Origin: Candidatus Omnitrophota bacterium
GTDB taxonomy: Bacteria; Omnitrophota; Omnitrophia; Omnitrophales; Aquincolibacteriaceae
Length of the DNA stretch: 64,000 nt
Direction: 5' to 3'
Assembly (NCBI GenBank): GCA_035368605.1
Contig: DAOSLF010000005.1
Location: 54,520 to 118,519 of the forward strand
Positions 1 through 64,000 of this stretch are shown piece by piece. Below the pieces are notes generated by a model. It did no database searches. It had not been told where the DNA came from and saw only the letters and a list, made by a program, of their open reading frames with translations. The translations under genes were made by a program, and so were the position numbers. How positions within the stretch are numbered: position 1 is the stretch's first letter; every line of letters begins with the position of its first letter.

Positions 1-227
1 GGCGTTTGATATCCTCGTTGGTCTGTTGCTGGCGGAGGGGTGCCCCCTGCTGGGACTGGATCTTGCTGAGGATAGTCGCGGTACTGACGATCTTGTTACC
101 GCGAACCTCGACCGAGGCGATCTTTTTCTGACTCTGCCCGGTCTGCGCGGCGTCCTCCGCGAAAACAGACGGGACACCGGTCGCGAATAAACAGATCGCC
201 AACAACACGCTCAAAAACTTCTTCATT
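1..227 (-). CDS. bamA: Partial outer-membrane protein assembly factor BamA-like gene: signal peptide plus POTRA-1 start. The 5' end only is present; the gene continues past the window start.
   Basis: A reverse-strand ATG at about 225-227 translates to MKKFLSVLLAICLFATGVPSVFAEDAAQTGQSQKKIASVEVRGNKIVSTATILSKIQSQQGAPLRQQQTNEDIKR. That is a signal peptide followed by the VEVxGN...EDIKxL pattern typical of BamA POTRA1. It is absent from the ORF track because the window edge truncates it. Confidence 0.45.
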
Positions 228-1590
228 GGGCTCCTTCGTTGGTACGGTAGAGTTCCGGGTTATCAAACCGGGTCCATTCCTTGATAAACACAAGCGGCAC
301 AGAGCCCACCGGCCCGTTACGCTGCTTGGCAATGATCGCCTCGGCCTTGTTCTTGTTCTCTTCGGAAGGAGCATAATATTCCTCTCTGAAGAGAAAAACA
401 ACAAGATCAGCATCCTGTTCGATCGCGCCCGACTCGCGGAGGTCCGAAAGCTGGGGACGGTTGCCCGTTCGCTGTTCGACGGCACGCGACAGCTGACTGA
501 CCGCGATGACAGGCACCCGGATTTCACGCGCGAGCGCCTTGAGGGACCGGGAGATTTCCGAGATCTCCTGCTGGCGGCTTTCGACGGAACGAACGCCCTG
601 CATCAGCTGCAAATAGTCGATCACGATCAACTGGATGTCATGCTTCATCTTGAGACGGCGCGCCTTGGCCCGGATTTCAAGCACGGTCTGGGCGGGGGAA
701 TCATCAATGAAGATGGGCGCTTCGGAAAGCTTTCCGGCGGCGGCCGTCAGTTTCGGCCAGTCCTGGTGCGAGAGGTACCCCGTCCTGACCTTTTGAGCGT
801 CCACGCGGGCGCGGGAGCAGAGCATCCTCTGAACGAGCTGCTCCTTGCTCATTTCGAGCGAGAAGATCACGACCGGCTTTTTCATGTTGATGCCGGCGTG
901 CTCGACGATCGCGGTCGCGAACGCCGATTTCCCCATCGAGGGACGCCCGGCAACAATGATGAGATCCGATGGCTGAAGGCCGGCGGTCATCGTATCGAAC
1001 TCATGGAACCCCGTCGCGAGACCGGTCACATATTCTTTTTTCTGGAAGAGCCGGTCGATCGTTTCCATGTTCTCGTGGATGATATCCTTGATCTGGACCG
1101 ACCTGCCTTCGACCTGCGATTGACCGATATCGAAGATCATCTTTTCCGCCGTGTCGATCATCTCCTTCGCGTTCGAGTCGGACTCGAGGCTGTTTTGAAC
1201 GATCTGCGTGGCGGAATGGATGAGCTGGCGGAGGAGAGCCTTTTCCTTGACGATCCGGGCGTAATACTCGACGTTCGCCGAGGTCGGCACGGAGGTCGAA
1301 AGTTGCGTCAGATAGCTGATGCCGCCGATGTCATCGAGCTGCTTGCGTTTGCGCAACTCTTCAGAAACGGTGATGAGGTCCACGGGCTGGTTCTTTTCGA
1401 AAAGATCCGCGACGACCTGGAAGAGATTCTGATGGCGCAGGTCGTAAAAATAGGCCGGGCGGAGGACCTCGATGGCCTTGATGAGAGCGGTCTCGTCGAA
1501 GAACATGGCGCCGAGCACGCTCATTTCGGCTTCACGGTTCTGAGGCGGGATCTTCTCGTAAAGCTTGACCGTTGTCTCGGGATTCGCCAC
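223..1590 (-). CDS. dnaB: Replicative DNA helicase DnaB
   Basis: 455-aa ORF with a GTG start. It has the DnaB N-terminal domain (SVLGAMFFDETAL), Walker A GRPSMGKSAFA, and the IVIDYLQLM and SQLSRAVEQR motifs. Confidence 0.95.
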   Translation of the reverse strand: MANPETTVKLYEKIPPQNREAEMSVLGAMFFDETALIKAIEVLRPAYFYDLRHQNLFQVVADLFEKNQPVDLITVSEELRKRKQLDDIGGISYLTQLSTSVPTSANVEYYARIVKEKALLRQLIHSATQIVQNSLESDSNAKEMIDTAEKMIFDIGQSQVEGRSVQIKDIIHENMETIDRLFQKKEYVTGLATGFHEFDTMTAGLQPSDLIIVAGRPSMGKSAFATAIVEHAGINMKKPVVIFSLEMSKEQLVQRMLCSRARVDAQKVRTGYLSHQDWPKLTAAAGKLSEAPIFIDDSPAQTVLEIRAKARRLKMKHDIQLIVIDYLQLMQGVRSVESRQQEISEISRSLKALAREIRVPVIAVSQLSRAVEQRTGNRPQLSDLRESGAIEQDADLVVFLFREEYYAPSEENKNKAEAIIAKQRNGPVGSVPLVFIKEWTRFDNPELYRTNEGAQ

Positions 1591-1615
1591 AAAGACCTCG
1601 TTTAAAACTTCGGGA

Positions 1616-2062
1616 TTACGGCTGACGGACCAGCTCGACAGCCAGGCGTGTCTTGACCTGCGGGTAGATTTCCAGGTCCACCTGGTGGGTTCCCAGGCTC
1701 TTGAGATGCTCCTTCAGGCGAACCTGCTTCTTGTCGAACTCATAACCCTTCGCGCTCAACGCCTGGCGGATTTCGTCGGGGCCGACCGAACCGTAAAGTT
1801 TGTTGCCTTCCCCGGCCTTGACCTCGATCGCGATCTTGAGGTCGGCCAGCTCCCTGGCCTTTTTTTCAGCCGCGGCCTTTTCCTTCGCCTTGCGTATTTC
1901 ACTGCGGGCCTTCTGGTCCGCGAAGAAATCCTGGTTCTTGCGCGTCGCGAGGATCGCCAGGTTGCGGGGCAGGAGGAAGTTGCGGCCAAAACCGTCGCGA
2001 ACCCTCACCACATCGCCTTTTTTACCGACTTCAGGGACATCCTTGATAAGCAAAAGTTCCAT
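1616..2062 (-). CDS. rplI: 50S ribosomal protein L9
   Basis: 148 aa. The N-terminus MELLLIKDVPEVGKKGDVVRVRDGFGRNFLLP is an L9 signature. It sits in the conserved rpsF-ssb-rpsR-rplI-dnaB arrangement. Confidence 0.9.
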   Translation of the reverse strand: MELLLIKDVPEVGKKGDVVRVRDGFGRNFLLPRNLAILATRKNQDFFADQKARSEIRKAKEKAAAEKKARELADLKIAIEVKAGEGNKLYGSVGPDEIRQALSAKGYEFDKKQVRLKEHLKSLGTHQVDLEIYPQVKTRLAVELVRQP

Positions 2063-2076
2063 GTCACATCACCTCG

Positions 2077-2376
2077 TTAAATGGCCTGGAAAGAGATCAG
2101 GCCCGCGTGCCGGGCACGCTTGATAAGCCGCTTCAGCGTCCGCTGGTCCTTGGCGTTGAGCCGGGTGATCCTGCGAGGCAGGATCTTGCCTTTTTCCGTG
2201 AGATACTTCGAAAGCGCGTCGGTATCCTTGTAATCGAGGGGAGGCAGGACGCGGCGCACACGCTTGCGCACCATTCTCAGACCCCCGGGGCCCCGGCGAT
2301 CACCGTCGCGGCCGGATTTCCTCATCGGTTTCTTGAAAGGTTTCTTTTCGAATTTTCCTTCGGGTTTTCTTTCCAT
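2077..2376 (-). CDS. rpsR: 30S ribosomal protein S18 (N-terminally extended relative to E. coli)
   Basis: 99 aa with the S18 core ...[48 protein letters not shown]. Confidence 0.85.
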
Positions 2377-2389
2377 GGCTCACACTTGG

Positions 2390-2875
2390 TTAAAAGGGGA
2401 TATCTTCATCCGGTTTAAGTTCATCCTGCGACACCGAAGGCCCACCCTTCCTGGAAGAGCCCGAACCTTCCGGTGCTTCAAAAATAGTGTTGTCGATGTC
2501 CATCGTCGGCACATCCGCGCTCTCGCTCTTGCCTCCCGGCTTGGAACCGAGAAACTGGATGTTGTCAGCAACCACTTCCGTTGAATACCGCTTGCTCCCG
2601 TCCGGGCCGTCCCAACTACGGGTCTGAATCCTGCCTTCCACGAAAACGGGGCGGCCTTTTTTCAGGTATTCGTTGCAGATCTCGGCCAGCCGCGCCCAGA
2701 CCACGATGCGAATGAAACTGACCTCTTCCTTCTTTTCGCCGGTCCTGGCCATATAGGTCCGCCCGCAGGCGATCGTGAAGGTGGCCACGGCCTGCCCGGA
2801 AGGAAGATACCGGAGTTCCGGGTCACGGGTAAGATTCCCGATCAGCATGACCTTGTTCAGATTTGCCGCCATCAC
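2390..2875 (-). CDS. ssb: Single-stranded DNA-binding protein
   Basis: 161 aa with an OB-fold N-terminus (NKVMLIGNLTRDPELRY), a Gly/Ser-rich linker and the acidic DEDIPF C-terminal tip. Confidence 0.9.
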   Translation of the reverse strand: MMAANLNKVMLIGNLTRDPELRYLPSGQAVATFTIACGRTYMARTGEKKEEVSFIRIVVWARLAEICNEYLKKGRPVFVEGRIQTRSWDGPDGSKRYSTEVVADNIQFLGSKPGGKSESADVPTMDIDNTIFEAPEGSGSSRKGGPSVSQDELKPDEDIPF

Positions 2876-2889
2876 ATCACCTCAGGTGT

Positions 2890-3237
2890 TCAGGTTTGGG
2901 GAGTGACCGGTTGCGCGACCGGGGCCGCCGCGACAGGCGTTTTGGCCTTCCTTTCGTCGGGGACCGTGATCATGTACTTCAGGAGGTTTTCCTGGAATTC
3001 GAGTTCCTTGTGGAAATCCTGCATCTTCGCGGGGTCCATCTCGAACTGGACCACCAACACCTTCCCGTCCTTGTGCTTCCCGACGGGATGACCGATGGTT
3101 TTCTTTCCAAGATCGGTCTTCTGGAGGACCCTCCCCTGGAACTTTTCAATCCACCTGGCCACTTCCGCAGAGCCGTCCTTATGGGTCTCCCCGGTGGCTT
3201 CCGTCGGAAAAATAAACAAACCCTCATACTTTCTCAT
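2890..3237 (-). CDS. rpsF: 30S ribosomal protein S6
   Basis: 115 aa beginning MRKYEGLFIF...; it heads the S6-SSB-S18-L9 cluster. A GGAGG SD lies 7 nt upstream. Confidence 0.9.
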   Translation of the reverse strand: MRKYEGLFIFPTEATGETHKDGSAEVARWIEKFQGRVLQKTDLGKKTIGHPVGKHKDGKVLVVQFEMDPAKMQDFHKELEFQENLLKYMITVPDERKAKTPVAAAPVAQPVTPQT

Positions 3238-3378
3238 TCTTGACTCCTCTTATTCCTGTAGACGATCGGTTACCTTAGCTAAGGCGTTCCGTGCGGCAAA
3301 TCAGCTGGGAACCTCCAGAAGGCCCTGAAAGGAGTGACAATGTAACATAAAGCCCTCTGTTCCGCAACAAAAGATAAC

Positions 3379-3981
3379 CTACAATTTTGTCGAATTGACC
3401 CAGTGGGCTGCCTTCGCGAACGGCTCGACGGCCCATCGCCGGCAGGCCTCGGCCCCCTGTTCGAGGAGCCCGGGAATCTCTTTTTCCTCCGCGCGACTGA
3501 ATGCGGCCAGGACATAGTTACGGAGAGGTTCGTCCGCCCCTGCGGAGCGGTTCGGGTCGTCCTCGCGCCGAACGCCGATCCCAACCCTCAATCGCGCGTA
3601 GGCGGCGCTCCGGAGAGTGTCCTCGATGGACGCGAGGCCATTATGGCCACCGGGGCTGCCGTCCCCTCTCAGACGGAACCGCCCGAACGGAAGCGCGATA
3701 TCGTCTACCACGATCAAAAGATTTTTATAGTCCCGCACCCCGAAATGCTCCGCAAGCAATTTCACCGGACCACCCGAGAGGTTCATATAACTTTCGGGAT
3801 AGGCGATCACAACGGGTTCGCAGTCCCAGGAAACTTCGGCGGCGCAGGCCCTCAGGGAAGGTTTCCTCGCGAAAGACCCGCCTTCCCGGGCAGCGATATG
3901 CTCGATCAAACGGCGTCCGATATTGTGCCGCGTTCCCGCATAGGAGGTTCCGGGGTTGCCGAGGCCGACGATAAGTTTCAT
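3379..3981 (-). CDS. pth: Peptidyl-tRNA hydrolase. The true start is the internal MKLIVGLGNPG; the listed 279-aa ORF is an Arg-rich 5' over-extension.
   Basis: MKLIVGLGNPGTSYAGTRHNIG is the canonical Pth N-terminus. An ATG was verified at 3979-3981. It sits in the glmU-prs-ctc-pth gene order. Confidence 0.9.
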   Translation of the reverse strand: MKLIVGLGNPGTSYAGTRHNIGRRLIEHIAAREGGSFARKPSLRACAAEVSWDCEPVVIAYPESYMNLSGGPVKLLAEHFGVRDYKNLLIVVDDIALPFGRFRLRGDGSPGGHNGLASIEDTLRSAAYARLRVGIGVRREDDPNRSAGADEPLRNYVLAAFSRAEEKEIPGLLEQGAEACRRWAVEPFAKAAHWVNSTKL

Positions 3982-3985
3982 AGAC

Positions 3986-4024
3986 AGGAAAAAGACCGGC
4001 GAACGCGCAAGGCGTCCGCCGGTC
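3986..4024 (-). terminator. Rho-independent terminator downstream of rplY/ctc
   Basis: On the minus strand an 8-bp GC stem (GACCGGCG...CGCCGGTC) is followed by TTTTTCC, immediately 3' of the rplY stop and 5' of the pth start. Confidence 0.55.
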
Positions 4025-4037
4025 TCCGGGACTTTCC

Positions 4038-4736
4038 TTATTTTGCCGGGGCCGCGCCGGGTTTCGCCGCGGGAGCGGCGCCTTCCTCGCCCTCCGCAGG
4101 CTTCTTGCCCTTTTCGATGACTTCCGGCTGCGTCGCGGCTTCTTCCGCCGGTTGCGCGACCTCTTCCTCGCGGGGAGGATGAACGGTCACGACGACATCG
4201 TCGGGAGACAGGAGACATTCGACGCCTTCGGCGAGCGCGAGCGCGCTGACGTGGATCGCGTCATTGATCTTCATTTCTTTCGCGTCGATCTCGATCTTCT
4301 CCGGAATCTGCGTCGGCAAACACTCGACCTCGACTTCATGGTGGACCACATCGAGCACGCCGCCTTCCTTGACGCCGGGAGCGAGGTCCGCGTGGACCAC
4401 GACGACCGGCACCTTGACCGTGATCTTCTCGGTCATCGAAATAACCATCAGATCGACGTGGTCGATCTTTTCGGTCATGGGATTGCGCTGCATGTCCTTG
4501 ATCAGGCAGATCGATTCCTTGAGCTGGACACCCTCGACCTTAAGCGAGATCATGACGTTCTCGCCCGCCTTGGTACGGATCGCCTTCAGGAACTCGCGTT
4601 CCGGAAGCTCCAGCGCGAGCGGCTTCATGCCGTGGCCGTAGACAATGGCCGGGATCATTTCGTTGCGGCGGACGCTACGCGCCTTCCGGCTGCCCTCGAC
4701 CTGACGGACGGTAACTTTCAGTTCATACGTTTGCAT
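4038..4736 (-). CDS. rplY: 50S ribosomal protein L25 / general stress protein Ctc
   Basis: 232 aa with the L25/Ctc beta-barrel domains and a Glu/Ala/Pro-rich low-complexity tail. Confidence 0.9.
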   Translation of the reverse strand: MQTYELKVTVRQVEGSRKARSVRRNEMIPAIVYGHGMKPLALELPEREFLKAIRTKAGENVMISLKVEGVQLKESICLIKDMQRNPMTEKIDHVDLMVISMTEKITVKVPVVVVHADLAPGVKEGGVLDVVHHEVEVECLPTQIPEKIEIDAKEMKINDAIHVSALALAEGVECLLSPDDVVVTVHPPREEEVAQPAEEAATQPEVIEKGKKPAEGEEGAAPAAKPGAAPAK

Positions 4737-4833
4737 GGATGGATCCTCCTTGAACCGGCGAAGACTTCGCTGCCTCTGCCGGTGGTTTGTTTTTAGGGTC
4801 TAAAACGGTCAAACTCCGCTATCGGGGCCCCGC

Positions 4834-5823
4834 TCAGGCCTCGACGCCGAGAGAACTGTTGAAAAAAAGCGTGCTGATCGAAACGTCGTTATGGATTCTC
4901 CAGATCGCGTCCGCGAGAAGCGGGGCGATCGAAAGCTGCTTGATCTTCGGAATCCTCTTCTCTTCAGAGAGAGGGATGCTGTTCGTCACGATCAGTTCCT
5001 TGATCGGGGAGTTCCTGATCTTCTCCACGGCGCTTCCCGCGAGCACGGGATGCACGATGCACGCGTAGATATCCTTGACCCCGCGCGCCTTCAGCGCCTT
5101 CGCGGCCTCCACGATCGAACCGCCGGTCGAAATCAGGTCATCGATCAGGACGACGTTCTTGCCCGTCACGGAACCGATGATGTGCATGACATGCGTCGTC
5201 GCGGCGCCTTCGCGGCGTTTGTCCACGATCGCGAGGTCGCAGCCGAAAAGCTTCGCATAACCGCGGGCCATCTTGATGCCGCCGACGTCGGGTGACACGA
5301 CCACGAGGTTCTTCAGCTTCTTTTTCTTGAAGTAGTTGCCGAGCACGGCGATCGAATAAAGGTGATCGACAGGGATATCGAAGAAGCCCTGGATCTGTCC
5401 GGCATGGAGATCGACCGTGAGGACGCGATTCGCGCCGGCGCTCACGATCAGGTTCGCGACCAGCTTCGCCGTGATCGGAACGCGGGGCCGGTCCTTGCGG
5501 TCCTGGCGGGCGTAACCGAAGAACGGCAGCACCGCCGTAATGCGCTTCGCGGACGCGCGGCGCGCGGCGTCGATCAGGATCAGAAGCTCCATCAGACTCT
5601 CGTTCGGAGGGGTGCAGGTCGGCTGCACGATAAAGACATCCTTGCCGCGGATATTGTCGCGAATCTGGACCTGGATCTCGCCTTCCGGGAACCTTCCGAT
5701 CACCACATCGCCCACGGGAATCCCGAGGAGCTTCGCGATCTCGGCCGTCAGCGCGGGGTTGGAGCTTCCCCCGATGAGGACCATGGAACCGTTGTTCTTT
5801 TTGTGTACTCTGATCTTCGTCAT
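4834..5823 (-). CDS. prs: Ribose-phosphate pyrophosphokinase (start taken at MTKIRVHKKNNGSMVLIGGSSN)
   Basis: PRPP synthetase signatures are present: the GGSSNPALTAEIAKLLG N-domain and the PRPP-binding loop VVLIDDLISTGGSI. Confidence 0.9.
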   Translation of the reverse strand: MTKIRVHKKNNGSMVLIGGSSNPALTAEIAKLLGIPVGDVVIGRFPEGEIQVQIRDNIRGKDVFIVQPTCTPPNESLMELLILIDAARRASAKRITAVLPFFGYARQDRKDRPRVPITAKLVANLIVSAGANRVLTVDLHAGQIQGFFDIPVDHLYSIAVLGNYFKKKKLKNLVVVSPDVGGIKMARGYAKLFGCDLAIVDKRREGAATTHVMHIIGSVTGKNVVLIDDLISTGGSIVEAAKALKARGVKDIYACIVHPVLAGSAVEKIRNSPIKELIVTNSIPLSEEKRIPKIKQLSIAPLLADAIWRIHNDVSISTLFFNSSLGVEA

Positions 5824-5830
5824 AAAGTCA

Positions 5831-7081
5831 TCACCTTTTCTTTTTTGAGATCTGCCTCGCGGGGATCCCGACCACGACCCCACCTTTTTTCATGCGTGTG
5901 CCCCGTGTCACGACGGCCCCGGCGCCGGTCTTTACCCGCTCGGGAACAACCAGGGGCGCCACGAGAACGGTATTCGAGCCGATCAGCGCGTTCTTCCCGA
6001 TCTTCGTGACATGTTTGTTCTTTCCGTCATAGTTGGCCGTGATCGCACCGGCCCCGATGTTCACACCGTCGCCGATAACCGCGTCGCCGAGATACGACAG
6101 ATGTTTCGCGCACACGCCCTTGCCGACCGTCGAGCGGTTTACCTCGACGAAACTGCCGATCTCGGAACCGTCCCCGACCTTCGTGCCCGGGCGGAACTTC
6201 GCGAACGGACCGATCTTGCAGTTTTTTCCGATCGTCACGCCGGTCTCGACCCAGCACCACGGATTAACGACGGTCCCCGCGCCGATCACGACCCCCGGCG
6301 CCACGAACGTCCGGGCCGGGGAAACGAAGGTCACGCCGCGTTCCATGTGGCGTTCGATCTCGCGCTGATTGATCCTTTCCGTTACCGTCGCCAGGTCCTT
6401 CTGGGAGTTGATCCCCGTCCCTTCCGCCGCCGCGGCGAACGGGAACGCCTCCACCTTGCAGCCTTCCTCGCGGAGGACTTCGATCGTGTCCGTAAGATAG
6501 TATTCGTTCTTCCTGTTATTACTGCCGATCCGCGCGAGGGCCCTGAAAAGGAGCTCCCGGTCGAAAAGGTAAATCCCCGTGTTAACCTCGCGAAGGGACC
6601 GTTCCCTGTCCGTAGCGTCCAACTCCTCGCGGATCGCGACGAACTTCCCGTCCTCGCGGACGATCCGTCCGTAACCCTTCGGGCATTCCACGACGGAACT
6701 CAGCACGCTCGCGTGGGCCCGGCTCCGTGCGTTCGCCGCGACGAACCTTTCGATCGTCCCGGTCTCGACCAGCGGCATATCCCCCGGCCAGATGAGCACG
6801 GGGCCCTTCGAACCCTTCAAAAGGGAACGCGTCATCATCACCGCGTGTCCGGTCCCCTTCTGCTCGGTCTGCAGGACGGGCCGCGCATCATAGTTTTTCA
6901 GGAAGCTTTTGACAAGGCCGGCCTTGTATCCGACCACCACAAGCGGCTTCCGGATTCCGGCCGCCGCCAGCGTGTCCAGCACATATCCCAACACCGGTTT
7001 CCCGAAGGCCGTATGCAGCACCTTGGGAAGCTCTGTCCGCATCCGCGTCCCTTTTCCCGCCGCCAGTACGACCGCATCCAT
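5831..7081 (-). CDS. glmU: Bifunctional UDP-GlcNAc pyrophosphorylase / GlcN-1-P acetyltransferase
   Basis: Nucleotidyltransferase N-terminus MDAVVLAAGKGTRMRTELPKVLH plus C-terminal left-handed beta-helix hexapeptide repeats. It is adjacent to prs, as in many bacteria. Confidence 0.9.
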   Translation of the reverse strand: MDAVVLAAGKGTRMRTELPKVLHTAFGKPVLGYVLDTLAAAGIRKPLVVVGYKAGLVKSFLKNYDARPVLQTEQKGTGHAVMMTRSLLKGSKGPVLIWPGDMPLVETGTIERFVAANARSRAHASVLSSVVECPKGYGRIVREDGKFVAIREELDATDRERSLREVNTGIYLFDRELLFRALARIGSNNRKNEYYLTDTIEVLREEGCKVEAFPFAAAAEGTGINSQKDLATVTERINQREIERHMERGVTFVSPARTFVAPGVVIGAGTVVNPWCWVETGVTIGKNCKIGPFAKFRPGTKVGDGSEIGSFVEVNRSTVGKGVCAKHLSYLGDAVIGDGVNIGAGAITANYDGKNKHVTKIGKNALIGSNTVLVAPLVVPERVKTGAGAVVTRGTRMKKGGVVVGIPARQISKKKR

Positions 7082-7084
7082 GGC

Positions 7085-8017
7085 TCAGCCCTTGATCCCC
7101 GTCAGCTTGATGCCCTCGACGAAGAACCGTTGATTGAACAGGAACACCACGAGGATCGGCAGGATCATCATCATCGAGCCCGCCATCAGGAGCGTCCAGT
7201 CCGTGTTGTGGACCCCCTGCAGGTAGGCCAGTCCGACCGGCAGGGTGTATTTCGTGTGCGTGTTCACGACGATCAGGGGCCACATCAGCGTCGTCCAGGA
7301 CCCCATGAACGTGAAGGTCGTCAGCGTCGCGAGCGCGGGCTTCGAGAGCGGGATGATGATGTGCCAGAAGATCCTGAAATAGTTGCAACCGTCGATCTTC
7401 GCTGCGTCCTCGAGGTCCTTCGGCAGCGTCAGGAAGAACTGGCGGAGCATGAATGTTCCGTACGCCGAAAAAATACCCGGAAGGATCAGCGCCTTGTACG
7501 TGTCAATCCAGCCGAGGTACCTCAGCAGGATGAACACGGGGATCATCGTCACCGTCCCGGGGATCATCATCGTCGCGAGATAACCGAAGAACAGTTTGTC
7601 GCGCCCGGGAAAACTCAGCCGCGCGAACGCGTAGGCCGCCATCGCACTCGTCGCCACCTGGCCAACCGTGATGCAGATGCTCACAAAAAGCGAGTTCAGG
7701 TAGAACATCGCGAACGGCACGGTCTTCATCTGCCAGACCTTCACGTAATTCTGCCAGACGAAGCTCATGGGGAGCCATTCCTTCCACCACACCTTGTCGA
7801 AGGCCAGCACATCGTTCGGATTCTTGAGCGAGGTCGAAAGCATCCAGAGGAAAGGGGCGATCATGCTGACGGCGCCGATCAGCAACGCGACATAGATGAA
7901 GGACCGCTGAAAGAGCCGCTTGAGCGGATAGTTCAGCTTGACCTCGATGAACGGCGTTCCCTTTTTCAGGAGCGCCGGATTCCTGGCGATGTATGATTTT
8001 TGTTTCATTCCGGGCAT
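7085..8017 (-). CDS. Carbohydrate ABC transporter permease (MalG/AraQ-type). Start taken at MPGMKQKS; the listed ORF 7085..8791 is a 5' extension.
   Basis: Six-TM ABC permease core with an EAA-like loop (AKIDGCNYFRIFWHIIIPLSKPAL). The ATG lies 14 nt after the upstream permease stop. Confidence 0.8.
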   Translation of the reverse strand: MPGMKQKSYIARNPALLKKGTPFIEVKLNYPLKRLFQRSFIYVALLIGAVSMIAPFLWMLSTSLKNPNDVLAFDKVWWKEWLPMSFVWQNYVKVWQMKTVPFAMFYLNSLFVSICITVGQVATSAMAAYAFARLSFPGRDKLFFGYLATMMIPGTVTMIPVFILLRYLGWIDTYKALILPGIFSAYGTFMLRQFFLTLPKDLEDAAKIDGCNYFRIFWHIIIPLSKPALATLTTFTFMGSWTTLMWPLIVVNTHTKYTLPVGLAYLQGVHNTDWTLLMAGSMMMILPILVVFLFNQRFFVEGIKLTGIKG

Positions 8018-8031
8018 AAGTTTCCGCGGCC

Positions 8032-8943
8032 TCAGGAGTAGTGGATGTTCCGTCCGTAAAAACGCCATTTCAGAAGCGTAATCATGAAGATGATCAGGAA
8101 GAGCACCCACGAGATCGCTGCGGCGTATCCCATGCGGTACCATTCGAACGCGTTGTTGTAAATGTAGTAAATGATCGTCGTCGTGGAACCGTTCGGCCCG
8201 CCGCCTGTCATGATATAGGCCTGGTCGAACCCCGCCTGGAACCCGCCGATCAGGCTCATAATCACGATGAAGAACGTCGTCGGGGAAATCTGCGGCCAGG
8301 TCACGTTCCAGAACTTCTGCCAGCTGTTCGCGCCGTCCACCTCGGCCGCGTCGTAGAGCTCCCTGGGGACACCCTGCAGGGCCGCAAGGTACAGGATCAT
8401 GTTGTAACCGCCGATTCCCTGCCAGACGCTCATGATGATGAACGCCGGCTTGGCCCAGGCCTCGTCCGTCAGCCAGTTGGGCCCAACGAGCTTGAGGCCG
8501 AGGAAGTTCCCCATCTGCGCGATCATGATATTGAGAAGACCCGAGTTGGCGTTGTAGATCAGTCGCCAGAGCATGAAGATCGCGACGCCGGAGCAGATCG
8601 TCGGCAGGAAATAGACCGTGCGGAAGATCACCGTCCCCTTGAGTTTCTGGTTGAGCGCGATCGCGAGAAGAAGCGAACCGGCCATGCTGAGCGGGATCGA
8701 GAGCATCAGGTAGACCGTGTTCCAGCAATATTTCAGAAAGTAAGGATCTTTCATGAGGTTGAAGTAGTTCCCGAGCCCCAGGAATTTGCAATCCCCCGAA
8801 AGCAGGTCCATCTGCAGGAAGCTGAGAACGAGGGACGCGAGCACGGGAAGCGACGTGAAGACGAGGAATCCGGCCAGATTCGGGGCGAGGAAGATGTACG
8901 CCGCGATCTTTTCTTTTGTCTTGTCCTTCATTCGGTTGAACAT
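8032..8943 (-). CDS. Carbohydrate ABC transporter permease (MalF/UgpA-type)
   Basis: 303-aa polytopic protein with the EAA motif region (YDAAEVDGANSWQKFWNVTWPQISP). It is paired with the downstream MalG-type permease. No SBP or ATPase gene is adjacent. Confidence 0.8.
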   Translation of the reverse strand: MFNRMKDKTKEKIAAYIFLAPNLAGFLVFTSLPVLASLVLSFLQMDLLSGDCKFLGLGNYFNLMKDPYFLKYCWNTVYLMLSIPLSMAGSLLLAIALNQKLKGTVIFRTVYFLPTICSGVAIFMLWRLIYNANSGLLNIMIAQMGNFLGLKLVGPNWLTDEAWAKPAFIIMSVWQGIGGYNMILYLAALQGVPRELYDAAEVDGANSWQKFWNVTWPQISPTTFFIVIMSLIGGFQAGFDQAYIMTGGGPNGSTTTIIYYIYNNAFEWYRMGYAAAISWVLFLIIFMITLLKWRFYGRNIHYS

Positions 8944-8983
8944 GATTTCCTTTTCAGGACTGGCAACTCACTTCGTTCGTAAA

Positions 8984-9056
8984 CTGCCCCGTCTGGACTC
9001 GAACCAGAAACCTTGCCTCCAAAGGGCAGTGTGATATCCGTTTTCACCACGGGGCA
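8984..9056 (-). tRNA. tRNA-Gln (anticodon UUG)
   Basis: Manually folded 73-nt cloverleaf with a 7-bp acceptor stem (U1-A72, discriminator G73, as in bacterial tRNA-Gln). Other features: U8, D-stem GUGA/UCAC with GG in the D-loop, anticodon loop cUUUGga, T-arm UCUGG-UUCGAGU-CCAGA. No CCA is encoded. Confidence 0.85.
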
Positions 9057-9104
9057 ATATTCCACGAAACCGTCCCGGCATTCATAAAACATCGGGACGG
9101 AGAA

Positions 9105-9980
9105 CTAAAACGTGTGACAGACCGATTTCCGGTAAGGGAGAGGATGCGTCTTCAAACGCCTTGCCAGGACGCCGGCCTCTTTACGGCTCGAAAGAACCGC
9201 AAAGACCGTGGGGCCGCTCCCGCTCATGAGGACACAAAGGGCGCCCGCTGCTTTTAAGGCTTGAATCGCTTTGCGGACCTGCGGGCGAAGACTGAACGCC
9301 GAAGGTTCCAGGTCGTTTCTGACCAAACGTGCCGCTTCCCCGATCCTTTGGTCCCCGAAAAAAGAGTTGAGGATTATAGCAACCCGCTTTTCCTCCGTCA
9401 AGGAAAGGGGCCTTTGGGGCGGCCGGATATTCTGGTACACTTTTTTCGTGTTAAGTCCTTGATCCGTAAGGAGTAAGAGGAACGAGAGCTTCCTTCCGGG
9501 CGGCAAAACCCGCATCTTTTCCCCGATTCCCCATGCCATCGCCTGGGAAGTATCCAGAAGGAAGAACGGGACATCGGCCCCGAGTTTCTTGCCCATTTTG
9601 AGCAATTCCGTCTCCGGGATTCCGAGCCGGAACATTTTCTTCATCCCGAGCAGGAAATGCGCCGCGTTGCTCGATCCGCCCCCGAGACCGGCGCCGGGCG
9701 GAATCTTTTTGTCGAGCCGGACTGAAACACCTCCGAGGTCCGGGAACCTCGCCTGAAGAAGCCGGTAGGCTTTCGTGATCAGATTCCCTTCTCCCGTTTC
9801 GAGGCCCGGCAGGTTCGTCGTCAGGCGAAAATCGCCGCGCGTCTTCCGGATCCGGATCGTGTCGCAAAGAGAGATGCGATGGAAGACCGTCAGGAGGTCG
9901 TGATAGCCGTCGGGACGGCGCCTCAGGATGCGGAGGTGGAGATTGAGTTTGGCGGGACTTTTTAAAACAAGACTTTTCAT
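9105..9980 (-). CDS. ispE: 4-diphosphocytidyl-2-C-methyl-D-erythritol kinase
   Basis: AKLNLHLRILRRRPDGYHDL N-terminus plus the GHMP kinase motif PPGAGLGGGSSNAA. Confidence 0.9.
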   Translation of the reverse strand: MKSLVLKSPAKLNLHLRILRRRPDGYHDLLTVFHRISLCDTIRIRKTRGDFRLTTNLPGLETGEGNLITKAYRLLQARFPDLGGVSVRLDKKIPPGAGLGGGSSNAAHFLLGMKKMFRLGIPETELLKMGKKLGADVPFFLLDTSQAMAWGIGEKMRVLPPGRKLSFLLLLTDQGLNTKKVYQNIRPPQRPLSLTEEKRVAIILNSFFGDQRIGEAARLVRNDLEPSAFSLRPQVRKAIQALKAAGALCVLMSGSGPTVFAVLSSRKEAGVLARRLKTHPLPYRKSVCHTF

Positions 9981-9993
9981 ATCAGCGCGGCGT

Positions 9994-10050
9994 GCGGGGT
10001 ACGGAGTACGGCGTTAAAATCCCGGGTTCGCACCGTACACCGTACCCCGC
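9994..10050. repeat. Family-B GC-rich hairpin repeat, copy R1 (two 20-nt imperfect inverted arms around a 17-nt loop)
   Basis: gcggggtacggagtacggcg ... caccgtacaccgtaccccgc. It shares the GTGCGGGGTAC and GTACGGAGTACG modules with the elements at 11727-11803, 12946-13012 and 23430-23500. Confidence 0.5.
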
Positions 10051-10062
10051 GTCCAGAACTGA

Positions 10063-10161
10063 TTACGACCAGTCCTTCTTTTTGTGCCGGTTCTTGCGGA
10101 GCTTCTTCTTCCGCTTGTGTTTGTTCATCTTCCTCTTGCGCTGTTTACTTGCCCAAGGCAT
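10063..10161 (-). CDS. Small (32-aa) highly basic protein resembling ribosomal protein bS22
   Basis: Unlisted ORF (under 60 aa) encoding MPWASKQRKRKMNKHKRKKKLRKNRHKKKDWS. A GGAG SD lies 7 nt upstream of the ATG. The K/R pattern KxRKRxMxKxKHRKxxLxKxR matches the 30-33-aa bS22 family. It lies in the otherwise empty 265-nt ispE-hisG spacer. Confidence 0.5.
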   Translation of the reverse strand: MPWASKQRKRKMNKHKRKKKLRKNRHKKKDWS

Positions 10162-10245
10162 GACTCACTCCGTTCGTCATCGCCAAGAACCGGAAGCGAA
10201 GAACCGGGAACCTCTCCCGGCCCCGAGCCCCCGGCGCTCGGCCGT

Positions 10246-11124
10246 TCAGGGGATACACTTGTTTAATGGATATTCAATAATGCCGGACGCGCCCGCCTCC
10301 TTGAGCTGCGGGATCAGTTCACGGACCACGGACTCGTCGATGATGGTCTCGACACCGAGCCAGTTCTCATCCGTCAGGTTCGCGATGGTCGGCTTCTTCA
10401 TCGCGGGAAGCACGACGAGGAGCTTCTCGAGGTTCTTCTTCTCGATGTTCATTTTGAGCCCGACCTTTTCCTGGGCCCGCATCGCGCCTTCAAGGAGCAT
10501 CACAAGGTTGTCCATCTTGTGCTTCTTCCACGGGTCCCCGACGCTCTGCCTGTTCGCGATGAATTTCGGGATCGACGTAATCACGGTGTCGATGATCTTG
10601 AGCTTGTTCGCGCGGAGGCTGGATCCCGTTTCGGTCGCTTCCACGATCGCGTCGGCAAGTCGCGGCGGCTTGGCTTCCGTCGCGCCCCACGAGAACTCCA
10701 CTTCGGCGGCGACCTTGTTCTTCTTGAGATAGCGTTTCGTCACCCCGACAAGCTCGGTGACGACCTTCTTGCCCTGGAGGTCCTTCACGCTCCGGAAAGG
10801 CGACGACTCATGCACGCAGAGGACCCAGCGCACCGGATTGGAAGTCCGTTTCGAGTACTGGAGCTCGCAAAGCTCAACGACGTCGGAATCGTTCTCGACA
10901 ATCCAGTCATGGCCCGTCAGGCCACAGTCCACGATCCCCTTCTCGACGTAGCGGGACATTTCCTGCGGGCGGAACAGCACCACCTCGATCTCGGGATCAT
11001 CGATGGAGGGGATATAAGAGCGGGAGCTGACGCTGATCCTGAAACCGGCGCGCCTGAAAAGGTTACAGGTCGCCTCTTCGAGACTGCCCTTCGGCAATGC
11101 GATCTTGAGCTTGTGCGTGGTCAT
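10246..11124 (-). CDS. hisG: ATP phosphoribosyltransferase, long form with C-terminal regulatory domain
   Basis: 292 aa beginning MTTHKLKIALPKGSLEEATCNLFRRAGF. It has the HisG catalytic fold motifs and the long-form C-terminal domain. Confidence 0.9.
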   Translation of the reverse strand: MTTHKLKIALPKGSLEEATCNLFRRAGFRISVSSRSYIPSIDDPEIEVVLFRPQEMSRYVEKGIVDCGLTGHDWIVENDSDVVELCELQYSKRTSNPVRWVLCVHESSPFRSVKDLQGKKVVTELVGVTKRYLKKNKVAAEVEFSWGATEAKPPRLADAIVEATETGSSLRANKLKIIDTVITSIPKFIANRQSVGDPWKKHKMDNLVMLLEGAMRAQEKVGLKMNIEKKNLEKLLVVLPAMKKPTIANLTDENWLGVETIIDESVVRELIPQLKEAGASGIIEYPLNKCIP

Positions 11125-11197
11125 AAGTGGCGAATTCTAGCGGTTTGAGGTCAGGGTGTCAACTGAGGGTCACCTTGCGCCTTCCCCTTTCCACCGA

Positions 11198-11218
11198 ATC
11201 CAACCTCGTAGGTTGGAT
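11198..11218. repeat. Family-A 21-bp perfect palindrome ATCCAACCTCGTAGGTTGGAT (copy 1, intergenic hisG/mgtC)
   Basis: Exact palindrome with the conserved flanks ccgAATCCAACC...GGTTGGATcggtt. The same element occurs at 16698-16740 (two copies), 26725-26745 and 35206-35226. Confidence 0.8.
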
Positions 11219-11235
11219 CGGTTCATGGGGGATGG

Positions 11236-11712
11236 TCAGGGACGCTCTTCCCTCTTCGGCGGCAGGACCTTTTCCTGCACCTTGGAAAAAATGACGAACA
11301 CGATCAGGACCAGCACCGTCGTAAAAATCGCCGGGCGGAACAGGCCGAGGCCGCAGGCAAGCCCGACGCCGCACATGGCCCATATCCCCGCCGCGGTCGT
11401 CAGCCCCCTCACAGCGCCCTGCGAGGAACGGATGATCGCGCCCGCCCCGAGGAACCCGATCCCGGTCACAACCTGCGCCGCGATGCGCGCGGGATCCACG
11501 ACCGTGATACCCCTGTACGTCTCAAAAATATTGATCGAGACGATCATCATGAGCGCGGAGCCGATACAGACGAGCGTGTAGGTCTTGAACCCCGCCTCTT
11601 TCATGCTGAGCTCGCGCTCAAGCCCGATCGCGGCGCCAAGCCCGGCGGCCATGAGAAGGCGGTAAATCGTTTCAACGTCCTGAGGGGTCAAAAAAGAAAG
11701 CCATGGACACAT
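11236..11712 (-). CDS. MgtC/SapB family membrane protein
   Basis: 158 aa with the MgtC N-domain pattern GLGAAIGLERE...DPARIAAQVVTGIGFLGAGAIIR...GLTTAAGIW. Confidence 0.8.
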   Translation of the reverse strand: MCPWLSFLTPQDVETIYRLLMAAGLGAAIGLERELSMKEAGFKTYTLVCIGSALMMIVSINIFETYRGITVVDPARIAAQVVTGIGFLGAGAIIRSSQGAVRGLTTAAGIWAMCGVGLACGLGLFRPAIFTTVLVLIVFVIFSKVQEKVLPPKREERP

Positions 11713-11726
11713 GTGAACCTCCCGAT

Positions 11727-11803
11727 TCAGTACGGAGTACGAAGTTTCGGGTGCGGAGATATGATAGCCGACCTTCCGCTCCGCACGTCGCCCCCCGTAC
11801 CCG
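11727..11803. repeat. Family-B hairpin repeat, copy R2 (intergenic mgtC/tsaD)
   Basis: cagtacggagtacgaagtttcgggtgcggag ... ctccgcacgtcgccccccgtaccc, with internal complementarity gtgcggag/ctccgcac. Confidence 0.45.
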
Positions 11804-11885
11804 TTAACGTATTTGCAACTCCGGCTCGCCGGTCATTGAAAAACGGCATCTGGTGTTTGGTGAGACCGGCCGTCCGGTACCATTA

Positions 11886-13028
11886 CTAACGGCCACCCGC
11901 GGCCATAGCTAAAGACGGCTCTCCCGTCATCCTGAAAGACGATCGGCGGCCTTGCTGAAAAAGCCCGAATCCGCGCCGGGCAATCATGGCACCGTTATCG
12001 GTCGAAAGCGGGAACGGCGGAAACCAGACCTCGACTCCCTTGGCCCTCGCCTCCCGGGTCAGTTTATTCCGGAGATGCGAGTTCGCGCTCACCCCTCCGC
12101 CGACCACGATATCCGATACACCCTTGAACCCGGCCGCGTCGAGTGTTTTTGTGACCAGCCAATCAATGACCGCGCGCTGGAAACTCGCGGCAATGTCCGC
12201 GCTCGACGGCGCGTCCGGCTTCGGCTGTCCCGTCTTCGGGTCTTTCACGAGGTAAAGCACCGCGGTTTTGATGCCCGAAAAACTAAAATCAAAGCGATGG
12301 GTATCATGAGCCTCCCGGTTCCCCCCCTCGAAAGAAGGGGAAGACTTCCCGGAAAATCGCCCCAACCTGGGGCACGTGAATTGAACCGCGCGCGGGTTCC
12401 CCTCCCGGGCGAGCCTGTCGATCACGGGACCGCCGGGGTAACCGAGATCGAGGATCTTCGCGACCTTGTCGTAGGCTTCGCCGACCGCGTCGTCGATCGT
12501 TTCGCCGAGGACGCGTATCTTCCCTTTTTCGCAATAAGTGATCGTCGTGTGCCCGCCGGAGACGAGGAGTCCGATGAACTTTTCAGGCGCGGGCCGGTCG
12601 AAAAAATTCGCGGCGAGGTGCGCCTCCATATGATTGACGCCGACAAGCGGGATGCCGAGCTCATAGGCGAGCGCCTTCGCGAAGGAGACGCCGACGAAAA
12701 GCGAGCCGATCAGTCCCGGCCCCTGCGTCACCGCGATCAGATCGAGGTCCGGGGCCCGGATTTTCGCCTCCGCGAGCGCCTCGTCAAAAACGCAGCGGAT
12801 CTGTTCCATCGAATGCCGCGACGCGATCTCGGGCACGACGCCGCCGAATTTCCTGTGCCGGAAGAGACTCGAGGAAACAACATTGGAGAGGATCTTCGCA
12901 CCGTTTTCGATGACGGCGCAGGACGTTTCGTCGCAGGAGGTTTCGATACCGAGTACGTAGAACGGGGCACGGAGTCCGCGGCCGGCCGCTCCGCCCTTAC
13001 GCCGTACTAGTTTTTTAGCTTGCGACAT
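11886..13028 (-). CDS. tsaD: tRNA N6-threonylcarbamoyladenosine synthase TsaD (Kae1/Gcp). Start at MSQAKK; the listed ORF 11886..13349 is an Arg-rich 5' extension.
   Basis: Core VLGIETSCDETSCAVI..., the HMEAH metal site and a GGVSAN-type C-domain. The only canonical start upstream of the GIETSCDE motif is the ATG at 13026-13028. It overlaps the gatB 3' end by 22 nt, and its first 24 codons are encoded by a family-B repeat. Confidence 0.85.
   Translation of the reverse strand: MSQAKKLVRRKGGAAGRGLRAPFYVLGIETSCDETSCAVIENGAKILSNVVSSSLFRHRKFGGVVPEIASRHSMEQIRCVFDEALAEAKIRAPDLDLIAVTQGPGLIGSLFVGVSFAKALAYELGIPLVGVNHMEAHLAANFFDRPAPEKFIGLLVSGGHTTITYCEKGKIRVLGETIDDAVGEAYDKVAKILDLGYPGGPVIDRLAREGNPRAVQFTCPRLGRFSGKSSPSFEGGNREAHDTHRFDFSFSGIKTAVLYLVKDPKTGQPKPDAPSSADIAASFQRAVIDWLVTKTLDAAGFKGVSDIVVGGGVSANSHLRNKLTREARAKGVEVWFPPFPLSTDNGAMIARRGFGLFQQGRRSSFRMTGEPSLAMAAGGR
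12946..13012. repeat. Family-B repeat, copy R3; its minus-strand reading starts CTAGTACGGCGTAAGGGCGGAG
   Basis: It is highly similar to the minus-strand reading of R4 (CTAGTACGAGGTACGGGGTGCGGAG). The TAG within CTAG is the gatB stop codon, and the element is translated as the TsaD N-terminal extension. Confidence 0.5.
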
Positions 13029-14503
13029 AAGATCTCGTTGACGACCTTCGGATTCGCCTTGCCTCCCGTCTCTTTCATGACGAAGCCCACGATCGCACCG
13101 ACGGCCTTCTGCTTCCCGGCCTTGAACTCGGCGACGGCGTTCGGATTCGCGGCGATCGCTTTCTCGACGGCCTCTTCGATCAGCCCCGCGTCGGAGACCT
13201 GGACGAGGCCCTTTTCTTTCACGAGCGTTTCCGCGTCCTTGCCGGTCTCGAACATCATCCCGAGCACGTCCTTCGCGATCTTCCCGGAGATGGTCCCGCC
13301 CTCGATCAGATTCAGAAGACCCGCGAACGCTTTCGGCGCCACCGGACAATTTTCGACCGTAAGACCTTTCGCGTTCAGGAGGGCGAGGAGTTCCGTCAGA
13401 ATCCAGTTACTCGCCCGTTTCGCGGAAAAGGGGTCAGACACCTTTTCCCTGTCTTCCGAAAAAGGTGTCTGACCCCTTTCGCGGCCCTTGAGACATTCTT
13501 CGAAATAGTCCGCGACCTTCTTGTCCTCGACGAGCGTGCAGGCGTCGTATTCGGGAAGACCGTGGTCCCTCATGAACCGCTTCGCGCGCTCAAGCGGTAA
13601 TTCGGGCAGTGTCTTCCGGATCGCTTCGACCGTTTCGCGCGTCAGCGTGAAAGGCACGAGGTCCGGGTCGGGGAAATAGCGGTAGTCATGCGCGTCCTCT
13701 TTCGAACGCATGGAAAAGGTCATACCTTTCGCGTCGTTCCAAAGCCGCGTCTCCTGGACGATCGTTTCGCCGTCCGTGATCGCTTCGATCTGCCGTGCGA
13801 TCTCGCACTGGATCGCGCGCTGGACCATCTTGAACGAGTTCAGGTTCTTGATCTCGACCTTCGTCCCGAACTTTTCCTGACCGACGGGACGGACCGACAC
13901 GTTCGCGTCGCAGCGGAGGCTTCCTTTTTCCATGTCGCAGTCGCTCACTTCCGCGTACCGGAGAATGGCCTTGAGCGCGGTCAGGTAATCGTAGGCCTCC
14001 TGCGGCGAACGGATATCGGGTTCGGAAACGATCTCAAGAAGCGGCACGCCGCCCCGGTTGTAATCGACAAGGCTCCCGTCCACGATGCCTTCGTGGAGAA
14101 GTTTGCCCGCGTCCTCTTCGAGGTGCGCGCGCGTAATCCCGATTTTCTTTTCGACTGTTTTTCCGTCCGGAGTTTTCGTTTCGATCAGGACTTCGCCGCG
14201 GCCGTTCACGGGCATATCGTATTGCGATATCTGATACGCCTTCGGAAGATCGGGATAAAAGTAGTTCTTGCGGTCAAACTTGAGCCGCTCCGCGACCTTG
14301 CAGTTCAGCGCGAGCCCCGCCTTGATGCCAAGCCTCAGCGCCTCTTCATTCACCACCGGCAGGGACCCCGGCCAGCCGAGACACACCGGGCACGTGTTCC
14401 GGTTCCCCTCTTCCCCGAACGTCGTCGGGCAAGGGCAGAACAACTTGCTCTTTGTCTTCAGCTGCACGTGGACTTCCAATCCGATTACGGGTTCGTAGTT
14501 CAT
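13007..14503 (-). CDS. gatB: Asp/Glu-tRNA(Asn/Gln) amidotransferase subunit B
   Basis: 498 aa beginning MNYEPVIGLEVHVQLKTKSKLFCPCPT... with C-terminal YqeY-like domain motifs. A GGGAG SD is embedded in the last codons of the upstream GIY-YIG ORF. Confidence 0.95.
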   Translation of the reverse strand: MNYEPVIGLEVHVQLKTKSKLFCPCPTTFGEEGNRNTCPVCLGWPGSLPVVNEEALRLGIKAGLALNCKVAERLKFDRKNYFYPDLPKAYQISQYDMPVNGRGEVLIETKTPDGKTVEKKIGITRAHLEEDAGKLLHEGIVDGSLVDYNRGGVPLLEIVSEPDIRSPQEAYDYLTALKAILRYAEVSDCDMEKGSLRCDANVSVRPVGQEKFGTKVEIKNLNSFKMVQRAIQCEIARQIEAITDGETIVQETRLWNDAKGMTFSMRSKEDAHDYRYFPDPDLVPFTLTRETVEAIRKTLPELPLERAKRFMRDHGLPEYDACTLVEDKKVADYFEECLKGRERGQTPFSEDREKVSDPFSAKRASNWILTELLALLNAKGLTVENCPVAPKAFAGLLNLIEGGTISGKIAKDVLGMMFETGKDAETLVKEKGLVQVSDAGLIEEAVEKAIAANPNAVAEFKAGKQKAVGAIVGFVMKETGGKANPKVVNEILCRKLKN

Positions 14504-14506
14504 TTT

Positions 14507-15121
14507 CTATTCTCCCGCTTCAAACCTTCTCCTGCGTTCTTCAAGCGTTTCGCCCTCGTACATCCAATAAATCGGCCCCTGCACTGAGTACTCTCTTCCA
14601 AGGGCTTTTTGGGCTGCGTTTGAAAGGCTTGTAACTTCTCCATTATATTCAACAGACCGGTTATCAATGACTTTCGCTTTTATGTTTTCATCATTAATGA
14701 AGAAAAGCTCCGCCCCCGGCGGGATATCAACCATTTTAAAATTGAAGATAGCACGCTTTGCGCGAGCCTGATTTAAGGCCTGCCGATCTTCTTCCGTTTC
14801 AACATAATCTTTTTTAGGCGTAACATTCTCAACTTCGGCAAGCCGCAGTGCCGCAAGAGCTCGCTCCGGAGCAATCTCAAAAAATTCTCTGCTGAAACGG
14901 ACGCGCCGATCCGAGAATGCATCATGCAACTGCTTTTCAACAAAATTTGCATTTTTGACGGTGCAAGCATAAAAGCATTCGAACGGAAGCGGCATATTTG
15001 TTGTGTCCAGATCGCGAATGCGCTTTTCGAGATTGGTCGTCCGCCCAATTTTTACATACCCGGGCATGGCTTCATTAATGAGAATATAGACTATTTCATC
15101 CATAAAACTCTTTTCCCTCAA
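14507..15121 (-). CDS. GIY-YIG-superfamily protein (T5orf172/MUG113-like N-domain plus DUF4357-like C-domain), AT-rich and inserted between gatA and gatB
   Basis: 204 aa. The N-domain IVYILINEAMPGYVKIGRTTNLEKRIRDL...EKQLHDAFSDRRVRFSREFFEI matches T5orf172. The C-terminal YWMYEGETLEERRRR matches the DUF4357 pattern. The coding sequence is visibly AT-rich compared with its flanks. Its stop TAG lies 4 nt before the gatB ATG. Confidence 0.7.
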   Translation of the reverse strand: MREKSFMDEIVYILINEAMPGYVKIGRTTNLEKRIRDLDTTNMPLPFECFYACTVKNANFVEKQLHDAFSDRRVRFSREFFEIAPERALAALRLAEVENVTPKKDYVETEEDRQALNQARAKRAIFNFKMVDIPPGAELFFINDENIKAKVIDNRSVEYNGEVTSLSNAAQKALGREYSVQGPIYWMYEGETLEERRRRFEAGE

Positions 15122-15438
15122 GCGCTATTTTTAAACCGTTTGTCGTCAAACAAAAGACATCCGCGCCCAAACAATACCGATTTGCTTTCCCGTCTGTTTG
15201 AAAACCTTTTGAACAGACGCCGGATAATCCGCGGATTCGCCGGGATGTGCGCCCATCATAACCGGTATCCCGGCCTTTGACGGTAATCCCCTCCTGACAC
15301 AAAATTCACTGCCGTTCGTCCGGTTTTCCGGCGGGCCGGGGAATTCCGTCCCGGTCCAATTTGCCCGCATGCGGTTAAATTCACTTCCGGGCCGGGCTTC
15401 CGCCACCGTTTCAATCTGCGCGGCTGAAACGGTTCCTG

Positions 15439-16881
15439 CTAGTCCAGCTTCGGCTTTCTTTTATAGACCCTGGCTTCCTGCTCAAACGCGTAGGCGGCGC
15501 GGAACATCGTCGCCTCGTCAAAGGGCCGGGCCATGAGCTGCATGCCGATGGGCAGGCCGCCCGAGGTAAATCCGCACGGCACCGACATCGCCGGAATGCC
15601 CGCGATGTTCGCCGGGACCGTGAAGATATCGGACAGGTACATCGCGATCGGATCCGCCGCCTTTTCGCCGAGCTTGAAGGCCGGCGTCGGCGAGGTCGGC
15701 GACAAGATAACATCGACTTCCCTGAAGGCCTTCTCAAAATCCCGGCGGATCAGCGTCCGGACCTTCTGCCCTTTCAAGTAGTAAGCCTCGTAGTAGCCGG
15801 CCGAGAGCACGAACGTCCCGAGAAGGATGCGCCGCTTGGTCTCCTGGCCGAAGCCCTGGTTACGGGTTTCAAAATACATTTCGCGAAGGTCCTTTGACGG
15901 AACGCGCAGGCCGTACTCCACGCCGTCGAACCGGCTGAGGTTCGAGCTCGCCTCCGCGACGGCGACGATACAGTAGACCGCGACGGAATATTCCGTGTGC
16001 GGAAGGCTGACCGGCTTGAGTTCGGCACCGAGCTTCCTGTAGAGGTCCGCCGCGGCGCGGACGCTTTTTTCGACTTCCGGGTCGATGCCTTCGATGAAAT
16101 ATTCCTTCGGGAGGCCGATCTTCAGGCCTTTCACGTCACGCTTGAGCGATTGCGTGAAATCCGGCACGGGCCGGGGCGCGGACGTGGAATCTTTCGGGTC
16201 GTGACCGGCGAGGATGTTCATGAGGATCGCGGCGTCCTCGACCGTCTTCGTGACGGGACCGATCTGGTCAAAGCTCGAACCGAACGCGATGAGCCCGTAG
16301 CGCGAGACGCGGCCGTAGGTCGGCTTCACGCCCACCACGCCGCAGAGCGCCGCGGGCTGGCGGATTGAACCGCCGGTGTCGGAACCGAGCGCCGCAAGCG
16401 TCATGTCCGCCGCGACCGAGGCCGCCGAGCCGCCGCTCGAGCCGCCCGGCACGCGCGTGAGGTCCCAGGGATTTTTGCACGGGCCGAACGCGGAAGTCTC
16501 ACAGGATGAACCGAACGCGAACTCGTCCATATTACACCGGCCAAAGAGCGTCGCGTCCGCCGCCTTCAGCTTCGCGATCACGGTCGCGTCGTAGGGCGGC
16601 ACGTGCTTCTCGAGAATCCGCGATGCGCAGGTCACTTCCCGGCCTTCGATGCAGATATTGTCCTTGCTGGAGACCGGAGCGCCGTACAGTGAACCGCTCC
16701 AACCTCGCAGGTTGGATTTATCCAACCTGCGAGGTTGGATATGGTTGTCAAAATCCAGGAAAGCGTTGATCCCGGGATTCAGTTCAGCGGCGCGTTTCGT
16801 GAACGCGTCGAGCAGAGGCTGGGCGCCCTCTTTTTTCGCGAACTCGATCCCTTCTTTGAGAGTAAACCTGATCAGATCCAT
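15439..16881 (-). CDS. gatA: Glu-tRNA(Gln) amidotransferase subunit A
   Basis: 480 aa with the amidase signature GGSSGGSAASVAA and the SKDNICIEG...TTCASRILE motifs. Residues about 46-62 (NHIQPRRLDKSNLRGWSG) are encoded by two tandem family-A palindromes. Confidence 0.95.
   Translation of the reverse strand: MDLIRFTLKEGIEFAKKEGAQPLLDAFTKRAAELNPGINAFLDFDNHIQPRRLDKSNLRGWSGSLYGAPVSSKDNICIEGREVTCASRILEKHVPPYDATVIAKLKAADATLFGRCNMDEFAFGSSCETSAFGPCKNPWDLTRVPGGSSGGSAASVAADMTLAALGSDTGGSIRQPAALCGVVGVKPTYGRVSRYGLIAFGSSFDQIGPVTKTVEDAAILMNILAGHDPKDSTSAPRPVPDFTQSLKRDVKGLKIGLPKEYFIEGIDPEVEKSVRAAADLYRKLGAELKPVSLPHTEYSVAVYCIVAVAEASSNLSRFDGVEYGLRVPSKDLREMYFETRNQGFGQETKRRILLGTFVLSAGYYEAYYLKGQKVRTLIRRDFEKAFREVDVILSPTSPTPAFKLGEKAADPIAMYLSDIFTVPANIAGIPAMSVPCGFTSGGLPIGMQLMARPFDEATMFRAAYAFEQEARVYKRKPKLD
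16698..16740. repeat. Two tandem family-A palindromes (TCCAACCTCGCAGGTTGGAT tt ATCCAACCTGCGAGGTTGGAT) inside the gatA coding sequence, in frame
   Basis: Seen directly in the sequence. The second copy has its central CGC flipped to GCG. Both copies are translated as part of GatA. Confidence 0.8.
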
Positions 16882-16938
16882 TTCGGCTCATGATAACCCG
16901 CACCGGATAAATCCGGCCTCGCGGGTCGGTTACGGTTA

Positions 16939-17223
16939 TTAATCGCGTTGCACTATTTTCGGGACTTTGAAGAAACGGCCGTCGGCGCACGGAGCATGTT
17001 CAAGGGCCTTCGTGGCCGCGTCCGTGGACCGCGCCTCGTCCTTCCGGCAAACGTTTTCGAGATCAAGGACATGGCTCGTCGGCTCGACGTTTTCCGTGTC
17101 GAGTTTTTCGAGGTTCTTCACATAGTCGAGGATCGCCCCGAGGTCTCTTTCGAGCCTGGCCTTCTCTTCGGCCTTCAGATTGAGCCGCGCAAGCTGCGCG
17201 ACCTCGTCGATATTGAATTCCAT
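16939..17223 (-). CDS. gatC: Asp/Glu-tRNA amidotransferase subunit C
   Basis: 94 aa beginning MEFNIDEVAQLARLNLKAEEKARLERDLGAILDYV; it is the first gene of a gatCAB cluster. Confidence 0.85.
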   Translation of the reverse strand: MEFNIDEVAQLARLNLKAEEKARLERDLGAILDYVKNLEKLDTENVEPTSHVLDLENVCRKDEARSTDAATKALEHAPCADGRFFKVPKIVQRD

Positions 17224-17401
17224 AAGTTTACCCCGTTAGAGATGGGCCTCGCCCGGAGAGCGCGACCGTGTGCCTTCCCGGTTATCATTACATTCCCGAT
17301 CACCCCGCCTGACCAATCCCGCAAGGAATCACTACGCGATGATCTCTGACGGGGCGGGACATTCTGCCCGAAGGGACGTGGCGTGTCAACGAAGCGGAGG
17401 G

Positions 17402-17956
17402 TCAGAGCGCGCCGTCATAGCGGTTGAACGCGCCGATCTCCGCGAGAGACTTCCGGTTCTTCGGAACAACCTGGTCCTCGGCCGGGTACCCGAGCGCGAT
17501 CACGACGTCGACCTTGCGGTCCTTCGGGACGCCGAGCTCCTCCTTCAGGGCCTTCTCATCGAACCAGCCGACCCAGCAGGTCCCGAGGCCGAGCTCCCGG
17601 GCCCGCAGGACAAAGTGCTCTCCCGCGATTCCGATATCGGTCAGGTAATATTCGGTCTTCCGGACCTGCGCCCCGACGGCGGCGAGAAACTTCATCTTTT
17701 CCGAAACCACCGCGATAATCACGGGCGCGTTCTTCGCGAACTCGTTCATGGAATAAAGTCCCGAAAAGATTCTCCCCGCGAGCCGCGCGCGTTTCCCGGG
17801 ATCATCCACCACAATAAATTTCCAGGGCTGGGAATTGCACGCCGACGGCGCGAGGCGGGCCGCCTCGAGGCAGGCAAGAATATCCTCCCGCTTGACGGGT
17901 TTATCGGAAAATCGCCGGACGCTTCTTCGCTTCAGGACAAGATCAGTAAAGGACAT
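17402..17956 (-). CDS. Nitroreductase family protein (FMN-dependent)
   Basis: RRSVRRFSDKPVKREDILACLEAARLAPSACNSQPWKFIVV. An AAGGAG SD lies upstream. Confidence 0.85.
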   Translation of the reverse strand: MSFTDLVLKRRSVRRFSDKPVKREDILACLEAARLAPSACNSQPWKFIVVDDPGKRARLAGRIFSGLYSMNEFAKNAPVIIAVVSEKMKFLAAVGAQVRKTEYYLTDIGIAGEHFVLRARELGLGTCWVGWFDEKALKEELGVPKDRKVDVVIALGYPAEDQVVPKNRKSLAEIGAFNRYDGAL

Positions 17957-18272
17957 GCCGTATCTCCTTGAGGGAAGTGATTCTACACCCTGACCTCAAA
18001 AGGGCTACCGTTAATTTCAAGCCCCCGGAAGCCGATGTTCAAACGGGCCCCAAAACCGCCGTTATCTATTATTCCTGAAAAAGAGGCGACAAGATCCGCG
18101 ACGCGCTCATGAAAAAGTACGGAAATCCGCACAAGACCTCGCGATATTACCGGCATTACAAATGGCGCGGCTCCTCGTTCGGCGAGGAGATTATCCTGGA
18201 TTGTTTCCGGGATTCGGAGAAGATGAAGAACACGACCGAACCGGTCTTCGACGCCGGCAAGGCATATCGCCC

Positions 18273-18908
18273 CTAACCGGCCGCGGCGTTCCCGCCCATC
18301 CCTTTCACGACATACTCCAGCACGACATCCGCCTGTTTGGCCGCCGCGATGGCGACGCGCGGCGCGAGCGCCGGCGTTCTCCGGATGTCGGAGCGAAGAT
18401 CCCCGATCATCACGAGGTTCTCCCTGATGCGATGGATGCGAATCTCGTCGCTGGCGCCGATCCCCCCGAGTCCCGAAGCGGTCACGAGGAATTTTCCCGT
18501 TGGCAGCAGCGTTTCGACGAACATGCTTTTCGCGTCGGCCTGGTCGAAACATTCCACGACGGCGTCGCATTCCGCGAACACGGAAGGGAGATTCGAGCGG
18601 TCGAGCTTCAGGACGAGCGCGTGAAGGGTCAGGCCCGGAAGCGTCCGGTGAAGGTTCTCGGCCAGCGCCTCGACCTTCGGCCTCCCGACCTGGTCCGCGA
18701 AATAAGCCTGCCGGTCCAGGTTCGTGTCGTCGATCACGTCAAAATCCGCGATCACAAGGTCCCGGAACCCCGAACGCACGAGAGCGGTCGCGCAATTCGA
18801 GCCGAGCCCGCCCGCGCCCGCGATCCCGATCTTCGCGGCCCGCACCCGCCGGAAACCTTCAGCGCCGAGCTTCGCGATCAGGTCCCTTTCGAAGGCTTCG
18901 GGATTCAT
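18273..18908 (-). CDS. thiF: ThiF/MoeB-type E1-like adenylyltransferase (sulfur carrier protein ThiS adenylyltransferase)
   Basis: Rossmann motif IGIAGAGGLGS and ADFDVIDDTNLDRQ. It is the last gene of thiSGHF, overlapping thiH by 4 nt. Confidence 0.85.
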   Translation of the reverse strand: MNPEAFERDLIAKLGAEGFRRVRAAKIGIAGAGGLGSNCATALVRSGFRDLVIADFDVIDDTNLDRQAYFADQVGRPKVEALAENLHRTLPGLTLHALVLKLDRSNLPSVFAECDAVVECFDQADAKSMFVETLLPTGKFLVTASGLGGIGASDEIRIHRIRENLVMIGDLRSDIRRTPALAPRVAIAAAKQADVVLEYVVKGMGGNAAAG

Positions 18909-20017
18909 ATCGGCATCCAGTCCTTCAGGACAGGTTGATAACCTTTCGCCGCGAGCATGGCCTTGATCGCCTCGACATCGCGTTCGTCCGCGATCCGGAA
19001 CTGTGGCGCGCTCCGGTCAGTTTTTGTCGCGAGCGTGTGCCCGCCCACTTCGGTAGTGGAACCCGCCGACATTTTCGTGATCCCCAGAGGAACGAGGTGT
19101 TCCCGGAGTTCCGACGATTCCCGCGTCGAGAGCGTGAGCCCGAGGCGCGACAGGAAAAGCCGCATCGCGAGGATGATCTGGACGAAGTCCCGGTCGCTGA
19201 TCTTTTCATCTCCACGGAAATCGCCTTCGTGGGGCCTGAGACGCGGCACCGAGGCGCCGACCTCCACGTCCGGGAAAGTGTCCTGCAGGTACCGAGCGTG
19301 GAGCCCGAGACGAAAGGCCTCGACGCGCCAATCGCTCAGACCGAGTAATGCCCCGATATTCACAGACCGCATTCCGCTCCTCGCGGCCCGTTCGGGGGCC
19401 TCGAGACGGAACCGGAAATCTTTCTTCGGCCCGGACCGGTGGACGCGGTCATAGACGGCTTCGTCGTAGGTCTCCTGGTAGATCGTGAGACCGTCCACCC
19501 CTTCGGCGGCCAGTTCGGCATACTCGGCTTCCGTGAGCGCGTAGACCTCGACCGAGATCGAACTGAAATGTTTCCTGAGGACCTGGACCGCGTCCCTGAT
19601 ATAAGAGACCGGTGCCCGCTTGCGGGCATCTCCCGTCAGAATAAGGATATGTTCCAGACCGGTCGAAGCGATGTACGCGGCTTCGCGCTCCACTTCCTCA
19701 AGGGTCATGGTCCGCCGCGGCAAACGGTTCGTCGCGTTGAACCCGCAATACTCGCACTGGTTCTCGCAGAAGTTCGAAAGGTACATCGGCGTGTAAAGCT
19801 GGATGACCCGTCCGAACTGCCGGAGGGTGATCTCATGGGCCCGCTGCGCCATAAGCTCGATCTGGTCCGCCGCCGCCGGCGAAAGCAGGGCGAAGAGCCG
19901 TTCGGAACGCGGGTCGTCGTCGAGGACCGCGCGCCGGACCTCCGCGGCCGTCACATCACGGAAGGCGTTCGCGGAAAAAAAATCTTTGTATTGTTGAAGG
20001 GTATCGTAGAAGCTCAT
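18905..20017 (-). CDS. thiH: 2-iminoacetate synthase ThiH (radical SAM tyrosine lyase)
   Basis: The radical-SAM cysteine motif sits in YLSNFCENQCEYCGF. Length is 370 aa, in a thiG/thiF context. Confidence 0.9.
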   Translation of the reverse strand: MSFYDTLQQYKDFFSANAFRDVTAAEVRRAVLDDDPRSERLFALLSPAAADQIELMAQRAHEITLRQFGRVIQLYTPMYLSNFCENQCEYCGFNATNRLPRRTMTLEEVEREAAYIASTGLEHILILTGDARKRAPVSYIRDAVQVLRKHFSSISVEVYALTEAEYAELAAEGVDGLTIYQETYDEAVYDRVHRSGPKKDFRFRLEAPERAARSGMRSVNIGALLGLSDWRVEAFRLGLHARYLQDTFPDVEVGASVPRLRPHEGDFRGDEKISDRDFVQIILAMRLFLSRLGLTLSTRESSELREHLVPLGITKMSAGSTTEVGGHTLATKTDRSAPQFRIADERDVEAIKAMLAAKGYQPVLKDWMPI

Positions 20018-20068
20018 GTTTGATAAACATCGGGGACATACCTCGCATGAAACGGGGTGAGCCCCGAT

Positions 20069-20845
20069 TTATTCATTCCTTAAAAAACCGGTAAGCGGGG
20101 ACGACGCGTTCGCGACCTGGCCCCGCGCGGGAAGTCCGGCAAGGCAGGCCCGGCGGCCGGCGATCACGGCCTCCCGGAAAGCGGCGGCCATCTGAACGGG
20201 ATCCTCCGCGATGGCGACGGCGGTGTTCACGAGGACCGCGGCGCAGCCCATCTCCAGGCACTCGCACGCCTGCGACGGACTGCCGAGCCCCGCGTCCACG
20301 ATGACGGGGACCTTGATCTCACGGACCATGATCCCGACAAGCTCGCGGGTCCTGAGACCCCGGTTGCTTCCGATCGGAGCGCCGAGCGGCATCACGGCCG
20401 CCGCGCCCGCGTCCGCCATGCGACGCGCCATTGAAAGGTCCGGGCTCATATAAGGAAGGACGATGAACCCCTCTTTCACGAGAATCTCCGTCGCCTTCAG
20501 CGTTTCGAGATTCTCCGGCAAAAGGTATTTATTGTCCCGGATGACCTCGATCTTCACCCAGTCCCCCGCGCCGCTCGCCCGCGCGAGTCTCGCGATGCGG
20601 ACCGCCTCGTCGGCGTTGCGGGCGCCGGAAGTGTTCGTCATAAGTACGCATTTTTTGGGGATGAAATCGAGGATGTTGTCCGTGGCGGAAGTGGCATCGA
20701 CCCTGCGAAGCGCGACGGTCACGATATCGGCACCCGAAGCCTCGACGGCTTTTTTCATAACGTCATGGCTCGGGAATTTCCCGGTCCCGAGCAGCAGGCG
20801 GCTCCGGAGTTCGCGGCCGCCGATCCTGAAAAGGTCCGTCATCTC
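20069..20845 (-). CDS. thiG: Thiazole synthase (start taken at MTDLFRIGG, overlapping the thiS stop)
   Basis: [32 protein letters not shown] is a ThiG TIM-barrel signature. It follows thiS. Confidence 0.9.
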
Positions 20846-21044
20846 ACCCTCCTCCGACAAAGCTGATAATCTCGAGGGTGTCGTTCTCGGCAAGCGTCAC
20901 GGTCTCCCATATCTCCCGCGGGACGATCCGGGCGTTGTGTTCGACCACGATCCCCTCGGGACGGAGATTCCTCGCGCCGATGAAGGCGGAAAGATTGACC
21001 GTTTTTTCGATACGCTCTTCTTTTCCGTTGATTCTGATGATCAT
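20844..21044 (-). CDS. thiS: Sulfur carrier protein ThiS
   Basis: 66-aa ubiquitin-like protein ending ...ISFVGGG. It sits upstream of thiG. Confidence 0.8.
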
Positions 21045-21154
21045 GAAGCTGTTCCCTTAAGATGTGCGGCAAGAGGGATTCCCGCGGGTCAGAAAATGAT
21101 ATGGGAATTATAGCGGGAATGGCCGCCGGAAACAACCCGCCCCGAACCCGGGTC

Positions 21155-21403
21155 CTACCCGGAGAAAAAACCTTTGACCCGGTCGAGAAGACCACTCAGG
21201 AATCCGGCCTTCCGAAGGACGCGGGCGCCGCAATAGAGACAATCCATGCTGTCCGCGGGAACGCGTTTCTTGCAGGAAGGGCACGGAACCGTTCCGGGGC
21301 CGAGGATTTCGTCTTTCGCCCATTTCTCCTTCAGGGCTTCGGGCGGCTCTTCGTCCCGGAGCTCCCAATCCTTCGGCTCATCATCTTCAAACATGTTCGT
21401 CAT
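21155..21403 (-). CDS. Small hypothetical zinc-ribbon protein (CPxC...CxxC)
   Basis: 82-aa ORF with an acidic N-terminus and CPSCKK...CLYCG. An AAGGA lies just upstream of the ATG. There is no homology beyond the motif. Confidence 0.35.
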   Translation of the reverse strand: MTNMFEDDEPKDWELRDEEPPEALKEKWAKDEILGPGTVPCPSCKKRVPADSMDCLYCGARVLRKAGFLSGLLDRVKGFFSG

Positions 21404-21575
21404 CCTTGATATCGGGGGCCGTCATTCCCGGCTGAAAACCGGCTGTTCCCGTTTTGAAGGATTGTACTACGAAAAACAATTCCGCCGCGCGGAACTTTCC
21501 GGAAAATCCGCGGGTCTAATCAAATAAAAATGTGAAGGTCCCGCCAAACCGGACCTCACGCCAAAGGAGCCTCTC

Positions 21576-22343
21576 ATGAAAAGAAACCTTTTTATACTCG
21601 TGCCTCTTCTTACCGTGACTCTCGCGATCTTCTCCGCGCGAACCGCTTTCGCGGGGCCAAAACCCGGGCCGGGCATTGACCGGCACAAACATTATGAGCC
21701 TTACTGTCCGCGCCCCGGCCGGTATTACCACACCCTCCCTCCCGGTCATCTCACAATGCGGGTCGCGAACATGCTCTTCTATTACAGGGACGGCGTCTAT
21801 TACCGGGAGACCCCTTCCGGATACGTGATCGTCAACGCGCCCGCGGGGGCCGTGATCCGGGAACTTCCTCCCTATTACAAACAGATTCCGTATGAGAACA
21901 ACGTCTATTACTATTACAACAACACCTATTACGTCCGGCATCCGGCCGGTTACACCGTCGTGAATCCCCCGGCGCAGGTCGTGGTTTCGAATCCGCCTGC
22001 CGTCGAAGCGCCGAAAGAAACGGTCGTCGTGACGGTACCGAACCCGAACGGCAGCTACATCCCGGTCACGCTCGAGAAATACAGTGACGGTTACAAGGGC
22101 CCGAACGGCGAGTTCTATCCGGATTACCCGACCATCGACCAGTTGAAGGCAATGTACGCGGTGGCTTCGGCGACCGCCGAGCGTCCGCTGCCGGAGGAAC
22201 TGGAGTTCCAGGTCCCCAACAGGAACGGCAGCTTTACGAAGGTCACGCTCCGAAGAACGAAGGACGGCTACGTGGGGCCCGAGGGCGAGTATTACAAAGA
22301 CAAGCCCACAATGGATCAGTTGAAGGTCATGTACGCGAAATAA
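21576..22343 (+). CDS. Secreted Tyr-rich hypothetical protein with an internal tandem ~40-aa repeat
   Basis: It has a strong AAGGAG SD and the signal peptide MKRNLFILVPLLTVTLAIFSARTAFA. A YY/GYxVVNPP-rich region follows. Two repeats are NPNGSYIPVTLEKYSDGYKGPNGEFYPDYPTIDQLKAMYA and NRNGSFTKVTLRRTKDGYVGPEGEYYKDKPTMDQLKVMYA. Confidence 0.7.
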   Translation: MKRNLFILVPLLTVTLAIFSARTAFAGPKPGPGIDRHKHYEPYCPRPGRYYHTLPPGHLTMRVANMLFYYRDGVYYRETPSGYVIVNAPAGAVIRELPPYYKQIPYENNVYYYYNNTYYVRHPAGYTVVNPPAQVVVSNPPAVEAPKETVVVTVPNPNGSYIPVTLEKYSDGYKGPNGEFYPDYPTIDQLKAMYAVASATAERPLPEELEFQVPNRNGSFTKVTLRRTKDGYVGPEGEYYKDKPTMDQLKVMYAK

Positions 22344-22372
22344 GGACCGCTGACAAAAAAGGCCGCCCCCTG

Positions 22373-23161
22373 TTACTCCCCGAGGAATTCTCGAAGCCTG
22401 GGACCGATCAGGTCCTTCGATTCAAAGAAACCGTCATTGTGCCCGCCCCGGATCTCAAGGGATTCTTTCGGGTCCGCCGCGGCCCGGAACAGGTCGGCGC
22501 CGAGACGCGGAGGAACGATTTTGTCCTCCCGGCTCCGGATGAAAAGTTTGGGGACCTTGAGCGAGGCAACCGCTTCCCGGGTATCGAACCGGCTCGCCAG
22601 GATCCAGGGCGGGATCACGGGATAATGGGCACGGGCCATGTCCCCGATGTTCGTAAAACTGTTTTCGAAGATTACGGCGCCGAGCGGTCGCCGCGTCGCG
22701 AGATGGGCAACGACGGACCCGCCGATCGATTCGCCATAGCCCGTGATTCGTTCCGGAGGAACCCCGCGTGAACGCAGGTAATCGTACGCCGCTTCGGCAT
22801 CCCGGTAGAAACCCTGCTCTCCCGGCCGGCCTTCGCTGTTCCCGTAGCCGCGATAGTCCAGGATCAGGACCCCGTACCCCAAGCCGTTCAGGAACGCGAG
22901 CTTCTCGATCCGGTGGCTGATGTTCCCCGCGTTCCCGTGACAGAAAAGGAATACTTTGGCGCCTTCCCTGCCGGGCAGATACCACGCGTTCAGTTTCTGC
23001 CGGTCCGTAGTCTCGAAATAAACATCTTCGAACCGGAGACCGTACGCGGAAGGGAGCGCGGCCAGGGGCTTGACGGGAAAAAAGATCGCGCGGCCTTCAA
23101 GGAACCGGACCGCGAGGAACGGGAGCGCTACGAGGGTCAGCAGCGTCAGAAACCTGGTCAT
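22373..23161 (-). CDS. Alpha/beta hydrolase (start at MTRFLTLLTL; the listed ORF is 5'-extended)
   Basis: It has a signal/TM N-terminus, the nucleophile elbow GYGESIGGS, an HGNAGN motif and a downstream His. An SD GGGGAAGG lies upstream. Confidence 0.8.
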   Translation of the reverse strand: MTRFLTLLTLVALPFLAVRFLEGRAIFFPVKPLAALPSAYGLRFEDVYFETTDRQKLNAWYLPGREGAKVFLFCHGNAGNISHRIEKLAFLNGLGYGVLILDYRGYGNSEGRPGEQGFYRDAEAAYDYLRSRGVPPERITGYGESIGGSVVAHLATRRPLGAVIFENSFTNIGDMARAHYPVIPPWILASRFDTREAVASLKVPKLFIRSREDKIVPPRLGADLFRAAADPKESLEIRGGHNDGFFESKDLIGPRLREFLGE

Positions 23162-23210
23162 GAGGGTCACCTTCCCCCGCGATTCCGTCAGCCGCGGAAC
23201 GGTCCGGCGA

Positions 23211-23420
23211 TCATTTGGAGGGCGCGCCGGCACCGCCGCCAACGCCCGTTTTTTTGAGGACCGCCTCGGCAAGGCACCAGCCGGTGAAGGCGGACTGGAT
23301 CAGGTTGAGGCCGACCAGGACGGTCCAGATCAGCCACCAGGGACTCACCAGGACCGCGAGCGCGACGCTCATCAGAATGAAGCTTCCCGCGATAACACGG
23401 ATGTGTTTTTCAATAGTCAT
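23211..23420 (-). CDS. DUF2892 (YgaP-like) small inner-membrane protein, 69 aa
   Basis: The unlisted real start is inside ORF 23211..24008. The sequence is MTIEKHIRVIAGSFILMSVALAVLVSPWWLIWTVLVGLNLIQSAFTGWCLAEAVL..., where LxQSAFTGWC is the DUF2892 hallmark. A GGAGG SD lies 7 nt upstream. Confidence 0.6.
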   Translation of the reverse strand: MTIEKHIRVIAGSFILMSVALAVLVSPWWLIWTVLVGLNLIQSAFTGWCLAEAVLKKTGVGGGAGAPSK

Positions 23421-23429
23421 TTCAGAACC

Positions 23430-23500
23430 TCCGGGTGCGGGGTACAAGGCGGAAAAACCGGACCTTTGCCTCCGGACTCCGCACCCCGTACCTCGTACTA
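23430..23500. repeat. Family-B repeat, copy R4, directly abutting and including the TAG stop of the RND gene
   Basis: The minus-strand reading is CTAGTACGAGGTACGGGGTGCGGAGTCCGG..., nested in a 12-bp outer stem GGCGGAAAAACC/GGTTTTTCCGCC. A large stem-loop sits between the RND gene and the DUF2892 gene. Confidence 0.5.
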
Positions 23501-26500
23501 GGTTTTTTCCGCCATCATATAATAGAACACCGGCACCGCCGTGCGGGACAGGACCGTCGAAGCGATCTCCCCCGCCATGAGCGACACGGCAAGTCCCTGG
23601 AAGATGGGATCGAACAGGATGACCGCGGCTCCGACCACGACGGCCGCCGCCGTAAGGAGCATCGGACGGAACCGCTTCGCGCCCGCGTCGACGACGGCCT
23701 CCTCGAGCGGCATCCCGGCCGCGCGCTGGAGTTCGATGAAATCGACGAGGATGATGGAGTTCCGGACCACGATCCCCGCGCCCGCGATCATACCGATCAT
23801 CGAGGTCGCCGTAAAGAAAACGCCGCCGAGCCAATGCGCGGGCAGGATGCCGATCAGCGTCAGCGGAATCGGGAGCATGATGATCCACGGCGTCTTGAAC
23901 GACTGGAACCAGCCGACCACGAGCGCGTAGATGAGGAGCAGGACGAACGCGAACGCGATCCCGAGGTCGCGGAACACCTCGAAGGTAATCTGCCACTCTC
24001 CGTCCCACTTCACGGTCCAGCGGTCCGCGCTGCGGGGCTGGCCGTTAAAGAGCTGGTCGAGCGTCTTCTGCCCCTCGTGGTTCTCGGGGGCCGGGATCTT
24101 CGCGATGTCTTTTTTGAGCTTCAGAATCGCGTAGGCCGGGCTCTCGAACCGGCCCGCCACGTCCGCGAGCACGTACGAGACACGCATCAGGTTCTTGTGG
24201 TAAATCGCAAGGTCCTTCGTGCCGCTCTCGATATCGACCAGCTCTCTCACGGGGATCGGATTGCCGTACCGTGAAAGCAACGTCATGTTGAGGACACTGT
24301 CGAGCGTCGCGCGTTTTTCCCTGGGGAGCCTGAGGAGAATCTCGACCGGCTCATATTCCTCGGACAGATGGGCAAGGTCCACCGTTTTTCCGCCGATCGC
24401 CGTCGCGACCGCTTCCGCGACCTGGTCAACGGGGATGCCGTTCAGGGAGGCCTTTTCGGTGTTCACCCGCAAGCGGGCGAGTTTTTCGGGAGCCTGGACG
24501 TAAGTATCGATATCCGTCACGCCTTCACTCGAGGCAAGCAGCCGTTCAATCTCCCGCGCGAGCCCGTTCTGCCCTTCGCGCGACGGGCCGTAAATCTCGA
24601 GCACAAGCGTCGAGAGGACCGGCGGGCCGGGCGGAACTTCCGCGACCTGGACATGGCCGCCGTGGGTCCGGACGATCTCATGGATCCTCGGACGGACCGC
24701 CTTCGCGATGTCATGACTCTGGCGTTTCCGGTCGTGTTTCCCGGCGAGGTTCACCTGGAGGTCGGCCTGGTGGGGTCTGGAACGCAGGAAGTAATGACGC
24801 ACGAGCCCGTTGAAATTATAAGGCGCCGCGCACCCGGCGTAGAGTTCGACATCCTTCACCTCCGGCACCGTCACGAGGTAATCGGCGATCTCCGTGATTA
24901 CCTCCCGGGTCTTTTCGATCGCCGTGCCGTCCGGCATGTTCAGGATGACCTGAAACTCGTTCTTGTTATCGAACGGGAGCATCTTCATCCGGACCAGTTT
25001 CAGCGGCACAAGCGCCATCGACGCAAGCAACAGACCGCCGAGAGCCCAAAGAAAAATATGCCGCACCTTCGCGTTACGGATCAGCGGGTTCATGTAGGAG
25101 CGGTAAAGACGGGTCAGGAAATCCTCCCTTTCGCCCTCGTGATGCGCCTTGAGCTTCCCTTTCGCGAACGCGCGGCCGAGAATCTGGTAAGCCGCCCACG
25201 GTGTCGCCACGAACGCGATGACCATCGAGAACATCATCGCCGCGCTCGCCCCGATCGGGATCGGTCTCATGTAAGGACCCATGAGCCCCCGCACGAACGC
25301 CATCGGAAGGATCGCCGCGACCACGGTGAGGGTCGCGAGGATGAGGGGGCTTCTGACCTCGTTGACCGCCTCGATCGTGATATCGAGGATATTTTTCCCC
25401 CTGTTTTCCGGCATCCGCAGATGCCGGACGATGTTCTCGACATCGACGATCGGATCGTCGACCAGTATCCCGATCGAAAAGATCAGCGCGAAGAGCGTGA
25501 TGCGGTTCAGCGTGAAACCGAGGAAATAGAACGTCGCGAGCGTGAGCGCGAGCGTCATCGGGATCGCGATCGCGATGACGCCGGATTCATGCCGTCCGAG
25601 CACCCAGGCGATCAGGACGCTCACGCCGAAGACCGCGATCGCCATATGGAACAGCAGTTCGTCGGATTTCTCCTTCGCCGTCTCGCCGTAGTCGCGCGTC
25701 ACGGTCATCCCGATATCCTTCGGAAGCGTCGCCTCCGGCAATTCCCGGATCGCGTGGAGAATCTCCTCCGACAGTCGGGCCGCGTTCGCGCCCTTGCGCT
25801 TGGAGACCGCGAGCGTCACCGCACCGAAGGGACCTTTTTCCGTTTCCCGGGAAGCCGGGCCGAAAAAAATCTCCGTCGCGCGTTCCTCTTCGTCGGGACC
25901 GTCCGCGACCGCCGCGATGTCTTTCAGCGTCACGACCGCTCCCGCGCTCACGCCGACGACCAGGTTCTCGAGATCGGCCTTCGTGCGAAAGAAGGAGTCC
26001 GATTCGACATGTTCGATCTCGGGAGAACTTTCGAGATGAGCCGCGCCCTGTTTCACGTTGGCGGAGCGGATGATCCCCGCGATTTCGAGCGGGTTCAGCA
26101 GGCGCGCCTTCAGTTTCTCCTCGTCAAAGAACACCTGGAACTGCCGTTTGCGGCCGCCCGTGATCGCGGTCTCCGAAACGTCGGGGATCGCGTTCACGAT
26201 GTTCCGGATGTTCGCGACCGTCCGGCGAAGCGTGACGGGGTCTCTTGCCTTCGAATGAAACGTGAGCGTGAGGATCGGCACGTCGTCGATCGACCGGACC
26301 TTGATGAACGGCTGCGCCGAACCCTGGGGCAGGAAATCGAGATTGGAGTAGATCTTCGTGTAGAGATTAATCAGGCTCTTTTCGGGGTCTTCGCCGACCT
26401 TGAACCGGACAATGATGAGCGCGCCTTCGGGTTCGATCGTGGAGTAGACGTACTCGACGCCGGGGATCTCCCAGAGCTTGCGTTCGCCGAGCGTCACGAT

Positions 26501-26710
26501 CCGCTGCTCGACCTCCTTCGAATCCGCGCCGGGAAACTTGACGAAGATATCGAACATCGGAACCGAAATCTGCGGCTCCTCCTCGCGCGGCAGGTTTATG
26601 ACCGCGAAGACACCGACGACGAGCGATACCGCGATGATGAGGGGCGTGATCTTCGATTTCGCGAAGTAGATGACGATCTTGCCGATGATGTCCGAATGAT
26701 GTGCGCTCAT
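23498..26710 (-). CDS. RND efflux transporter permease (AcrB/HAE1-like), 1070 aa
   Basis: 12-TM protein with two large periplasmic loops and the typical AcrB N-terminus MSAHHSDIIGKIVIYFAKSKITPLIIAVSLVVGVFAVINLP. Confidence 0.9.
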   Translation of the reverse strand: MSAHHSDIIGKIVIYFAKSKITPLIIAVSLVVGVFAVINLPREEEPQISVPMFDIFVKFPGADSKEVEQRIVTLGERKLWEIPGVEYVYSTIEPEGALIIVRFKVGEDPEKSLINLYTKIYSNLDFLPQGSAQPFIKVRSIDDVPILTLTFHSKARDPVTLRRTVANIRNIVNAIPDVSETAITGGRKRQFQVFFDEEKLKARLLNPLEIAGIIRSANVKQGAAHLESSPEIEHVESDSFFRTKADLENLVVGVSAGAVVTLKDIAAVADGPDEEERATEIFFGPASRETEKGPFGAVTLAVSKRKGANAARLSEEILHAIRELPEATLPKDIGMTVTRDYGETAKEKSDELLFHMAIAVFGVSVLIAWVLGRHESGVIAIAIPMTLALTLATFYFLGFTLNRITLFALIFSIGILVDDPIVDVENIVRHLRMPENRGKNILDITIEAVNEVRSPLILATLTVVAAILPMAFVRGLMGPYMRPIPIGASAAMMFSMVIAFVATPWAAYQILGRAFAKGKLKAHHEGEREDFLTRLYRSYMNPLIRNAKVRHIFLWALGGLLLASMALVPLKLVRMKMLPFDNKNEFQVILNMPDGTAIEKTREVITEIADYLVTVPEVKDVELYAGCAAPYNFNGLVRHYFLRSRPHQADLQVNLAGKHDRKRQSHDIAKAVRPRIHEIVRTHGGHVQVAEVPPGPPVLSTLVLEIYGPSREGQNGLAREIERLLASSEGVTDIDTYVQAPEKLARLRVNTEKASLNGIPVDQVAEAVATAIGGKTVDLAHLSEEYEPVEILLRLPREKRATLDSVLNMTLLSRYGNPIPVRELVDIESGTKDLAIYHKNLMRVSYVLADVAGRFESPAYAILKLKKDIAKIPAPENHEGQKTLDQLFNGQPRSADRWTVKWDGEWQITFEVFRDLGIAFAFVLLLIYALVVGWFQSFKTPWIIMLPIPLTLIGILPAHWLGGVFFTATSMIGMIAGAGIVVRNSIILVDFIELQRAAGMPLEEAVVDAGAKRFRPMLLTAAAVVVGAAVILFDPIFQGLAVSLMAGEIASTVLSRTAVPVFYYMMAEKT

Positions 26711-26724
26711 TATCCCTCAACCGA

Positions 26725-26745
26725 ATCCAACCTCGCAGGTTGGAT
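26725..26745. repeat. Family-A palindrome ATCCAACCTCGCAGGTTGGAT (copy 4) in the 38-nt spacer between the TolC-like and RND genes
   Basis: Exact palindrome, with flanks aaccgAATCCAACC...GGTTGGATtggtt extending it to about 34 bp. Confidence 0.8.
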
Positions 26746-26748
26746 TGG

Positions 26749-28146
26749 TTATCCTTTCAGTCTTGCGTTCACCTGGCGGATGCCGTCTTCCGTAAGCTGG
26801 CCGGAAAGAAAAAGAAGTTTCGCGTACTGGAGCTCAAGCGCGAGACGCAGGTTTTCGCGCCCGGCCGAGGTCTCGAAATAGGCCCGGCGCATCTCGAGGA
26901 GGTCCGCGATCGATTTGCGCCCTTCCTGGTAAAGTTTCGCCGTGAGCTCCGATGCCTCCTTCGCGTCGGCGCAAGCCCCTTTCATGACGGGCGCGTCGAG
27001 CGTGGCGGTCTCGTAGCGCGCAAGCTCCCCGACGAGATCCCTCGCGATCGCGTCGCGGAGCGCGTCGCGATCGGCCTTGAGCGCCTTGTATTTCGCGTTC
27101 GCGTCCTTCACGCGTCCGGGAAGGCCCGGATCGAAAAAGTCCATCGTTCCCTTCATTCCGATCGAAAAGCCCCGGCCGCCGGTGTGCCAGTCGTGGCTGT
27201 TTTCATCCAGGCTCGCGAACCCGTAGACCTTCGGGAGGAAGGAGGTCTTCCGACGCGTCCGTTCGATCCCCTGCGCGTCGAGCATCTGGTCCAGGGCCGC
27301 GAGGTCCTGACGCTTTTGATAGGCCTGCGCGAGCCACGCTTCGAGCGCACTCTTGTCCTGCGCGGTCTCGGGGAATTTTCCGACGGCGTTCCACGTCATC
27401 TCCGGGCTTTCCCCCATCAGGATGTTCATCAACATGTAAGAAGTCTTCCGCAGGGCGCTGAGCCGGTTCACTTCCCGTTCGATCCCCGCCGCGATCACCT
27501 TCGCCGCGTAATAATCCGCGCCGAGGATCATCCCCTTGTCGTTGAGGTCTTTCGCCTGCTGCAGGTCCTTGTCGGAGGCCCGTTTGACCTCGACCGCGAC
27601 GTTATAAAGCGTGTTGGCGAGCAGGATACCGAGATAGCTCTCGAGCGTCACGATCGCGGCTTCCATTTCCGTAAAATCAGCTTCGAGGTCGGCCGACTTC
27701 ACGAGCCGGCGCGCTTCGCGGATCTTCGAGATCGTATTGAACGAATCGAAAAGCAGCATGTCCCCCTCGATGCCAAACCGGTGATTGGTCCGGTGACGGG
27801 GGGTGTTGAGCGCCGGGAGCGCAAAGTTGTTCGAGGTGAAGGACTCCTGACGCAGGAGACTGCCGAACACGAACACCGGATCGTCCGAGGTCTGCATTTC
27901 GTAAACGCCGCGGATCTTCGGGAAAAGTTCGGAGATGACAAGGTTACGGCCCGCCTTCGCCTGTTCCAGCCGTTCGTAGCGTTTGCGGAGCGCGGGATAA
28001 TACCTGAGAACCTTCTCATAACAATCGAGAAAGGTCATCCCGGGGTCTGAAGCGGGCACAGGCACGGAGGCCGTGTCCGCGGACGCGACCTGTATCATAA
28101 AAAAAATAGCGGCGAAGAACGCCGACGCCTTTTTTCCGGTCAACAT
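26749..28146 (-). CDS. TolC-family outer-membrane efflux protein
   Basis: 465 aa with signal peptide MLTGKKASAFFAAIFFMIQVASA and two repeated coiled-coil/beta-strand halves typical of the OEP family. It is immediately upstream of the RND gene. Confidence 0.85.
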   Translation of the reverse strand: MLTGKKASAFFAAIFFMIQVASADTASVPVPASDPGMTFLDCYEKVLRYYPALRKRYERLEQAKAGRNLVISELFPKIRGVYEMQTSDDPVFVFGSLLRQESFTSNNFALPALNTPRHRTNHRFGIEGDMLLFDSFNTISKIREARRLVKSADLEADFTEMEAAIVTLESYLGILLANTLYNVAVEVKRASDKDLQQAKDLNDKGMILGADYYAAKVIAAGIEREVNRLSALRKTSYMLMNILMGESPEMTWNAVGKFPETAQDKSALEAWLAQAYQKRQDLAALDQMLDAQGIERTRRKTSFLPKVYGFASLDENSHDWHTGGRGFSIGMKGTMDFFDPGLPGRVKDANAKYKALKADRDALRDAIARDLVGELARYETATLDAPVMKGACADAKEASELTAKLYQEGRKSIADLLEMRRAYFETSAGRENLRLALELQYAKLLFLSGQLTEDGIRQVNARLKG

Positions 28147-28275
28147 GCTTCACATCTTAATCGGTTCTTCCGCCTTTGAAAACGTTTTTCATCCGTCCTT
28201 TCGGAAGGGATTCTCCTCACTTTTTTCAAGAACCGGGAAGTGATACGATACCCGGGTCGGAATATCCGATCAGGC

Positions 28276-29193
28276 ATGAACAGGATCATGACAAAAAATC
28301 TTTTTGGAACAATCGCAAAGGCGGGACTGCTTCTTTCCCTGATCGCAATCCTCCCTTCAACAGGGAGCGCCGGGGAACGTCCTCTTTTCGCCCGTGCCGA
28401 TAAATCGACTCCCGTGCTGAACACACCGGATTTCAGGTCCGTGTTCGGAGGCGGGGACGGGAGGACTCTGAAACGGGATGCCTCGGGGCTGATCCGCGAG
28501 GTCGAGTTCATCGCCTTGCCCGGAACGGCCTTTGTGGTCGAAACCTCCCTCAAGGTCCGCGGCGCCACGGTCTACCGCGTCCGCACGCCGGAATATCCTT
28601 CTCCCGCGAGCGGCCTTTTCGTCGACAGCCGTTTCGTGTCGGTTTCCGCGAAACCCTTCCCTCCTCGCATGAAGATCCTGCCGCGCGCGAGGCAAATTCT
28701 TGACCGGATGCTGAGTCACGAAGGCGCGAGGTATGTGTGGGGCGGCAATGCCCCCGGAGGCATCCCCGAACTTTTAACGTTTTATCCGCCCGCGGGGGCG
28801 CTTTCCCCGGCAACAAAAAACATGTGGTCTCTCCGCGGCCTGGATTGCTCGGGTCTTCTCTACGAAGCCACCGGAGGCGCAACGCCTCGCAACACATCGG
28901 ATCTCGTCACTTTCGGAAAACCCGTCGCGGTCGCGGGACTGACCCCGGGACAGATCGCGGCCAAACTCCGGCCGCTCGATTTGATCGTCTGGAAAGGTCA
29001 TGTGATCATCGTGCTCGATGAAGAACACACGATCGAAAGCTGCATGGGCTGCTCCCCGCGGGGAGGCGTCACGGTCCGTGACCTGCGCGCCGTCCTCAGG
29101 GAGGTCATGCGCACCCGCACCCCCGAGAACCACTATCCCGCCCAAACCATCCCGTCCCGGAAAACCTTCGTGGTCCGCCGCTGGTTTCCCTGA
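28276..29193 (+). CDS. SH3b-domain NlpC/P60 (C40) cell-wall peptidase, secreted
   Basis: Signal peptide, then an SH3-like region, then NlpC/P60 with the catalytic Cys in GLDCSGLLYE and His in KGHVIIVLDEEH. The start may be at either in-frame ATG (28276 or 28288). Confidence 0.8.
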   Translation: MNRIMTKNLFGTIAKAGLLLSLIAILPSTGSAGERPLFARADKSTPVLNTPDFRSVFGGGDGRTLKRDASGLIREVEFIALPGTAFVVETSLKVRGATVYRVRTPEYPSPASGLFVDSRFVSVSAKPFPPRMKILPRARQILDRMLSHEGARYVWGGNAPGGIPELLTFYPPAGALSPATKNMWSLRGLDCSGLLYEATGGATPRNTSDLVTFGKPVAVAGLTPGQIAAKLRPLDLIVWKGHVIIVLDEEHTIESCMGCSPRGGVTVRDLRAVLREVMRTRTPENHYPAQTIPSRKTFVVRRWFP

Positions 29194-29266
29194 AAAAGCG
29201 CGGACGGAGTCAGCGGACAGATTCAGAGCCCGGGGGCGGAAACAGGGAAAAACATGACCGGACGGT

Positions 29267-30745
29267 TTAATGCCAGGAGGCACGCCGCTCGCGGGCGCGG
29301 CGGTAAATCTCTTCGTAGCGTTTCGCGGAATCGTGCCAGGAAAAACGCTGTTTCATCGCGAGCTTTCGCATCATTTCGATGTGCCGCGGACGGTCAAAGT
29401 AAGTGCTGACGGCCCAACGCACGGTCCCGTAGATCGCTTCCGGAGTGGCATCGTAAAAGAGGAATCCCGTACCGGCGCCCGTCCTTTCATCGTACTGGAT
29501 GACCGTGTCCCGGAGCCCGCCCGTCGCGCGAACGATCGGGAGCGTTCCGTACCGGAGGCTGTACATCTGGTTCAGGCCGCAGGGCTCGTAGAGCGACGGC
29601 ATGAGGAAGAAATCGGAACCCGCCTCAATCAGATGGGCCTTCCTGTTACTGTATCCGATCCAGGCCCCGACGCGTCCGTGATGAACGGCGGGCAGCCCGC
29701 CGAAGAAATCCTCCTGCCATTTTTCGCCGGTCCCGAGGATCACGAACTGCGCTTTCGTGTCGCGGAGCAACCGGACGATCACCGGCATGAGATTCTGGAG
29801 CCCCTTTTGGGGAGCGAACCTTGTGATGATTCCGATCACGGGAACGTTCGCCGCGTTCTCGAGATGAAACTCCGTCTGAAGAGCGTGTTTGCAGACCGCC
29901 TTGCCGCGAAGGTCTTCGGCGGAATAATGCGCCGGGATCAGCTTGTCGGTCGAAGGATCCCAGTGGTCGTAATCGGCGCCGTTCAGGACGCCGGACACAT
30001 CGTCGCGGCGCCGGTTCAGATATTCGGAAAGGCCGTTGCCGCCCGGCTCGGAAAGGATCTCCCCGGCATACGTGGGACTGACGGTGGAGATGTGGTCCGC
30101 GAAAAAGATCGCGCCTTTCATCAGGTTGACGCCGCCGTAGTTTTCGAGAATCTCCTGCCTGTAATTTTCCGGACCGAGCCCGAGGAACGGGTACCGGTCC
30201 CCCTTGAACGTGCCCTGATACGCGATATTGTGGATCGAAAAGACGCTGGCCGTATGTTTGAAGAAAGGATCGTTCTTGTACCAGGTCTTGAGATACACGG
30301 GTATGAGGGCCGTTTGCCAGTCATGCGCGTGGATGATATCAGGGACGAACTTCAGGTCTTTGCAAAGCTGGAGCGCCGCCTTCGAAAAAAAGCCGAACCG
30401 TTCTATGTTGTCCGGATGCTCCCAGTTGCCGTCATCATAAAGCCCGGCGCGGCCGAAATACTGTTCGTGTTCGACGAAATAGACCGGGAAACCGTCCGCC
30501 TTGCCCTGGAGGACCTCGCACCAGACTGTTCCGCCGCCCATTTCGACCCCCATCGGGGCGAGGATCGTCTTGAGATTGTTGGCGTAGCGGTCGACCGCCC
30601 AGTACCGCGGCAGGACAAGCCGGACATCGTGGCCCAGCTTTTTGAGGATCTTCGGGAGGGCGCCGCAGACATCCCCGAGCCCGCCCGTCTTCACGAACGG
30701 AACAGCCTCGGAGGTGACAAAGAGAATCTTGAACTTGCCCGGCAT
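29267..30745 (-). CDS. glgA: Glycogen (starch) synthase, ADP-glucose type GT5. The start is probably at MPGKFKILFV; the listed ORF extends to 30820.
   Basis: KILFVTSEAVPFVKTGGLGDVCGALPK is the GlgA signature, and the overall length fits. Confidence 0.9.
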   Translation of the reverse strand: MPGKFKILFVTSEAVPFVKTGGLGDVCGALPKILKKLGHDVRLVLPRYWAVDRYANNLKTILAPMGVEMGGGTVWCEVLQGKADGFPVYFVEHEQYFGRAGLYDDGNWEHPDNIERFGFFSKAALQLCKDLKFVPDIIHAHDWQTALIPVYLKTWYKNDPFFKHTASVFSIHNIAYQGTFKGDRYPFLGLGPENYRQEILENYGGVNLMKGAIFFADHISTVSPTYAGEILSEPGGNGLSEYLNRRRDDVSGVLNGADYDHWDPSTDKLIPAHYSAEDLRGKAVCKHALQTEFHLENAANVPVIGIITRFAPQKGLQNLMPVIVRLLRDTKAQFVILGTGEKWQEDFFGGLPAVHHGRVGAWIGYSNRKAHLIEAGSDFFLMPSLYEPCGLNQMYSLRYGTLPIVRATGGLRDTVIQYDERTGAGTGFLFYDATPEAIYGTVRWAVSTYFDRPRHIEMMRKLAMKQRFSWHDSAKRYEEIYRRARERRASWH

Positions 30746-31018
30746 CTGCTTCCCGCCGGGGGATGTTCGTTTCACCCGAGCGGTCATTTTTTTCTTTGTT
30801 GGCATAGATTTTGGAATCATATCACAATATTTTTCTAAAAAAACGGAAAATCATCGGCGGAATCGTGCCTCGGGGGCTGTCAACGGCCATCCTCCTCCCT
30901 TGTGTTATAATTCGAATTCGCCCGCAGATTTCCTCAAAACCGTTAAAAGCGGGACCCGTGCGTAATCAGGAGCTATCAAAAAAATGACGCCTCTTTCTTT
31001 TGCGGAAGGCATTGCGAC

Positions 31019-31924
31019 ATGGAATCCGTAACCTCCGACGGAACAAAACCGCTCGTCAGCGTCATCATCCCCTTTTACAACCGGGCGCATGTCCTCCCCC
31101 GCGCCGTTGATTCCGTCCTTGCGCAAAGGGGCTGTAACTTCGAGCTCATTCTCGTGGACGACGGATCGACGGACGCGGCAACGCCCGGACACGGAGCGCA
31201 AAGTACGAAATACGGAGAAAAAGCCACCGGCCGTCACACTGTACTCCGCGCCCCGCACTCCGTGCCTGTTCGATGGATTTCTCAATCAAATAAAGGCCCT
31301 TCCGCCGCGCGCAATCTCGGCATCCGTCACGCGCACGGCAAATGGATCGCGTTCCTCGATTCCGACGACGAGTGGAAACCCGGCAAGCTCAAGGCGCAGA
31401 TGAAGTTCTTCGAAGAAAATCCGGACTACCGGATTTGTCAGACCGAGGAGATTTGGGTCCGAAACGGCGTGCGCGTCAATCCGATGAAGAAACACAAAAA
31501 ATACGGCGGCTGGATTTTCGAAAAGTGCCTGCCGCTTTGCGTTGTGAGCCCGTCGGCCGTCATGATGCACCGCACGCTCCTCGACGAGATCGGCCTTTTC
31601 GACGAATCGCTCCCCGCCTGCGAAGATTACGATCTCTGGCTCCGGATCGCCTCCCGTTATCCCGTCGGGCTGATCGAAAAACCTTACCTCATTAAATATG
31701 GCGGACACGCGGACCAGCGCTCCCGCGAATTCCCGGCAATGGACCGGTTCCGCATCCGCTCGCTCGTGAAACTGTTAAGGGAAGGCTTCCTCACACCGGA
31801 ACAGACCCTCGCCGCCCGGAAAACCCTTGAGGAAAAATCCCGCATCTTCATCCGGGGCGCGTTAAAGCACGGGAACCGGAAGGAAGCCGGGGAAATCCAG
31901 AGGCTTATCGCGGAGAGTTTATAA
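31019..31924 (+). CDS. Family 2 glycosyltransferase (GT-A), carrying an atypical ~35-aa insertion after the DDGSTD motif
   Basis: VSVIIPFYNRAHVLPRAVDSVLAQ..ELILVDDGSTD ... SARNLGI ... the FLDSDDEW DXD motif ... CEDYDLWLRI. Confidence 0.8.
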   Translation: MESVTSDGTKPLVSVIIPFYNRAHVLPRAVDSVLAQRGCNFELILVDDGSTDAATPGHGAQSTKYGEKATGRHTVLRAPHSVPVRWISQSNKGPSAARNLGIRHAHGKWIAFLDSDDEWKPGKLKAQMKFFEENPDYRICQTEEIWVRNGVRVNPMKKHKKYGGWIFEKCLPLCVVSPSAVMMHRTLLDEIGLFDESLPACEDYDLWLRIASRYPVGLIEKPYLIKYGGHADQRSREFPAMDRFRIRSLVKLLREGFLTPEQTLAARKTLEEKSRIFIRGALKHGNRKEAGEIQRLIAESL

Positions 31925-32074
31925 CCTTTCACCACGCGCCCGGCACCATGGACCAGGCGCGGCCACTGTTTCGCAGAGTTTCGCCCGTTTCGCTTCCGCC
32001 GTTTCGGGCTTTTTCAATAAGGTTGCCGGCCCGCGCTGTTCTTGGGCGGAAAGTTTTCCGGCGGGGCGTCCCGG

Positions 32075-33238
32075 TCAGCCCAGCACGGCCCTGACCGCCG
32101 GCAGGATTCTTTCGGCCTGCCAGCGCATGAGACCGCCGGCCTCCATGACGCCCTCAACCGTCGAGGGACGACAACGCACAATATCGACCGCGGCGGCGCG
32201 GGAGACCAGAAAACAGGCTTCGATCTTCAGTTCGTCAGCGATCTTCTTGCACGCGGCGCGCAGTTCCTCCACTTTTTCGCCGGAGACCGGCGCCTCCCGC
32301 GTGAAGGTCATCTTCAGCGGCTCGGGAAAGGCTTCCGCGGGACAGGCCCGCGCGCGACGGATCGCGTCTTCCAGTCTCGTGAGAGTGCCGCCGCTGACCT
32401 TCCGGAGGAAGGCGGGACCTCCCGCGACAGACGCGCCCGGATTCGCGGCAAGCCACCCGGCGAGCGCGATCAGATTCTCGTTCGACATGACCATGAACGG
32501 CGGACGGTCCCGGCGCCGGGACTCGGCGTCGCGCCACGACCAGAGCTCCTTCACGTAGACAAGCACCCCGGACGGCAGCTTCGAGGATCCTTTGATTCGC
32601 CATTCCTCCCTCTCCCCGGCCTTATCCGGACGACCGGAAACTTCGACGACGCGCTCGCAACACTCCCGGTGCCATTCGAGCCGACCCAGGGACTGAAGCT
32701 CACCGGTCATCCGAGCGGCGACGGTTTCGAGATACCGGGTGTCGTCCGCCGCGTAGGTCAGATGCCTGGCCAACAAGGGACGCCGGGCCCAGTCGGCTTT
32801 CCGGGAAGATTTCGGAAGAACGACCCCGCAGAACTTTTCGACAAGCGCCGCGAGACCGATCTTTTCGTAACCAAGCACCTGCGCGGCAAGCATCATGTCG
32901 AAAACGGGCGCGGCAGGCCGGAACCCGAAGGTCTTTTTCATCATCCGCAGGTCATAGTCCGCGCCCTGGATAATCAGTTCCTTGCGGGAGAGTTCCGCGA
33001 GGAATTCCCCGAGATCGAGCCGCGCGAGAGGATCGACCACATAGGTAGCCCCCGCAAAACTCAGCTGGATCAGGCAGACCTTCTCGAAATAATGATGGAG
33101 GCTGTCGGCCTCGGTGTCGAAGGCGACACGGTCAACCGTACGAAGGGCCGCGGTCAGACGGGAAAGGGCTTCCGCGCGGTCGACATAGATGAATTGCGAA
33201 CTGAGCGCGGGGCCGGTGTTCTTTTGCATGGGAAGCAT
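32075..33238 (-). CDS. rnd: Ribonuclease D (DEDDy 3'-5' exonuclease plus HRDC); start at MLPMQKN
   Basis: VAFDTEADSLHHYFEKVCLIQLS is the Exo I motif, and ARHLTYAADDTRYL is Exo III with the catalytic Tyr. A C-terminal HRDC-like region follows. Confidence 0.8.
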   Translation of the reverse strand: MLPMQKNTGPALSSQFIYVDRAEALSRLTAALRTVDRVAFDTEADSLHHYFEKVCLIQLSFAGATYVVDPLARLDLGEFLAELSRKELIIQGADYDLRMMKKTFGFRPAAPVFDMMLAAQVLGYEKIGLAALVEKFCGVVLPKSSRKADWARRPLLARHLTYAADDTRYLETVAARMTGELQSLGRLEWHRECCERVVEVSGRPDKAGEREEWRIKGSSKLPSGVLVYVKELWSWRDAESRRRDRPPFMVMSNENLIALAGWLAANPGASVAGGPAFLRKVSGGTLTRLEDAIRRARACPAEAFPEPLKMTFTREAPVSGEKVEELRAACKKIADELKIEACFLVSRAAAVDIVRCRPSTVEGVMEAGGLMRWQAERILPAVRAVLG

Positions 33239-33320
33239 TATACAACACCGGGGAAATTCTCCGCGCACGCGCGTCCCTTTTGCCTTTCCCATTCCGGGAT
33301 TTGTGAATAAAATACCGCTC

Positions 33321-34049
33321 ATGACGAACCTCCTCGCCGTCGAAACCTCCGGGCCTTTCCTGAGCGTCGCCGTTAAAAAAGGCGGCCGTCCCGTCCGCCG
33401 CGCTCACATGAAAGGCTTCTCACGCCATGTTGAGAGCTTGATCCCCTTGATCGACCGGCTCCTTAAAAAAGAAAAATTGTCCATCCGGGACATCGGCGCC
33501 TTTTTGATCGGACGGGGTCCGGGTTCGTTCACGGGGCTCCGGGTCGGCTTCGCGACGCTGAAAGGCTTTCTTGCGGTACGAGAACGGCCGTGTTTCGGCG
33601 CCCTGTCGCTCGACCTGATCGCCGCGAACGTCAATCCGGGGCGGGGTGATCCCGGCTCAAATCGGGTTCGCACCCCGATTCTGGCCGTGTGTTTGAATGC
33701 CAAGCGTGATAAACTTTATGTTCGTTCGTACCGTTACCACAAGAAAGGGTGGAAACCTCTCGGGGCGCCGGCGGCCGAGGAGCCGGGCGCGTGGCTTGGA
33801 GGATTGCCCGAAGGTACCTGGATCGCCGGCGATGGACTGGCGATCTGCCGCCTTGGGCTTTTGGGAAAGCTCGGGCCGCTTCCCGAAAAACACTGGTACC
33901 CGGACGCCGCGACATTGATCGCACTGTATGAAAGAAAGGATCCGTTGCTCCGAAAGCTGACCAGACCGAAAGACTTGTTGCCGTTCTATTTGCGGGCTTC
34001 CGAAGCCGAGGAACGGCTTAAAACAGCCGGGAGCCGCTCTCGGCGCTGA
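33321..34049 (+). CDS. tsaB: tRNA threonylcarbamoyladenosine biosynthesis protein TsaB (YeaZ); start at MTNLLAVETS
   Basis: LLAVETSGPFLSVAV...GRGPGSFTGLRVGFATLKGF is an inactive Kae1/YeaZ-family signature. Confidence 0.8.
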   Translation: MTNLLAVETSGPFLSVAVKKGGRPVRRAHMKGFSRHVESLIPLIDRLLKKEKLSIRDIGAFLIGRGPGSFTGLRVGFATLKGFLAVRERPCFGALSLDLIAANVNPGRGDPGSNRVRTPILAVCLNAKRDKLYVRSYRYHKKGWKPLGAPAAEEPGAWLGGLPEGTWIAGDGLAICRLGLLGKLGPLPEKHWYPDAATLIALYERKDPLLRKLTRPKDLLPFYLRASEAEERLKTAGSRSRR

Positions 34050-34067
34050 GCTCCTGGCGGAAATCAT

Positions 34068-35201
34068 ATGTCACAACTCACTCAGAGCATTGTTAAACAT
34101 CAGCACGCATCGTGGGTCGAACTGCGTTCAGACCGTCTCCTCGCGAATCTTGAAGCCCTCCGGCAAAGATCGGGGACCTCCGACGCGCTTGCGGTGATCA
34201 AGGCCAATGCGTATGGGCACGGGTTGAACGAGATCGCGAAGATTCTCGACGGCAGGGTCAATTTCTTCGGCGTCGCAACGCTCCGCGAAGGACTGGAACT
34301 GAAGGAACGTCATCCCGGGACTCCGGTCTTCCTCTTCGGACATCCTTTTCCTCATGAGGTTTCCGCCGCGATCGGCGCCAATCTTGTCCTGAGCGTCTCC
34401 AGCTTCGATAAAGCGAAAGAGATTTCCGATTGCTCGGAACAGCTCGGCAGACAAACCCGCGTCCATCTCAAGATCGACACCGGCATGGGCCGCATGGGCA
34501 TCAAGGTCCGGGAGGCCGCAAGGGAGATCATGAAAATCCGCGCGCTGAAAGGCATTCTGCTCGACGGCATTTACATGCACTTCCCGACCGCGGAAACGGA
34601 CGACGATTTCCGCGCCGGACAGGTCGCAAAATTCAGCGCCCTGATCGAGGATCTGGACCGCGGCGGCATCGCTTTCCGTTTCCGCCACGCGCAGAACAGC
34701 GCCGCGAGTCTGAATCTGAAAACCCCCATGCTTAACATGATCCGGCCCGGACTTGCCCTCTACGGCATCTATCCGGGCACAGGATTCGCCGATGCCGCGT
34801 GCCTCGAACCGGTCCTTTCGTTGAAGAGTCGGATCACCTTGATCAAGAGAATCGACGCGGGGGATTCCGTCGGTTATGGCCGCGAATACCGTCCGGACCG
34901 CGAAACAACGATCGCCGTCCTCCCGTTCGGTTACAGCCACGGTTATCCGTGGGCGGCCTGGAAGAAGGCGTGCGTCCTTTATAAAGGAAAACGCTATCCC
35001 CTCGCCGGCAAGGTCTCGATGGATTATCTGACCGTAAACCTCGGAGACCGGAAAGCGGCCGAGGGAGACACTGTGACATTGATCGGCGAGGACGGGGACG
35101 AACGCATTACGGCGGATGAACTCGCCGGATGGGCCGGCACGATACCCTACGAGGTCGTCACGCGGCTGAATCCCCACATTCCGCGCATCGTCCTCTCCTG
35201 A
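34068..35201 (+). CDS. alr: Alanine racemase
   Basis: The PLP-binding motif AVIKANAYGHG is present; 377 aa. Confidence 0.9.
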   Translation: MSQLTQSIVKHQHASWVELRSDRLLANLEALRQRSGTSDALAVIKANAYGHGLNEIAKILDGRVNFFGVATLREGLELKERHPGTPVFLFGHPFPHEVSAAIGANLVLSVSSFDKAKEISDCSEQLGRQTRVHLKIDTGMGRMGIKVREAAREIMKIRALKGILLDGIYMHFPTAETDDDFRAGQVAKFSALIEDLDRGGIAFRFRHAQNSAASLNLKTPMLNMIRPGLALYGIYPGTGFADAACLEPVLSLKSRITLIKRIDAGDSVGYGREYRPDRETTIAVLPFGYSHGYPWAAWKKACVLYKGKRYPLAGKVSMDYLTVNLGDRKAAEGDTVTLIGEDGDERITADELAGWAGTIPYEVVTRLNPHIPRIVLS

Positions 35202-35205
35202 CCTT

Positions 35206-35226
35206 ATCCAACCTCGTAGGTTGGAT
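35206..35226. repeat. Family-A palindrome ATCCAACCTCGTAGGTTGGAT (copy 5), between alr and birA
   Basis: Exact 21-bp palindrome 4 nt after the alr stop. Confidence 0.8.
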
Positions 35227-35277
35227 GATGGTTACAAGGTAACATAAGCGGGGATCGCGGCACGCCGATACCGGGAC

Positions 35278-35859
35278 TTGGCCACGATGATAAATTTCAG
35301 GATCGAACATCTCGAAGAGACCTCCTCAACCAACAGCCTTGTCCTGGAGCGTGCCCGCCACGGAGAACCGGAAGGGCTTGTCATCGTCGCGGGCCACCAG
35401 ACCAGCGGACGCGGCAAGCCGGGCCGGAAATGGGAATCCCCCAGGGGAAAGAACCTCCTTTTTTCCGTTCTGCTCCGTCCGCCGATGAAACCCGCGGGAG
35501 CCCCGCTCCTCACGCAAGTGGCATGCCGGACGGTTGCGAAGGTCCTGGAAGCAAAGTATGATATCCCGTCGACTTTCAAGCGTCCCAACGATGTCATGGT
35601 GAACGGTAAAAAAATCTGCGGGATATTGACGGAAGCCATAAGCTCCGGCAACCGCCTTGAAGCTGTCGTAATCGGCATCGGCCTCGACGTGAACGCCGAA
35701 ACTGAAGAAATACCTCCGGAAGCTGTTTCGATGAAGGTCCTCCGGGGAATAACATACGTCCTCCCGGACGTCCTGAACGGCATTCTTGCGGAACTGAACA
35801 GAAACTTAAAAGATCTCTATAAAAAAGGAAGTCATGGGGAAATGCCTGCTTGCCATTGA
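35278..35859 (+). CDS. birA: Biotin--[acetyl-CoA-carboxylase] ligase: catalytic core only, with no HTH domain and apparently no C-terminal SH3-like domain
   Basis: GHQTSGRGKPGRKWESPRGKNLLFSVLL and GIGLDVN are BirA catalytic motifs. The ORF ends about 40 aa after GIGLDVN and overlaps the coaX start by 26 nt. Confidence 0.8.
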   Translation: MATMINFRIEHLEETSSTNSLVLERARHGEPEGLVIVAGHQTSGRGKPGRKWESPRGKNLLFSVLLRPPMKPAGAPLLTQVACRTVAKVLEAKYDIPSTFKRPNDVMVNGKKICGILTEAISSGNRLEAVVIGIGLDVNAETEEIPPEAVSMKVLRGITYVLPDVLNGILAELNRNLKDLYKKGSHGEMPACH

Positions 35860-36589
35860 CATAGGAAACACCGCCTCCAAGGTTGGCCTTTACAAGGCCG
35901 GCAGATTTTTAGACCATCGAACCATGAAGTTTAACGCCGTCCCTGTTTATGCCAATAAATTGATAAAAAGTGGGAAGTATCCCCATCTTGATATCGTTAT
36001 ATGCTCTGTTAACCCTAAAATAACGGCTTTATACAAAAAGAGACTTTTGAGACACAATGATACAAAGCTCGTCATCTGCGGAAAGGATATTGAGGTAAAG
36101 ATACGACATAAATACATTGAACATAATCGGTTAGGTATTGACCGAAGGGTAAGCGTCTATGGAGCCGTCAGAATGTATAGACTCCCCTTGCTCGTTCTGA
36201 GCTACGGAACAGCCCTGACTTGCGATTATATCGATGCAAAAGGATGCTTCCGCGGCGGCATGATTATTCCCGGACCCGGCACAGCACTCAAAGCCCTCGG
36301 GAGAGAAACAGCTTTATTGCCAACGCTCCACTTTCCATCCAAAAGGACCTCTTTTTTGGGACGGACCACAATAGAATGCATGGAATCAGGCATTCTTGAG
36401 GGATATGGATCTTTGACTGACGAACTTGTCCGAAGATTCAAATCCCGTTACGGCTCCTCCATTCGGGTAATCGCGACGGGAGGTCTCGCCAGGACAATTG
36501 CATCCTGCTGTTCTTCAATAGATGTCATTGACCCCATGCACGTTCTAAAGTCCCTTATGGCCCTCTGGCGGGACAACCTCCGGTCTTAG
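35834..36589 (+). CDS. coaX: Type III pantothenate kinase
   Basis: LLAIDIGNTASKVGLY is the ASKHA N-terminus. The birA-coaX adjacency is classic. The coding sequence is markedly lower in GC than its neighbours. Confidence 0.85.
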   Translation: MGKCLLAIDIGNTASKVGLYKAGRFLDHRTMKFNAVPVYANKLIKSGKYPHLDIVICSVNPKITALYKKRLLRHNDTKLVICGKDIEVKIRHKYIEHNRLGIDRRVSVYGAVRMYRLPLLVLSYGTALTCDYIDAKGCFRGGMIIPGPGTALKALGRETALLPTLHFPSKRTSFLGRTTIECMESGILEGYGSLTDELVRRFKSRYGSSIRVIATGGLARTIASCCSSIDVIDPMHVLKSLMALWRDNLRS

Positions 36590-36656
36590 TTTCAAAAACC
36601 TCCCATCCCGGGTCTGACCTTTCATTGTCAAAGCGGGCAGGATAATAAATTTCCGC

Positions 36657-36684
36657 TTGATTTTTTAAGCCCCTTCCTTAAAAT
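36657..36684 (+). promoter_or_regulatory. Putative sigma-70-type promoter of groEL1 (TTGATT, 16-nt spacer, TAAAAT)
   Basis: Seen in the sequence; a CIRCE operator begins 10 nt downstream of the -10 element, which is the usual HrcA-controlled layout. Confidence 0.4.
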
Positions 36685-36693
36685 AGCAATTCC

Positions 36694-36720
36694 TTAGCAC
36701 TCTCGGTTTCGGAGTGCCAA
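36694..36720 (+). promoter_or_regulatory. CIRCE operator (HrcA binding site): TTAGCACTC-N9-GAGTGCCAA
   Basis: It matches the consensus TTAGCACTC-N9-GAGTGCTAA with one mismatch and lies about 80 nt upstream of groEL1. Confidence 0.8.
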
Positions 36721-36796
36721 GACTTCGAAATATCTCTCAGATATCGATCCGGGCCGAATTTCCGGCCTTTCATTAAAACAAAAACAACGGAGGTAA

Positions 36797-38458
<1,662 letters not shown>

Positions 38459-38464
38459 CCTCCC

Positions 38465-38500
38465 CAACCCGCGCGGTTAAAAACTCAACCGCGCGGGTTG
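38465..38500 (+). promoter_or_regulatory. Intercistronic perfect 14-bp inverted repeat (CAACCCGCGCGGTT-N8-AACCGCGCGGGTTG) between groEL1 and groES
   Basis: Seen in the sequence. No T-run follows it. It is a possible partial terminator or mRNA processing/stability element. Confidence 0.4.
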
Positions 38501-38541
38501 ACTCTGGTTCTTAACCACATCAATCATAAGGAGATCAGACA

Positions 38542-38838
38542 ATGAAAGTAAAGCCGTTAGCAGATCGCGTTCTCGTGGAAATCCTCGAAGCCGAGGAAAA
38601 GACCAAGGGCGGTATTATCCTCCCGGACACGGCAAAGGAGGAAAAGACCGAAGGTAAGGTCATCGCCGTCGGCGCCGGAAAAATGCTCGAATCCGGCAAG
38701 ATCCAGCCCGTCGAAGTGAAGAAGGGCGACCGCGTCCTTTTCGGGAAATATTCCGGCGACGATATCATCATCGACGGCACGAAACACAAAATCCTGAAAG
38801 AAAGCGAGATCCTCGCGGTTTACGAGGGTGACAAGTAA
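38542..38838 (+). CDS. groS: Co-chaperonin GroES
   Basis: 98 aa beginning MKVKPLADRVLVEILEAEEKTKGGIILPDTAKEEKTEGKVIAVG, with a TAAGGAG SD upstream. Confidence 0.95.
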   Translation: MKVKPLADRVLVEILEAEEKTKGGIILPDTAKEEKTEGKVIAVGAGKMLESGKIQPVEVKKGDRVLFGKYSGDDIIIDGTKHKILKESEILAVYEGDK

Positions 38839-38953
38839 AATTCCAAATCCGAATATCGAATGCCGGACCGAGGGTTTGTCCGGGATCAGGTCTTCAGGTA
38901 TTGTTTCGTCATTCGGATTTAGAAATTGGGCAGTCTAAAAAAGGAGTCAATCT

Positions 38954-40585
38954 ATGGCAGCTAAATCACTTTCCTATTCCGAAGAAGCGCGTCAGAAGAT
39001 CAAGCGCGGCATCGACATCCTCGCAAGGGCCGTCGCCGTCACTCTCGGTCCGCGCGGCCGGAACGTCGTCATTGACCGCAAGTTCGGCGCCCCGCTCGTC
39101 ACAAAGGACGGCGTCACGGTCGCCAAGGAGATAGACCTGAAGGACCCGTACGAGAATATGGGATGCCAGATGGTCCGCGAGGTCGCCGAAAAGACCTCCG
39201 ATCTCGCCGGCGACGGAACGACGACCGCGACGGTACTCGCCCAGGCCATCGTGACTGAAGGCCTGAAGAACGTCACGGCCGGCGCGAACCCGATGGCCCT
39301 CAAGCGCGGCATCGACAAAGCCACCGAGAAGATCGTCGAATCCGTGAAGAAGCTCTCCAAGACCGTCAAGGGCAAGGAAGACGTCAAAGCCGTCGGCACG
39401 ATCAGCGCCAACAATGACGCTTCGATCGGTGAGATTCTCGCCGACGCGATCGAGAAGGTCGGCAAGGACGGCGTCATCACGGTCGAAGAGGCAAAAGGCA
39501 TGAAGACCGAACTTGAGATCGTCGAAGGCATGCAGTTCGACCGCGGTTATTCGTCCCCGTATTTCGCGACGGACACCGAGCGGATGGAGGTCGTCCTGAA
39601 GGAGCCATACATCCTTCTTTATGAAAAGAAGATCGCCTCCGTCAAGGACCTCGTGCCGATGCTCGAGAAGGTCGCGCGTCTCGGCAAACCGCTTCTCATC
39701 ATCTCCGAGGACATCGAGGGTGAGGCGCTCGCGACACTCGTGGTCAACAAGCTCCGCGGCGTGCTCCAGATCGCGGCCGTCAAGGCACCCGGTTTCGGCG
39801 ACCGCCGCAAGGCGATGATGGAGGATATCGCGATCCTGACCAAGGGGAAATTCATCTCCGAGGATCTCGGCGTAAAGCTCGAGAACGTGGAGCTCGATAT
39901 GCTCGGCACCGCGAAACGGGTCGTGATCGATAAGGACGACACCACGATCGTCGGCGGCGCAGGTTCCGACAAGGACATCAAGGCCCGCTGCGAACAGATC
40001 AAGGTCCAGATCGAGAAATCCGATTCGGACTACGACAAGGAGAAGCTCCTGGAACGCATCGCGAAACTTTCCGGCGGTGTCGCCGTCGTGAAGGTCGGCG
40101 CGGCCACCGAGGTTGAGATGAAAGAGACCAAGGCCCGCGTTGAGGACGCTCATCACGCCACCCGCGCGGCGCTCCAGGAAGGGATCGTCCCCGGCGGCGG
40201 CGTCGCGCTGCTCCGCGCCATCGAATCGCTCGACACCCTCAAGCTGAAAGGCGACGAGGCAACGGGCGTGCAGATCGTGCGGCGCGCGATCGAGGAACCG
40301 GCCCGCAAGATCGCTTCTAACGCCGGTTTTGACGGCTCGGTTGTCGTGAAGAAGATTCTCGAGGGCAAGAACGGTTTCGGTTTCAACGCCCAGACCGGCA
40401 AGTTCTCGGATCTTCTTGAGGACGCGGTCATCGACCCGGCCAAGGTCGTTCGCGTCGCGATCGAGAACGCGACCTCGATCGCCGGTCTCATTCTCACGAC
40501 CGAATGCGTGGTCGCGGAGAAACCCAGGGAAAAGAAAGAGGACGAGAAAAAACCGGCCTCGAACTATTCCGGCAGCATCCGGTAA
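38954..40585 (+). CDS. groL: Chaperonin GroEL, copy 2, with no GGM tail (ends [17 protein letters not shown])
   Basis: 543 aa, a paralogue of copy 1 at roughly 70% amino-acid identity. It shares a 56-nt perfectly identical tract with copy 1 (37105-37160 versus 39267-39322). Confidence 0.95.
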
Positions 40586-40593
40586 GCGGTTCG

Positions 40594-40640
40594 AAAAACC
40601 CCGTTCCCGCGCAAGCGGGAGCGGGGTTTTTTTATGCCTT
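40594..40640. terminator. Bidirectional rho-independent terminator between groEL2 (+) and the NapH-like gene (-)
   Basis: AAAAACC-CCCGTTCCCGC-GCAA-GCGGGAGCGGGG-TTTTTTT. The A-run and T-run flank a 12-bp GC stem, and the T-run overlaps the stop of the minus-strand gene. Confidence 0.7.
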
Positions 40641-41351
40641 TTTCCGGAAACTTGAGACCAGCGAATCGATCGTGCCGACCGGACAAAGATAACGGCACCA
40701 GAATTTCGGCACAAAGAACGCCGCGACGACACATGCGACCGCGAACAAGGCCGTTACCTTGAGAAAATCGTAACGCCCCACATCGAAAAAATTCAACCAC
40801 GGCCACCGGAAAAGCGTCGCGAGATAAAACCCGAGTGCCGCAAAGAGCGCGGCATACGCCGTCCCGGCGAACCACGCGGAAAACCGCCAATGCCGCCGCG
40901 TGATCCTGGACAACGCCTCCTGGAAAGTGCCGAACGGGCAGAGCAAATCGCACCACGACCTCCCGGCAAGATTCAGCAGCAGGAAACCGTTGAACAGGAA
41001 CACCCTTGAGATCCCCCACGGGCACGGATGAGGACACGCGCGGCAAAAAACGTAGGGGACCTTGAAATAACACCTGAGAAGCGGGAAGAAAGCGACCGGC
41101 AGGAAAAGAAGACCGCCGGTCCATTGCAGCCAGCGGCGCGGGATCGCTCTTCCGCAGAACCTTCCGACAATCCAGAGAACAAGCGTGACGCCCAAAGCCC
41201 CCCGGATAAGGGAAGCGTACGTCCCGCCCCAGAAAACACGAACCGCGGGGTGATCGGGAAAGACGAGGATCGCCACGGAAAGGACCGCGATAAAAAAAAG
41301 AAAGGCGATAGTGACCGCGTAAGCGCGCACCCCCGGATTCATCTCTTTCAT
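40632..41351 (-). CDS. Polytopic membrane protein with CX3CP motifs (NapH/NosR/MauN-like), lacking a C-terminal ferredoxin domain
   Basis: CRACPHPCPWG, WCDLLCPFG and WCRYLCPVG lie in loops between hydrophobic segments. Start assumed at MKEMNPGV; the listed ORF extends to 41429. Confidence 0.55.
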   Translation of the reverse strand: MKEMNPGVRAYAVTIAFLFFIAVLSVAILVFPDHPAVRVFWGGTYASLIRGALGVTLVLWIVGRFCGRAIPRRWLQWTGGLLFLPVAFFPLLRCYFKVPYVFCRACPHPCPWGISRVFLFNGFLLLNLAGRSWCDLLCPFGTFQEALSRITRRHWRFSAWFAGTAYAALFAALGFYLATLFRWPWLNFFDVGRYDFLKVTALFAVACVVAAFFVPKFWCRYLCPVGTIDSLVSSFRKKA

Positions 41352-41490
41352 TTTCCTTCCCCCTGCCGTTTTTTCCCGAAGAATCTTCGCCGGCACGCCA
41401 AGCATATCACGATTTTTCCGGATTTTCACGGTCCGCGGATCTTTCGCGCAAGGATTATTTTTCGCCGGAAATTTTTCTTTGAATTAGCGA

Positions 41491-41518
41491 TTGACTTCGC
41501 TTTCTCGGGTGCTAAAAT
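41491..41518 (+). promoter_or_regulatory. Candidate sigma-70 promoter (TTGACT-16-TAAAAT) about 265 nt upstream of nrdJ
   Basis: Sequence match only. It would leave a long 5' UTR containing the NrdR boxes. Alternative promoters nearer the ATG are not excluded. Confidence 0.3.
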
Positions 41519-41701
41519 CCCACCCGCTCGATTCGGTTCTTTAATATTCTTCGGAGTTTTTTTACAAAAATTTTTCAGAGCTTCAAAACCGCCGGAACTT
41601 CGCTCCGGATTCCGGACGGTTCAAAGACACGGCACGGAGCAACGCTTGAACTGACACGATGAAAATCAGAAACTTTGTTTCAGTAGAAGTTTTCGCATCG
41701 A

Positions 41702-41748
41702 ATACTACATATAGTATTTCTCCTTCCATTAATTCACAAAATATAGTA
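41702..41748 (+). promoter_or_regulatory. Two NrdR boxes (ATACTACATATAGTAT and CACAAAATATAGTAAA) with about 31-bp centre-to-centre spacing
   Basis: Both match the 16-bp NrdR consensus acaCwAtATaTwGtgt, and the tandem arrangement about 3 helical turns apart upstream of an RNR gene is as expected from established knowledge. Confidence 0.6.
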
Positions 41749-41783
41749 AAGGTTTTAAAAAGCCTTTACCGGAGGCGCTCCCA

Positions 41784-44700
41784 ATGAGTAATAAAGAAGA
41801 CAGAAAAAGCTCGTCCGTGATCACTAATTCTTCCGGAAAAGGCATCGAAATCCGCCGTTATTTCACGCGCGCGGGCGTCAATCCCCTCGACGAGGTCAAA
41901 TACACGCGGCGCAGCTCCGTGATCACGAACCCGGACGGTTCAGTGGTCTTCAGGATGGAGAACGCCGAAGTCCCGGAATCCTGGAGTCAGCTCGCGACCG
42001 ATATCGTCGTCTCCAAATACTTCCGCAAGGCAGGCGTCCCCGGGACGGGAAGCGAAACGAGCGTCCGCCAGCTTGTTCATCGCGTCGCCCACTCGATCCG
42101 GCTTGCCGGGGAGCGGCTCGGGAATTATTTCCGGACCGGGGAAGACGCCCAGGCCTTCGAGGATGAGCTCCTCCACCTGCTCGTGGAACAGAAATGCGCC
42201 TTCAACTCCCCCGTCTGGTTCAACTGCGGGCTCGACCTCTACCATATTAAAGGAAGCGGCGGCAACTGGTACTGGGACCCCGAAACGGATTCGGTGCGCG
42301 AAACGACGGATGCCTATGCCCACCCCCAGTGTTCCGCCTGTTTCATTCAGTCCGTGGAAGACGACCTGATGTCGATCTTCGACCTGGTCAAGAACGAGGC
42401 ACGTCTTTTCAAATACGGCTCCGGTACGGGCACCAATTTCTCGAAGATTCGCGGACGCATGGAAAAACTCTCGGGCGGCGGCACCTCGTCCGGCCTCATG
42501 TCTTTCCTCGAAGTGCTCGATCGCGGGGCAGGCGCCACGAAGTCCGGCGGCACGACGCGGCGCGCGGCAAAGATGGTCTGTCTCGACATGGACCATCCCG
42601 AGATCGTGGACTTCATCAACTGGAAAGTCCGCGAGGAACGCAAGGTCGCGGCGCTGATCGCGGCCGGCTATTCCTCCGACTTCAACGGAGAGGCCTACAA
42701 GACCGTCGGCGGCCAGAACGCCAACAATTCCGTCCGCATCTCCGATGAGTTCATGAAATCCTGCATGGAAAACGGCAAGTGGCAGACGACCTTCCGAACG
42801 ACAGGCCAGGTCTGCGATACCTACGACACGCGCCACCTGATGCGGCAGATCTCCTTCGCCGCATGGGCCTGCGCGGACCCGGGCGTCCAGTTTGATACCA
42901 CGATCAATGACTGGCACACCTGTGCCGGCACCGGCAAGATCCGGGCCTCGAACCCCTGCTCGGAGTTCATGTTCCTGGACAACACCGCCTGCAACCTGTC
43001 CTCCATCAACGTGATGAAGTACCTGAACGAGGACGGGACCTTCGATATCGAGGCCTTCCGCCACACAATCCGGGTCTTCACGACCGCCATGGAAATCATC
43101 GTCGATCACGCATCCTACCCGACGAAAGAAATCGCGCAGAACAGCCATCTCTACCGTCCTCTCGGGCTCGGCTACGCGAACCTCGGCACGCTGCTCATGG
43201 TCTCGGGCATTCCCTACGACAGTCCGAAGGCCTTCGCGATCTGCTCGGCCATCACGGCGATCATGACAGGTCACGCCTACAAGACCTCGGCGGAACTCGC
43301 GGCCGCCAAAGGACCGTTCACCGAATACGCCAGGAACGAATCCTCCATGCTGCGCGTCATCGAAAAGCACCGTGCCGCCGCCTATCAGATCCCCTCCGAG
43401 CACTGCTGGGACGACCTGCTCAAGGCCGCGCAGGAGGACTGGGACCTCGCGCTCGAGTTCGGCAAGCACCACGGCTACCGGAACGCCCAGGTCTCCGTGA
43501 TCGCCCCGACCGGGACCATCGGCCTTCTGATGGACTGTGATACGACCGGCATCGAACCGGATTTCGCGCTCGTGAAGTTCAAGAAGCTGGCCGGCGGCGG
43601 GCACTTCAAGATCATCAATCAATCCGTGCCCGAGGCCCTCAAGCGGCTCGGATACAGTGCGGTCGAGGTCCAGAATATCGTCGAGTACATCCAGGGTACC
43701 GCGAGACTCGATGGCACGCCGTGGATCAACCGCGAGACGTTGACTGAAAAGGGTTTCACGACCCAGGATCTCGCGAAGATCGAGGCGGTCCTGCCCTCGG
43801 TCTTCGATCTCGGTTTCGCGTTCACGAAATGGACGCTCGGCGAGGAAACCCTGAAACGTCTCGGCTTCAAGCCGGAAGACTATAACCGGCCCGATTTTAA
43901 TCCCCTCGAAACCCTCGGTTTCTCTCATTCCGAGATCGAAGAGGCCAACAACGTCATCTGCGGCATGATGACGATCGAGGGCGCGCCGCACCTCAAGCAC
44001 GAGCATCTCCCCGTCTTCGACTGCGCGAACAAGTGCGGCAAGTACGGCAAGCGCTATCTTGAGGCGATGTCGCATGTCCGCATGATGGCCGCGGCGCAGC
44101 CTTTCATCTCGGGCGCGATCTCCAAAACCGTGAACCTGCCGAACGAAATGACCGTCGAGGAGATCGAGGACATCTACATCCAGGCGTGGAAGATGGGCCT
44201 CAAGGCCGTCGCGCTCTACCGGGACGGCTCCAAATTGTCTCAACCTCTCAATACGAAATCCAAGGAATCCGCGGGCGAGAAACCGGAGACGCCGAAACTG
44301 GAACGGAAACGGCTCCCGAAAAAACGGATCGGCATGACCGTGGAGGCCAGGGTCGGCGGTCAGAAGGTCTACCTGCGAACCGGCGAGTACGCCGACGGCG
44401 AGCTCGGCGAAATCTTCATCGATATCCACAAGGAAGGCGCGGCGTTCCGCTCAATGATGAACTGCTTCGCGATCGCCGTTTCGCTCGGTCTCCAGTACGG
44501 CGTTCCGCTCGAGGAATTCGTGAACGTGTTCACCTTCACGCGTTTCGAGCCGCAGGGCATGGTGGAGCATCCGAACATCAAGATATCCACCTCAATCGTG
44601 GACTACATGTTCCGCGTGTTGGGGATGGAATACCTGGGTCGCACCGACTTCGTCCAGGTGCCGCCCGACCCTTCGACACTGGCCATCGCCCGAAAATCCC

Positions 44701-44903
44701 AGCCCTTGGCCGAGACGCCCGTGAAGACCTCCGCGCAAACGCCCGGCAAGGAACTTTCCAAAGGCAAGGCATCCGGAGCCAACGAGCATCTTTCACAGAT
44801 GATGGGAGATGCGCCGTTCTGTCCGAACTGCGGGCATGTCACGGTAAGGAGCGGGGCTTGCTACAAGTGCCTGAACTGCGGGAGCAGTCTGGGCTGTTCC
44901 TGA
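41784..44903 (+). CDS. nrdJ: Adenosylcobalamin-dependent (class II) ribonucleotide reductase
   Basis: 1039 aa with RNR 10-stranded barrel motifs and no R2 partner. The C-terminal Zn-ribbon [21 protein letters not shown] is typical of NrdJ. Confidence 0.9.
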
Positions 44904-44912
44904 TCCGCGGTT

Positions 44913-44954
44913 CCGGTCTTCACGCCGCCCGGTCCTCCCCGGAGGGAAGACCGG
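44913..44954. other. GC-rich hairpin (9-bp stem CCGGTCTTC/GAAGACCGG) in the convergent nrdJ / giant-gene intergenic region
   Basis: Seen in the sequence; there is no adjacent U-run, so terminator function is uncertain. Confidence 0.3.
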
Positions 44955-44976
44955 GCCTTATCTAGGGCGAGCCCCG

Positions 44977-47900
44977 TCAAGCCGTCGCGGCCTGAGGCGG
45001 GTAGATCGCCACTTTCCTTTGCGCGTTGGACAGGGCGGGTCCGCTCTTGAACGGACTCTTTGACACATCGCGCTCGACCTTGAGGACCCTGATGGGACCT
45101 CTCGGCTGGGAGATGTCCCTGGGCAGGATCAGCTCATTGTGGATGAGCGTCGCGCCGGCCACACCCTCAAAAGCCTGGCGGAGCATCCATCCCGCGGCGC
45201 CGGTATAGCCGTTCCAGATCATGCGCCCCGGCTCGAACGTCGTGAGGAAGTCGGCCGGCTGTTTGTTCGGCTGTCCGCCGTAGATTTCGATCTCCTCCGG
45301 CGTCACGTGAGCGAGCGGCGAGATCTTCGACCAGAGACGGAACGACGTCGCGCGGTATTCGTCCGCTTTCGCGCGATCACCGCGTTTCTCGTATTCCTCG
45401 GCGATCAGGCGCGCGGCACGGACAAGCCACTGGACACCGTGGCAGTACATGCCGTTCTCGCGAACGCCTTCGGGATACTTGCTGCTCCGTCCGAGGTACG
45501 GCTTCGTGTCCTCACGCAGGGCCGGCCATCCGAGGAGGATGACGCTGCCGCGTTCAAGAACCGAAAGGGCCGTGTTGAAGATGGTGACCCCGCGATCGAA
45601 GTTGATCCCTGTATAGACCGACCAGGCGGCCGTCAGGGCATCGATCTCCCACACCCCGCTGTCCTTCACGCCGATCTCGGTGCCATCGTCGTGAATCGCG
45701 CGAAGGTAGCGGTCACCACGCCAGGTCTTCTCCAGCGCCGTGGCCAGGTCCTTCATTTTCGCGGTGTAATGTTCCTTGCGTTTCACGCCATCCTTGCGCT
45801 CGATCGCCGGAAGCATCTCGCGCAGGATGTAATAGAGGAAGAACCCGAGCCACACGCTCTCGCCCTTCCCCCCGCTGCCGATCTCGTCGAGACCGTCGTT
45901 CCAGTCGCCGACACCCATGAGAGGAAGACCGTTCCGTCCCATGCGGTGATCCAGGACTGTGTCGATCGACCGCATGCAGTGGCGGTAGACCGTGTCGGCC
46001 CGGGTCGAACGTCCATAAAGGGCGCCCCACCCGTGCTTGTTCTTCGGGAGCGGCGCGAACGGGAACTCGGACGTCACATACGACGTCATCTCGTCCAGGA
46101 TCGTGTCATCGCCCGTGATGCGGATGTACTCGCCGACCCCCCACGCGATCCAGAGCAGGTTGTCGGAGGCGTGCGACCGGCACGAAAAGGCCGAACGGCC
46201 GTCCGTCAGCGTGAAGAACCAGTGGAACACGTCGCCCTCGATGAACTGCTGGGAGGCATGCAGGATGATTTGCTTGCGCGCGAGCGCGGGGTCCACCCAT
46301 GTGAGGTTGACCGTATCCTGCAGCTGGTCGCGGAAGCCGAACGCGCCGCTCGTCTGGTAGAAACCGCGGCGGGCCCAGATGCGTTCCGCGAGGGCCTGAT
46401 ATTTCAGCCAGTTGAGGTAACGATCGAACTCGGGCTGGTTCGTCTGAAGCGTGGTCGTGCCCATGAGCCCAAGCCACCATTTCCGGGTCTCATCAAGCGT
46501 CGTCTTGACCATCTCCATATTCTTGTACTTCTGGACCAGCTGGATCGCATGCTTCCTGTGGTCGGTCTGCCCGAGAATGATGGCGACCGTGCGCTCCCCG
46601 CGCGCCGGGACTTCCAGCGTCCCGACAAAAGCCGCGACCTGCGCATTATCGGTCATTTGCAGCGCATCCGGTTCCGCGCGCTCGACAAAATAGGGGTCCA
46701 CGGGACCCCGCCCGCTTCCAAAGAAGCAGCCGCGTTTTGTCGTGACGTTATCCGCCGGAATCGACATTGAAACGAAGGCCGACCCGGTGCGGAAGGTGTT
46801 CCTCGGATTTTCGAAGAAAAGGGCGTCCAGCGCCTTGTCGTACTTCGTAACGAGCGGGCCCGAACGTTCCGGCTGGAACGCGAGCGCCATCTGGAAATAC
46901 GGGGCGACGCGGATCTTGCGCGCCTGGTCCTCGTGGTTGCGGACCGTCAGGAGGTAAACCCCCATCGGGTCTTCCGTCGGCACGAACACCGTCAGTTCGG
47001 TCGAGAGGTTCCCCTTGGACATCCGGAAAACCGCCGTTCCGTCCACGCCGAATTCGCACTCGTTCTTCGCGGCCGTGTCGTTCAGCGGGTGATGCGTCGG
47101 CGAATACCACTCACCGCGGTCCGGCTCATACAGGTAGATCGCCTCCGACGGGATCTCACGCGTCACCGTGTCCGGCCAGTCGGGCGTCACGCGGTTCTGC
47201 TGGGAATTCCCGTTACAGGAGGTGTGAAGACCGCGATTCGTGACCATCACGGAATGCACGGGGTTCGCCATGCCGTGATCGAACGGGCGCGGCGTGTAGG
47301 GGGTCTTGACGAGCAGCCGGTCCCCGTCGTTCTTGAATTCGTAATAGGGCTGCGGGGTTCCCTCCGGAATCTCGCCATGACCGATCAAAAGCGCGTGCTT
47401 TTTCGGCTGGAACGCGGACGGGATTTTTTTCGGGTCCGGCTTCAGGTGCTTCGCGATCATCTCAAGCGCCTGTTCTTTCTTTTTCGCGTAGCCGATCATG
47501 AGTTTCACGGTCTTTTTCGCGCCGGCGGCAAGCGGCAGATGGATCAGGAAACTGCCGATCGGATCGAAAGTCGGGCAGGCCGGCGTGTCCTTCGCCTCGA
47601 GAAAATCAAGCGTCTCGACGATCCGCGGCGACCAGATGCTGCGCGCGCGGCCGATGAAATCGACGCGCCCCGTCAGGAAGCCTTCGGGGGCGATATCGGA
47701 CGCGAGGAATCCCATGGACTTCGTGCTCTTGTTCCAGGAAAGCATCGCGTTCGAGGCGTTCACGTACTGCATCTCGGGATAAAGCCGCTGGTACTGCGTG
47801 TGGAAACGGTCATGCATCCACCCGTTCAGCACCCATTCGAGGTACGGGACGACCTTGAGCTGGCGCTCGCGGTCCGTCAGGTTCTCGACGGTAATGCTCC

Positions 47901-50900
47901 AGATCTCGGCCGTGCTGTCCTGGTCGGGCAGCGTGATATCGATCGAGGTCCGGACCCCCTGGTTCGAGTTCGTGATCCGGAGCGTGTCGTCGACCTTTTC
48001 GGCCTTTGAAGGAGCGAAATAGCGTTCCGGGAAATTGCCGGCGACCGGCCACGCCCGTTCGGCGCTGTCCGGGGCCCTGCCGGTATCCACGAGATAAAGA
48101 ACGCGGCCGCAGGGATCAACAAGGTCATAAGAACGGCGGGTGACGTCGCATTCCTTGTTGATGACTTCCCCGTAGACCTCGGTGTTCTCTTTCATCGTGA
48201 TGCGGTACTCGCGATTCGCGACCGTGTAGCTTGCGATCTTCCGCCGGGCCGCGCGCCGGTGAAGTTTCCGGACGATCATGGAAACAACCGAAAAAAGAAC
48301 CACCGCGGCGGCGATCAGAAGCACGAGCTGCGGCCAGGACATCGACTGCAGCGCGGGGATCAATCCCTTGCCGCGATGCGCGTTCTGGATCTTTTCGGCC
48401 GTCCCCCAGACCTCGTCCCACTGCGCTCCGCGCGGAAGATAGAACGGGATCAGAAGCGGCGCCCACGTCGTGAACCGTTTGACGCCTTCGGGAATGTAGC
48501 GCTGGGCGGCCGCGGGACCGATGAACCGCGCAACCTTTTCATCCAGCTTGTCCATCCCGAGAAAGCTCAGGTTCACGAGCGTCGCGACGCGAAGCCCCAT
48601 GTGGTCCATCCAGATCAGGATCCGGAAGAAATCAAAGGCCAGAATCCAGACGAAGATCTTGAGGCTCCATTCCTGGAACGCAGGCGCGGACATCGTGAAG
48701 CTGTTCCACGTGGCGATACAGGTGCGGATCAAACCGTCCTGGTTATACCACGTCGCGACCGGCATCATGCGCAGGAACGTGTAGATGATCGGCGACATCC
48801 AGAGACCCCAACGAAGGACGTAGATCATCAGTTCGGTCAACTGGGCGAGACCCGCCTTCGAGAAGAAGAACTTGATCGGGGTCTTGTCCTTGTCGAAGAA
48901 CGCCTGCATGAACACCTTGTTGATAGCGAAAAGCCACGTGGCAACCGACCACTTGATGACGCCGTCGAGGGATTCCGTAAAAAGCAGTTTGACGCCGCCC
49001 CGGCAGAACCCGAGGTCCACCTGCCCCCATTTGCTGATCAGAACCGGCTGCACGTAACGGCCTTCGCTGCTGAAATAAGGGTACATCGTCGGGGTCATCC
49101 GGCCGGTCGCGTCGAAGGAAGGATAGGAGGCGATTTGCGCAGTCGTAAAATGCGACGTGATGTAAAGGTTGAATTTGTAGATGACGACCGCGACCTGCTG
49201 GGCGTCCATATAGAAGGCCAGCATGCCGCCGAGGAAACCGCCAAGGAGCGAATCGATAAAATAAAGTCTCCAGGACTGAACCTTCCCGCAACCTTTCATC
49301 ATGTAAACAAGGTCGCGGAAAAAACTGATGCCGCCGGATGCGAGAAACCCGATCATGAGCCCGAAGAGAATACGATCCGAGGTCGACCGATGGATGTAAC
49401 CCTGCACGATCATCGCGGCGATCCCGAAACCGGCCACCGCGCCGCGCGCGTAAAGCACGCGGTTCCGGTAGCTGTAGGCGAGCCGGTCAAAGAACGGCAT
49501 GCTGCCGTCAAAGCTTTCGATAATGGTCTTCGCGAACGGGAACACGATCGCCCCGAGCAGGATGCCGATCACGTACGGGAATGAGGCCATGACCTTCTGC
49601 GCCGCCGGCATCATGAAGATCGTCGCGAGCACGTAGAGGATCGTCATCAGGATGCCGCTGTACGCCATGCCCTTTTTCATACCGGTCGTAACGTTCCTGA
49701 AAATGGTGTCCTCGGAAGGGGCGATATGTTTGCCGCCATCCAGGAGGATACCGGTCACGAGGTAGACCTCTCCCCAAAGACCAGCGAACGAAAGGACGGT
49801 GGTCACCACGGAGACGAGGGCCCGTAGCGCCATCGGCCAGGTGCCGATCACAGCCGCGGAGCCGAGGTTCGCGATCGCCGGTGCGAGCACGACCGCGAGC
49901 GAGACCAGCAGGAGAAGGCCGTGCGCCCTGGGCGTTTTCAGGAACCGGCCTTTAGTCGCGTAGCTCATACCGTTCGAGAGGAGTTCATTGAAAACAAAGA
50001 CAACCACCAGCCGGCCGAGCCCGTCAAGGACCGCGGGCCACGCCGCGAGAAGACCGAAGGTCAGGGAGTACGCCATCGTCTTGATCAGGGTGGCATTTTC
50101 GAGGAGCAACAGCAGACCGACCAGATAGGGCGTACCGACGATCAGGGCCGCAGGAACCGGCGCCGCATGCTTGCCGGAAGAGCCCATCGCATTGGCGTTG
50201 AAGATCTGATAAACAAGGAAAGCGACCGCCGCCGTGAGCTTGTTGACCATCAGCAGGTTGCTCCACACCGTCGGGATTTGCAGGAGTTCCAGGCGGCTCG
50301 AGGAAAAAGCGAGCAGTGCCGCAATGAAGAAATCCTGAAAGGCTTCGGCCGGCGTCAGATGCCTGCCGATGTGCTTCACCTTGAGGCATTCCGCAATCAG
50401 CGCGCCCGCGAGACCGACAAGCAGGAACCAGAAACCCGCTTCGGCGGGACCTTTTAGTCCGAGGATGTAAATCCAGAGCGCGACACCCGCGATCGCGGCC
50501 ACGATCACTCCGTAGAAAAGATCCGTCAGCAGACGGGAGATCAAAGACACCCTGGCGGCTTCCGGAAGCGCCGCGACGGCCGGTTTCTTTACCGTCCGCT
50601 TGCCCGCCAGAAACGCGAGCAGGGCGAGGAAAAGACCTCCGAGGACCGCGGCCCCGATCTTGACGGGAAACAGATACCGTTGCATGAACGTGATCCTGGA
50701 GAAATCGGCGCTGAGGAACAGTGTGCCGCGCGCGGGAGCATCCCCTTTCGGCGTGATCACAAAAACCACTTCGGCGAGACTGCCAATATCTGTCCATCGC
50801 ACCGGTTTGCGGACGATGTTCCAGCCCGGCTTCAGGCCAAGCGGGACCGTCTTCGTTCCGACGCTTCCCTTGATCTCCGCCCGCACCGTGATCTTGTTCA

Positions 50901-51843
50901 GCTGATCGGCCTCGAGGACCTGATAGCTGAGGGTAACCGTATTGGTCTGCTCGAGTTCGGAAGCCGGCGGGAACTTTTTGGTCCAGACACGCATTTCGGA
51001 ACCCGGGACAAGGGTGTAGCCGGTATCAAGGATATCCTTCCGGATTTCTCCGTCGAAAGTCAGCGTGGCGGAACCCTTCGCGCCTCCGGTGGTCGTTGTC
51101 CCGTATTTTTTCATCTCCTGGACGAACGCGACCGCGGCAGAGCCCACTTTCCTGGCCGTTTCTTTCATTGCGGCAGACACTTTCGCCGCGGCCTGGCTCG
51201 CGGCGGCCGCCATCCTTTGCGCTTCAACCCTCGCCTTTGTCGCGGGAGCGGCCGCGGCTGTCCTTACAAGGTCCGCGGCAATATAAAGGGTTCCCCTGGA
51301 AGGGGCCTCGCCCGCCGGCGCGACCACAAAGGCGATTCCGCTCAGCGTCCCGATCTTCTCCCGATCGATCGTTCCCTGGACATGATTGATCCCCTGTTTA
51401 AGACTGACGGGCAGGCTCTGAACGCCCTTCGTGCCGAGGATCTCCATTTTCACCGTAACCGCCCGGGATTGCGCGGCTTCCGGAACGCTGATCACGGCCT
51501 TGACCGATGTCACCGGGGACACCGCCACTTCCGGGGGAAAATCTTTCGCCCAAACGCTGATGGAAGAACCGGTGGCAAGCGTGTAGGTGAAATCCCACAC
51601 ATCCTTCCGCAGGGATTCCTCATAAGTCGAGGTGATCGTTCCTTTCGCGTCTCCGGACGGGGTCACGCCCTTCGCCTTCGCGTCCTGGAGCCGGAAAGAC
51701 GCGGCGGGCTCATCGGCGGCCGGAACCGGCGACGGACCGCAAATTAAAAACGCCGCCAAGGCCGAGAAGAACACGGCCGCGAGGCGGCGTCGGGAAAGCT
51801 TCGGGAACGGAAAGGATCCGCGGGAGGGCGAGGCTTGATTCAT
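44977..51843 (-). CDS. Giant membrane protein (about 2288 aa from MNQASPSRG...). It has a signal peptide, 2 x ~130-aa periplasmic repeats, an ~850-aa polytopic membrane module of unknown family, and a ~1000-aa GH94-like glycoside-phosphorylase / cyclic-glucan-synthase-like C-terminal region.
   Basis: C-terminal motifs FGFRDQLQDT, GVGDWNDGLD and TGAAGWM fit the GH94 (alpha/alpha)6-barrel phosphorylase family. The first 75 codons of the listed ORF (44977..52068) fall in an AT-rich non-coding-looking stretch. An ATG at 51841-51843 begins a signal-like peptide RRRLAAVFFSALAAFLICGPSPVPAA. Confidence 0.8.
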   Translation of the reverse strand: MNQASPSRGSFPFPKLSRRRLAAVFFSALAAFLICGPSPVPAADEPAASFRLQDAKAKGVTPSGDAKGTITSTYEESLRKDVWDFTYTLATGSSISVWAKDFPPEVAVSPVTSVKAVISVPEAAQSRAVTVKMEILGTKGVQSLPVSLKQGINHVQGTIDREKIGTLSGIAFVVAPAGEAPSRGTLYIAADLVRTAAAAPATKARVEAQRMAAAASQAAAKVSAAMKETARKVGSAAVAFVQEMKKYGTTTTGGAKGSATLTFDGEIRKDILDTGYTLVPGSEMRVWTKKFPPASELEQTNTVTLSYQVLEADQLNKITVRAEIKGSVGTKTVPLGLKPGWNIVRKPVRWTDIGSLAEVVFVITPKGDAPARGTLFLSADFSRITFMQRYLFPVKIGAAVLGGLFLALLAFLAGKRTVKKPAVAALPEAARVSLISRLLTDLFYGVIVAAIAGVALWIYILGLKGPAEAGFWFLLVGLAGALIAECLKVKHIGRHLTPAEAFQDFFIAALLAFSSSRLELLQIPTVWSNLLMVNKLTAAVAFLVYQIFNANAMGSSGKHAAPVPAALIVGTPYLVGLLLLLENATLIKTMAYSLTFGLLAAWPAVLDGLGRLVVVFVFNELLSNGMSYATKGRFLKTPRAHGLLLLVSLAVVLAPAIANLGSAAVIGTWPMALRALVSVVTTVLSFAGLWGEVYLVTGILLDGGKHIAPSEDTIFRNVTTGMKKGMAYSGILMTILYVLATIFMMPAAQKVMASFPYVIGILLGAIVFPFAKTIIESFDGSMPFFDRLAYSYRNRVLYARGAVAGFGIAAMIVQGYIHRSTSDRILFGLMIGFLASGGISFFRDLVYMMKGCGKVQSWRLYFIDSLLGGFLGGMLAFYMDAQQVAVVIYKFNLYITSHFTTAQIASYPSFDATGRMTPTMYPYFSSEGRYVQPVLISKWGQVDLGFCRGGVKLLFTESLDGVIKWSVATWLFAINKVFMQAFFDKDKTPIKFFFSKAGLAQLTELMIYVLRWGLWMSPIIYTFLRMMPVATWYNQDGLIRTCIATWNSFTMSAPAFQEWSLKIFVWILAFDFFRILIWMDHMGLRVATLVNLSFLGMDKLDEKVARFIGPAAAQRYIPEGVKRFTTWAPLLIPFYLPRGAQWDEVWGTAEKIQNAHRGKGLIPALQSMSWPQLVLLIAAAVVLFSVVSMIVRKLHRRAARRKIASYTVANREYRITMKENTEVYGEVINKECDVTRRSYDLVDPCGRVLYLVDTGRAPDSAERAWPVAGNFPERYFAPSKAEKVDDTLRITNSNQGVRTSIDITLPDQDSTAEIWSITVENLTDRERQLKVVPYLEWVLNGWMHDRFHTQYQRLYPEMQYVNASNAMLSWNKSTKSMGFLASDIAPEGFLTGRVDFIGRARSIWSPRIVETLDFLEAKDTPACPTFDPIGSFLIHLPLAAGAKKTVKLMIGYAKKKEQALEMIAKHLKPDPKKIPSAFQPKKHALLIGHGEIPEGTPQPYYEFKNDGDRLLVKTPYTPRPFDHGMANPVHSVMVTNRGLHTSCNGNSQQNRVTPDWPDTVTREIPSEAIYLYEPDRGEWYSPTHHPLNDTAAKNECEFGVDGTAVFRMSKGNLSTELTVFVPTEDPMGVYLLTVRNHEDQARKIRVAPYFQMALAFQPERSGPLVTKYDKALDALFFENPRNTFRTGSAFVSMSIPADNVTTKRGCFFGSGRGPVDPYFVERAEPDALQMTDNAQVAAFVGTLEVPARGERTVAIILGQTDHRKHAIQLVQKYKNMEMVKTTLDETRKWWLGLMGTTTLQTNQPEFDRYLNWLKYQALAERIWARRGFYQTSGAFGFRDQLQDTVNLTWVDPALARKQIILHASQQFIEGDVFHWFFTLTDGRSAFSCRSHASDNLLWIAWGVGEYIRITGDDTILDEMTSYVTSEFPFAPLPKNKHGWGALYGRSTRADTVYRHCMRSIDTVLDHRMGRNGLPLMGVGDWNDGLDEIGSGGKGESVWLGFFLYYILREMLPAIERKDGVKRKEHYTAKMKDLATALEKTWRGDRYLRAIHDDGTEIGVKDSGVWEIDALTAAWSVYTGINFDRGVTIFNTALSVLERGSVILLGWPALREDTKPYLGRSSKYPEGVRENGMYCHGVQWLVRAARLIAEEYEKRGDRAKADEYRATSFRLWSKISPLAHVTPEEIEIYGGQPNKQPADFLTTFEPGRMIWNGYTGAAGWMLRQAFEGVAGATLIHNELILPRDISQPRGPIRVLKVERDVSKSPFKSGPALSNAQRKVAIYPPQAATA

Positions 51844-52116
51844 CTTTTTTTGACCTTTCTTTAATCGGTGAAGTAACTTTCGAAAAGATTCCCCTTGAAC
51901 ATGGACTTTCAGGAAAATGGACTTGCGAAAATATGACACCTGATCGAAGAATAAAGACGGCGTATTATACCCGGAAACCCGATTTTCGGAAGGTTTTGTT
52001 TTTATCAAAGGAATGTTATATGATGCCCCGCATGAACCCCGTTGGAGACAGGACCTGCTTTCCGGCAAGTCCTTGTCCGTCCCTTAACGTCGGCTTTCAG
52101 ACAAACCTGTCTTCTT

Positions 52117-53373
52117 ATGAGTAACCATAAAACAAAACACAAACGTCACTCCGACGGGTTAAAAGCCCTCCTTTTGACAAATGAGTATCCCCCTTACGTC
52201 TACGGCGGCGCGGGGGTTCATGTCGATTACCTGAGCCGGGAGCTATCCAGGCTTTGCCCGGTCGACATCCGCTGTTTTGGCGACCAGAAGATCGCGAGGC
52301 CGGGTTTCAAAGTGACGGGCTTCGGCCTGCAAGGGAAAAAACCGGGCGCCCCGAAGGAACTTCTTCCGGTTTTCGGCGCCCTGCGCCGCTGCGTGGATTT
52401 CAACGCGGCCGGCAGTGATGCCGACATCGTCCACGTTCACACCTGGTACACACACTTGGGCGGAATCCTCGCGAAACTGAACTACGGCATCCCTCTCGTG
52501 CTCACCACGCACTCCCTCGAACCCCTCCGGCCCTGGAAACGCGAACAGCTCGGCAATGGTTATGATTTCAGCTGCTGGATCGAGAAGACCGCAATCGAAA
52601 TGGCAGATGCCGTCGTCGCTGTTTCCGAGGAGGCGCGACGGGACGTACTCCGGCTCTTCCTCGTCGACAAAAGACGGGTCCATGTGATCCATAACGGCAT
52701 CGACCCGCAGGAATACCGCAAGGGACACGCCCCGGAGAAAATCCGCCGTTTCGGGATCAACCTTTCTAGGCCTTATGTCCTCTTCGTGGGCCGGATCACG
52801 CGCCAAAAGGGCATCATCCATCTCGTGAACGCCATCCGTCATATGGACCCGGGTTTTCAGGTCGTCCTCTGCGCAGGCGCTCCGGACACAAAAGAGATCT
52901 GGCGGGAAATGAAAGCGCGCGTGGCGGAGATCCGGAAAGAACGTCCGGGCGTGATCTGGATCGACGAGACGGTGGACGATCCGGTCAAGATCGCCCTTTA
53001 TTCCCATGCCGCGCTCTTTTGCTGTCCTTCAATCTACGAGCCGTTCGGGATCATCAATCTTGAGGCCATGGCCTGCGAAGTCCCCGTCGTAGCGAGCGCG
53101 GTCGGCGGCATCAAGGAAGTCGTCGTTCCGGGCGAAACGGGCACCCTCGTCCCGGTACGACAACACCGGGCCAGCCCCTTCGAACCGATTTTCCCCGGAA
53201 AATTCTCGGAAGACCTGGCGCGGGAGATCAACCGTCTGATGAAAGACGCCGCGCTCCGAAAGCGCATGGGCAAGGCGGGACGCCGGCGCGTGATTAAAAA
53301 TTTCAGCTGGCGATCCGTCGCGAAAAAATATCACGCCCTCTACCGCTCTCTCACCCGCCCCTCCGGCCGCTGA
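52117..53373 (+). CDS. glgM: GT4 glycosyltransferase of the GlgM / Corynebacterium-type glycogen synthase family (probable alpha-maltose-1-phosphate synthase)
   Basis: LLLTNEYPPYVYGGAGVHVDYL, HSLEPLRPWKREQLGNGY, FVGRITRQKG, VVLCAGAPDT and SIYEPFGIINLEAMAC closely follow the mycobacterial GlgM pattern. Start taken at MSNHKTKHK. Confidence 0.75.
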   Translation: MSNHKTKHKRHSDGLKALLLTNEYPPYVYGGAGVHVDYLSRELSRLCPVDIRCFGDQKIARPGFKVTGFGLQGKKPGAPKELLPVFGALRRCVDFNAAGSDADIVHVHTWYTHLGGILAKLNYGIPLVLTTHSLEPLRPWKREQLGNGYDFSCWIEKTAIEMADAVVAVSEEARRDVLRLFLVDKRRVHVIHNGIDPQEYRKGHAPEKIRRFGINLSRPYVLFVGRITRQKGIIHLVNAIRHMDPGFQVVLCAGAPDTKEIWREMKARVAEIRKERPGVIWIDETVDDPVKIALYSHAALFCCPSIYEPFGIINLEAMACEVPVVASAVGGIKEVVVPGETGTLVPVRQHRASPFEPIFPGKFSEDLAREINRLMKDAALRKRMGKAGRRRVIKNFSWRSVAKKYHALYRSLTRPSGR

Positions 53374-53458
53374 CCCAAAAACCATCCGCGCGGCCCGGAG
53401 CGGTCCGGATTTTCCGGTGAAAGATTCAATCCCGGGTCATTTCAATACCCGTGGCCAA

Positions 53459-54772
53459 CTATGGTCCCGTGACGACCTCCGGAATGATCCCCTTCTGCGC
53501 GTAGATGGGGCGGATCTTTGCCTTGACAAGGGGAAGCTTCCTCAAAAAAACAACGGCGCCCGCGACGCAGCAGGCGCCGCTGAAAAAGATCGTAAGGGAA
53601 GCGCCGATCCTGCCCGCGAGCCCTCCGGCCAGGAGACTCCCGAAAGGCGCCATCCCCATGAACGACATCGTGTAAAGGCTCATGACCCTTCCCCGCTTGT
53701 CTTCTTCCACAATGGTCTGAAGGATAGTGTTACAGGAAGCCGTGTGGACGATCATCCCGAAACCCGAGAACCAGCTGATAAGAAGCGAAAGGGAGAAACT
53801 CCTGGACAAGGAGAGCGCGATCATGCTGATCCCGAAAAGACCCGCCATCCGCGCGAGAACCTTTCCCAGCCCGACCACGCTCCTGCGCGCGGCCAGAAAA
53901 AGCGCCCCGGCCAGCGCGCCCGCCCCGGACATGGCCATCAGGAAACCGAGGGTATGCGGCCCGCCTCGGAAAACATCTTTCGCGAACACCGGCATCAGAA
54001 CCGGATAGGCAACGCCCATCAGACTCACAACCGACAGGATAAAAAGAATCCAGCGAATCGGCACGGAACGGAACCCGTAGGCAAGACCTTCCCTCAGTTC
54101 GTGCCAGATCCTTTGCTCCGGAATGAACAGCCTCCCGGCCGCGACCTTCATGGCACAAAGCGACAGCACCACGGGAATATAACTGACCGCGTTCAGGAAA
54201 AAGCAGACCCCTTCCCCCGCCCAAGCGATCAGGAGGCCGGCCGCCGAAGGCCCGATAAGCCGCGCCGCGTTTATCATCGACGAGTTCAGGGCGATCGCAT
54301 TACCAAGATCTTCGCGCTCCTCGACCATTTCGATCGTGAAGGATTGACGGACGGGAATATCGAAAGAATTGATGATGCCCAGAAAAGCGCTCAGCGCGAC
54401 CACATGCCACACCTGTATCCTTTGAGAGAGCACAAGAAAGGCCAGCAGGGACGCCTGCAAAAGGGCCGCGACCTGCGTCACGATCAGAAGGGATCGCCGC
54501 TCATGCCGGTCCGCCAGCACGCCGGCGACCGGCGAGATCAGGAAGGTCGGAATCTGCCCGACAAAGCCCACAACGCCGAGCCAGATCGGTGAACTTGTCA
54601 TGCGGTAGACCAGCCAGCCCACGGCCACCTGCTGCATCCACGTCCCGACCAGCGAGATTCCCTGCCCGAAGAAAAAGAGCCGATAATTGCGGTGCCGCAA
54701 TGCGCGGAACATGGATCGCAAGTCGATTCCGCGGGAAGGTCGGGGGTCCGGAACGCTCATGGCCGGACTCAT
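53459..54772 (-). CDS. MFS transporter (EntS/macrolide-efflux-like)
   Basis: 437 aa with 12 predicted TM segments and the MFS motif region LADRHERRSLL. Its start overlaps the macB stop (ATGA). Confidence 0.85.
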   Translation of the reverse strand: MSPAMSVPDPRPSRGIDLRSMFRALRHRNYRLFFFGQGISLVGTWMQQVAVGWLVYRMTSSPIWLGVVGFVGQIPTFLISPVAGVLADRHERRSLLIVTQVAALLQASLLAFLVLSQRIQVWHVVALSAFLGIINSFDIPVRQSFTIEMVEEREDLGNAIALNSSMINAARLIGPSAAGLLIAWAGEGVCFFLNAVSYIPVVLSLCAMKVAAGRLFIPEQRIWHELREGLAYGFRSVPIRWILFILSVVSLMGVAYPVLMPVFAKDVFRGGPHTLGFLMAMSGAGALAGALFLAARRSVVGLGKVLARMAGLFGISMIALSLSRSFSLSLLISWFSGFGMIVHTASCNTILQTIVEEDKRGRVMSLYTMSFMGMAPFGSLLAGGLAGRIGASLTIFFSGACCVAGAVVFLRKLPLVKAKIRPIYAQKGIIPEVVTGP

Positions 54773-56736
54773 TCGTACCGCAGGGAACGGATGGGATCAA
54801 GGGCAGCGGCCTGTTTCGCCGGCCAAAGGCCGAACAGGATTCCCACACCCGCGGAAAAAAGAAACGCGAGGCAGAGGGAACCGAAGGTAATGATCATCTT
54901 CCACTTCGCGAAGGTTGCGATCAGCCAGGAGACCACACCGGCCAGGGCGATGCCGGTCAGCCCCCCCAGAAAAGTAATCATAACCGCTTCCACGAGAAAC
55001 TGTACCAGGATATCGCGGGACGTGGCGCCAAGCGCCTTCCGAAGACCGATCTCACGCGTCCGCTCCTTCACCGAAACAAGCATGATATTCATGATCCCGA
55101 TCCCGCCGACCACGAGCGAAATCGTCGCAACGCTCCCGAGAAGGATCCCGAAGGTCCGCGTCGTACTGGAGAGCGCGGCCTGAATATCCGCAAAGTTCCG
55201 GATATTGAAACTATCGTAACGGTCGGGCGTCAGGTGATGTCGCCGGATAATCAGGGCGCTGATCTCCTCCTGCGCGGCGGGCATCGCGCCAAGCTCCGTG
55301 ATCTCCGCGTCAACCTAATCCAGATAGTCCTTCCCCATCAGCCGTTTCATGGCGGTCATGAGCGGGATCACAACCATGTCATCCTGGTCGTGAAAGGCGC
55401 TGGCTCCCCGAGAGGGCAGGATCCCGAGAATCTGAAAGTTCACACGATTGATCTTGATCGTTTTTCCGATCGGGTCTTCTGTTCCGAAAAGATTTTTCTG
55501 AACGGTCTGGCCGACCAACGCCACCCGCAAGCGTCTCTGATTTTCGTCCGAAGTGAAAAAACGTCCCGCAACGGGTTCCTGGTTCCTCATTGGGGCGTAT
55601 TCGGGAACCGCGCCGATCACCCGCGTGGTCCAGTTCTTGTCTTCAAACACAAGCTGTCCCTGACCGGTCACCTGGGGAGACACCCTCCTGACCGATGGCA
55701 CTGCGGCGATCGCCCGGGCATCATCAAGCGTCAGGCGCGTTGCCGCCCCCGCCTCAACGCTGGCGCCGCGAACCTTGACCGACCCGGGACGGATCGTCAA
55801 AAGATTGGAGCCCATTCTGGCAAGATCTTCCTTGACCGATTCCGCGGCGCCCCGTCCCAGGGCCAGCATCGTAATCACACAGGCCACCCCGATCAGAACG
55901 CCGAGGATGGAAAGGAACGACCGCAATTTGTTGTTGAGGACCACGCGCCGCGCCAGCCGGAAATGCTCGAGAAATTCCCCGTAATTGTATCTTTTTTTTC
56001 TCAAGCTTCCTCCCCGATCCAGGTCCGCAATCCCTGTCACGGACTGCTCTTTCGCGGGGATCCGCCGTTCATCGCTGACGATCTTCCCGTCATGCATCCG
56101 GACGACACGCTCCGCCTCTTTCCCCACTTCCTCGCCGTGCGTGACAAGCACAATGGTCATGCCTTGCCGGTGAAGCTCCTTGAAGATTCCGAGGATCTCC
56201 TGTCCGGCCCTGGAATCAAGGTTCCCCGTCGGCTCGTCGGCAAGAATCATCAGCGGTTTTGTCACAAGGGCGCGGGCGATCGCGACTCGCTGCTGCTGGC
56301 CTCCCGAAAGTTCGTTCGGGCGATGGCCGGTACGGTTCGAAAGACCGACCCTGGCAAGCATCTCCCGGGACCGGTCGAGGTCCCCCGCGCGGTCATCGGA
56401 ATAAAGCAGCGGGAGACAGACGTTTTCAAGGGCGGTGGAGCGCGCCATCAGGTTAAATTGCTGGAACACAAAACCGACCACCCGGTTTCTGAGGAAGGCA
56501 TACGCTTCGTCCGAAAGGCGGGAGGTGTCCCGGCCCATCAGACGAACCGTTCCGCTGTCGGGCCGGTCCAGGAACCCCAAAAGATGCATCAGCGTGGACT
56601 TGCCGGAACCGGAAGGCCCCATGATCGCGATGAATTCGCCGGCATGGATCGTCAGAGAAACATCCTGAAGCGCGCGAACCTCGACTTCGCCGATCTTGTA
56701 GGTTTTGGAAATGTTTTCGACTTCGAGCAGTTTCAT
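54769..56736 (-). pseudogene. macB: MacB-type ABC transporter (ATPase fused to FtsX-like permease) interrupted by a single in-frame TAG at 55315-55317. Listed as two ORFs, 55315..56736 and 54769..55284, both in the same frame.
   Basis: ORF1 has Walker A GPSGSGKST, signature [17 protein letters not shown]1 and most of the periplasmic domain. Reading through the TAG gives ...DYLD*VDAEITELGAMPAAQEEI... continuing in frame into the FtsX C-terminal TM bundle. Combined length is about 655 aa, the normal MacB size. Confidence 0.75.
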
Positions 56737-57743
56737 GAGGATTTCGTGGCGCCACTTTTTCTGGCGGCGCGCGGCGAGCCGAAAAGATTCGAGGATCTTT
56801 CCTTTTCCTTCTTCCTGACCACCGCGATCTCCGCGCCTTCTTTCAGGCCGTCCGTGATCTCGGTCCTGACGCCGTCGGTTTCCCCCGTCTTGACGGCCAC
56901 CGGTTCCAGTTTGCCTCCGAAAACTTTTTTGTAAACCGCAAAGACCGCACCGGAGGGGTTCGGGATGTTCTTCGGCCAGGCCACGACCGCCTCCGAGGGG
57001 ACCGTAAGAACATTTTTGCAGTCCTTAACGATAAAGGTAACGTTCGCGGTCATCCCGCTCCGAAAAGATTCGGACAACGCTTCCGGGGCCACATCGATCG
57101 CATAGACATTGACGTTGTTTTCGAGCGTGCTTTCGAACGCGATATGGTCGACCGTACCGGGGACAAGCTCGTCCCGGTAGGCGTCCAGCGTGATCTCCAC
57201 CGGCTGAGCGAGCCGGATGAACGCGAGATCGGTCTCGTCCACCAGGGCCTGAACGATCAGGCGGTCGGAAAGGACCACCACCGGATCCGCCGTCGTGACC
57301 GTTTGACCGGGTTCCACCGAGCGAACAATGATCGTCCCGTCGAGCGGGGCAAGGAGCGGCGCGGGCAGATAGGCTTCTTCCCACCGTTTGACAACTTCGT
57401 CGCCCCTGGAACGCGCGGCATCGAGCAGAGCCGCCCTCTCGACCGAGCTCATGCGGGCCAGCACCTGCCCTTTCTTCACTTCGTCCCCTTCGCGCACCAG
57501 CACTTCCTCGATCCGTCCCGCGATCGGCGCCTTGACCTCGACGCGATTATAGGGCTGGACCGTCCCTGTCGAACTGACCGTCACGGACAGGTCTCCGCGA
57601 ACCACCTGGGCGGTCCGGACAATCTGGAGATCCCCCTTCGCCGCCCCGCAGGAGGCAAAAATCCTCATGAGGAGGAACACTCCGATCGCGACCAGGGTGA
57701 ACCTGGCCGGGCGCGAAAGTTTATGGGGTAACGATTTCATCAT
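56733..57743 (-). CDS. macA: Efflux periplasmic adaptor (membrane fusion protein, MacA-like); lipoprotein
   Basis: Start at MMKSLPHKLSRPARFTLVAIGVFLLMRIFASC (lipobox FASC) with a GGAGG SD. It has HlyD-family biotinyl-lipoyl and beta-barrel segments. It overlaps macB (ATGA) and the upstream OMP gene by about 20 nt. Confidence 0.85.
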   Translation of the reverse strand: MMKSLPHKLSRPARFTLVAIGVFLLMRIFASCGAAKGDLQIVRTAQVVRGDLSVTVSSTGTVQPYNRVEVKAPIAGRIEEVLVREGDEVKKGQVLARMSSVERAALLDAARSRGDEVVKRWEEAYLPAPLLAPLDGTIIVRSVEPGQTVTTADPVVVLSDRLIVQALVDETDLAFIRLAQPVEITLDAYRDELVPGTVDHIAFESTLENNVNVYAIDVAPEALSESFRSGMTANVTFIVKDCKNVLTVPSEAVVAWPKNIPNPSGAVFAVYKKVFGGKLEPVAVKTGETDGVRTEITDGLKEGAEIAVVRKKEKERSSNLFGSPRAARKSGATKSS

Positions 57744-59061
57744 AAGCATCCTCCAGGGTGGCGCCCTGTGTTTTTTCCCAATTGGCCTGCTGAGTAAAAA
57801 CATCGGCCAGGCTTTCGACATAATCTTTTTCGGCGTTCGCATTCTCCTGTTCCGCGGTATCAAAATCCGTGAAATTGACGAGCCCGCTCGTGTATTCCGC
57901 CCGGATGATCTCGGCGCGCTTCTGCGCGGCCTCAAGGAATTTCTTTTTCACGCTGACCGCGTCAACCGCGTCCGCGTACGGTACCCAGGCGGCCGACAGG
58001 GCGGCGATGGCCTCGTCACGGGCACTTTTCGCGGCGCTTTCGGCGGCATCGTAATCCGCTTTCGCCTTCCGGATCGCCGCGACGTTCTTCCCGCCCTCAA
58101 AGAACGGGACCGACACACGAACGCCAAGGGAGCTCTGGTCTTTCAAGCGGGACGCGCGATCGCCTGTATAACCGTACTCATAGGTCCCGTCGACCCGGGG
58201 CCACACGGCCGATTGGGCCGAAACGACATTCGCCCTGGACGCTTCGGCCGTTTTAAGGAGCCTCATCACCGCGGGCGTCTTTTCGGCCAACGCGACATAA
58301 TCCGCCTCCGACAGCGTGACGCCGCCAAGCATTTTCTCCAGACCATCCGTGATCCGGAGCGGAAGCAAAAAATCCCCGCCGCTTTCGCGCGCAAGACGGA
58401 GCGATTCTTTTTCAAGCAGACGCTCCGTCTGCTTGACGTCAAAGCCGGCCTGATCGGCGATCGCCTCCGCCCGGAGGGCCGATCCCACGTTCTCGCGGCC
58501 GGCCTCGTAGCGGAGACGAACCATTTCCGCGTTTTGCTTGCGTCTCTCGAGGATCTGCCGGTTCGTCTTCAAAAGCCTTTCCAGACGGATCACGCTTATA
58601 TAGGAAGACCGCAGGCGGTAACGGACGTCCGCGCTGGTCTCGTCGTAGGCCATACGGGCCGCTTCAAGTTCCTTGCGGGCCTTGATCCAGTCTCCCGTCG
58701 TCCCGAACCCGTTAAAAAGGTTCTGACTCGCGTTGATATCGAGACTGAGCGTGTCCGCATGGGCCCCGGGCATGGTCTTTCGCGAAACATTCTTTTGCAT
58801 GCTCCCTTCCACCGAGGGAAGAAAATCTCCTAGCGCGATGTCGCGATTACGGGCGGCCGATGTCACGCGGGAGCGGGCTCCCCGGAGGTCGGGATTCCGG
58901 CTAAGGGTCTGCCGGACGAGACCCTCCCAGGTCAATGTTTCGGGCTCGGCGCGACGCTCGATCTTCGCCTGGGGCAGGCTGACGGTCCGGCAGCCGCCCA
59001 GAAAAAAAACGGCGGTTAACGCCGTTATCGCGAACTTCCATCTCGCCGTGTTCTGCCGCAT
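57721..59061 (-). CDS. TolC/NodT-family outer-membrane efflux lipoprotein
   Basis: Start at MRQNTARWKFAITALTAVFFLGGC (lipobox LGGC), followed by two OEP repeats. It is the first gene of the OMP-MFP-MacB-MFS operon. Confidence 0.85.
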   Translation of the reverse strand: MRQNTARWKFAITALTAVFFLGGCRTVSLPQAKIERRAEPETLTWEGLVRQTLSRNPDLRGARSRVTSAARNRDIALGDFLPSVEGSMQKNVSRKTMPGAHADTLSLDINASQNLFNGFGTTGDWIKARKELEAARMAYDETSADVRYRLRSSYISVIRLERLLKTNRQILERRKQNAEMVRLRYEAGRENVGSALRAEAIADQAGFDVKQTERLLEKESLRLARESGGDFLLPLRITDGLEKMLGGVTLSEADYVALAEKTPAVMRLLKTAEASRANVVSAQSAVWPRVDGTYEYGYTGDRASRLKDQSSLGVRVSVPFFEGGKNVAAIRKAKADYDAAESAAKSARDEAIAALSAAWVPYADAVDAVSVKKKFLEAAQKRAEIIRAEYTSGLVNFTDFDTAEQENANAEKDYVESLADVFTQQANWEKTQGATLEDAYDEIVTP

Positions 59062-59237
59062 GCTTCGTCTTGTCCTTATGTTGGTGCCTTCAGGTTTGAC
59101 CGCTAAAACGCCGACAAAGTTCCGCTTGTCTGAAATTGTGGTATCGTTCGGGGAGAGGCCGGAAGGCGCTGTTCTCATCGCGGGGGACGCGATCCGGGTC
59201 CGGGACCTTTTGTCCGTGAAATTCCGGAAGGTGTATC

Positions 59238-60746
59238 CTAAACGGCCTTTTCACCCGCCGTTTTTTTATTTTCAACCGCATTTAGAATAGCCTTGACCCG
59301 TTCGAGGTCCGGAGGGCTTACGAGGGCAAGAACAACATCACCTTCCTTCAGCGCCGTATCCCCTTTCGCAACGATGAACTTGTTGTTCCGTCCGACCAGC
59401 ACCGCGAGACTGCCTTTCGGAAAATCGAGATCATAGAGCTTCTTTCCGGCCACAGTCCCCGAATACGGCACCATGAACTCGAGAAGATCCGCCTCCATCG
59501 CTTCGGTCTTTTCGAATTCGATCGGAGAGACCACGCGGCGCCTCAAAGGGGTATCCAGCTTCAGCCATTTGGAAACGACCGGGATCGAGGTCCCCTGGAT
59601 CAGGACCGACGCGAAAACGACGAAGAACACCACGTTAAAGATCGTGCCCGCCTGCGGGACCCCCGCCATAAAAGGGAACGTCGCGAGGATGATCGGCACC
59701 GAACCGCGAAGGCCGACCCACGCGATCATGGTTTTTTTGCGGAAACTGAGCTTGAAGGGAAGCAGGCACAAGAACACGCTGACCGGTCGCGCCACCACCA
59801 TCAGCAAAAGAGTCAGCAACAAACCCGCTCCCATCAAAGGAATGATGTGGGACGGGAACACCAGCATTCCCAGCGTGACAAACATCGTAATCTGCATCAA
59901 CCAGGCCAGTCCCCCCTGGAACCGGAGAAGCGTCCTCTTGTTGGGGAACCTGGAGCGGCCGAGCATGAGGCCGGCGAGGTAGACCGCGAGGATGCCGTTC
60001 CCTTTCAGGAACACGGCCGTCACGTAGGTCAAAAGAACGAGTGCGATCATGACCACGGGGTAAAGCCCTTCATATTCCAGCTCTACGCGGCGAAGAAGAT
60101 AAACGATCAGTCTCGCCATCAGGAGCCCGACAAGCGCGCCGACGCCCATGTCCAGGAAGAACATCGGGATGAGGGAGACAAGGCTCATTTCCTTCGTGCT
60201 CATGAGACCGATGAATCCCGTCGTCAAAAAAACGGCCATGGGGTCATTGCTCCCCGATTCCAGCTCCAGCAGGGGCTTCAGTGGCTGTTTCAGGCTGATG
60301 CGCCGGGAGCGCAGGATACTGAAAACCGCCGCCGCATCCGTGGAAGAAACGATGGACCCGAGAAGCATGCCCTCCAGGAACGAGAACTTCAGGATGAGCA
60401 TCGCGAAATACCCCGTGATGACCGCGGTCAAAAGAACGCCGATCGTCGAAAGGAGGGCGGCATGCCAAAGGACCGGCCGGACCTCTTCCCAATCGGTGTC
60501 GAGACCGCCGTGAAAAATGATAAAAATAAGGGCGATGATACCGATCGATTTCGCGAGCGGCGCGTTGTCAAAATAGATCTTCCCGGGTCCTTCGGAACCG
60601 GCCAGCATGCCGATCGCGAGGAAGAGGAGCAGGACCGGGATCGCGAACCGGTCCGAGACCTTGCTCGAGAAAACTCCCATCAGCAGGAGGAGAGACACGG
60701 CCAGCAGGACTTGCTCGATCGTAATAGACCAGGAAGCATCAAACAT
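59238..60746 (-). CDS. Cation:proton antiporter (CPA1, NhaP2-type) with a C-terminal TrkA-C/RCK_C domain
   Basis: Start at MFDASWSITIEQVLLAVSLL. Multi-TM Na_H_Exchanger core (ELESGSNDPMAV) and a C-terminal KLYDLDFPKGSLAVLVGRNNKFIVAKGDTALKEGDVVLALV. Confidence 0.85.
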   Translation of the reverse strand: MFDASWSITIEQVLLAVSLLLLMGVFSSKVSDRFAIPVLLLFLAIGMLAGSEGPGKIYFDNAPLAKSIGIIALIFIIFHGGLDTDWEEVRPVLWHAALLSTIGVLLTAVITGYFAMLILKFSFLEGMLLGSIVSSTDAAAVFSILRSRRISLKQPLKPLLELESGSNDPMAVFLTTGFIGLMSTKEMSLVSLIPMFFLDMGVGALVGLLMARLIVYLLRRVELEYEGLYPVVMIALVLLTYVTAVFLKGNGILAVYLAGLMLGRSRFPNKRTLLRFQGGLAWLMQITMFVTLGMLVFPSHIIPLMGAGLLLTLLLMVVARPVSVFLCLLPFKLSFRKKTMIAWVGLRGSVPIILATFPFMAGVPQAGTIFNVVFFVVFASVLIQGTSIPVVSKWLKLDTPLRRRVVSPIEFEKTEAMEADLLEFMVPYSGTVAGKKLYDLDFPKGSLAVLVGRNNKFIVAKGDTALKEGDVVLALVSPPDLERVKAILNAVENKKTAGEKAV

Positions 60747-60975
60747 CTTTTCCCTCCGGGGACTTAAACGCCTTTCCGGTATTCTATTCGTAAAACCATC
60801 TTCGCGCAAAATCTAAAAACAGCGGGACGGCGAAGCGTTAATGCGATCAACTTTCCCGCGCGTGCGTTTTCGAACTTATCCCTCACGGAGCCATCGTAAA
60901 GGGTTTGCGGTGATCCTCGCCGCTCTGATATTCGCGGGCGGCTCGATCGTCACGGACAGGGAACGCGGAAACTAT

Positions 60976-61134
60976 TCAGAAACCATGCACGACCTTCAAG
61001 TTCTGTCCCGTAAATTTCAGCCGGGTGACACTGCCGGAATCCGTGTCCGTGCCCTTCAGGGTCGTGGGACATCCGGAAAAAAGAAGGCCCCATAGCAGAA
61101 TGGCCAGGCTCAGCATTTCGCAAACGCTTTTCAT
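60976..61134 (-). CDS. Small hypothetical lipoprotein (52 aa), unlisted
   Basis: GGAGCC SD, then the ATG and MKSVCEMLSLAILLWGLLFSGCPTTLKGTDTDSGSVTRLKFTGQNLKVVHGF (lipobox LFSGC). It lies immediately downstream of the PP2C sensor gene. Confidence 0.4.
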   Translation of the reverse strand: MKSVCEMLSLAILLWGLLFSGCPTTLKGTDTDSGSVTRLKFTGQNLKVVHGF

Positions 61135-61212
61135 GATAAGGGCTCCTTGACAGGCGGAACATCATGCCGGGCGGTATCGGCATCTTCCCTGTTTCCCCGA
61201 AGCCCGCCAGCG

Positions 61213-63150
61213 TCAGAGGAGCCGTCTCAGTCCGAGGATCGTCAGATCATCGGCGGGTTTCTGCTGCTGGAAATCCATCACATTCCGGAAGACCCGTTCG
61301 CAAAGGTCCGTGATGGATTCCGTCGCGTGTCCTTCGAGAAGCGCCCGGAAACGGTCTTCATTCAGGAATTCCCCGGCGGGGGTCCTCGCTTCCGGGAACC
61401 CGTCCGTGTAGAGAATAAGCGTCTCGCCCGGTGCGAGCATTTCGTGAGCGTCCTCATATTCAAGACCTTCCGCGATCCCGAGGATGGTTCCGGTCACCTT
61501 TCCGAATTTCCGGACCCCGCCGGAGCGGTTTATGCAGTAGGGCTGATGATGACCGGCATTCACATACCAGACCTTTCCGCTCGTGAGATCGTAGTATCCC
61601 AAAAACAGAGTGACGAACATCCCCCGGTCATTATTCTCGAAAAGCAGCCGGTTCGCTTCGTTCAACACGTCCGACGGAGGCTTCCCAACCGACGCGATAT
61701 TGCGAAGCAGCGTGCGCGTGATCACCATGAACATCGCGGCGGGAACCCCTTTGCCGGAAACATCCGCGATCATGAAGGCCAGCGTTCTTTTATCAATGAA
61801 AAAGAAATCGAAAAAATCCCCCGCGACGAACCGCGCCGGGCCGTTCTTGGCATAAAGGTCGAATTCCTTTTGCTCGGGGAACGGCGGAAAGATCTTTGGA
61901 AGAAGCGACTCCTGGATATCCCGCGCGATCTGCAGCTCGCTTTCCACCTGCTGCCGTTTTGCCGTCTCGCGCGTCAGGGCTTCCATGTGTTCCTTGAGAC
62001 CCCGGACCATTTTTTGGAAGGAGTCCGCGAGGTCTCCGATCTCATCCGCCTCAAAGTCACTTTTGAACGGGACATCGAAGCGGCCGCCTCCGATTTCCTT
62101 GGCCAGGGCCGCGAACTCCCGCACCGGACGCGTGATGCGCCGGGTAAGCCCCAGCAAAAGGCCAAGGATCAGAAGAAGCCCCGCGCCGAGGATGCCCCCG
62201 ACCTTCGCGAGCTGGACCCAGACCGGCCCCATCACGGTCGATTCGGGGACCGTCGCCGCGAAAGACCATCCCGTGCTCGGGATCGGGGCGTGGAACAGGA
62301 ATATATTCCCCCCGCCCTTGAAATCCCTGATCAGGGAGGCGCCTTTCCTGCCGGCGATCATGGTCTTCCCGAGGCTCTTCAGCTCCGGACGCCCCACCTT
62401 CTCCGCGTTGGAGAAGATCGTCTCGTTCATGATGTAATCCTTTATGGGATGAAAGATATACCGCCCCTGGCGGCTCACGATGACAAAGGCGTCGGGGGCC
62501 ACCAGGCCATCTTCGCGGATCAGCTGTCTGAGGTCCTCAACCCGGATATCAACCGTCACGACACCGAGGAACTTCTTGTCGCCTGAAAAAAACGGCATGG
62601 AATACGTGCACATAATCACATCGCCCGCGCCCTTGTCAAAATAAGGCTCCGTCCAGACCGCCTTCCCGCTCTCGCGGGCCAGACGGTACCAGTCCGCCTG
62701 CCGGTAATCATAAGCGTCGCGGGCGATATCGAGCTCCCCGAGATCTTCCGGCCCGTCCCTGCCCGCCACGCGATGCACGTAAGGGCAGAACAGCTCCTTG
62801 TCACGCCGGAACTCCCGCTCTTCAAAGGCTGCCGCGGACCCGTAGACAAAAGAGTTCCGGGAGACATGCTGTCTGAGCAGGCGGTAAACTTCACGACCGT
62901 CGGTGGTCCGGTCAATCGTGGGAAGAGTCAGCGCGGCGGCCTTCGTCATCCGGGCGGCGACCTGGAAGGTCGTATCGAAGCGCTCCGCGTAATTTTCCGC
63001 GACCTTCGCCATAATGGCATGGACATCCGCGTAGGCGTCCTTGCGGAGATCGTAATAACCGAGACCAAAAACAAGCAGGTGGACCAGCAGGAGCGGCGTG
63101 CCGATCGCGAAGAAAAGCTTCCAGCGAATGGAACAATATCCCCGAACCAT
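61213..63150 (-). CDS. Membrane sensor Ser/Thr phosphatase: extracytoplasmic Cache-like domain, then a TM segment, a HAMP domain and a PP2C (SpoIIE/RsbU family) domain
   Basis: N-terminal TM, a ~280-aa periplasmic region and a second TM (VGGILGAGLLLILGLLLGL). HAMP segment TRRITRPVREFAALAKEIGGGRF. PP2C motifs ARDIQESLLP, FVAGDFFDFF, ADVSGKGVPAAMFM and YTDGFPEA. Confidence 0.85.
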   Translation of the reverse strand: MVRGYCSIRWKLFFAIGTPLLLVHLLVFGLGYYDLRKDAYADVHAIMAKVAENYAERFDTTFQVAARMTKAAALTLPTIDRTTDGREVYRLLRQHVSRNSFVYGSAAAFEEREFRRDKELFCPYVHRVAGRDGPEDLGELDIARDAYDYRQADWYRLARESGKAVWTEPYFDKGAGDVIMCTYSMPFFSGDKKFLGVVTVDIRVEDLRQLIREDGLVAPDAFVIVSRQGRYIFHPIKDYIMNETIFSNAEKVGRPELKSLGKTMIAGRKGASLIRDFKGGGNIFLFHAPIPSTGWSFAATVPESTVMGPVWVQLAKVGGILGAGLLLILGLLLGLTRRITRPVREFAALAKEIGGGRFDVPFKSDFEADEIGDLADSFQKMVRGLKEHMEALTRETAKRQQVESELQIARDIQESLLPKIFPPFPEQKEFDLYAKNGPARFVAGDFFDFFFIDKRTLAFMIADVSGKGVPAAMFMVITRTLLRNIASVGKPPSDVLNEANRLLFENNDRGMFVTLFLGYYDLTSGKVWYVNAGHHQPYCINRSGGVRKFGKVTGTILGIAEGLEYEDAHEMLAPGETLILYTDGFPEARTPAGEFLNEDRFRALLEGHATESITDLCERVFRNVMDFQQQKPADDLTILGLRRLL

Positions 63151-63307
63151 AAAGTAGGCTTCCCGTCAGGTTAGATGCGGGCGTATTCTAAACCGCGGAG
63201 GGCAGAAACACCATACCCGCCTTCAAATTGCATGACAGACAAAAATCCCCCCAAAACTTTTTTCGGGCCCGGGAAAACCGGGGGGCGGTGACGGACGCGG
63301 CAGGACT

Positions 63308-64000
63308 TTACCAGGGGCCCAGGTCGAAACTCGAGGACTTGCTAACGACCTGACCGGGCTTCCGGTTCAGGGTCTCGACCAGCTTGACGGACCACTCGTC
63401 GATCCTTTTTTCGGCAAAACCGTACCAGTTGAACTGGTTGACATTCACGAGCGTGAACGGTTCCGACTTCTTGTCCGCGAACTTCGCGAGAATCTCGCCC
63501 GTCTTCGCGTCCCTGAGCCGGATCTCAATGGACACGTAACTCTTGTTGGTCTGGTTCACGGCCTTGGCAACCCACCCGTAGAGCGGCACATAACCGGCCG
63601 CCTTCAGAAAAATCTTGTTCGGGGTCAGTTCGGTAAGCGCCATTTCCACTCTGAGCGTATCGGGGTTCGGCTGAAGGCTGTAGACGATCCGGAACCGTTT
63701 TTCCGGATCGGAGATGAACGCCTGCTCGAAAACGGCGCGGGCGTAGTTCGCGATTTTTGAAACATCCTTCCTGATGTCGCCGCTCCGTCCGAGCTCCTGC
63801 CAGACATCCGACTCCAGGAGGTGCTTCGTGTCCACCGGCAGGATCACGACTTTCCGATATTTCGTCCATGGGACCCCCGGTTTGATCCAGGCCGTCTCAA
63901 AGGGAAGGTCACCGCGCAGCGTCATGTTCCGCCGGTCCATGAAACCACTCTGCGGGGCTTCCGCGGCGAACAACGGGATCGGAACCGCGAGCGCCGCGGC
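63308..64000 (-). CDS. Secreted hypothetical protein (possibly a DUF3313-like periplasmic protein); the N-terminus runs off the window end
   Basis: The ORF continues past 64000: the frame upstream of the listed Met reads ...AAALAVPIPLFAAEAPQSGF..., the end of a signal peptide. There is no catalytic motif. Confidence 0.5.
   Translation of the reverse strand, partial: AAALAVPIPLFAAEAPQSGFMDRRNMTLRGDLPFETAWIKPGVPWTKYRKVVILPVDTKHLLESDVWQELGRSGDIRKDVSKIANYARAVFEQAFISDPEKRFRIVYSLQPNPDTLRVEMALTELTPNKIFLKAAGYVPLYGWVAKAVNQTNKSYVSIEIRLRDAKTGEILAKFADKKSEPFTLVNVNQFNWYGFAEKRIDEWSVKLVETLNRKPGQVVSKSSSFDLGPW

Follow-up and report, generated by a model that had tools for sequence, protein, structure and literature searches.

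The window, a 64,000-nt stretch of a contig from a Candidatus Omnitrophota metagenome-assembled genome, carries tsaD, gatB, ispE, mgtC and genes for an RND permease, a YgaP-like protein and a GT2 glycosyltransferase, and within and between these genes lie five hairpin repeats, R1 to R5 (Table 1). Only five copies of this family are found in the window, and four of them cluster between 10 and 23.5 kb.

Table 1. Repeat elements and associated coding sequences in the window.
Feature	Coordinates	Strand	Description
R1	9981..10064	-	Heptamer-array hairpin; arms GGGGTACGGTGTACGGTGCG and CGCCGTACTCCGTACCCCGC
32-aa K/R-rich ORF	10063..10161	-	Conserved, MPWASKQRKRKMNKHKRKKKLRKNRHKKKDWS; near-identical in L088 and L089
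R2	11725..11805	-	More degenerate copy in the tsaD-to-mgtC spacer
tsaD CDS, 380 aa	11886..13028	-	ATG at 13026-13028, inside gatB; 380 aa in six assemblies
R3	12948..13010	-	Decayed copy; gatB stop through TsaD codons F23-Y24
gatB CDS, 498 aa	13007..14503	-	Ends EILCRKLKN, then TAG (13007-13009)
R4	23428..23500	-	Hairpin between the RND stop and the ribosome-binding site/ATG of the YgaP-like gene
RND (ACR_tran) permease CDS	23498..26710	-	Ends YYMMAEKT, then TAG (23498-23500)
R5	31170..31272	+	Degenerate copy, arms 31186-31217 and 31239-31266; newly found

The R1 to R4 loci have in common 7-nt units in tandem, reading GTRCGGN in one arm and NCCGYAC in the other. The same strings recur at separate loci: GTGCGGGGTAC at 9992 and 23435, GTACGGAGTACG at 9999 and 11730, and GGGTGCGGAG at 11749 (+) and 23476-23485 (-); on the minus strand, R3 reads CTAGTACGGCGTAAGGGCGGAG and R4 reads CTAGTACGAGGTACGGGGTGCGGAG. 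The pattern GTACGGNGTRCGG, allowing at most one mismatch, matched eight times against 0.43 expected, a count reached in 0 of 100 shuffles, and a three-unit pattern with at most three mismatches matched nine times against 0.39 expected. This enrichment, far beyond chance, bears out the proposal in the initial annotation that the four loci are copies of one shared hairpin module; the shuffles exclude chance similarity, and R5 provides a further copy. Period-7 segments number five in the window, compared with zero to two for any other period not divisible by 3. The 7-nt periodicity of the module had been overlooked in the initial annotation.

Each arm of the R-elements is an array of 2-4 heptamers, and the arms pair in blocks of 5-6 bp, interrupted every 7 nt by a small internal loop. 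A 6-nt core of the heptamer is conserved, and the seventh base is variable and often mismatched between arms. Hairpin strength is uneven, with z-scores relative to shuffles of -5.1 for R1 (-49.9 kcal/mol), -1.8 for R4, -1.4 for R5 (-37.1 kcal/mol), -1.0 for a 118-nt region at R2 (81-nt core, -32.4 kcal/mol) and -0.4 for R3. Folding is about as good for the antisense as for the sense strand; a G-U asymmetry of the kind that would indicate RNA is thus lacking. No Rfam family matched the elements. Among assemblies of this species from NCBI, ENA, Logan and JGI, R1 to R4 are 99-100% identical, except for indels in one low-coverage assembly (R1 96%), indicating that they are not assembly artifacts. 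We saw no within-species length polymorphism of the arrays among five or six independent population samples.

The elements fit closely between their neighboring genes. R1 starts at the stop codon of the 32-aa ORF and exactly fills the spacer from that stop (TAA 10063-10065) to the ispE ATG (9978-9980), its stem beginning 0 nt past the stop and finishing 1 nt ahead of the start. R2 ends 19 nt from the mgtC ATG (11710-11712), directly ahead of the mgtC GGGAGG ribosome-binding site. The stem of R4 begins 2 nt past the RND stop, upstream of the YgaP-like gene (ATG 23418-23420); its 5′ arm reads GTACGAG GTACGGG GTGCGGA, and its apex has a small stem followed by TTTTT. R5 lies in frame within the GT2 gene (31019-31924) and encodes GHGAQSTKYGEKATGRHTVLRAPHSVP. 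Among GT2 homologs, the loop at this site has a baseline of 17-21 aa and reaches up to 45 aa with hairpin-like peptides; L213 has GTACGGC units at the site, and L214 has CGGGAAA/CGTTCCC units.

In relatives whose TsaD is 69-72% identical, heptamer hairpins occupy the same spacers (RND-YgaP, gatB-tsaD and small ORF-ispE); the L089 orthologs of R1, a GTACGGN hairpin, and R4 lie at 12692-12760 and 5287-5326 of that locus. The unit depends on the genome, some having GTACGGN, others CGGGGAA and still others CGGATGN. GTACGG tandems number four in the window, eight in L089, three in L087 and four in L213, with zero in L210, L214, L211, L088 and L212; CGGGRA tandems number 11 in L210 and four in L214, and CGGATG tandems four in L211 and two in L088. 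Across 255 kb of Omnitrophota loci we counted 45 period-7 segments versus 5-9 for periods 4, 5, 8, 10 and 11, and in control loci 16 versus 7-10 for other periods. Hairpins are formed from many different unit sequences across the lineage, and R1 to R5 are this genome's GTRCGGN version of a heptamer-palindrome class that pervades it. The initial annotation had overlooked this lineage-wide class, of which its family is one genome-specific version.

These elements occupy short spacers of same-strand gene strings and usually end just ahead of the ribosome-binding site or start codon that follows. The main stem starts 0-6 nt past the stop in 10 of 15 co-directional spacers, and the stem-to-start distance is 0-23 nt in 14 of the 15. 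This placement, together with the occupation of the same spacers in relatives, supports the earlier suggestion that the element persists at 3′ gene ends. Spacer folds are stable (z = -3.3 to -8.2 in 14 of 18 tested) despite sequences that cannot be aligned between species. One copy, in L149, is flanked by divergent gene starts. In-frame arrays are found within conserved genes too, in the tsaD leader, the GT2 loop, the GatB loop (L087, L211 and L210) and RND and GT2 C-terminal tails, and gatB of this species has a unique perfect hairpin inserted in frame. Hairpins are absent from gatB-tsaD in L212, from tsaD-mgtC in L089 and, in L087, from the spacer ahead of ispE, a site at which gene content is different. 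The hairpins are dispensable at such single sites, a pattern equally compatible with a neutral, a selfish and a functional element.

At the edges of R3 and R4, the TAG stops of gatB and the RND gene lie exactly where the initial annotation placed them, and of each TAG only the G belongs to the first heptamer. The idea that the repeat donates stop codons is weakly supported. It does not hold for gatB, whose end residue is the same, within one position, in four of four aligned species, indicating an ancestral stop. The part that stands concerns relatives, in which RND and GT2 frames enter arrays and end at array-derived stops (a TAA within GTAAGGC; a 9-residue repeat-encoded tail). In L211, the gatB TGA lies within a CGGATGA unit.

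R3 continues into tsaD, the gene of an essential enzyme, which overlaps gatB by 22 nt and encodes the leader MSQAKKLVRRKGGAAGRGLRAPFY. The ATG inside gatB has only a weak ribosome-binding site (GAG). Over the 132 codons preceding the conserved core there is no other in-frame ATG, GTG or TTG, confirming the overlap and making this ATG the sole usable start, so R3 is translated, as LVRRKGGAAGRGLRAPFY. Its 3′ arm, ACTCCGTGCCCCGTTCTAC, matches ACTCCGTACGCCTTTCTAC of L087. The codon of the relatives' initiator Met is filled by the last repeat unit, as GCC here and as ACG, TCC or CAT elsewhere. Comparison of TsaD N-termini in relatives found called leaders longer than 7 aa in 56 of 75 close homologs; they are lineage-specific and K/R-rich (K+R 25%, D+E 2%), and MLTL is kept in only two.

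Relatives show every state of this junction, which, with the single start in the window, upholds the claim of a remodeled TsaD N-terminus. Translated hairpins of three unit types occur at gatB-tsaD, and in five of five genomes with a translated hairpin the tsaD frame is stop-free from the called start to the core; the other two frames contain up to two stops within 120 nt upstream. L212, with no hairpin, reads TAGCATGCCTTTTTAC, i.e., an MPFYTLG start, and in L088 the hairpin is untranslated, with a normal ATG. In L087 and L089, an in-frame TTG precedes GVETSCD by one codon, so the hairpins there might be untranslated. Where the hairpin is translated, it yields a TsaD leader that is K/R-rich and variable in length. 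The identity of the element and this account of tsaD, taken together, are in our judgment probably correct, with good confidence.

To account for the class, we hypothesize that replication slippage of 7-nt units creates the arrays and alters their length and that they may be homogenized within a genome by gene conversion among copies or by selection imposed by a binding factor that co-evolves with them. On polycistronic mRNA, they would fold into stem-loops that the terminating ribosome must melt, with the effect that translation of the following gene would be coupled or throttled and the 3′ end of the upstream mRNA probably shielded. We give this explanation as a whole about an even chance. 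An RNA-level function of the stem-loops, which we infer from position only, is more tentative and falls somewhat short of even. A role as intrinsic terminators was not supported for the elements.

The elements could instead be non-autonomous mobile elements of REP/REPIN or MITE type, moved by an enzyme encoded elsewhere, such as a RAYT-like transposase, that prefers sites by stop codons and permissive protein loops and, in each genome, sets the unit. One dominant unit per genome at many dispersed sites (coding ones included), the palindromic architecture, presence/absence differences between species and the perfect gatB hairpin restricted to this species are consistent with such movement. However, the elements have no fixed length, their unit number varies, and we found no terminal inverted repeats or target duplications at them, no GTAG or CGTC tag at the stem foot and no transposase, integrase or Y1 domain among the window's proteins. 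The earlier view that the element targets its sites is therefore not sustained. Copies at orthologous sites argue for long residence rather than recent insertion; under mobility, the occupation of the same spacers in species with only 69-78% TsaD identity would imply long residence or repeated re-insertion at identical sites. We regard this explanation as unlikely.

A neutral origin, in which slippage-prone heptamer microsatellites that form palindromes by chance accumulate where selection is weak (spacers, protein termini and surface loops) with no role in expression, seems comparably doubtful. Heptameric repeats are over-represented in many bacteria, possibly through polymerase slippage (PMC4692102), the hairpins are dispensable at single sites, the window's coding copies R3 and R5 are decayed, and there is no strand asymmetry. 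Yet the arrays lack length variation among the population samples, spacer folds remain far more stable than shuffled sequences though unalignable between species, the elements tightly abut stop codons and ribosome-binding sites, and a genome-wide shared unit needs a homogenizing force.

The conserved core with its variable, often mismatched seventh base, the equivalence of both strands and the copy between divergent gene starts would also fit a role as double-stranded DNA, as operators, nucleoid-protein sites or cruciforms in which a protein reads the 6-nt core at 7-bp spacing. This seems improbable, as most copies lie between a stop and the next start in same-strand strings rather than at promoters, some lie within coding regions, and no candidate regulator was identified. 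Least credible are chance similarity, excluded by the shuffles, an untranslated R3, for which tsaD has no alternative start, and a GatB-TsaD fusion by -1 frameshifting, for which the window offers A AAA AAC in the gatB frame directly ahead of the stop, a tsaD frame at -1 and a hairpin next, but whose slippery sequence is absent in L087 (CAA AGT TAG) and L089 (TTG AAG TAA) while the ATG in TTATGT is conserved, and which the L210 ATG downstream of the gatB stop rules out as the general mechanism.

The known kinds of element closest to these are the Xanthomonas and cyanobacterial heptameric repeats, REP elements and the palindromic elements that lie in frame in Rickettsia genes. Heptamer hairpins have not previously been described in Omnitrophota, judging from a survey paper on the phylum that makes no mention of "repeat", "hairpin", "palindrom" or "intergenic".

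Like the Omnitrophota elements, REP/BIME/REPIN sequences are short, imperfect, GC-rich palindromes that occupy spacers at 3′ gene ends within operons, form species-specific families and have proposed roles in mRNA stabilization. Liang, Rudd and Deutscher reportedly found in 2015 that termination is disturbed by REPs lying within ~15 nt of a stop codon. In contrast, the arms here consist of 7-nt tandem units in variable number, there is no RAYT in the window, and the elements lack the GTAG or CGTC tag, a criterion for REP-type elements (PMC3733652).

GGGAATC arrays in Xanthomonas often form convergent pairs, are 89-93% intergenic and lie a mean of 28 nt from the upstream ORF; other heptamer arrays include Nostoc GGGGA(C/T)T and the Calothrix STRR heptamers (PMC4692102). 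As here, the 7-nt units stand in tandem and combine a conserved core with variable positions; the arrays are mostly intergenic, nearer the upstream ORF end than the downstream gene, and often paired as convergent inverted repeats that could form stem-loops. A minority of them overlap ORFs, and no function is assigned. The Omnitrophota arrays differ in that nearly every one is paired into a compact, spacer-filling hairpin, related genomes have different units at orthologous sites, several copies are read in frame as part of conserved proteins, and the units are not G-quadruplex-type repeats.

Rickettsia palindromic elements lie in frame in unrelated conserved genes and are translated as tolerated extra peptides (PMC10969869), which the TsaD leader, GT2 loop and GatB loop parallel. 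Those elements are ~150 bp and fall into defined families with a conserved peptide, whereas the Omnitrophota inserts are heptamer arrays of variable length (33-85 nt) and the elements are mainly intergenic. Finally, TAACTGA heptamer direct repeats of Beggiatoaceae and cyanobacteria, with 2-6 copies and a proposed post-transcriptional role, resemble the present arrays in being intergenic by coding-sequence boundaries, with some within ORFs (PMC4679880). Those repeats run in direct orientation immediately ahead of start codons and share one unit across phyla, whereas the Omnitrophota arrays are inverted, form hairpins just downstream of stops and use genome-specific units.

The element common to R1-R4, the four hairpin-repeat loci of the window, is a tandem 7-nt unit, GTRCGGN, whose complement NCCGYAC builds the other arm. 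R1 carries the tandem units GTGCGGG GTACGGA GTACGGC, and R4 carries GTACGAG GTACGGG GTGCGGA. Because the differences between copies are of whole units, which precludes column-by-column alignment, we used pattern and periodicity scans in place of a covariance model. The two-unit pattern matched 8 times in the window (0.43 expected) and the three-unit pattern, allowing up to 3 mismatches, 9 times (0.39 expected), counts that no shuffle reached. Period-7 self-similar segments numbered 5, compared to 0-2 at other periods not multiples of 3, and the arms of R1 and R4 account for four of these five. The modules that the initial annotation had reported at the four loci were thus confirmed as strings at their positions, at counts far above those of shuffles, and the three-unit scan of the window added a fifth copy, R5, at 31.2 kb.

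All copies are inverted pairs, and three of the five are intergenic. The minus strand carries all genes between ~9 and 27 kb of the window. Independent assemblies with the same gatB, from NCBI, ENA, Logan and JGI, match R1-R4 at 99-100% identity, the exception being indels in one low-coverage assembly, so the copies are real; no length polymorphism of the microsatellite type was found in R1-R4 among same-species assemblies. Avoidance or clustering of GTAC as a restriction site was rejected, as GTAC occurs at its expected frequency in the window (observed/expected 0.96). CTAG is strongly under-represented in the window (7 sites vs 19 expected; observed/expected 0.37), and its presence at two stops abutting repeats is explained by TAG stops preceded by C. 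A short hairpin family, (A)ATCCAACCTCGCAGGTTGGAT(T), is separate from the heptamer arrays and lies in spacers, e.g., from mgtC to hisG and upstream of the RND gene.

Coordinates of the repeat copies, the genes that they touch and other features (window unless a related locus, L, or metagenome stretch is named; z against shuffles)
Feature	Position	Strand	Description
tRNA	8984-9056		
R1	9981-10064	-	20-bp stem, -49.9 kcal/mol, z = -5.1
32-aa ORF	10063-10161	-	MPWASKQRKRKMNKHKRKKKLRKNRHKKKDWS
R2	11725-11805	-	z = -1.0
tsaD	11886-13028	-	ATG 22 nt inside gatB; product begins MSQAKKLVRRKGGAAGRGLRAPFY-VLGIETSCDE
R3	12948-13010	-	z = -0.4
gatB	13007-14503	-	ends ...EILCRKLKN then TAG
Slippery heptamer A AAA AAC	13010-13016	-	gatB frame
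gatB inverted repeat	13427-13479	-	perfect, 20 nt
198-aa ORF	~14507-15121	-	between gatA and gatB
R4	23428-23500	-	z = -1.8
R4 apex	23458-23475	-	CCGGA...TCCGG then TTTTT
RND permease	23498-26710	-	ends ...YYMMAEKT then TAG
GT2 gene	31019-31924		family-2 glycosyltransferase
R5	31170-31272	+	arms 31186-31217 and 31239-31266; three-unit match 31239-31265; z = -1.4
groEL-like, groES, groEL-like	36803-38455, 38542-38835, about 38970-40730	+	
Terminator-like hairpin	40594-40631		between A and T runs
2363-aa ORF	44980-52068	-	
(A)ATCCAACCTCGCAGGTTGGAT(T) family	11190-11223, 16689-16739, 26717-26750, 35198-35231		doubled at 16698-16739
CTAG sites	11137, 13007, 15439, 23498, 44962, 52766, 58830		13007 and 23498 are the gatB and RND stops abutting R3 and R4
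L087 GatB loop	8830-8938		CCACAGN hairpin, 19-aa insert
L211 GatB loop	8870-8926		CCACGCA/CCGTGGN hairpin
L210 GatB loop	8825-8885		four direct CGGGGAA units, giving NGERGTGNGER
L146 palindromic element	1836-1961, 4265-4431, 6242-6409		~160-nt copies

The window was assigned to contig JAKPKJ010000061.1 of the Omnitrophota MAG GCA_029553765.1, the database hits carrying Omnitrophica or Omnitrophota names, and the species also occurs in anaerobic-digester samples (e.g., JGI 3300009666 or SRR4236665). Relatives at 69-78% TsaD identity keep the gene order (RND, YgaP-like ... gatC, gatA, gatB, tsaD, mgtC, hisG, 32-aa basic ORF, ispE) and the same spacers hold heptamer-array hairpins. Locus L089 has GTACGGN units in the RND-YgaP, gatB-tsaD and small ORF-ispE spacers, and L210 has CGGGGAA/TTCCCCG in all three. 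L211 has CGGATGN/NCATCCG in the first two and a different, GCAGAC-type unit in the third. L087 has GCTCAAC in the first, GTACGGN in the second and no hairpin in the third, where its gene content differs; L088 is without the YgaP-like gene and has a different unit between gatB and tsaD and CGGATGN ahead of ispE. That the unit sequence is genome-specific is plain from tandem counts. GTACGG is counted 4 times in the window, 8 in L089, 3 in L087 and 4 in L213, with none in L210, L214, L211, L088 or L212. CGGGRA is counted 11 times in L210 and 4 in L214, with 1-3 loose matches in the window, L089, L213 and L212 and none in L087, L211 or L088; CGGATG is counted 4 times in L211 and twice in L088, with none in all others. 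Further units are GGTAAGN and GTACTTR in other spacers and CCACAGN inside gatB.

The Omnitrophota loci, 255 kb in all, contain 45 period-7 segments vs 5-9 for periods 4, 5, 8, 10 and 11; non-Omnitrophota control loci have 16 vs 7-10. The controls and the distant Omnitrophota examples are loci from a TsaD-alignment search of genome contigs with universal TsaD motifs, which had only relatives of at most 50% identity among the matches listed. A metagenome scan with the pattern GTRCGGNGTACGGNGTRCGG returned at least 120 stretches, mostly unrelated tandem repeats, and among the matches listed only L147, L149 and L195 resemble the same family. Stretch L146 (metagenome contig Ga0137464_1001223, 67% GC) holds several copies of a palindromic element whose arms carry GTGCGGN/GTACGGN heptamers. 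This organism is unrelated and of high GC, and similar units therefore recur outside Omnitrophota.

Among the neighboring genes, the 32-aa ORF is extremely K/R-rich and nearly identical in relatives. Among the calls listed, it appears at only one same-species locus of six, and at neither L087 nor L212; we take it to resemble small basic ribosome-associated peptides. The 198-aa ORF, with T5orf172/MUG113 (GIY-YIG-like) domains, is present in the window and L088 and absent from L087, L089, L210, L211 and L212. Elsewhere in the window, the 2363-aa ORF has GH94 (cellobiose/chitobiose phosphorylase-like) domains in its C-terminal third only, and its N-terminal ~1590 residues gave no Pfam match.

The orthologous spacers are unalignable between species, yet 14 of 18 folds have z values of -3.3 to -8.2. 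Their stems are made of 5-6-bp blocks with a small internal loop at every seventh base. Of 15 same-strand spacers, 10 have a main stem that starts 0-6 nt past the stop and 14 have one that finishes 0-23 nt ahead of the next start, mostly right at the ribosome-binding site. R1 extends exactly from the small-ORF stop to the ispE ATG, and its outer pairs join bases just past that stop with bases just ahead of the ATG. As an RNA-vs-DNA test, sense vs antisense folding and G-U counts revealed no asymmetry. The sole Rfam 15 match at the gathering threshold in the whole window was one tRNA, leaving the hairpins unmatched.

The stems of R1, R2 and R3 are not followed by a U/T-run, and the window shows no excess of terminator-like sites (20 found vs 17.7 expected); the elements are therefore not intrinsic (Rho-independent) terminators. 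The only terminator-like feature in any copy is the apex of R4, a 5-bp stem followed by a T-run. A canonical terminator-like hairpin lies after the second of the two groEL-like genes that flank groES (Cpn10); the DNA of this pair is 72-77% identical over repeated segments.

R3 overlaps the TsaD leader, the 24 residues ahead of the conserved core VLGIETSCDE. The initial annotation had placed the only canonical tsaD start 22 nt upstream of the gatB stop, and this was borne out: over the 132 codons that precede GIETSCDE in the window, the ATG inside gatB is the sole in-frame ATG, GTG or TTG, so R3 must be translated. Peptides predicted within the leader include SQAKKLVR and GLRAPFYVLGIETSCDETSCAVIENGAK. 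Comparison of TsaD N-termini across relatives, which the annotation had proposed as a check, revealed states from no hairpin to translated hairpins. In L212, the hairpin is absent and TAGC ATG CCT TTT TAC gives MPFYTLG; in L088, an 87-nt spacer with an untranslated hairpin is followed by an ATG and MLILG. The leader of the window is absent in both. L087 and L089 have strong GTACGGN hairpins within the called ORF and the same TTATGT start in gatB, with a TTG also one codon ahead of the G. In L210, which has a strong hairpin, the proximal start is absent and an ATG lies within the 5′ arm. The same holds for L211, where an in-frame ATG shares bases with the gatB TGA in the first unit, CGGATGA, and the third unit holds another in-frame ATG.

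The codon aligned with the L212 Met lies in the last repeat unit (ACG, GCC, TCC or CAT), and PF(Y/F)(T/V)LG comes next in all cases. The simplest reading of this alignment would be that an array overwrote the tsaD start codon and initiation shifted upstream. Called leaders exceed 7 residues in 56 of 75 TsaD homologues (65-78% identity), with a mean of 26 residues, 25% K+R and 2% D+E, and an internal MLTL is kept in only 2 of these homologues. In all five translated-hairpin genomes, the tsaD frame is stop-free from the called start to the core, despite wide differences in length; over the 120 upstream nt, up to 2 stops fall in the other two frames. Just ahead of its stop and upstream of R3, the gatB frame contains a slippery heptamer, with tsaD in the -1 frame. 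The window alone has this heptamer, which neither L087 nor L089 shares; we rejected a GatB-TsaD fusion by -1 frameshifting because the site is not conserved, and the heptamer is probably incidental.

The proposal that the element donates stop codons is weakly supported. The gatB end residue is the same, plus or minus one, in four species; this stop is therefore ancestral and simply adjoins the repeat, with only the G of TAG in the first unit. Other genes, however, do read into arrays. After YYMMA(E/K)K, RND tails read T, SATLNGQRST (GCTCAAC units), NSKA (its TAA within a GTAAGGC unit) or KGPGPEAVS before the stop, and in L213 and L214 arrays encode the GT2 tails.

Arrays also lie in frame inside proteins. 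R5, whose fold is weak, falls in frame in the GT2 gene between the DDGSTD and NKGPSAARN motifs. This loop has 35 aa in the window; in homologues (62-76% identity) it has a baseline of 17-21 aa and a maximum of 45, the long loops having hairpin-like peptides (YGVRR...RRTP, SPFPVPR, RVVRCA). Its units follow the same genome-specific rule, with GTACGGC in L213 and CGGGAAA/CGTTCCC in L214. In a GatB surface loop between IETK and KRIGITRAH, the array differs by genome, and the window has no insertion at that site. At another site, the window gatB has an inverted repeat that is a species-specific in-frame 17-aa insertion (...GRERGQTPFSEDREKVSDPFS...), absent in three relatives, unique in the window and without heptamer periodicity; its predicted fold pairs ~26 bp (-46.8 kcal/mol over a 101-nt region).

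Heptamer-array palindromes thus form a class that is kept at the same sites across species with a genome-specific unit, abuts stops and starts, and is tolerated in frame within permissive parts of proteins. One dominant 7-nt unit per genome occupies orthologous sites, both non-coding and in-frame coding (tsaD leader, GT2 loop, GatB loop, RND tail). We hypothesize that arrays arise by slippage of 7-nt units, and that gene conversion, or selection exerted by a co-evolving binding factor, may homogenize units within a genome. The position of the hairpins hints at a possible function as RNA stem-loops: an mRNA stem-loop at the array, which the terminating ribosome would have to open, could couple the next gene translationally or hold its translation back, and could shield the 3′ end upstream. 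A serious rival to such a function is a neutral or selfish element, because the sense and antisense strands fold equally well and some species lack the hairpin at one site or another. The one-unit-per-genome rule might reflect an active homogenizing system, protein- or template-directed, that rewrites or re-seeds arrays, or a co-evolving factor for which the arrays serve as operon punctuation; we regard this Omnitrophota-specific analogue of REP/RAYT on heptad arrays as improbable. Mobility of the REP/MITE type is supported neither by element anatomy nor by the gene content of the window: the elements share with REP/REPIN an imperfect 20-40-nt palindrome in extragenic operon spacers, but the GTAG or CGTC tetranucleotide described as conserved at one palindrome end (PMC3733652) is absent from the stem feet, which read CTAGTACG, GGACGCGGGG and AACGGGTACG, and the proteins encoded in the 64-kb window include no transposase or RAYT (Y1).

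The hairpin arrays affect gene calling, both at starts and C-terminal tails and where conserved proteins seem to have "insertions". To our knowledge, Omnitrophota have never been cultured, and we know of nothing on the transcript architecture of the phylum; lineage-wide hairpins wedged between a stop and the next start would shape operon expression. In tsaD, an essential enzyme would have had its start codon overwritten by a repeat that encodes its leader, the sequence varying by genome with the frame kept. Different genome-specific units at one site offer a clean comparative system for the concerted evolution of dispersed short repeats, one that also addresses the long-open question of the role of bacterial heptameric repeats.

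Among known systems, the closest match is the Xanthomonas GGGAATC and cyanobacterial heptamer repeats. Heptameric (STRR-like or Xanthomonas-type) repeats share with the window elements at least two tandem 7-nt units with a conserved core, a mainly intergenic location nearer the upstream ORF end, and some inverted pairs. The known class is defined by a high copy number, with hundreds of sites per genome. The Xanthomonas and cyanobacterial repeats form 70-75 convergent pairs per genome, are 89-93% intergenic and have a mean distance of 28 nt to the end of the upstream ORF, with a function that is not known; replication slippage of 7-nt units has been proposed as the origin of bacterial heptameric repeats generally (PMC4692102). 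Rickettsia palindromic elements, the precedent for in-frame translated palindromes (PMC10969869), share in-frame insertion in conserved genes and absence from orthologues, as in the tsaD leader, GT2 loop and GatB loop. They are ~100-150 bp with a conserved peptide, whereas the inserts here are 33-85 nt, variable in length, with peptides that vary with the unit. TAACTGA repeats are direct repeats upstream of start codons (PMC4679880). Relative to these systems, the phylum and the consistent spacer-filling hairpin form are new; judging from the sequence comparisons, so would be the switch of unit between genomes at orthologous sites, coding ones included, and an essential gene with a repeat-encoded start region.

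Follow-up and report, generated by a model that had tools for sequence, protein, structure and literature searches.

The occurrence of one short palindromic sequence both at gene boundaries and within the reading frame of gatA, the gene of an essential amidotransferase, raises the question of what kind of element it is and how it came to be translated. In the 64,000-nucleotide stretch of Candidatus Omnitrophota DNA analysed here (the window), five copies of ATCCAACCT-NNN-AGGTTGGAT are present, starting at positions 11198, 16697, 16720, 26725 and 35206 and occupying four sites, three intergenic and one inside gatA (Table 1). At least five dispersed 21-bp copies had been noted, and all five are found, against an expectation of zero matches by chance (100 shuffles). 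A pattern search of the whole window allowing up to three mismatches returns the five known sites and zero others, a looser core pattern again retrieves only the same five copies, and a half-site scan reveals no decayed copies in the window. The core, 21 bp in all, consists of 9-bp arms and a 3-nt loop that is asymmetric among the window copies (CGT, CGC or GCG); the repeat is thus a stem-loop, a 9-bp inverted repeat around this loop, and not the perfect palindrome first described. The first gatA copy, correctly recognized, has a true span of 16697-16717 and begins with C instead of A. Conservation of the flanks, also claimed, is only partial: AACC...GGTT is kept and lengthens the stem to ~14 bp, with flank pairing in ~60-80% of copies at the first five positions of a consensus from 65 oriented copies. 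The full REP unit is ~31-35 bp long, AACC-nn-ATCCAACCT-CGY-AGGTTGGAT-nn-GGTT.

Table 1. Positions of the REP copies, of gatA and of its linker in the window.
Feature	Position	Strand	Remarks
REP copy 1	11193..11222	.	core 11198-11218 = ATCCAACCT-CGT-AGGTTGGAT
gatA, 480 aa, intact	15439..16881	minus	match to GatA of PDB 3H0L, E = 1e-161
Hypervariable GatA linker, residues 43-72	16666..16755	minus	between conserved NAFL and KDNI motifs
Inverted REP doublet (REPIN-like)	16692..16746	minus	copies 16697-16717 and 16720-16740, inside gatA
GatA codons 48-62 (IQPRRLDKSNLRGWS)	16696..16740	minus	encoded wholly by the doublet
REP copy 3	26718..26751	.	core 26725-26745, loop CGC
REP copy 4	35199..35234	.	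core 35206-35226, loop CGT

The nature of the element is indicated by its surroundings in other genomes. In collections that cover genomes other than that of the window, the exact 21-mer has 28 genome loci and 77 metagenome loci, and its loops are far from random (CGT or ACG in 49 of the 82 metagenome copies). Most copies are singlets, tight or near doublets being present also in L018 and L053. At locus L005, whose genome is also the source of the GatA orthologue P0011, the ORF at 2974-3630 specifies a RAYT-like HUH/Y1 transposase flanked by hairpins at 2945, 3649 and 3744. This protein matches Pfam Y1_Tnp (E = 5e-9, 36.8 bits, cut-off 23) and NCBIfam REP_Tyr_transpos (E = 6e-16); with 58.7 bits in the latter it scores under the equivalog cut-off of 80. 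In the PDB it is closest to E. coli TnpArep (4ER8, E = 0.003), and the H87-x-H89 and R-Y147-I-H-x-N-P motifs are invariant. In L056, L054, L013, L021 and L082 this hairpin is found no more than ~15-40 nt from homologues 37-61% identical to the protein, and in L078 it is ~250 nt away; the hairpin stands on both sides of the RAYT gene in L005, L056, L013 and L054, and on one side, within ~15 nt, in L021 and L082. The association of the same 21-mer with RAYT-like Y1 transposase genes, in a relative and in other genomes, bears out the proposal of a ~30-bp REP-like unit. It is very probable that the 21-mer represents the REP core of a REP/RAYT system and that the gatA doublet is translated within a tolerant, recurrently occupied linker. 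No RAYT homologue is found in the 64-kb window; we infer that a RAYT of this clade is present in the window's own genome and has mobilised these copies. Such an HUH/Y1 tyrosine transposase, with its gene at another place in the genome, may act in trans on the hairpins and copy them by way of single-stranded DNA.

With the REP/REPIN-RAYT systems of E. coli and Pseudomonas (Bertels & Rainey, PMC3116915, PMC3337134; bioRxiv 10.1101/2021.07.10.451892), the present family has several traits in common: its imperfect palindrome is short (20-40 bp) and lies at scattered sites, singlets coexist with inverted doublets able to form a single long hairpin, a cognate HUH/Y1 transposase gene has the repeats at its flanks (here in relatives), and the two halves of a doublet show correlated evolution. 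It departs from them in several respects. Its RAYT stays under the NCBIfam equivalog cut-off. The 2-bp doublet spacer gives a unit of about 45-55 bp, shorter than the classical REPIN of ~100 bp. Related MAGs hold 2-4 copies each of the exact 21-mer, far below the tens to hundreds per genome of classical REP families. REPINs are described as almost exclusively extragenic, whereas one site in the window is intragenic and translated, and the family is likewise in-frame in other genomes, in NadE, in a YgiQ-like radical-SAM protein and in a giant PPDK_N/Bac_transf protein, within or between domains. Finally, REPIN-RAYT systems are described as vertically inherited, whereas the identical 21-mer occurs here, with RAYTs 42-61% identical, in both Omnitrophota and CPR phyla.

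The three intergenic copies are all located 0-13 nt past stop codons, between co-directional genes. Copy 1 lies between the mgtC stop codon (11236-11238, minus strand) and a promoter-like site of hisG (11134-11162), MgtC and HisG having been identified by Pfam; its stem continues through ACCGA/TCGGT with one bulge, and its RNA fold reaches -18.6 kcal/mol (z = -4.2). Copy 3 (-17.9 kcal/mol) takes up the 38-nt spacer upstream of the RND pump gene: its extended stem includes the TAA stop of the OEP gene, its end is 4 nt short of the GAGGGA ribosome-binding site of the RND gene, and its core is 14 nt from the ATG. In copy 4 (-20.1 kcal/mol, z = -4.7) the extended stem takes in the TGA stop of alr, and a co-directional birA-like gene (35278-35859, plus strand) follows downstream. 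The intergenic copies are fixed within the species, as judged from four further assemblies; they are absent from the orthologous spacers of sister species, and the orthologous mgtC/hisG spacer lacks the REP in six related species.

Short, dispersed palindromes at gene boundaries could also represent another element or signal, such as a Correia-like MITE derived from a DDE transposon, intrinsic terminators or operator sites, and the position of all three intergenic copies 0-13 nt from a stop codon, where terminators also lie, fits such an assignment. Several observations make it very improbable. A T-run follows none of the copies (3' flanks of the intergenic ones: cggttcat, tggttatc and gatggtta), and a terminator scan at 11198 and 35206 is empty. 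Three of the four sites are located between co-directional genes and the fourth within a gene, and the only promoter-like site, in the mgtC/hisG spacer, is ~36 nt from the element. With Correia elements and bacterial MITEs the repeats share their small size, non-autonomous character, location at gene boundaries and ability to form mRNA hairpins; the ~30-bp unit, however, lacks an internal segment bounded by terminal inverted repeats and shows no sign of DDE-transposon origin, and the flank consensus of 65 oriented copies contains stem extension only, with no target-site duplication or direct repeat. Moreover, the only gene that consistently adjoins the element elsewhere is the Y1/RAYT transposase. 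Of the MITE/REP-like label in the original prediction, the REP part is retained, given the RAYT-flanked 21-mer in relatives, and the MITE/Correia part is abandoned, as terminal repeats and target-site duplication are lacking. An action of the intergenic hairpins on mRNA is plausible. REPs of E. coli are described as stabilising the mRNA upstream of them or as damping translation where the upstream gene ends, and the hairpins of the window, if active, would be stop-codon-proximal mRNA structures that stabilise the upstream message or damp translation at the upstream gene's end.

The copies inside gatA had been described as a tandem pair, but they are inverted: on the plus strand the loops read CGC (16697-16717) and then GCG (16720-16740), with a 2-bp spacer between the copies and an outer AACC/GGTT flank. 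The doublet folds as a single 19-bp hairpin of -41.7 kcal/mol (z = -9.2). The first copy is read ATC CAA CCT... and the second, one base out of register, TCC AAC CTG...; the peptide NHIQPRRLDKSNLRGWSG was correctly predicted, and the REP-encoded residues are 48-62 and not about 46-62. GatA retains the amidase-signature residues K73, S148 and S172, within the arrangement gatC-gatA-(cassette)-gatB. The distance from NAFL to KDNI is 30 aa in the window, against a median of 25 aa among 108 Omnitrophota orthologues, most of which have short linkers (20 aa in the hairpin-free orthologue P0014). The length of the linker is consequently preserved, as had been claimed, against distant GatAs, but not in comparison with Omnitrophota. 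The orthologue alignment confirms, as anticipated, that the segment is lineage-variable. It lies in a low-confidence stretch of the AlphaFold2 model, where pLDDT stays under 50 at residues 47-54 and averages 49 over 51-60, compared with 91-94 over residues 1-40 and 85 over 61-80. The insertion therefore appears, on the predicted structure, to occupy a flexible, hypervariable linker. Since the net length of the doublet is a multiple of three, with no in-frame stop and within a flexible linker, it would simply be translated, leaving GatA functional, and the REP-derived peptide is presumably neutral in function. As a whole, the REP element has probably come to rest shortly after the stop codons of co-directional genes at three places and, as a REPIN-like dimer, within gatA. 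Separately, the conserved GatA motif FTIPANLAGIP is encoded, by chance, by hairpin-like DNA.

Four independent assemblies of this species from other samples (99.5-99.9% nucleotide identity) carry exactly the same doublet, and an assembly artefact in the gatA region is accordingly rejected; no presence/absence polymorphism was seen across the assemblies compared, which consequently give no sign of recent mobility. Two other species, represented by L029 and L031, carry a variant doublet at the same gatA codon, so that the insertion is not unique to the window's lineage. A chance or mis-assembled gatA palindrome, unrelated to the intergenic copies, is refuted by the zero chance matches expected in the shuffles, the four assemblies in agreement and the homologous doublets in two other species, its probability being practically nil. 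Among the 19 pairs compared between the window doublet and those of L029 and L031, 98% are paired, with seven changed on both sides and none on one side only, and the compensatory change in the three doublets covers the loops as well as the arms. The arms in L029 and L031 are unlike the ATCCAACCT copies elsewhere in their own genomes.

The same GatA linker also hosts four other palindrome families, in five further species (L033, L034, L036, L122 and L124), and the start of the palindrome shifts by a few codons between families. Family A, the REP of the window, has dispersed copies both there and in relatives; in the sampled loci B and C also occur at intergenic positions, and for D and E gatA is the sole location observed. 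The linkers of two close orthologues, P0014 (L039) and P0015 (L119), are without a significant hairpin. Altogether, a very stable hairpin is present in the linker of 8 of the 10 sampled species, and six of these have no more stable fold anywhere else in the gene. Taking into account the GatA phylogeny, this distribution implies repeated gain, loss or replacement of linker palindromes. Palindromic elements have repeatedly landed or been retained in this linker, which may hold the same family with co-varied arms, one of four others, or nothing. It may also be observed that pure tolerance hardly explains the filling of one ~30-codon linker in many species at low REP density.

The frequency and stability of these hairpins could instead suggest that the gatA hairpin is a selected structure that acts in cis in gatCAB, on the mRNA or the DNA, as a site of translational pausing, of RNase III action or processing, or of protein binding, for instance, for which the repeat families were recruited or from which they derive. 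The linker hairpin sequences being unrelated, it is the structure that would be conserved; the exclusively compensatory changes in the three doublets, loops included, point in the same direction, and the divergence of the L029 and L031 arms from other copies in their genomes fits an in-situ upkeep of pairing. This explanation is nonetheless improbable. The hairpin-free P0014 and P0015, together with the mostly short linkers among the 108 orthologues, indicate that the hairpin is dispensable, and the palindrome start is not fixed between families. Families B and C are also intergenic and family A is dispersed, D and E alone having been seen in gatA only; a match to Rfam is absent, and neutral hairpin-templated repair, or copying of the dimer as a unit, would equally produce perfect symmetry in the doublet. 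Under the REP/RAYT reading, the repeated occupation of the linker would reflect tolerance together with a tendency of palindromic elements to favour palindromes already in place.

In-frame REP dimers have been documented before (PMC3733652), and the gatA insertion is for this reason less novel than first rated; what stands out is that a single linker has been occupied again and again. In the intragenic GTAG/CGTC REPs (Di Nocera et al. 2013, PMC3733652), as here, in-frame singlets and dimers lie within known proteins and add ~15-30 residues, and the GTAG-17/19 dimers of Opitutus terrae, a PVC-superphylum bacterium, have comparable 1-2 bp spacers. The Xanthomonas case, with different REPs at about the same recB site in two species (PMC3733652), likewise provides a precedent for different families at about one site of one gene. 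In contrast to those cases, the element resides here in gatA, a gene absent from that paper; one linker accommodates at least five unrelated families across many species, and same-family variants with compensated arms lie at an identical codon in non-sister species. The GTAG of those REPs is terminal (PMC3733652), whereas here, present in 49 of the 82 metagenome copies, it spans the loop/stem junction (C-GTAG-G), and the window CGC copies read GCAG in its place; the family is therefore not assigned to the GTAG-tagged REP superfamily. The likening of the insertion to Rickettsia palindromic elements, the classic parallel, is supported in that both are in-frame palindromes in essential protein genes, tolerated at loops (see also PMC3733652). 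RPE-1 is ~100-150 bp long and is not known outside Rickettsia, in contrast to the ~30-bp unit and ~50-bp doublet of unrelated sequence in Candidatus Omnitrophota. No RAYT partner is known for the Rickettsia elements. Membership in that family is rejected on the basis of length, sequence and lineage, in-frame insertion alone being common to the two.

It is possible, although unlikely, that the GatA linker truly attracts or retains hairpin elements as a hotspot, or that a hairpin is positively selected there. Consistent with this are the at least five unrelated palindrome families within the same 20-40-codon linker stretch in this Omnitrophota clade, the same REP family at identical codon and phase in non-sister species, and the four-arm and loop symmetry of the doublet, which compensatory change keeps perfect while the doublet is translated. 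If hotspot or selection were true, the gatA locus would be a natural system for REP/RAYT insertion-site choice, and it would offer a rare case of structure-maintaining concerted evolution within the coding sequence of an essential enzyme. Furthermore, one REP/RAYT pair common to Omnitrophota and CPR would contradict a strictly vertical inheritance of REPIN-RAYT systems.

Searching the window with the pattern ATCCAACCTCGYAGGTTGGAT at up to three mismatches returns five matches (11198, 16697, 16720, 26725 and 35206), and a looser core pattern returns the identical five sites. The number expected by chance is 0, as estimated from 100 dinucleotide-preserving shuffles, which bears out the original prediction of a dispersed 21-bp repeat in at least five copies; a half-site scan of the 64 kb detects no decayed copies elsewhere. 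The unit, ATCCNACCN-NNN-NGGTNGGAT, had been described as a perfect palindrome; it is instead a stem-loop, with an asymmetric 3-nt loop (CGT, CGC or GCG) between 9-bp arms and a stem lengthened by flanks of the form AACC-n(n)...n(n)-GGTT. Apart from this stem extension, no target motif or target-site duplication is found in the flanks, and no Rfam family reaches the gathering threshold in window 10000-37000. The two copies within gatA, previously taken as tandem, prove to be mutually inverted: the copy at 16697 has one mismatch (C at the first base), that at 16720 lies in reverse orientation, and their loops read CGC and then GCG across a 2-bp spacer. The pair folds into a single perfect hairpin of 19 bp, at -41.7 kcal/mol as RNA (z = -9.2). 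Two lone perfect hairpins unrelated to this family are present at 58412-58436 and 63685-63710, with 11-bp and 10-bp stems.

Features of the window and of loci from other genomes (L numbers, positions on the respective contig; P numbers, GatA orthologues)
Feature	Position	Strand	Sequence or remark
REP copy 1			between the mgtC stop and the promoter-like site TTGACA-17-TAGAAT upstream of hisG
gatA	15439-16881	minus	480 aa; E = 1e-161 to 1e-131 against GatA in solved GatCAB structures
Window gatA doublet			unit 1 ATCCAACCT-CGC-AGGTTGGAT; unit 2 ATCCAACCT-GCG-AGGTTGGAG; spacer AA
L029 gatA doublet			unit 1 ATCCGACCC-CGG-GGGTCGGAT; unit 2 ATCCGACCC-CGG-GGGTCGGAT; spacer AA
L031 gatA doublet			unit 1 ATCCCACCT-ACG-AGGTGGGAT; unit 2 ATCCCACCT-CGT-AGGTGGGAG; spacer AC
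REP copy 3			occupies the 38-nt spacer between the OEP (TolC-like) and RND pump genes; extended stem takes in the OEP stop codon
REP copy 4			begins at the alr stop codon, upstream of the co-directional birA-like gene
birA-like gene (BPL_LplA_LipB)	35278-35859	plus	true neighbour of copy 4
Type III pantothenate kinase gene	35834-36589		next after the birA-like gene
L029 OEP/RND spacer	4488-4526		mini-REP doublet, ACACCT-ACG-AGGTGT twice
L031 OEP/RND spacer	5912-5940		common long hairpin, CGCGCAACG...CGTTGYGCG
L033 OEP/RND spacer	4422-4451		same long hairpin
L039 OEP/RND spacer	5850-5879		same long hairpin
L033 (P0010) linker			GTCATTCCCGC-gaag-GCGGGAAT...GATCCCCGA...TCGGGGATGAC; +60 nt vs hairpin-free P0014 linker
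L034 (P0026) linker			GGGGACAGGCACC...GGTGCCTGTCCCC; +63 nt vs P0014 linker
L122 (P0041) linker			GGGGACAGGCAG...GCCTGTCCCC; family of L034
L036 (P0021) linker			CCCTCACC..CCTCTCCC-ggg-GGGAGAGG..GGTGAGGG; +18 nt vs P0014 linker
L124 (P0030) linker			24-bp perfect palindrome; -52.8 kcal/mol

The exact 21-mer occurs at 28 loci in the genome collection and 77 loci in the metagenome collection, none of them overlapping the window, whose species lies outside both collections. The loops of the metagenome copies are far from random (CGT/ACG in 49 of 82, CGC/GCG in 8), and flank positions 1-5 are paired in about 60-80% of 65 oriented copies; a few A/T-flanked matches in Bacteroidetes resemble chance terminators. 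On L005, a contig of the same MAG as the GatA orthologue P0011, a 218-aa ORF (2974-3630, minus strand) has REP hairpins on either side, at 2945, 3649 and 3744. Its product matches Pfam Y1_Tnp (E = 5e-9, above the cut-off) and the NCBIfam 'REP-associated tyrosine transposase' (E = 6e-16; 58.7 bits, below the 80-bit cut-off), with E. coli TnpArep (4ER8) as best PDB match. Homologues 37-61% identical to it are encoded about 15-40 nt from the same REP hairpin at L056, L054, L013, L021 and L082, and another lies about 250 nt from a REP hairpin at L078; the genomes bearing them, Candidatus Berkelbacteria among them, range from 34 to 58% GC. The HUH motif (H87, H89) and the tyrosine motif R-Y-I-H-x-N-P are invariant in the six RAYT-like proteins compared. 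A RAYT-like gene with REP hairpins around it is what defines a REP/RAYT system, and the window's element belongs to a RAYT-associated family of REPs. No RAYT homologue was detected by tblastn within the 64-kb window, and we infer that one is probably present in the window's own genome.

The identical 21-mer is also found in CPR genomes (Berkelbacteria and Saccharibacteria; GC about 38%), at L013 6027-6773, L021 5299-5997, L009, L011, L015, L016, L022 and L024, and in Berkelbacteria the REP flanks a RAYT 42-48% identical to that of Omnitrophota. Such sharing across Omnitrophota and CPR phyla sits uneasily with a strictly vertical inheritance of REPIN-RAYT systems.

The gatA gene lies in the order gatC-gatA-x-gatB, and the identical GatA protein is on record from Candidatus Omnitrophota MAGs. 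The stretch between gatA and gatB serves as a slot for cassettes that vary across species: in the window it holds a T5orf172/MUG113 gene (14507-15121, minus strand), and at L029, L033, L034, L036, L039 and L122 it holds Fic, RhuM+Fic+AbiJ_NTD4, zf-CDGSH or small unknown ORFs. The doublet encodes GatA residues 48-62, IQPRRLDKSNLRGWS, within the hypervariable linker that runs from the NAFL to the KDNI motif; this linker measures 14-41 aa (median 25) in 108 Omnitrophota orthologues and 30 aa in the window. Linker DNA was compared for the window and nine further species-level orthologues. In two of these, P0009 in L029 and P0011 in L031 (85-86% amino acid identity), a doublet starts at the window's exact codon and phase with different arms. 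When the three doublets are fitted to a long-hairpin model of 19 pairs, 98% of cells are paired; counting loop triplets, seven pairs have both members altered and no pair has just one. The variant arms ATCCGACCC and ATCCCACCT were not found outside gatA in the retrieved DNA of the relatives, except in one hybrid copy adjoining the L005 RAYT, and the P0009 and P0011 genomes otherwise have REP copies with ATCCAACCT-type arms.

Several other palindrome families occupy the same linker. Eight of the ten orthologues bear a hairpin, a proportion that is not a prevalence, the orthologues having been picked for suspicious peptides; no significant linker hairpin is present in P0014 (L039, 20-aa linker) or P0015 (L119). 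The linker is the gene's most stable window in six of ten species and ranks in the top 8% in two more. Further orthologues carry peptide motifs that match these families, which were validated at the DNA level, namely LTPSLSQGERKGEG (five others), GTGSHLMPVP-like (two), THPGC...PHPGC (one) and DPRLE.SGMT (one). Occupancy judged by peptide motif amounts to roughly one-third of the clade at 80% identity or more. Perfect hairpins of at least 9 bp deep within genes are otherwise rare: about 115 kb of flanks from six species yield two, both in L034, and all other such hairpins in these flanks are intergenic or at gene edges. Families B and C are found intergenically as well. The P0010 linker family (gtcATTCCCGCGAAGGCGGGAATccag, encoding VIPAKAGIQ) is itself dispersed (L033 10145-10215 and 611-630; L024 874 and 3430; L038 9632) and forms an inverted pair, 2.5 kb apart, in a Saccharibacteria contig; it matches ATTCCC-N8-GGGAAT, the pattern of Neisseria dRS3 repeats. 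A caution comes from the gatA 3' region of L119 (2637-2659), where the DNA behind the conserved motif FTIPANLAGIP happens to look like the ATTCCCGC...GCGGGGAT hairpin family: an intragenic hairpin need not be an inserted repeat.

The history of the site was examined on a neighbour-joining tree of GatA (200 bootstraps, linker removed). The doublet carrier P0011 pairs with the short-linker P0020 (195/200), P0029 (family D) with P0030 (family E) (200/200), the short-linker P0013 with P0019 (family C) (187/200), and the window's P0001 with P0015 (180/200). Linker occupancy therefore shifts between close relatives. A single ancient insertion common to a clade was rejected, since the three doublet carriers are monophyletic in 0/200 bootstraps, though the deep branches are short and leave room for an ancient insertion with multiple later replacements. 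The doublets of one family at one codon could be independent site-specific insertions, or they could be remnants of an ancient insertion, with loss or replacement afterwards. On the latter reading, arm complementarity would be kept by hairpin-templated repair, or the dimer would itself be the copied unit. The gatA arms of P0009 and P0011, being unlike the other copies in those genomes, lean towards old doublets that evolve in situ. As a rough estimate with assumed inputs (tens of copies in each genome and about 10^5 positions where insertion is tolerated), random insertion would strike a given 30-codon stretch in less than 1% of genomes; the GatA linker site is therefore strongly enriched.

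The protein appears to accommodate the insert. The catalytic K73, S148 and S172 do not vary, nor do about 200 other columns. Each of the first six hairpin-bearing linkers to be compared differs in length from the hairpin-free P0014 linker by +18 to +63 nt, always divisible by three, as expected if the hairpins are translated. In the AlphaFold2 model of GatA (pTM 0.86), pLDDT falls below 50 at residues 47-54 and averages 49 over residues 51-60, vs 91-94 for residues 1-40 and 85 for 61-80; built on a shallow alignment and poorly modelled at 311-366 too, it supports, without proving, that the doublet-encoded stretch is a flexible loop. The same REP family lies in-frame in three other proteins, always read as IQPxRLD: at residue 277 of a NadE-like protein, in the linker between CN_hydrolase (15-273) and NAD_synthase (289-548); as a doublet in a YgiQ-like radical-SAM protein whose L005 orthologue is without it; and between domains of a giant PPDK_N/Bac_transf protein. 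The in-frame IQPxRLD copies outside gatA are located at L070 8442 / L086 8309, L053 3844 and 3879, L056 7738 and L023 6822; two of them are in giant multi-domain proteins.

The three intergenic copies each separate two genes that point the same way, and the gap from the upstream stop codon to the extended stem is 0-13 nt. Reading them as intrinsic terminators was rejected, a T-run being present in none. A minus-strand ORF at 35232-35783, considered as the neighbour of copy 4, is spurious, with no Pfam hit. The promoter-like site upstream of hisG (11134-11162, minus strand) is a near-consensus sigma-70-type promoter (11/12) and is present in the mgtC/hisG spacer of six of six related species examined; copy 1 is situated about 36 nt upstream of its -35 hexamer. 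The intergenic copies are species-specific yet fixed, because the orthologous mgtC/hisG spacers of six related species are without a REP, the OEP/RND spacer of most species holds a palindromic element different from the window's REP, and every copy covered by the contigs of four other assemblies of the species (99.5-99.9% identity) is present. Among these four strains there is no presence/absence polymorphism of the copies.

Described REPIN-RAYT systems are extragenic, about 100 bp long and vertically inherited, with a single-copy RAYT (bioRxiv 10.1101/2021.07.10.451892; PMC3116915), and REPIN transposition is reported to be extremely rare (bioRxiv 10.1101/2021.07.10.451892). Di Nocera et al. 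(PMC3733652) reported in-frame intragenic REPs, more than half involving dimers, together with Opitutus terrae REP dimers whose units are 1-2 bp apart and two Xanthomonas species that carry different REPs at about the same point of recB; the in-frame phenomenon is therefore already known. That work makes no mention of gatA, and our literature search combining Omnitrophota with REPs found no paper. The window's family differs from the REPs of PMC3733652 in having GTAG at the loop/stem junction, the gatA dimer is far more compact than described REPINs, and one REP/RAYT pair occurs in both Omnitrophota and CPR phyla, in contrast to the vertical inheritance described. The chief difference from known cases is that one linker of an essential gene is repeatedly occupied by at least five families. 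The proposal of a REP-like element in-frame in gatA is supported and can be sharpened: the pair is a translated REPIN-like dimer, that is, an inverted REP dimer, of a RAYT-associated REP in a permissive linker. What raises its interest is that the linker behaves like a hotspot and that compensatory change runs through all four arms.

These results add a REP/RAYT family of Candidatus Omnitrophota, shared with CPR phyla, to a field concerned almost entirely with Proteobacteria, and provide a clean case of an essential translation-related enzyme with a translated REP dimer. For annotation, they warn that IQPRRLD, VIPAKAGIQ, LTPSLSQGERKGEG and GTGSHLMPVP within conserved proteins are repeat-encoded. 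The more useful lead is the recurrence of several repeat families in one linker: a site that is repeatedly hit or retained offers a handle on REP target choice, and may also help to show how proteins tolerate peptides encoded by palindromes and how concerted evolution is templated by hairpins.

What the first reader, a model, noticed from the sequence alone, without database searches (positions are those of the whole stretch)
21576..22343. Secreted Tyr-rich protein with YY/GYxVVNPP motifs and two ~40-aa tandem repeats of unknown function
It has a strong SD and a clear signal peptide. The N-terminal half is packed with aromatic dipeptides (YYRDGVYYRETPSGYVIVNAPAG...YYYYNNTYYVRHPAGYTVVNPPAQ). 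The C-terminal half is two diverged repeats of NxNGS(Y/F)xxVTLxxxxDGYxGPxGE(F/Y)YxDxPTxDQLKxMYA.

I recognise no catalytic motif or known domain. The composition suggests a cell-surface or adhesive/structural protein, or a peptide-modification substrate. It sits alone between the thi operon and an alpha/beta hydrolase.
Basis: seen in the sequence. Interest (0 to 1): 0.5.

Follow-up and report, generated by a model that had tools for sequence, protein, structure and literature searches.

The report
ECF-controlled secreted DUF6515 envelope protein
This is a real, exported envelope protein of an uncultivated Omnitrophota bacterium: a known but uncharacterised Tyr-rich domain (DUF6515) followed by two copies of an undescribed 47-residue C-terminal module, and it carries the promoter of an envelope-stress sigma factor, which gives this orphan family its first functional context.

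Summary
ORF 21576-22343 (+) encodes a 255-aa protein with a Shine-Dalgarno site, a signal peptide, 11.4% Tyr and two internal duplications, both far above shuffle controls.

Residues 41-141 match Pfam DUF6515 (68.6 bits, cut-off 24.9), and NCBI already names orthologues "DUF6515 family protein".

The two C-terminal repeats are copies of a ~47-aa module that no Pfam-A family covers and that has no relative among solved structures. An exhaustive HMMER search finds it in 1006 protein clusters. It occurs in 1-6 copies, nearly always at the extreme C-terminus of small secreted proteins, mostly from Omnitrophota.

In 31 of 78 related genomes the family's gene sits next to an ECF sigma factor, a zinc-finger anti-sigma and an LTXXQ/Spy-like protein, often with a TolC-HlyD-MacB pump. 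One motif, GGAACTT-N16-GTCTAA, precedes the module gene, the sigma gene and the LTXXQ gene.

In the window that motif (with GTCWAA as the -10 box) occurs only twice: upstream of this gene and upstream of a TolC-HlyD-MacB operon.

Best reading: a Sec-exported member of an envelope or metal-stress ECF regulon. Its biochemical role is still inferred. It is a new variant of a known uncharacterised family, of moderate interest.

The parts
21491..21497 (+). -35 element GGAACTT of a predicted ECF-sigma (RpoE-like) promoter
   Evidence: GGAACTT-N16-GTCTAA is the only such match in 64 kb on both strands; 0.01 expected by chance. The same motif lies upstream of the family's gene in 39/84 loci (54 with a PWM) and upstream of the ECF sigma and LTXXQ genes in related loci.
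21514..21519 (+). -10 element GTCTAA of the same promoter, ending 56 nt before the ATG
   Evidence: Family consensus: GGAACTTTTt-N11-tTGTCTAA from 55 unique sites.
21564..21569 (+). Shine-Dalgarno AAGGAG, 6 nt before the start codon
   Evidence: Read from the sequence.
21576..22343 (+). Complete coding sequence: 255 aa plus stop. Mature protein 229 aa, about 26 kDa, pI 8.6.
   Evidence: There are 57 homologues, and full-length orthologues of 254-273 aa share 48-72% identity.
21576..21653 (+). Sec-type signal peptide (residues 1-26). Predicted SPase I cleavage after AFA; no lipobox Cys.
   Evidence: Sequence features; AlphaFold helix at 8-23; A26 invariant. Only 4 of 169 family members have a lipobox-like motif.
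21654..21767 (+). Linker (residues 27-64), disordered in its first half and rich in His, Arg and Pro
   Evidence: pLDDT is below 50 at residues 33-41. Across 142 family members this region has 5.6% His against 0.8% elsewhere, and 9.1% Arg against 2.3%.
21696..21998 (+). DUF6515 (PF20125) domain, residues 41-141: eight beta-strands forming two four-stranded Tyr-rich hairpin units (65-98 and 108-141)
   Evidence: Pfam 68.6 bits against cut-off 24.9, E = 8.3e-19. pLDDT is above 90 with strands at 59-129. Internal duplication score 82 against 25 +/- 5.
22017..22163 (+). C-terminal module copy 1 (residues 148-196): beta-beta-beta-alpha, motif VPNxNGS..V.L....GYxGPxGEFY...PT..QLKxMY
   Evidence: The module profile finds 1006 cluster representatives. 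No Pfam, NCBIfam or PDB match.
22194..22340 (+). C-terminal module copy 2 (residues 207-255), ending at the protein's C-terminus (...MYAK)
   Evidence: Same calls as copy 1. The last module ends 15-17 residues after its GYxGPxGExY core in 152 of about 170 proteins.
59095..59123 (-). Second ECF-type promoter in the window (GGAACTT-N16-GTCAAA), about 35 nt upstream of a TolC-like lipoprotein gene: a predicted co-regulated unit (inferred)
   Evidence: GGAACTT-N16-GTCWAA has exactly 2 window matches against 0.01 expected. PWM score 16.7 bits; the next best site scores 6.2. Sequence context.
53459..59061 (-). OEP - HlyD - MacB (ABC+PCD, FtsX) - MFS_3 operon, the same pump type that follows the ECF cluster in related genomes (association inferred)
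   Evidence: Pfam OEP 2e-47, HlyD_3 1e-16, MacB_PCD 4e-45, ABC_tran 4e-34, FtsX 2e-20, MFS_3 2e-60. Synteny in other Omnitrophota.

Best explanation
The gene encodes a Sec-exported envelope protein of an Omnitrophota bacterium. After the signal peptide comes a basic, His/Arg/Pro-rich flexible linker. Next is a DUF6515 domain built of Tyr-rich beta-hairpins. Last come two beads-on-a-string copies of a previously undescribed ~47-aa beta-beta-beta-alpha module that marks the extreme C-terminus of a large family of small secreted proteins.

The gene is read from an ECF-sigma (RpoE-like) promoter. It belongs to an envelope-stress, possibly metal-stress, regulon. In many relatives that regulon is physically clustered as [this gene] - ECF sigma - zinc-finger anti-sigma - LTXXQ/Spy/ZraP-like periplasmic protein - (TolC-HlyD-MacB pump).

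Shown here: domain composition, conservation, the export signal, synteny in relatives, and the shared promoter motif.

Inferred: when the membrane anti-sigma releases the sigma factor under envelope stress, this protein is induced together with the Spy-like protein and the MacB pump. It then acts in the periplasm or at the outer envelope as a non-enzymatic binding or protective protein. The aromatic beta-sheet and the His/Arg tail would bind the stressor or damaged envelope material. The C-terminal modules would provide docking or self-association common to the whole family.
For: Domain identity: PF20125 at 68.6 bits. Orthologues are all Omnitrophota where named, and several are named 'DUF6515 family protein'.

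Module: its profile hits 1006 cluster representatives at E <= 1e-3 and 581 at <= 1e-10. It is strictly C-terminal. 62 of 140 carriers also have DUF6515; others have Gly-zipper, WXXGXW, DUF6600 or OMP beta-barrel domains, all envelope-type.

Structure: mean pLDDT 82.9; the two modules are independent units.

Synteny: in 78 non-redundant genomes, a same-strand ECF sigma lies within 6 kb in 31, and a sigma-module or pump gene in 41. Gaps to the sigma gene are 4-160 bp. The anti-sigma has HxxxCxxC plus a TM segment in 31/31. The LTXXQ protein scores PF13801 39 bits (cut-off 29.2) and PF07813 26 bits. The pump is MacB_PCD plus HlyD.

Promoter: GGAACTT-N16-GTCTAA lies upstream of the module gene (39 strict, 54 PWM), the ECF sigma (9, 15) and LTXXQ (9, 13). 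It is unique in the window upstream of this gene, with 0.01 expected. A second, -10-variant site precedes the window's TolC-HlyD-MacB operon.

Close two-module orthologues that have lost sigma linkage keep the promoter. More distant two-module orthologues (L003, L021, L022, L024) keep the operon.

The arrangement (zinc-finger anti-sigma at +1, PF13801 protein at +2) is the one reported for group ECF281 and linked there to heavy-metal stress (PMC7826278).
Against: No ECF sigma, anti-sigma or LTXXQ gene is present in the 64-kb window, so the cognate sigma of this genome is unseen.

The promoter is a sequence prediction with no transcript data.

The GTCWAA variant used for the second window site was chosen after seeing that site, although GTCAAA does occur in family sites.

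Genes in the loci were called by a crude longest-ORF method and grouped by single-linkage BLAST.

About half of the loci show no sigma or pump gene within 6 kb; some of those are truncated contigs.

By sequence the sigma is closer to SigE/RpoE (E = 1e-25 to 1e-20) than to CnrH (5e-8), and the LTXXQ protein has no significant PDB relative. The metal-stress reading therefore rests on gene arrangement alone.
Confidence: 0.62

Rival explanations
1. Periplasmic metal-binding or buffering protein of a Cnr/Czc-like metal-resistance circuit. The His/Arg-rich tail, and perhaps the Tyr-rich sheet, would bind Ni, Co, Zn or Cu. The LTXXQ/PF13801 protein would sense the metal, the ECF sigma would induce the system, and the pump would export the metal.
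For: A PF13801 'heavy-metal resistance' protein sits at +2 and a zinc-finger anti-sigma at +1, as in ECF281, which the authors link to heavy-metal stress. The post-signal linker is enriched seven-fold in His across 142 members, and some members have runs such as GGHGGGHGGGHWGHG. An efflux pump lies in the cluster.
Against: No His, Cys, Asp or Glu cluster is invariant. The invariant residues are Gly, Pro, Tyr and Asn, which look structural. Only 13% of linkers reach 10% His. The pump is MacB-type rather than an RND/CzcA-type metal exporter. The sigma is nearer to RpoE/SigE than to CnrH. ZraP similarity of the LTXXQ protein is not significant, E = 0.29.
Confidence: 0.2
2. Cargo or accessory of the MacB-type tripartite pump. 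The protein would reach the periplasm through Sec and then be expelled to the cell surface through TolC-HlyD-MacB, as reported for E. coli enterotoxin STII (from my own knowledge). The invariant C-terminal module would be the recognition element. On the surface it would act as a coat or adhesin.
For: In at least 9 loci the module gene directly follows OEP-HlyD-ABC on the same strand, with gaps of 18-177 bp. In others the pump follows the sigma module. 16 of 78 loci have the pump within 6 kb. The module is strictly C-terminal and shared by proteins with unrelated N-terminal parts, as expected of a targeting or docking element. In the window both units carry the same promoter type.
Against: The module occurs in up to 6 tandem copies, which is unusual for a targeting signal. 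Most loci lack a nearby pump. There is no experimental precedent for this module, and co-regulation alone would also produce the linkage.
Confidence: 0.12
3. Precursor for post-translational modification (Tyr cross-linking or RiPP-like), or a sortase-type anchored surface protein.
For: High Tyr/Pro content and repeats. A radical-SAM gene lies 1.5 kb away.
Against: That radical-SAM gene is ThiH (Radical_SAM plus BATS) inside a thiS-thiG-thiH-thiF cluster. No modifying enzyme, sortase or peptidase family recurs among the neighbours in 86 loci. Both domains are predicted to fold stably at high confidence. No LPXTG or PEP-CTERM-like hydrophobic tail is present; the protein ends in ...QLKVMYAK.
Confidence: 0.03
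4. Peptidoglycan-tethered envelope protein, Lpp-like, attached through its C-terminal lysine (...YAK-COOH, compare Lpp ...YRK-COOH, from my own knowledge).
For: The window protein and 49% of family members end in Lys, preceded by Tyr-Gly/Ala. The location is in the envelope.
Against: The last residue varies across the family (K 76, N 27, R 17, D 12, S 7 of 155). Close orthologues end in KD, KN, KS or KGNA. There is no lipid anchor and no L,D-transpeptidase as a conserved neighbour.
Confidence: 0.03

Closest known systems
Pfam PF20125 (DUF6515), family of unknown function
   Same: Residues 41-141 match the family model well above threshold. They share the YYY..G.YY....GY.VV..P hairpin repeats and the small secreted-protein format. 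NCBI already labels orthologues 'DUF6515 family protein'.
   Different: Only model positions 41-141 of 179 are matched. The protein adds two C-terminal modules that are outside the Pfam model and unrelated to the hairpins (hhalign probability 1%). The family has no solved structure and no functional literature.
ECF group ECF281 gene arrangement (Casas-Pastor et al. 2021, PMC7826278): ECF sigma, zinc-finger anti-sigma at +1, PF13801 heavy-metal-resistance protein at +2
   Same: Relatives of this gene sit at position -1 of exactly that arrangement. The anti-sigma has HxxxCxxC plus a TM segment in 31/31. The +2 protein passes the PF13801 and LTXXQ thresholds.
   Different: Membership of the sigma in ECF281 was not tested with the group's models. 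The paper text searched here mentions no DUF6515 gene or MacB pump for this group. In the window itself the sigma module is absent.
E. coli sigma-E (RpoE) envelope-stress regulon and its promoter consensus GGAACTT-N16-TCTAA (from my own knowledge)
   Same: The promoter has a near-identical bipartite motif and spacing. The sigma gene appears to be autoregulated. The regulon consists of periplasmic or outer-envelope proteins. The sigma's best PDB relatives are SigE/RpoE-type.
   Different: The anti-sigma is a zinc-finger type rather than RseA. An LTXXQ protein occupies the RseB position. The predicted regulon includes a MacB pump and this DUF6515 protein, which have no E. coli counterparts in the sigma-E regulon.
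CnrYXH nickel/cobalt sensing system of Cupriavidus metallidurans (ECF291)
   Same: Logic: an ECF sigma plus a small membrane anti-sigma plus a periplasmic PF13801-class protein, controlling an efflux pump.
   Different: CnrH is only a distant hit (5e-8 against 1e-25 for SigE). The anti-sigma type and gene order differ, and the pump is RND there but MacB-type here. No DUF6515-like component is known in Cnr.
Pfam PF19079 (CFSR, collagen-flanked surface repeat, 49 positions)
   Same: Similar length. Weak sub-threshold overlap with the beta-strand part of the module in a few proteins (P0068, 17.7 bits).
   Different: The threshold of 27 bits is not reached. Only 2 of 60 isolated modules hit, at E about 0.01, and the window protein gives no hit. 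No carrier has collagen-like flanks.

Membership tests
Pfam PF20125 DUF6515 | Whole-protein HMM score at or above the gathering cut-off (24.9 bits) | tested here: met
   68.6 bits, E = 8.3e-19, residues 41-141 on model positions 41-141 of 179. All 57 homologues carry PF20125.
Pfam PF20125 DUF6515 | Full-length coverage of the family model | tested here: not met
   Model positions 1-40 and 142-179 are unmatched. This is a partial match, but it is enough for family assignment.
Sec/SPase I secreted protein | N-terminal signal peptide with positive n-region, hydrophobic h-region and an AxA cleavage motif | tested here: met
   MKRN / LFILVPLLTVTLAIF / SARTAFA|G; helix at 8-23 in the model; conserved in 29 orthologues. 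This is a heuristic reading, as no dedicated predictor was available.
Bacterial lipoprotein | Lipobox L-x-x-C at the cleavage site | tested here: not met
   No Cys lies in or next to the signal peptide. Only 4 of 169 family members have a lipobox-like motif.
ECF-sigma regulon member (RpoE-like promoter) | Bipartite GGAAC(TT)-N16-(G)TCTAA motif at a suitable distance upstream of the start codon | tested here: met
   Located at 21491-21519, ending 56 nt before the ATG. Unique in 64 kb with 0.01 expected. Conserved upstream of orthologues and of the sigma gene itself.
ECF-sigma regulon member (RpoE-like promoter) | Sigma-dependent transcription start at that site | not testable with these tools
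   No transcript data are available, and the cognate sigma gene is not in the window.
ECF281-type signalling module (PMC7826278) | Zinc-finger anti-sigma at +1 and a PF13801 protein at +2 of the ECF sigma | tested here: met
   Met in related loci only: HxxxCxxC plus TM in 31/31; PF13801 39 bits against cut-off 29.2; gene order. Absent from the window.
ECF281-type signalling module (PMC7826278) | Assignment of the sigma factor to group ECF281 by the classification's own models | not tested
   The group HMMs are not available here. PDB comparison only shows a SigE/RpoE-like ECF.
Pfam PF19079 CFSR | HMM score at or above 27 bits | tested here: not met
   The window protein gives no hit at E <= 1. 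Among isolated modules, 2 of 60 hit at E about 0.01. P0068 scores 17.7 bits.
Type 1 secretion (RTX-like) substrate | No N-terminal signal peptide; C-terminal signal; GGxGxD repeats; HlyB-type ABC exporter | tested here: not met
   A signal peptide is present, there are no RTX repeats, and the associated ABC protein is MacB-type with a periplasmic core domain.
Lpp-like peptidoglycan-linked protein | Invariant C-terminal lysine | tested here: inconclusive
   The window protein ends in K, but only 76 of 155 family members do.

The most novel reading that the evidence does not exclude
The 47-aa C-terminal module could be a new, portable envelope-targeting or docking domain. It would tie otherwise unrelated Sec-exported proteins (DUF6515, Gly-zipper, WXXGXW, PXPV-repeat, OMP beta-barrel) to one machine. 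That machine could be the MacB-type tripartite pump, giving a two-step protein secretion route with a folded C-terminal recognition domain. Or it could be the anti-sigma/LTXXQ sensor, making these proteins the reporters whose state triggers the ECF response, analogous to the OMP C-termini that activate DegS in the E. coli sigma-E pathway.
Probability: 0.15. Interest if true: 0.75.

Novelty: new variant of a known kind. Interest (0 to 1): 0.42.

Why it matters
DUF6515 is an orphan family with no function, no structure and no literature. Omnitrophota are uncultivated, so gene function there has to be read from sequence.

This analysis yields three testable results:
- A conserved module that is in no Pfam family yet appears in about a thousand protein clusters.
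- A predicted ECF regulon for Omnitrophota, with its promoter motif and its members: sigma/anti-sigma, a Spy/ZraP-like protein, a MacB-TolC pump and this protein.
- A corrected gene model, since the public call lacks the signal peptide.

If the module proves to be a docking or export signal, it would define a new sorting principle for envelope proteins in the Omnitrophota/Planctomycetota lineage.

Tried and rejected
- **Word-index search with the C-terminal half alone:** it retrieved only 4 candidates and was uninformative. The exhaustive HMMER search replaced it.
- **PDB sequence searches:** none for the protein; best E = 0.26 for the module profile.
- **NCBIfam:** noise only.
- **Rfam over the whole window:** only a tRNA. 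There is no riboswitch or RNA element near the gene.
- **Sigma-70 promoter scan of 21000-22600:** no site.
- **CFSR (PF19079) as the identity of the module:** rejected. DUF1687 hits are short sub-threshold matches to the GPxGExY turn.
- **Module as a diverged DUF6515 hairpin:** rejected; hhalign probability 1%.
- **Collagen-like flanks:** none found, although GY(V)-GP(E)-GE(Y) formally makes three Gly-X-Y triplets.
- **Lpp-like terminal lysine as a family feature:** not supported.
- **Frameshifted fragment of a larger gene:** rejected by the end-to-end orthologue alignment.
- **Conserved local context in the window (thi genes, alpha/beta hydrolase, RND pump):** not conserved in orthologous loci.
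- **ECF, anti-sigma or LTXXQ homologues elsewhere in the window:** none by tblastn at E <= 1e-3.
- **Literature:** two papers mention DUF6515, neither functionally. An 'LTXXQ + ECF + anti-sigma' search gave nothing relevant.
Full report
**1. The observation**

The ORF at 21576-22343 (+) is real: ATG start, 255 codons. AAGGAG lies 6 nt upstream of the start. The N-terminus MKRNLFILVPLLTVTLAIFSARTAFA|GP has the three regions of a Sec/SPase I signal peptide and no lipobox cysteine. AlphaFold models residues 8-23 as a helix, and Ala26 is invariant among 29 orthologues.

Tyr makes up 11.4% of residues and Pro 12.2%. Both internal duplications are far beyond chance:
- C-terminal pair (148-196 against 207-255): local alignment score 149, against 22.7 +/- 4.5 for shuffles.
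- Tyr-rich pair (65-98 against 108-141): score 82, against 25.2 +/- 5.2.

The ORF is not a fragment. Orthologues of 254-273 aa align end to end at 48-72% identity. One public gene call (P0001, JGI, 195 aa) starts at Met61 and loses the signal peptide. Conservation upstream of Met61, the SD site and the promoter position all favour the long form.

**2. What the two halves are**

The N-terminal half is not unknown. Residues 41-141 match Pfam PF20125 (DUF6515) at 68.6 bits against a 24.9-bit cut-off. All 57 homologues carry that domain. Where a source names them, they come from Candidatus Omnitrophota MAGs, and several are already called 'DUF6515 family protein'. DUF6515 has no functional literature and no solved relative.

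The model (mean pLDDT 82.9) shows:
- a flexible linker, with pLDDT below 50 at residues 33-41;
- eight strands in two four-stranded hairpin units, with pLDDT above 90;
- two beta-beta-beta-alpha units.

Modelled alone, the two C-terminal units behave as independent beads joined by a disordered linker (pTM 0.42).

The C-terminal repeats are the most conserved part of the protein. A 49-position profile of the unit was searched exhaustively against 1.84 billion representatives. It found 1006 proteins at E <= 1e-3 and 581 at <= 1e-10. The unit occurs in 1-6 copies. Its consensus is TVNIPNxNGSYTPVxLxKxxxGYxGPQGEYYxxxPTVEQLKxLYGK.

In 152 of about 170 proteins, the last copy ends 15-17 residues after its GYxGPxGExY core, at the very C-terminus. 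Among 140 carriers, 62 also have DUF6515. Others have Gly-zipper, WXXGXW, DUF6600 or OMP beta-barrel domains. A five-copy form occurs in a Planctomycetaceae MAG under the name 'PXPV repeat protein'.

**3. Context**

In the window the gene stands alone. Upstream on the opposite strand are thiS-thiG-thiH-thiF and a small zinc-ribbon-like ORF. Downstream, convergent, is an alpha/beta hydrolase, followed by an AcrB-type RND pump and an OEP. None of this is conserved in orthologous loci.

A scan of one genome per species for GYxGPxGE[FY]Y gave 319 confirmed stretches, and the best 80 loci were fetched. Almost all are Omnitrophota, with a few labelled Planctomycetia, FCPU426 or Fibrobacterota. Because the list is ranked by similarity to the query, it does not bound the taxonomic range.

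I called ORFs in these loci and clustered the neighbours by BLAST. This revealed a recurrent same-strand arrangement:
- the module gene;
- an ECF sigma factor, after a gap of 4-160 bp;
- a 150-180-aa protein with HxxxCxxC and one TM segment, in 31/31 members;
- an LTXXQ/PF13801 protein (39 bits against a 29.2-bit cut-off);
- often OEP-HlyD-MacB after that (MacB_PCD 1e-33).

Variants place the module gene after LTXXQ or directly after the pump genes. In 78 non-redundant loci, 31 have the sigma gene and 41 have a sigma-module or pump gene within 6 kb on the same strand. These are lower bounds, since many contigs are short.

The two-module form splits into two groups. The more distant orthologues (L003/L004, L021, L022, L024; 52-59% identity) keep the operon. 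The closest ones (L007-L020) and the window gene do not. The window contains no homologue of the sigma, anti-sigma or LTXXQ genes.

**4. The promoter**

Upstream of the family's genes lies a bipartite motif, GGAACTTTTt-N11-tTGTCTAA, that is GGAACTT-N16-GTCTAA, 50-110 nt before the start codon.

| Scan | Module gene | ECF sigma | LTXXQ | Elsewhere |
|---|---|---|---|---|
| Strict pattern, + strand sites | 39 (of 84 loci) | 9 | 9 | 5 |
| PWM, + strand sites | 54 | 15 | 13 | rest |

The strict counts come from 1.7 Mb scanned on both strands. A motif that precedes the sigma gene itself is what an autoregulated ECF promoter looks like. It is close to the E. coli sigma-E consensus (my own knowledge).

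In the window the strict motif occurs once in 64 kb, at 21491-21519, ending 56 nt before the ATG, with 0.01 matches expected. The close orthologues that have lost linkage to the sigma gene keep the motif.

Allowing the -10 variant GTCAAA, which also occurs in family sites, gives exactly one more window match, at 59095-59123 (-). That makes two matches against 0.01 expected. The PWM scores are 22.3 and 16.7 bits, with the next site at 6.2. The second site lies about 35 nt upstream of a lipoprotein-type OEP gene, followed by HlyD, MacB (ABC+PCD, FtsX) and an MFS_3 transporter. This is the same pump type that follows the sigma module in other genomes. The -10 variant was admitted after the site was seen, so this second site is supporting evidence only.

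**5. Comparison with what is known**

The arrangement 'zinc-finger anti-sigma at +1, PF13801 heavy-metal-resistance protein at +2' is the one that ECF classification 2.0 reports for group ECF281. That paper links ECF281, together with ECF290 and the CnrH group ECF291, to heavy-metal stress (PMC7826278).

Group membership of the Omnitrophota sigma was not tested. By sequence its nearest solved relatives are SigE, SigH and RpoE (7e-25 to 3.5e-20), with CnrH much further away (5e-8). The LTXXQ protein's best solved hit, ZraP, is not significant (E = 0.29).

The family-wide linker after the signal peptide is enriched in His (5.6% against 0.8%) and Arg (9.1% against 2.3%). This is compatible with metal or polyanion binding, but the enrichment is modest.

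**6. Interpretation**

Shown:
- The gene is a real one for an exported protein.
- Its composition is DUF6515 plus two copies of an undescribed, widely distributed C-terminal module.
- Family members are physically linked to an ECF sigma/anti-sigma/LTXXQ module and a MacB pump.
- A shared ECF-type promoter motif also precedes the window gene.

Inferred:
- The window gene is induced by that sigma under envelope, possibly metal, stress.
- The protein acts without catalysis in the periplasm or outer envelope.
- The module provides a docking or association function common to the family.

Rival readings are listed with their tests: metal buffer, pump cargo or surface coat, peptidoglycan tethering, and modification substrate. 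The last two have little support.

The finding is a new variant of a known but uncharacterised family. Its value lies in the new module, the predicted regulon and the corrected gene model.

Noticed in passing
window 59095-59123 (-) and 53459-59061 (-): A second ECF-type promoter (GGAACTT-N16-GTCAAA) lies directly upstream of a TolC-like lipoprotein / HlyD / MacB / MFS_3 operon. This is probably the same regulon as the finding's gene.
   Followed up: partly
window 54769-56736 (-): The MacB-like transporter is split into two ORFs: ABC plus periplasmic core domain at 55315-56736, and the FtsX permease domain at 54769-55284, 31 nt apart. This could be a frameshift, an assembly error or a genuine split.
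   Followed up: no
window 21576-21755 (+): The public JGI gene call for this protein (P0001, 195 aa) starts at Met61 and omits the signal peptide and linker. The 255-aa form is the conserved one.
   Followed up: yes
window 18273-21403 (-): The thiS-thiG-thiH-thiF cluster has no TPP riboswitch at the Rfam gathering threshold. An 82-aa zinc-ribbon-like ORF (CPSC...CLYC, 21155-21403) with no Pfam match sits upstream of thiS.
   Followed up: no
window 21478-21496: An inverted repeat, AATTCCGCCGCGCGGAACT, overlaps the -35 box of the predicted promoter. The scan flagged it as terminator-like on the minus strand. It could be a regulatory hairpin or operator, or a coincidence.
   Followed up: no
P0060-P0062 (metagenomic proteins; P0060 cluster member MCE5341369.1, Planctomycetaceae MAG): These proteins carry 5-6 tandem copies of the C-terminal module behind a His/Gly-rich and PXPV-repeat region, without DUF6515. 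The module is therefore a mobile unit and is not restricted to Omnitrophota.
   Followed up: partly
loci L029, L031, L034, L053, L063, L065: In some genomes a second, shorter LTXXQ-like protein (about 128 aa) lies immediately downstream of the module gene (gaps 11-49 bp). The module gene is then flanked by two Spy-like genes.
   Followed up: no
window 44977-52068 (-): A very large ORF of 2363 aa. It was not examined.
   Followed up: no
window 22373-28146 (-): Downstream of the finding, on the opposite strand, lie an alpha/beta hydrolase, an AcrB-type RND transporter (1070 aa) and an OEP. No ECF-type promoter was found there, and this neighbourhood is not conserved in orthologous loci.
   Followed up: partly
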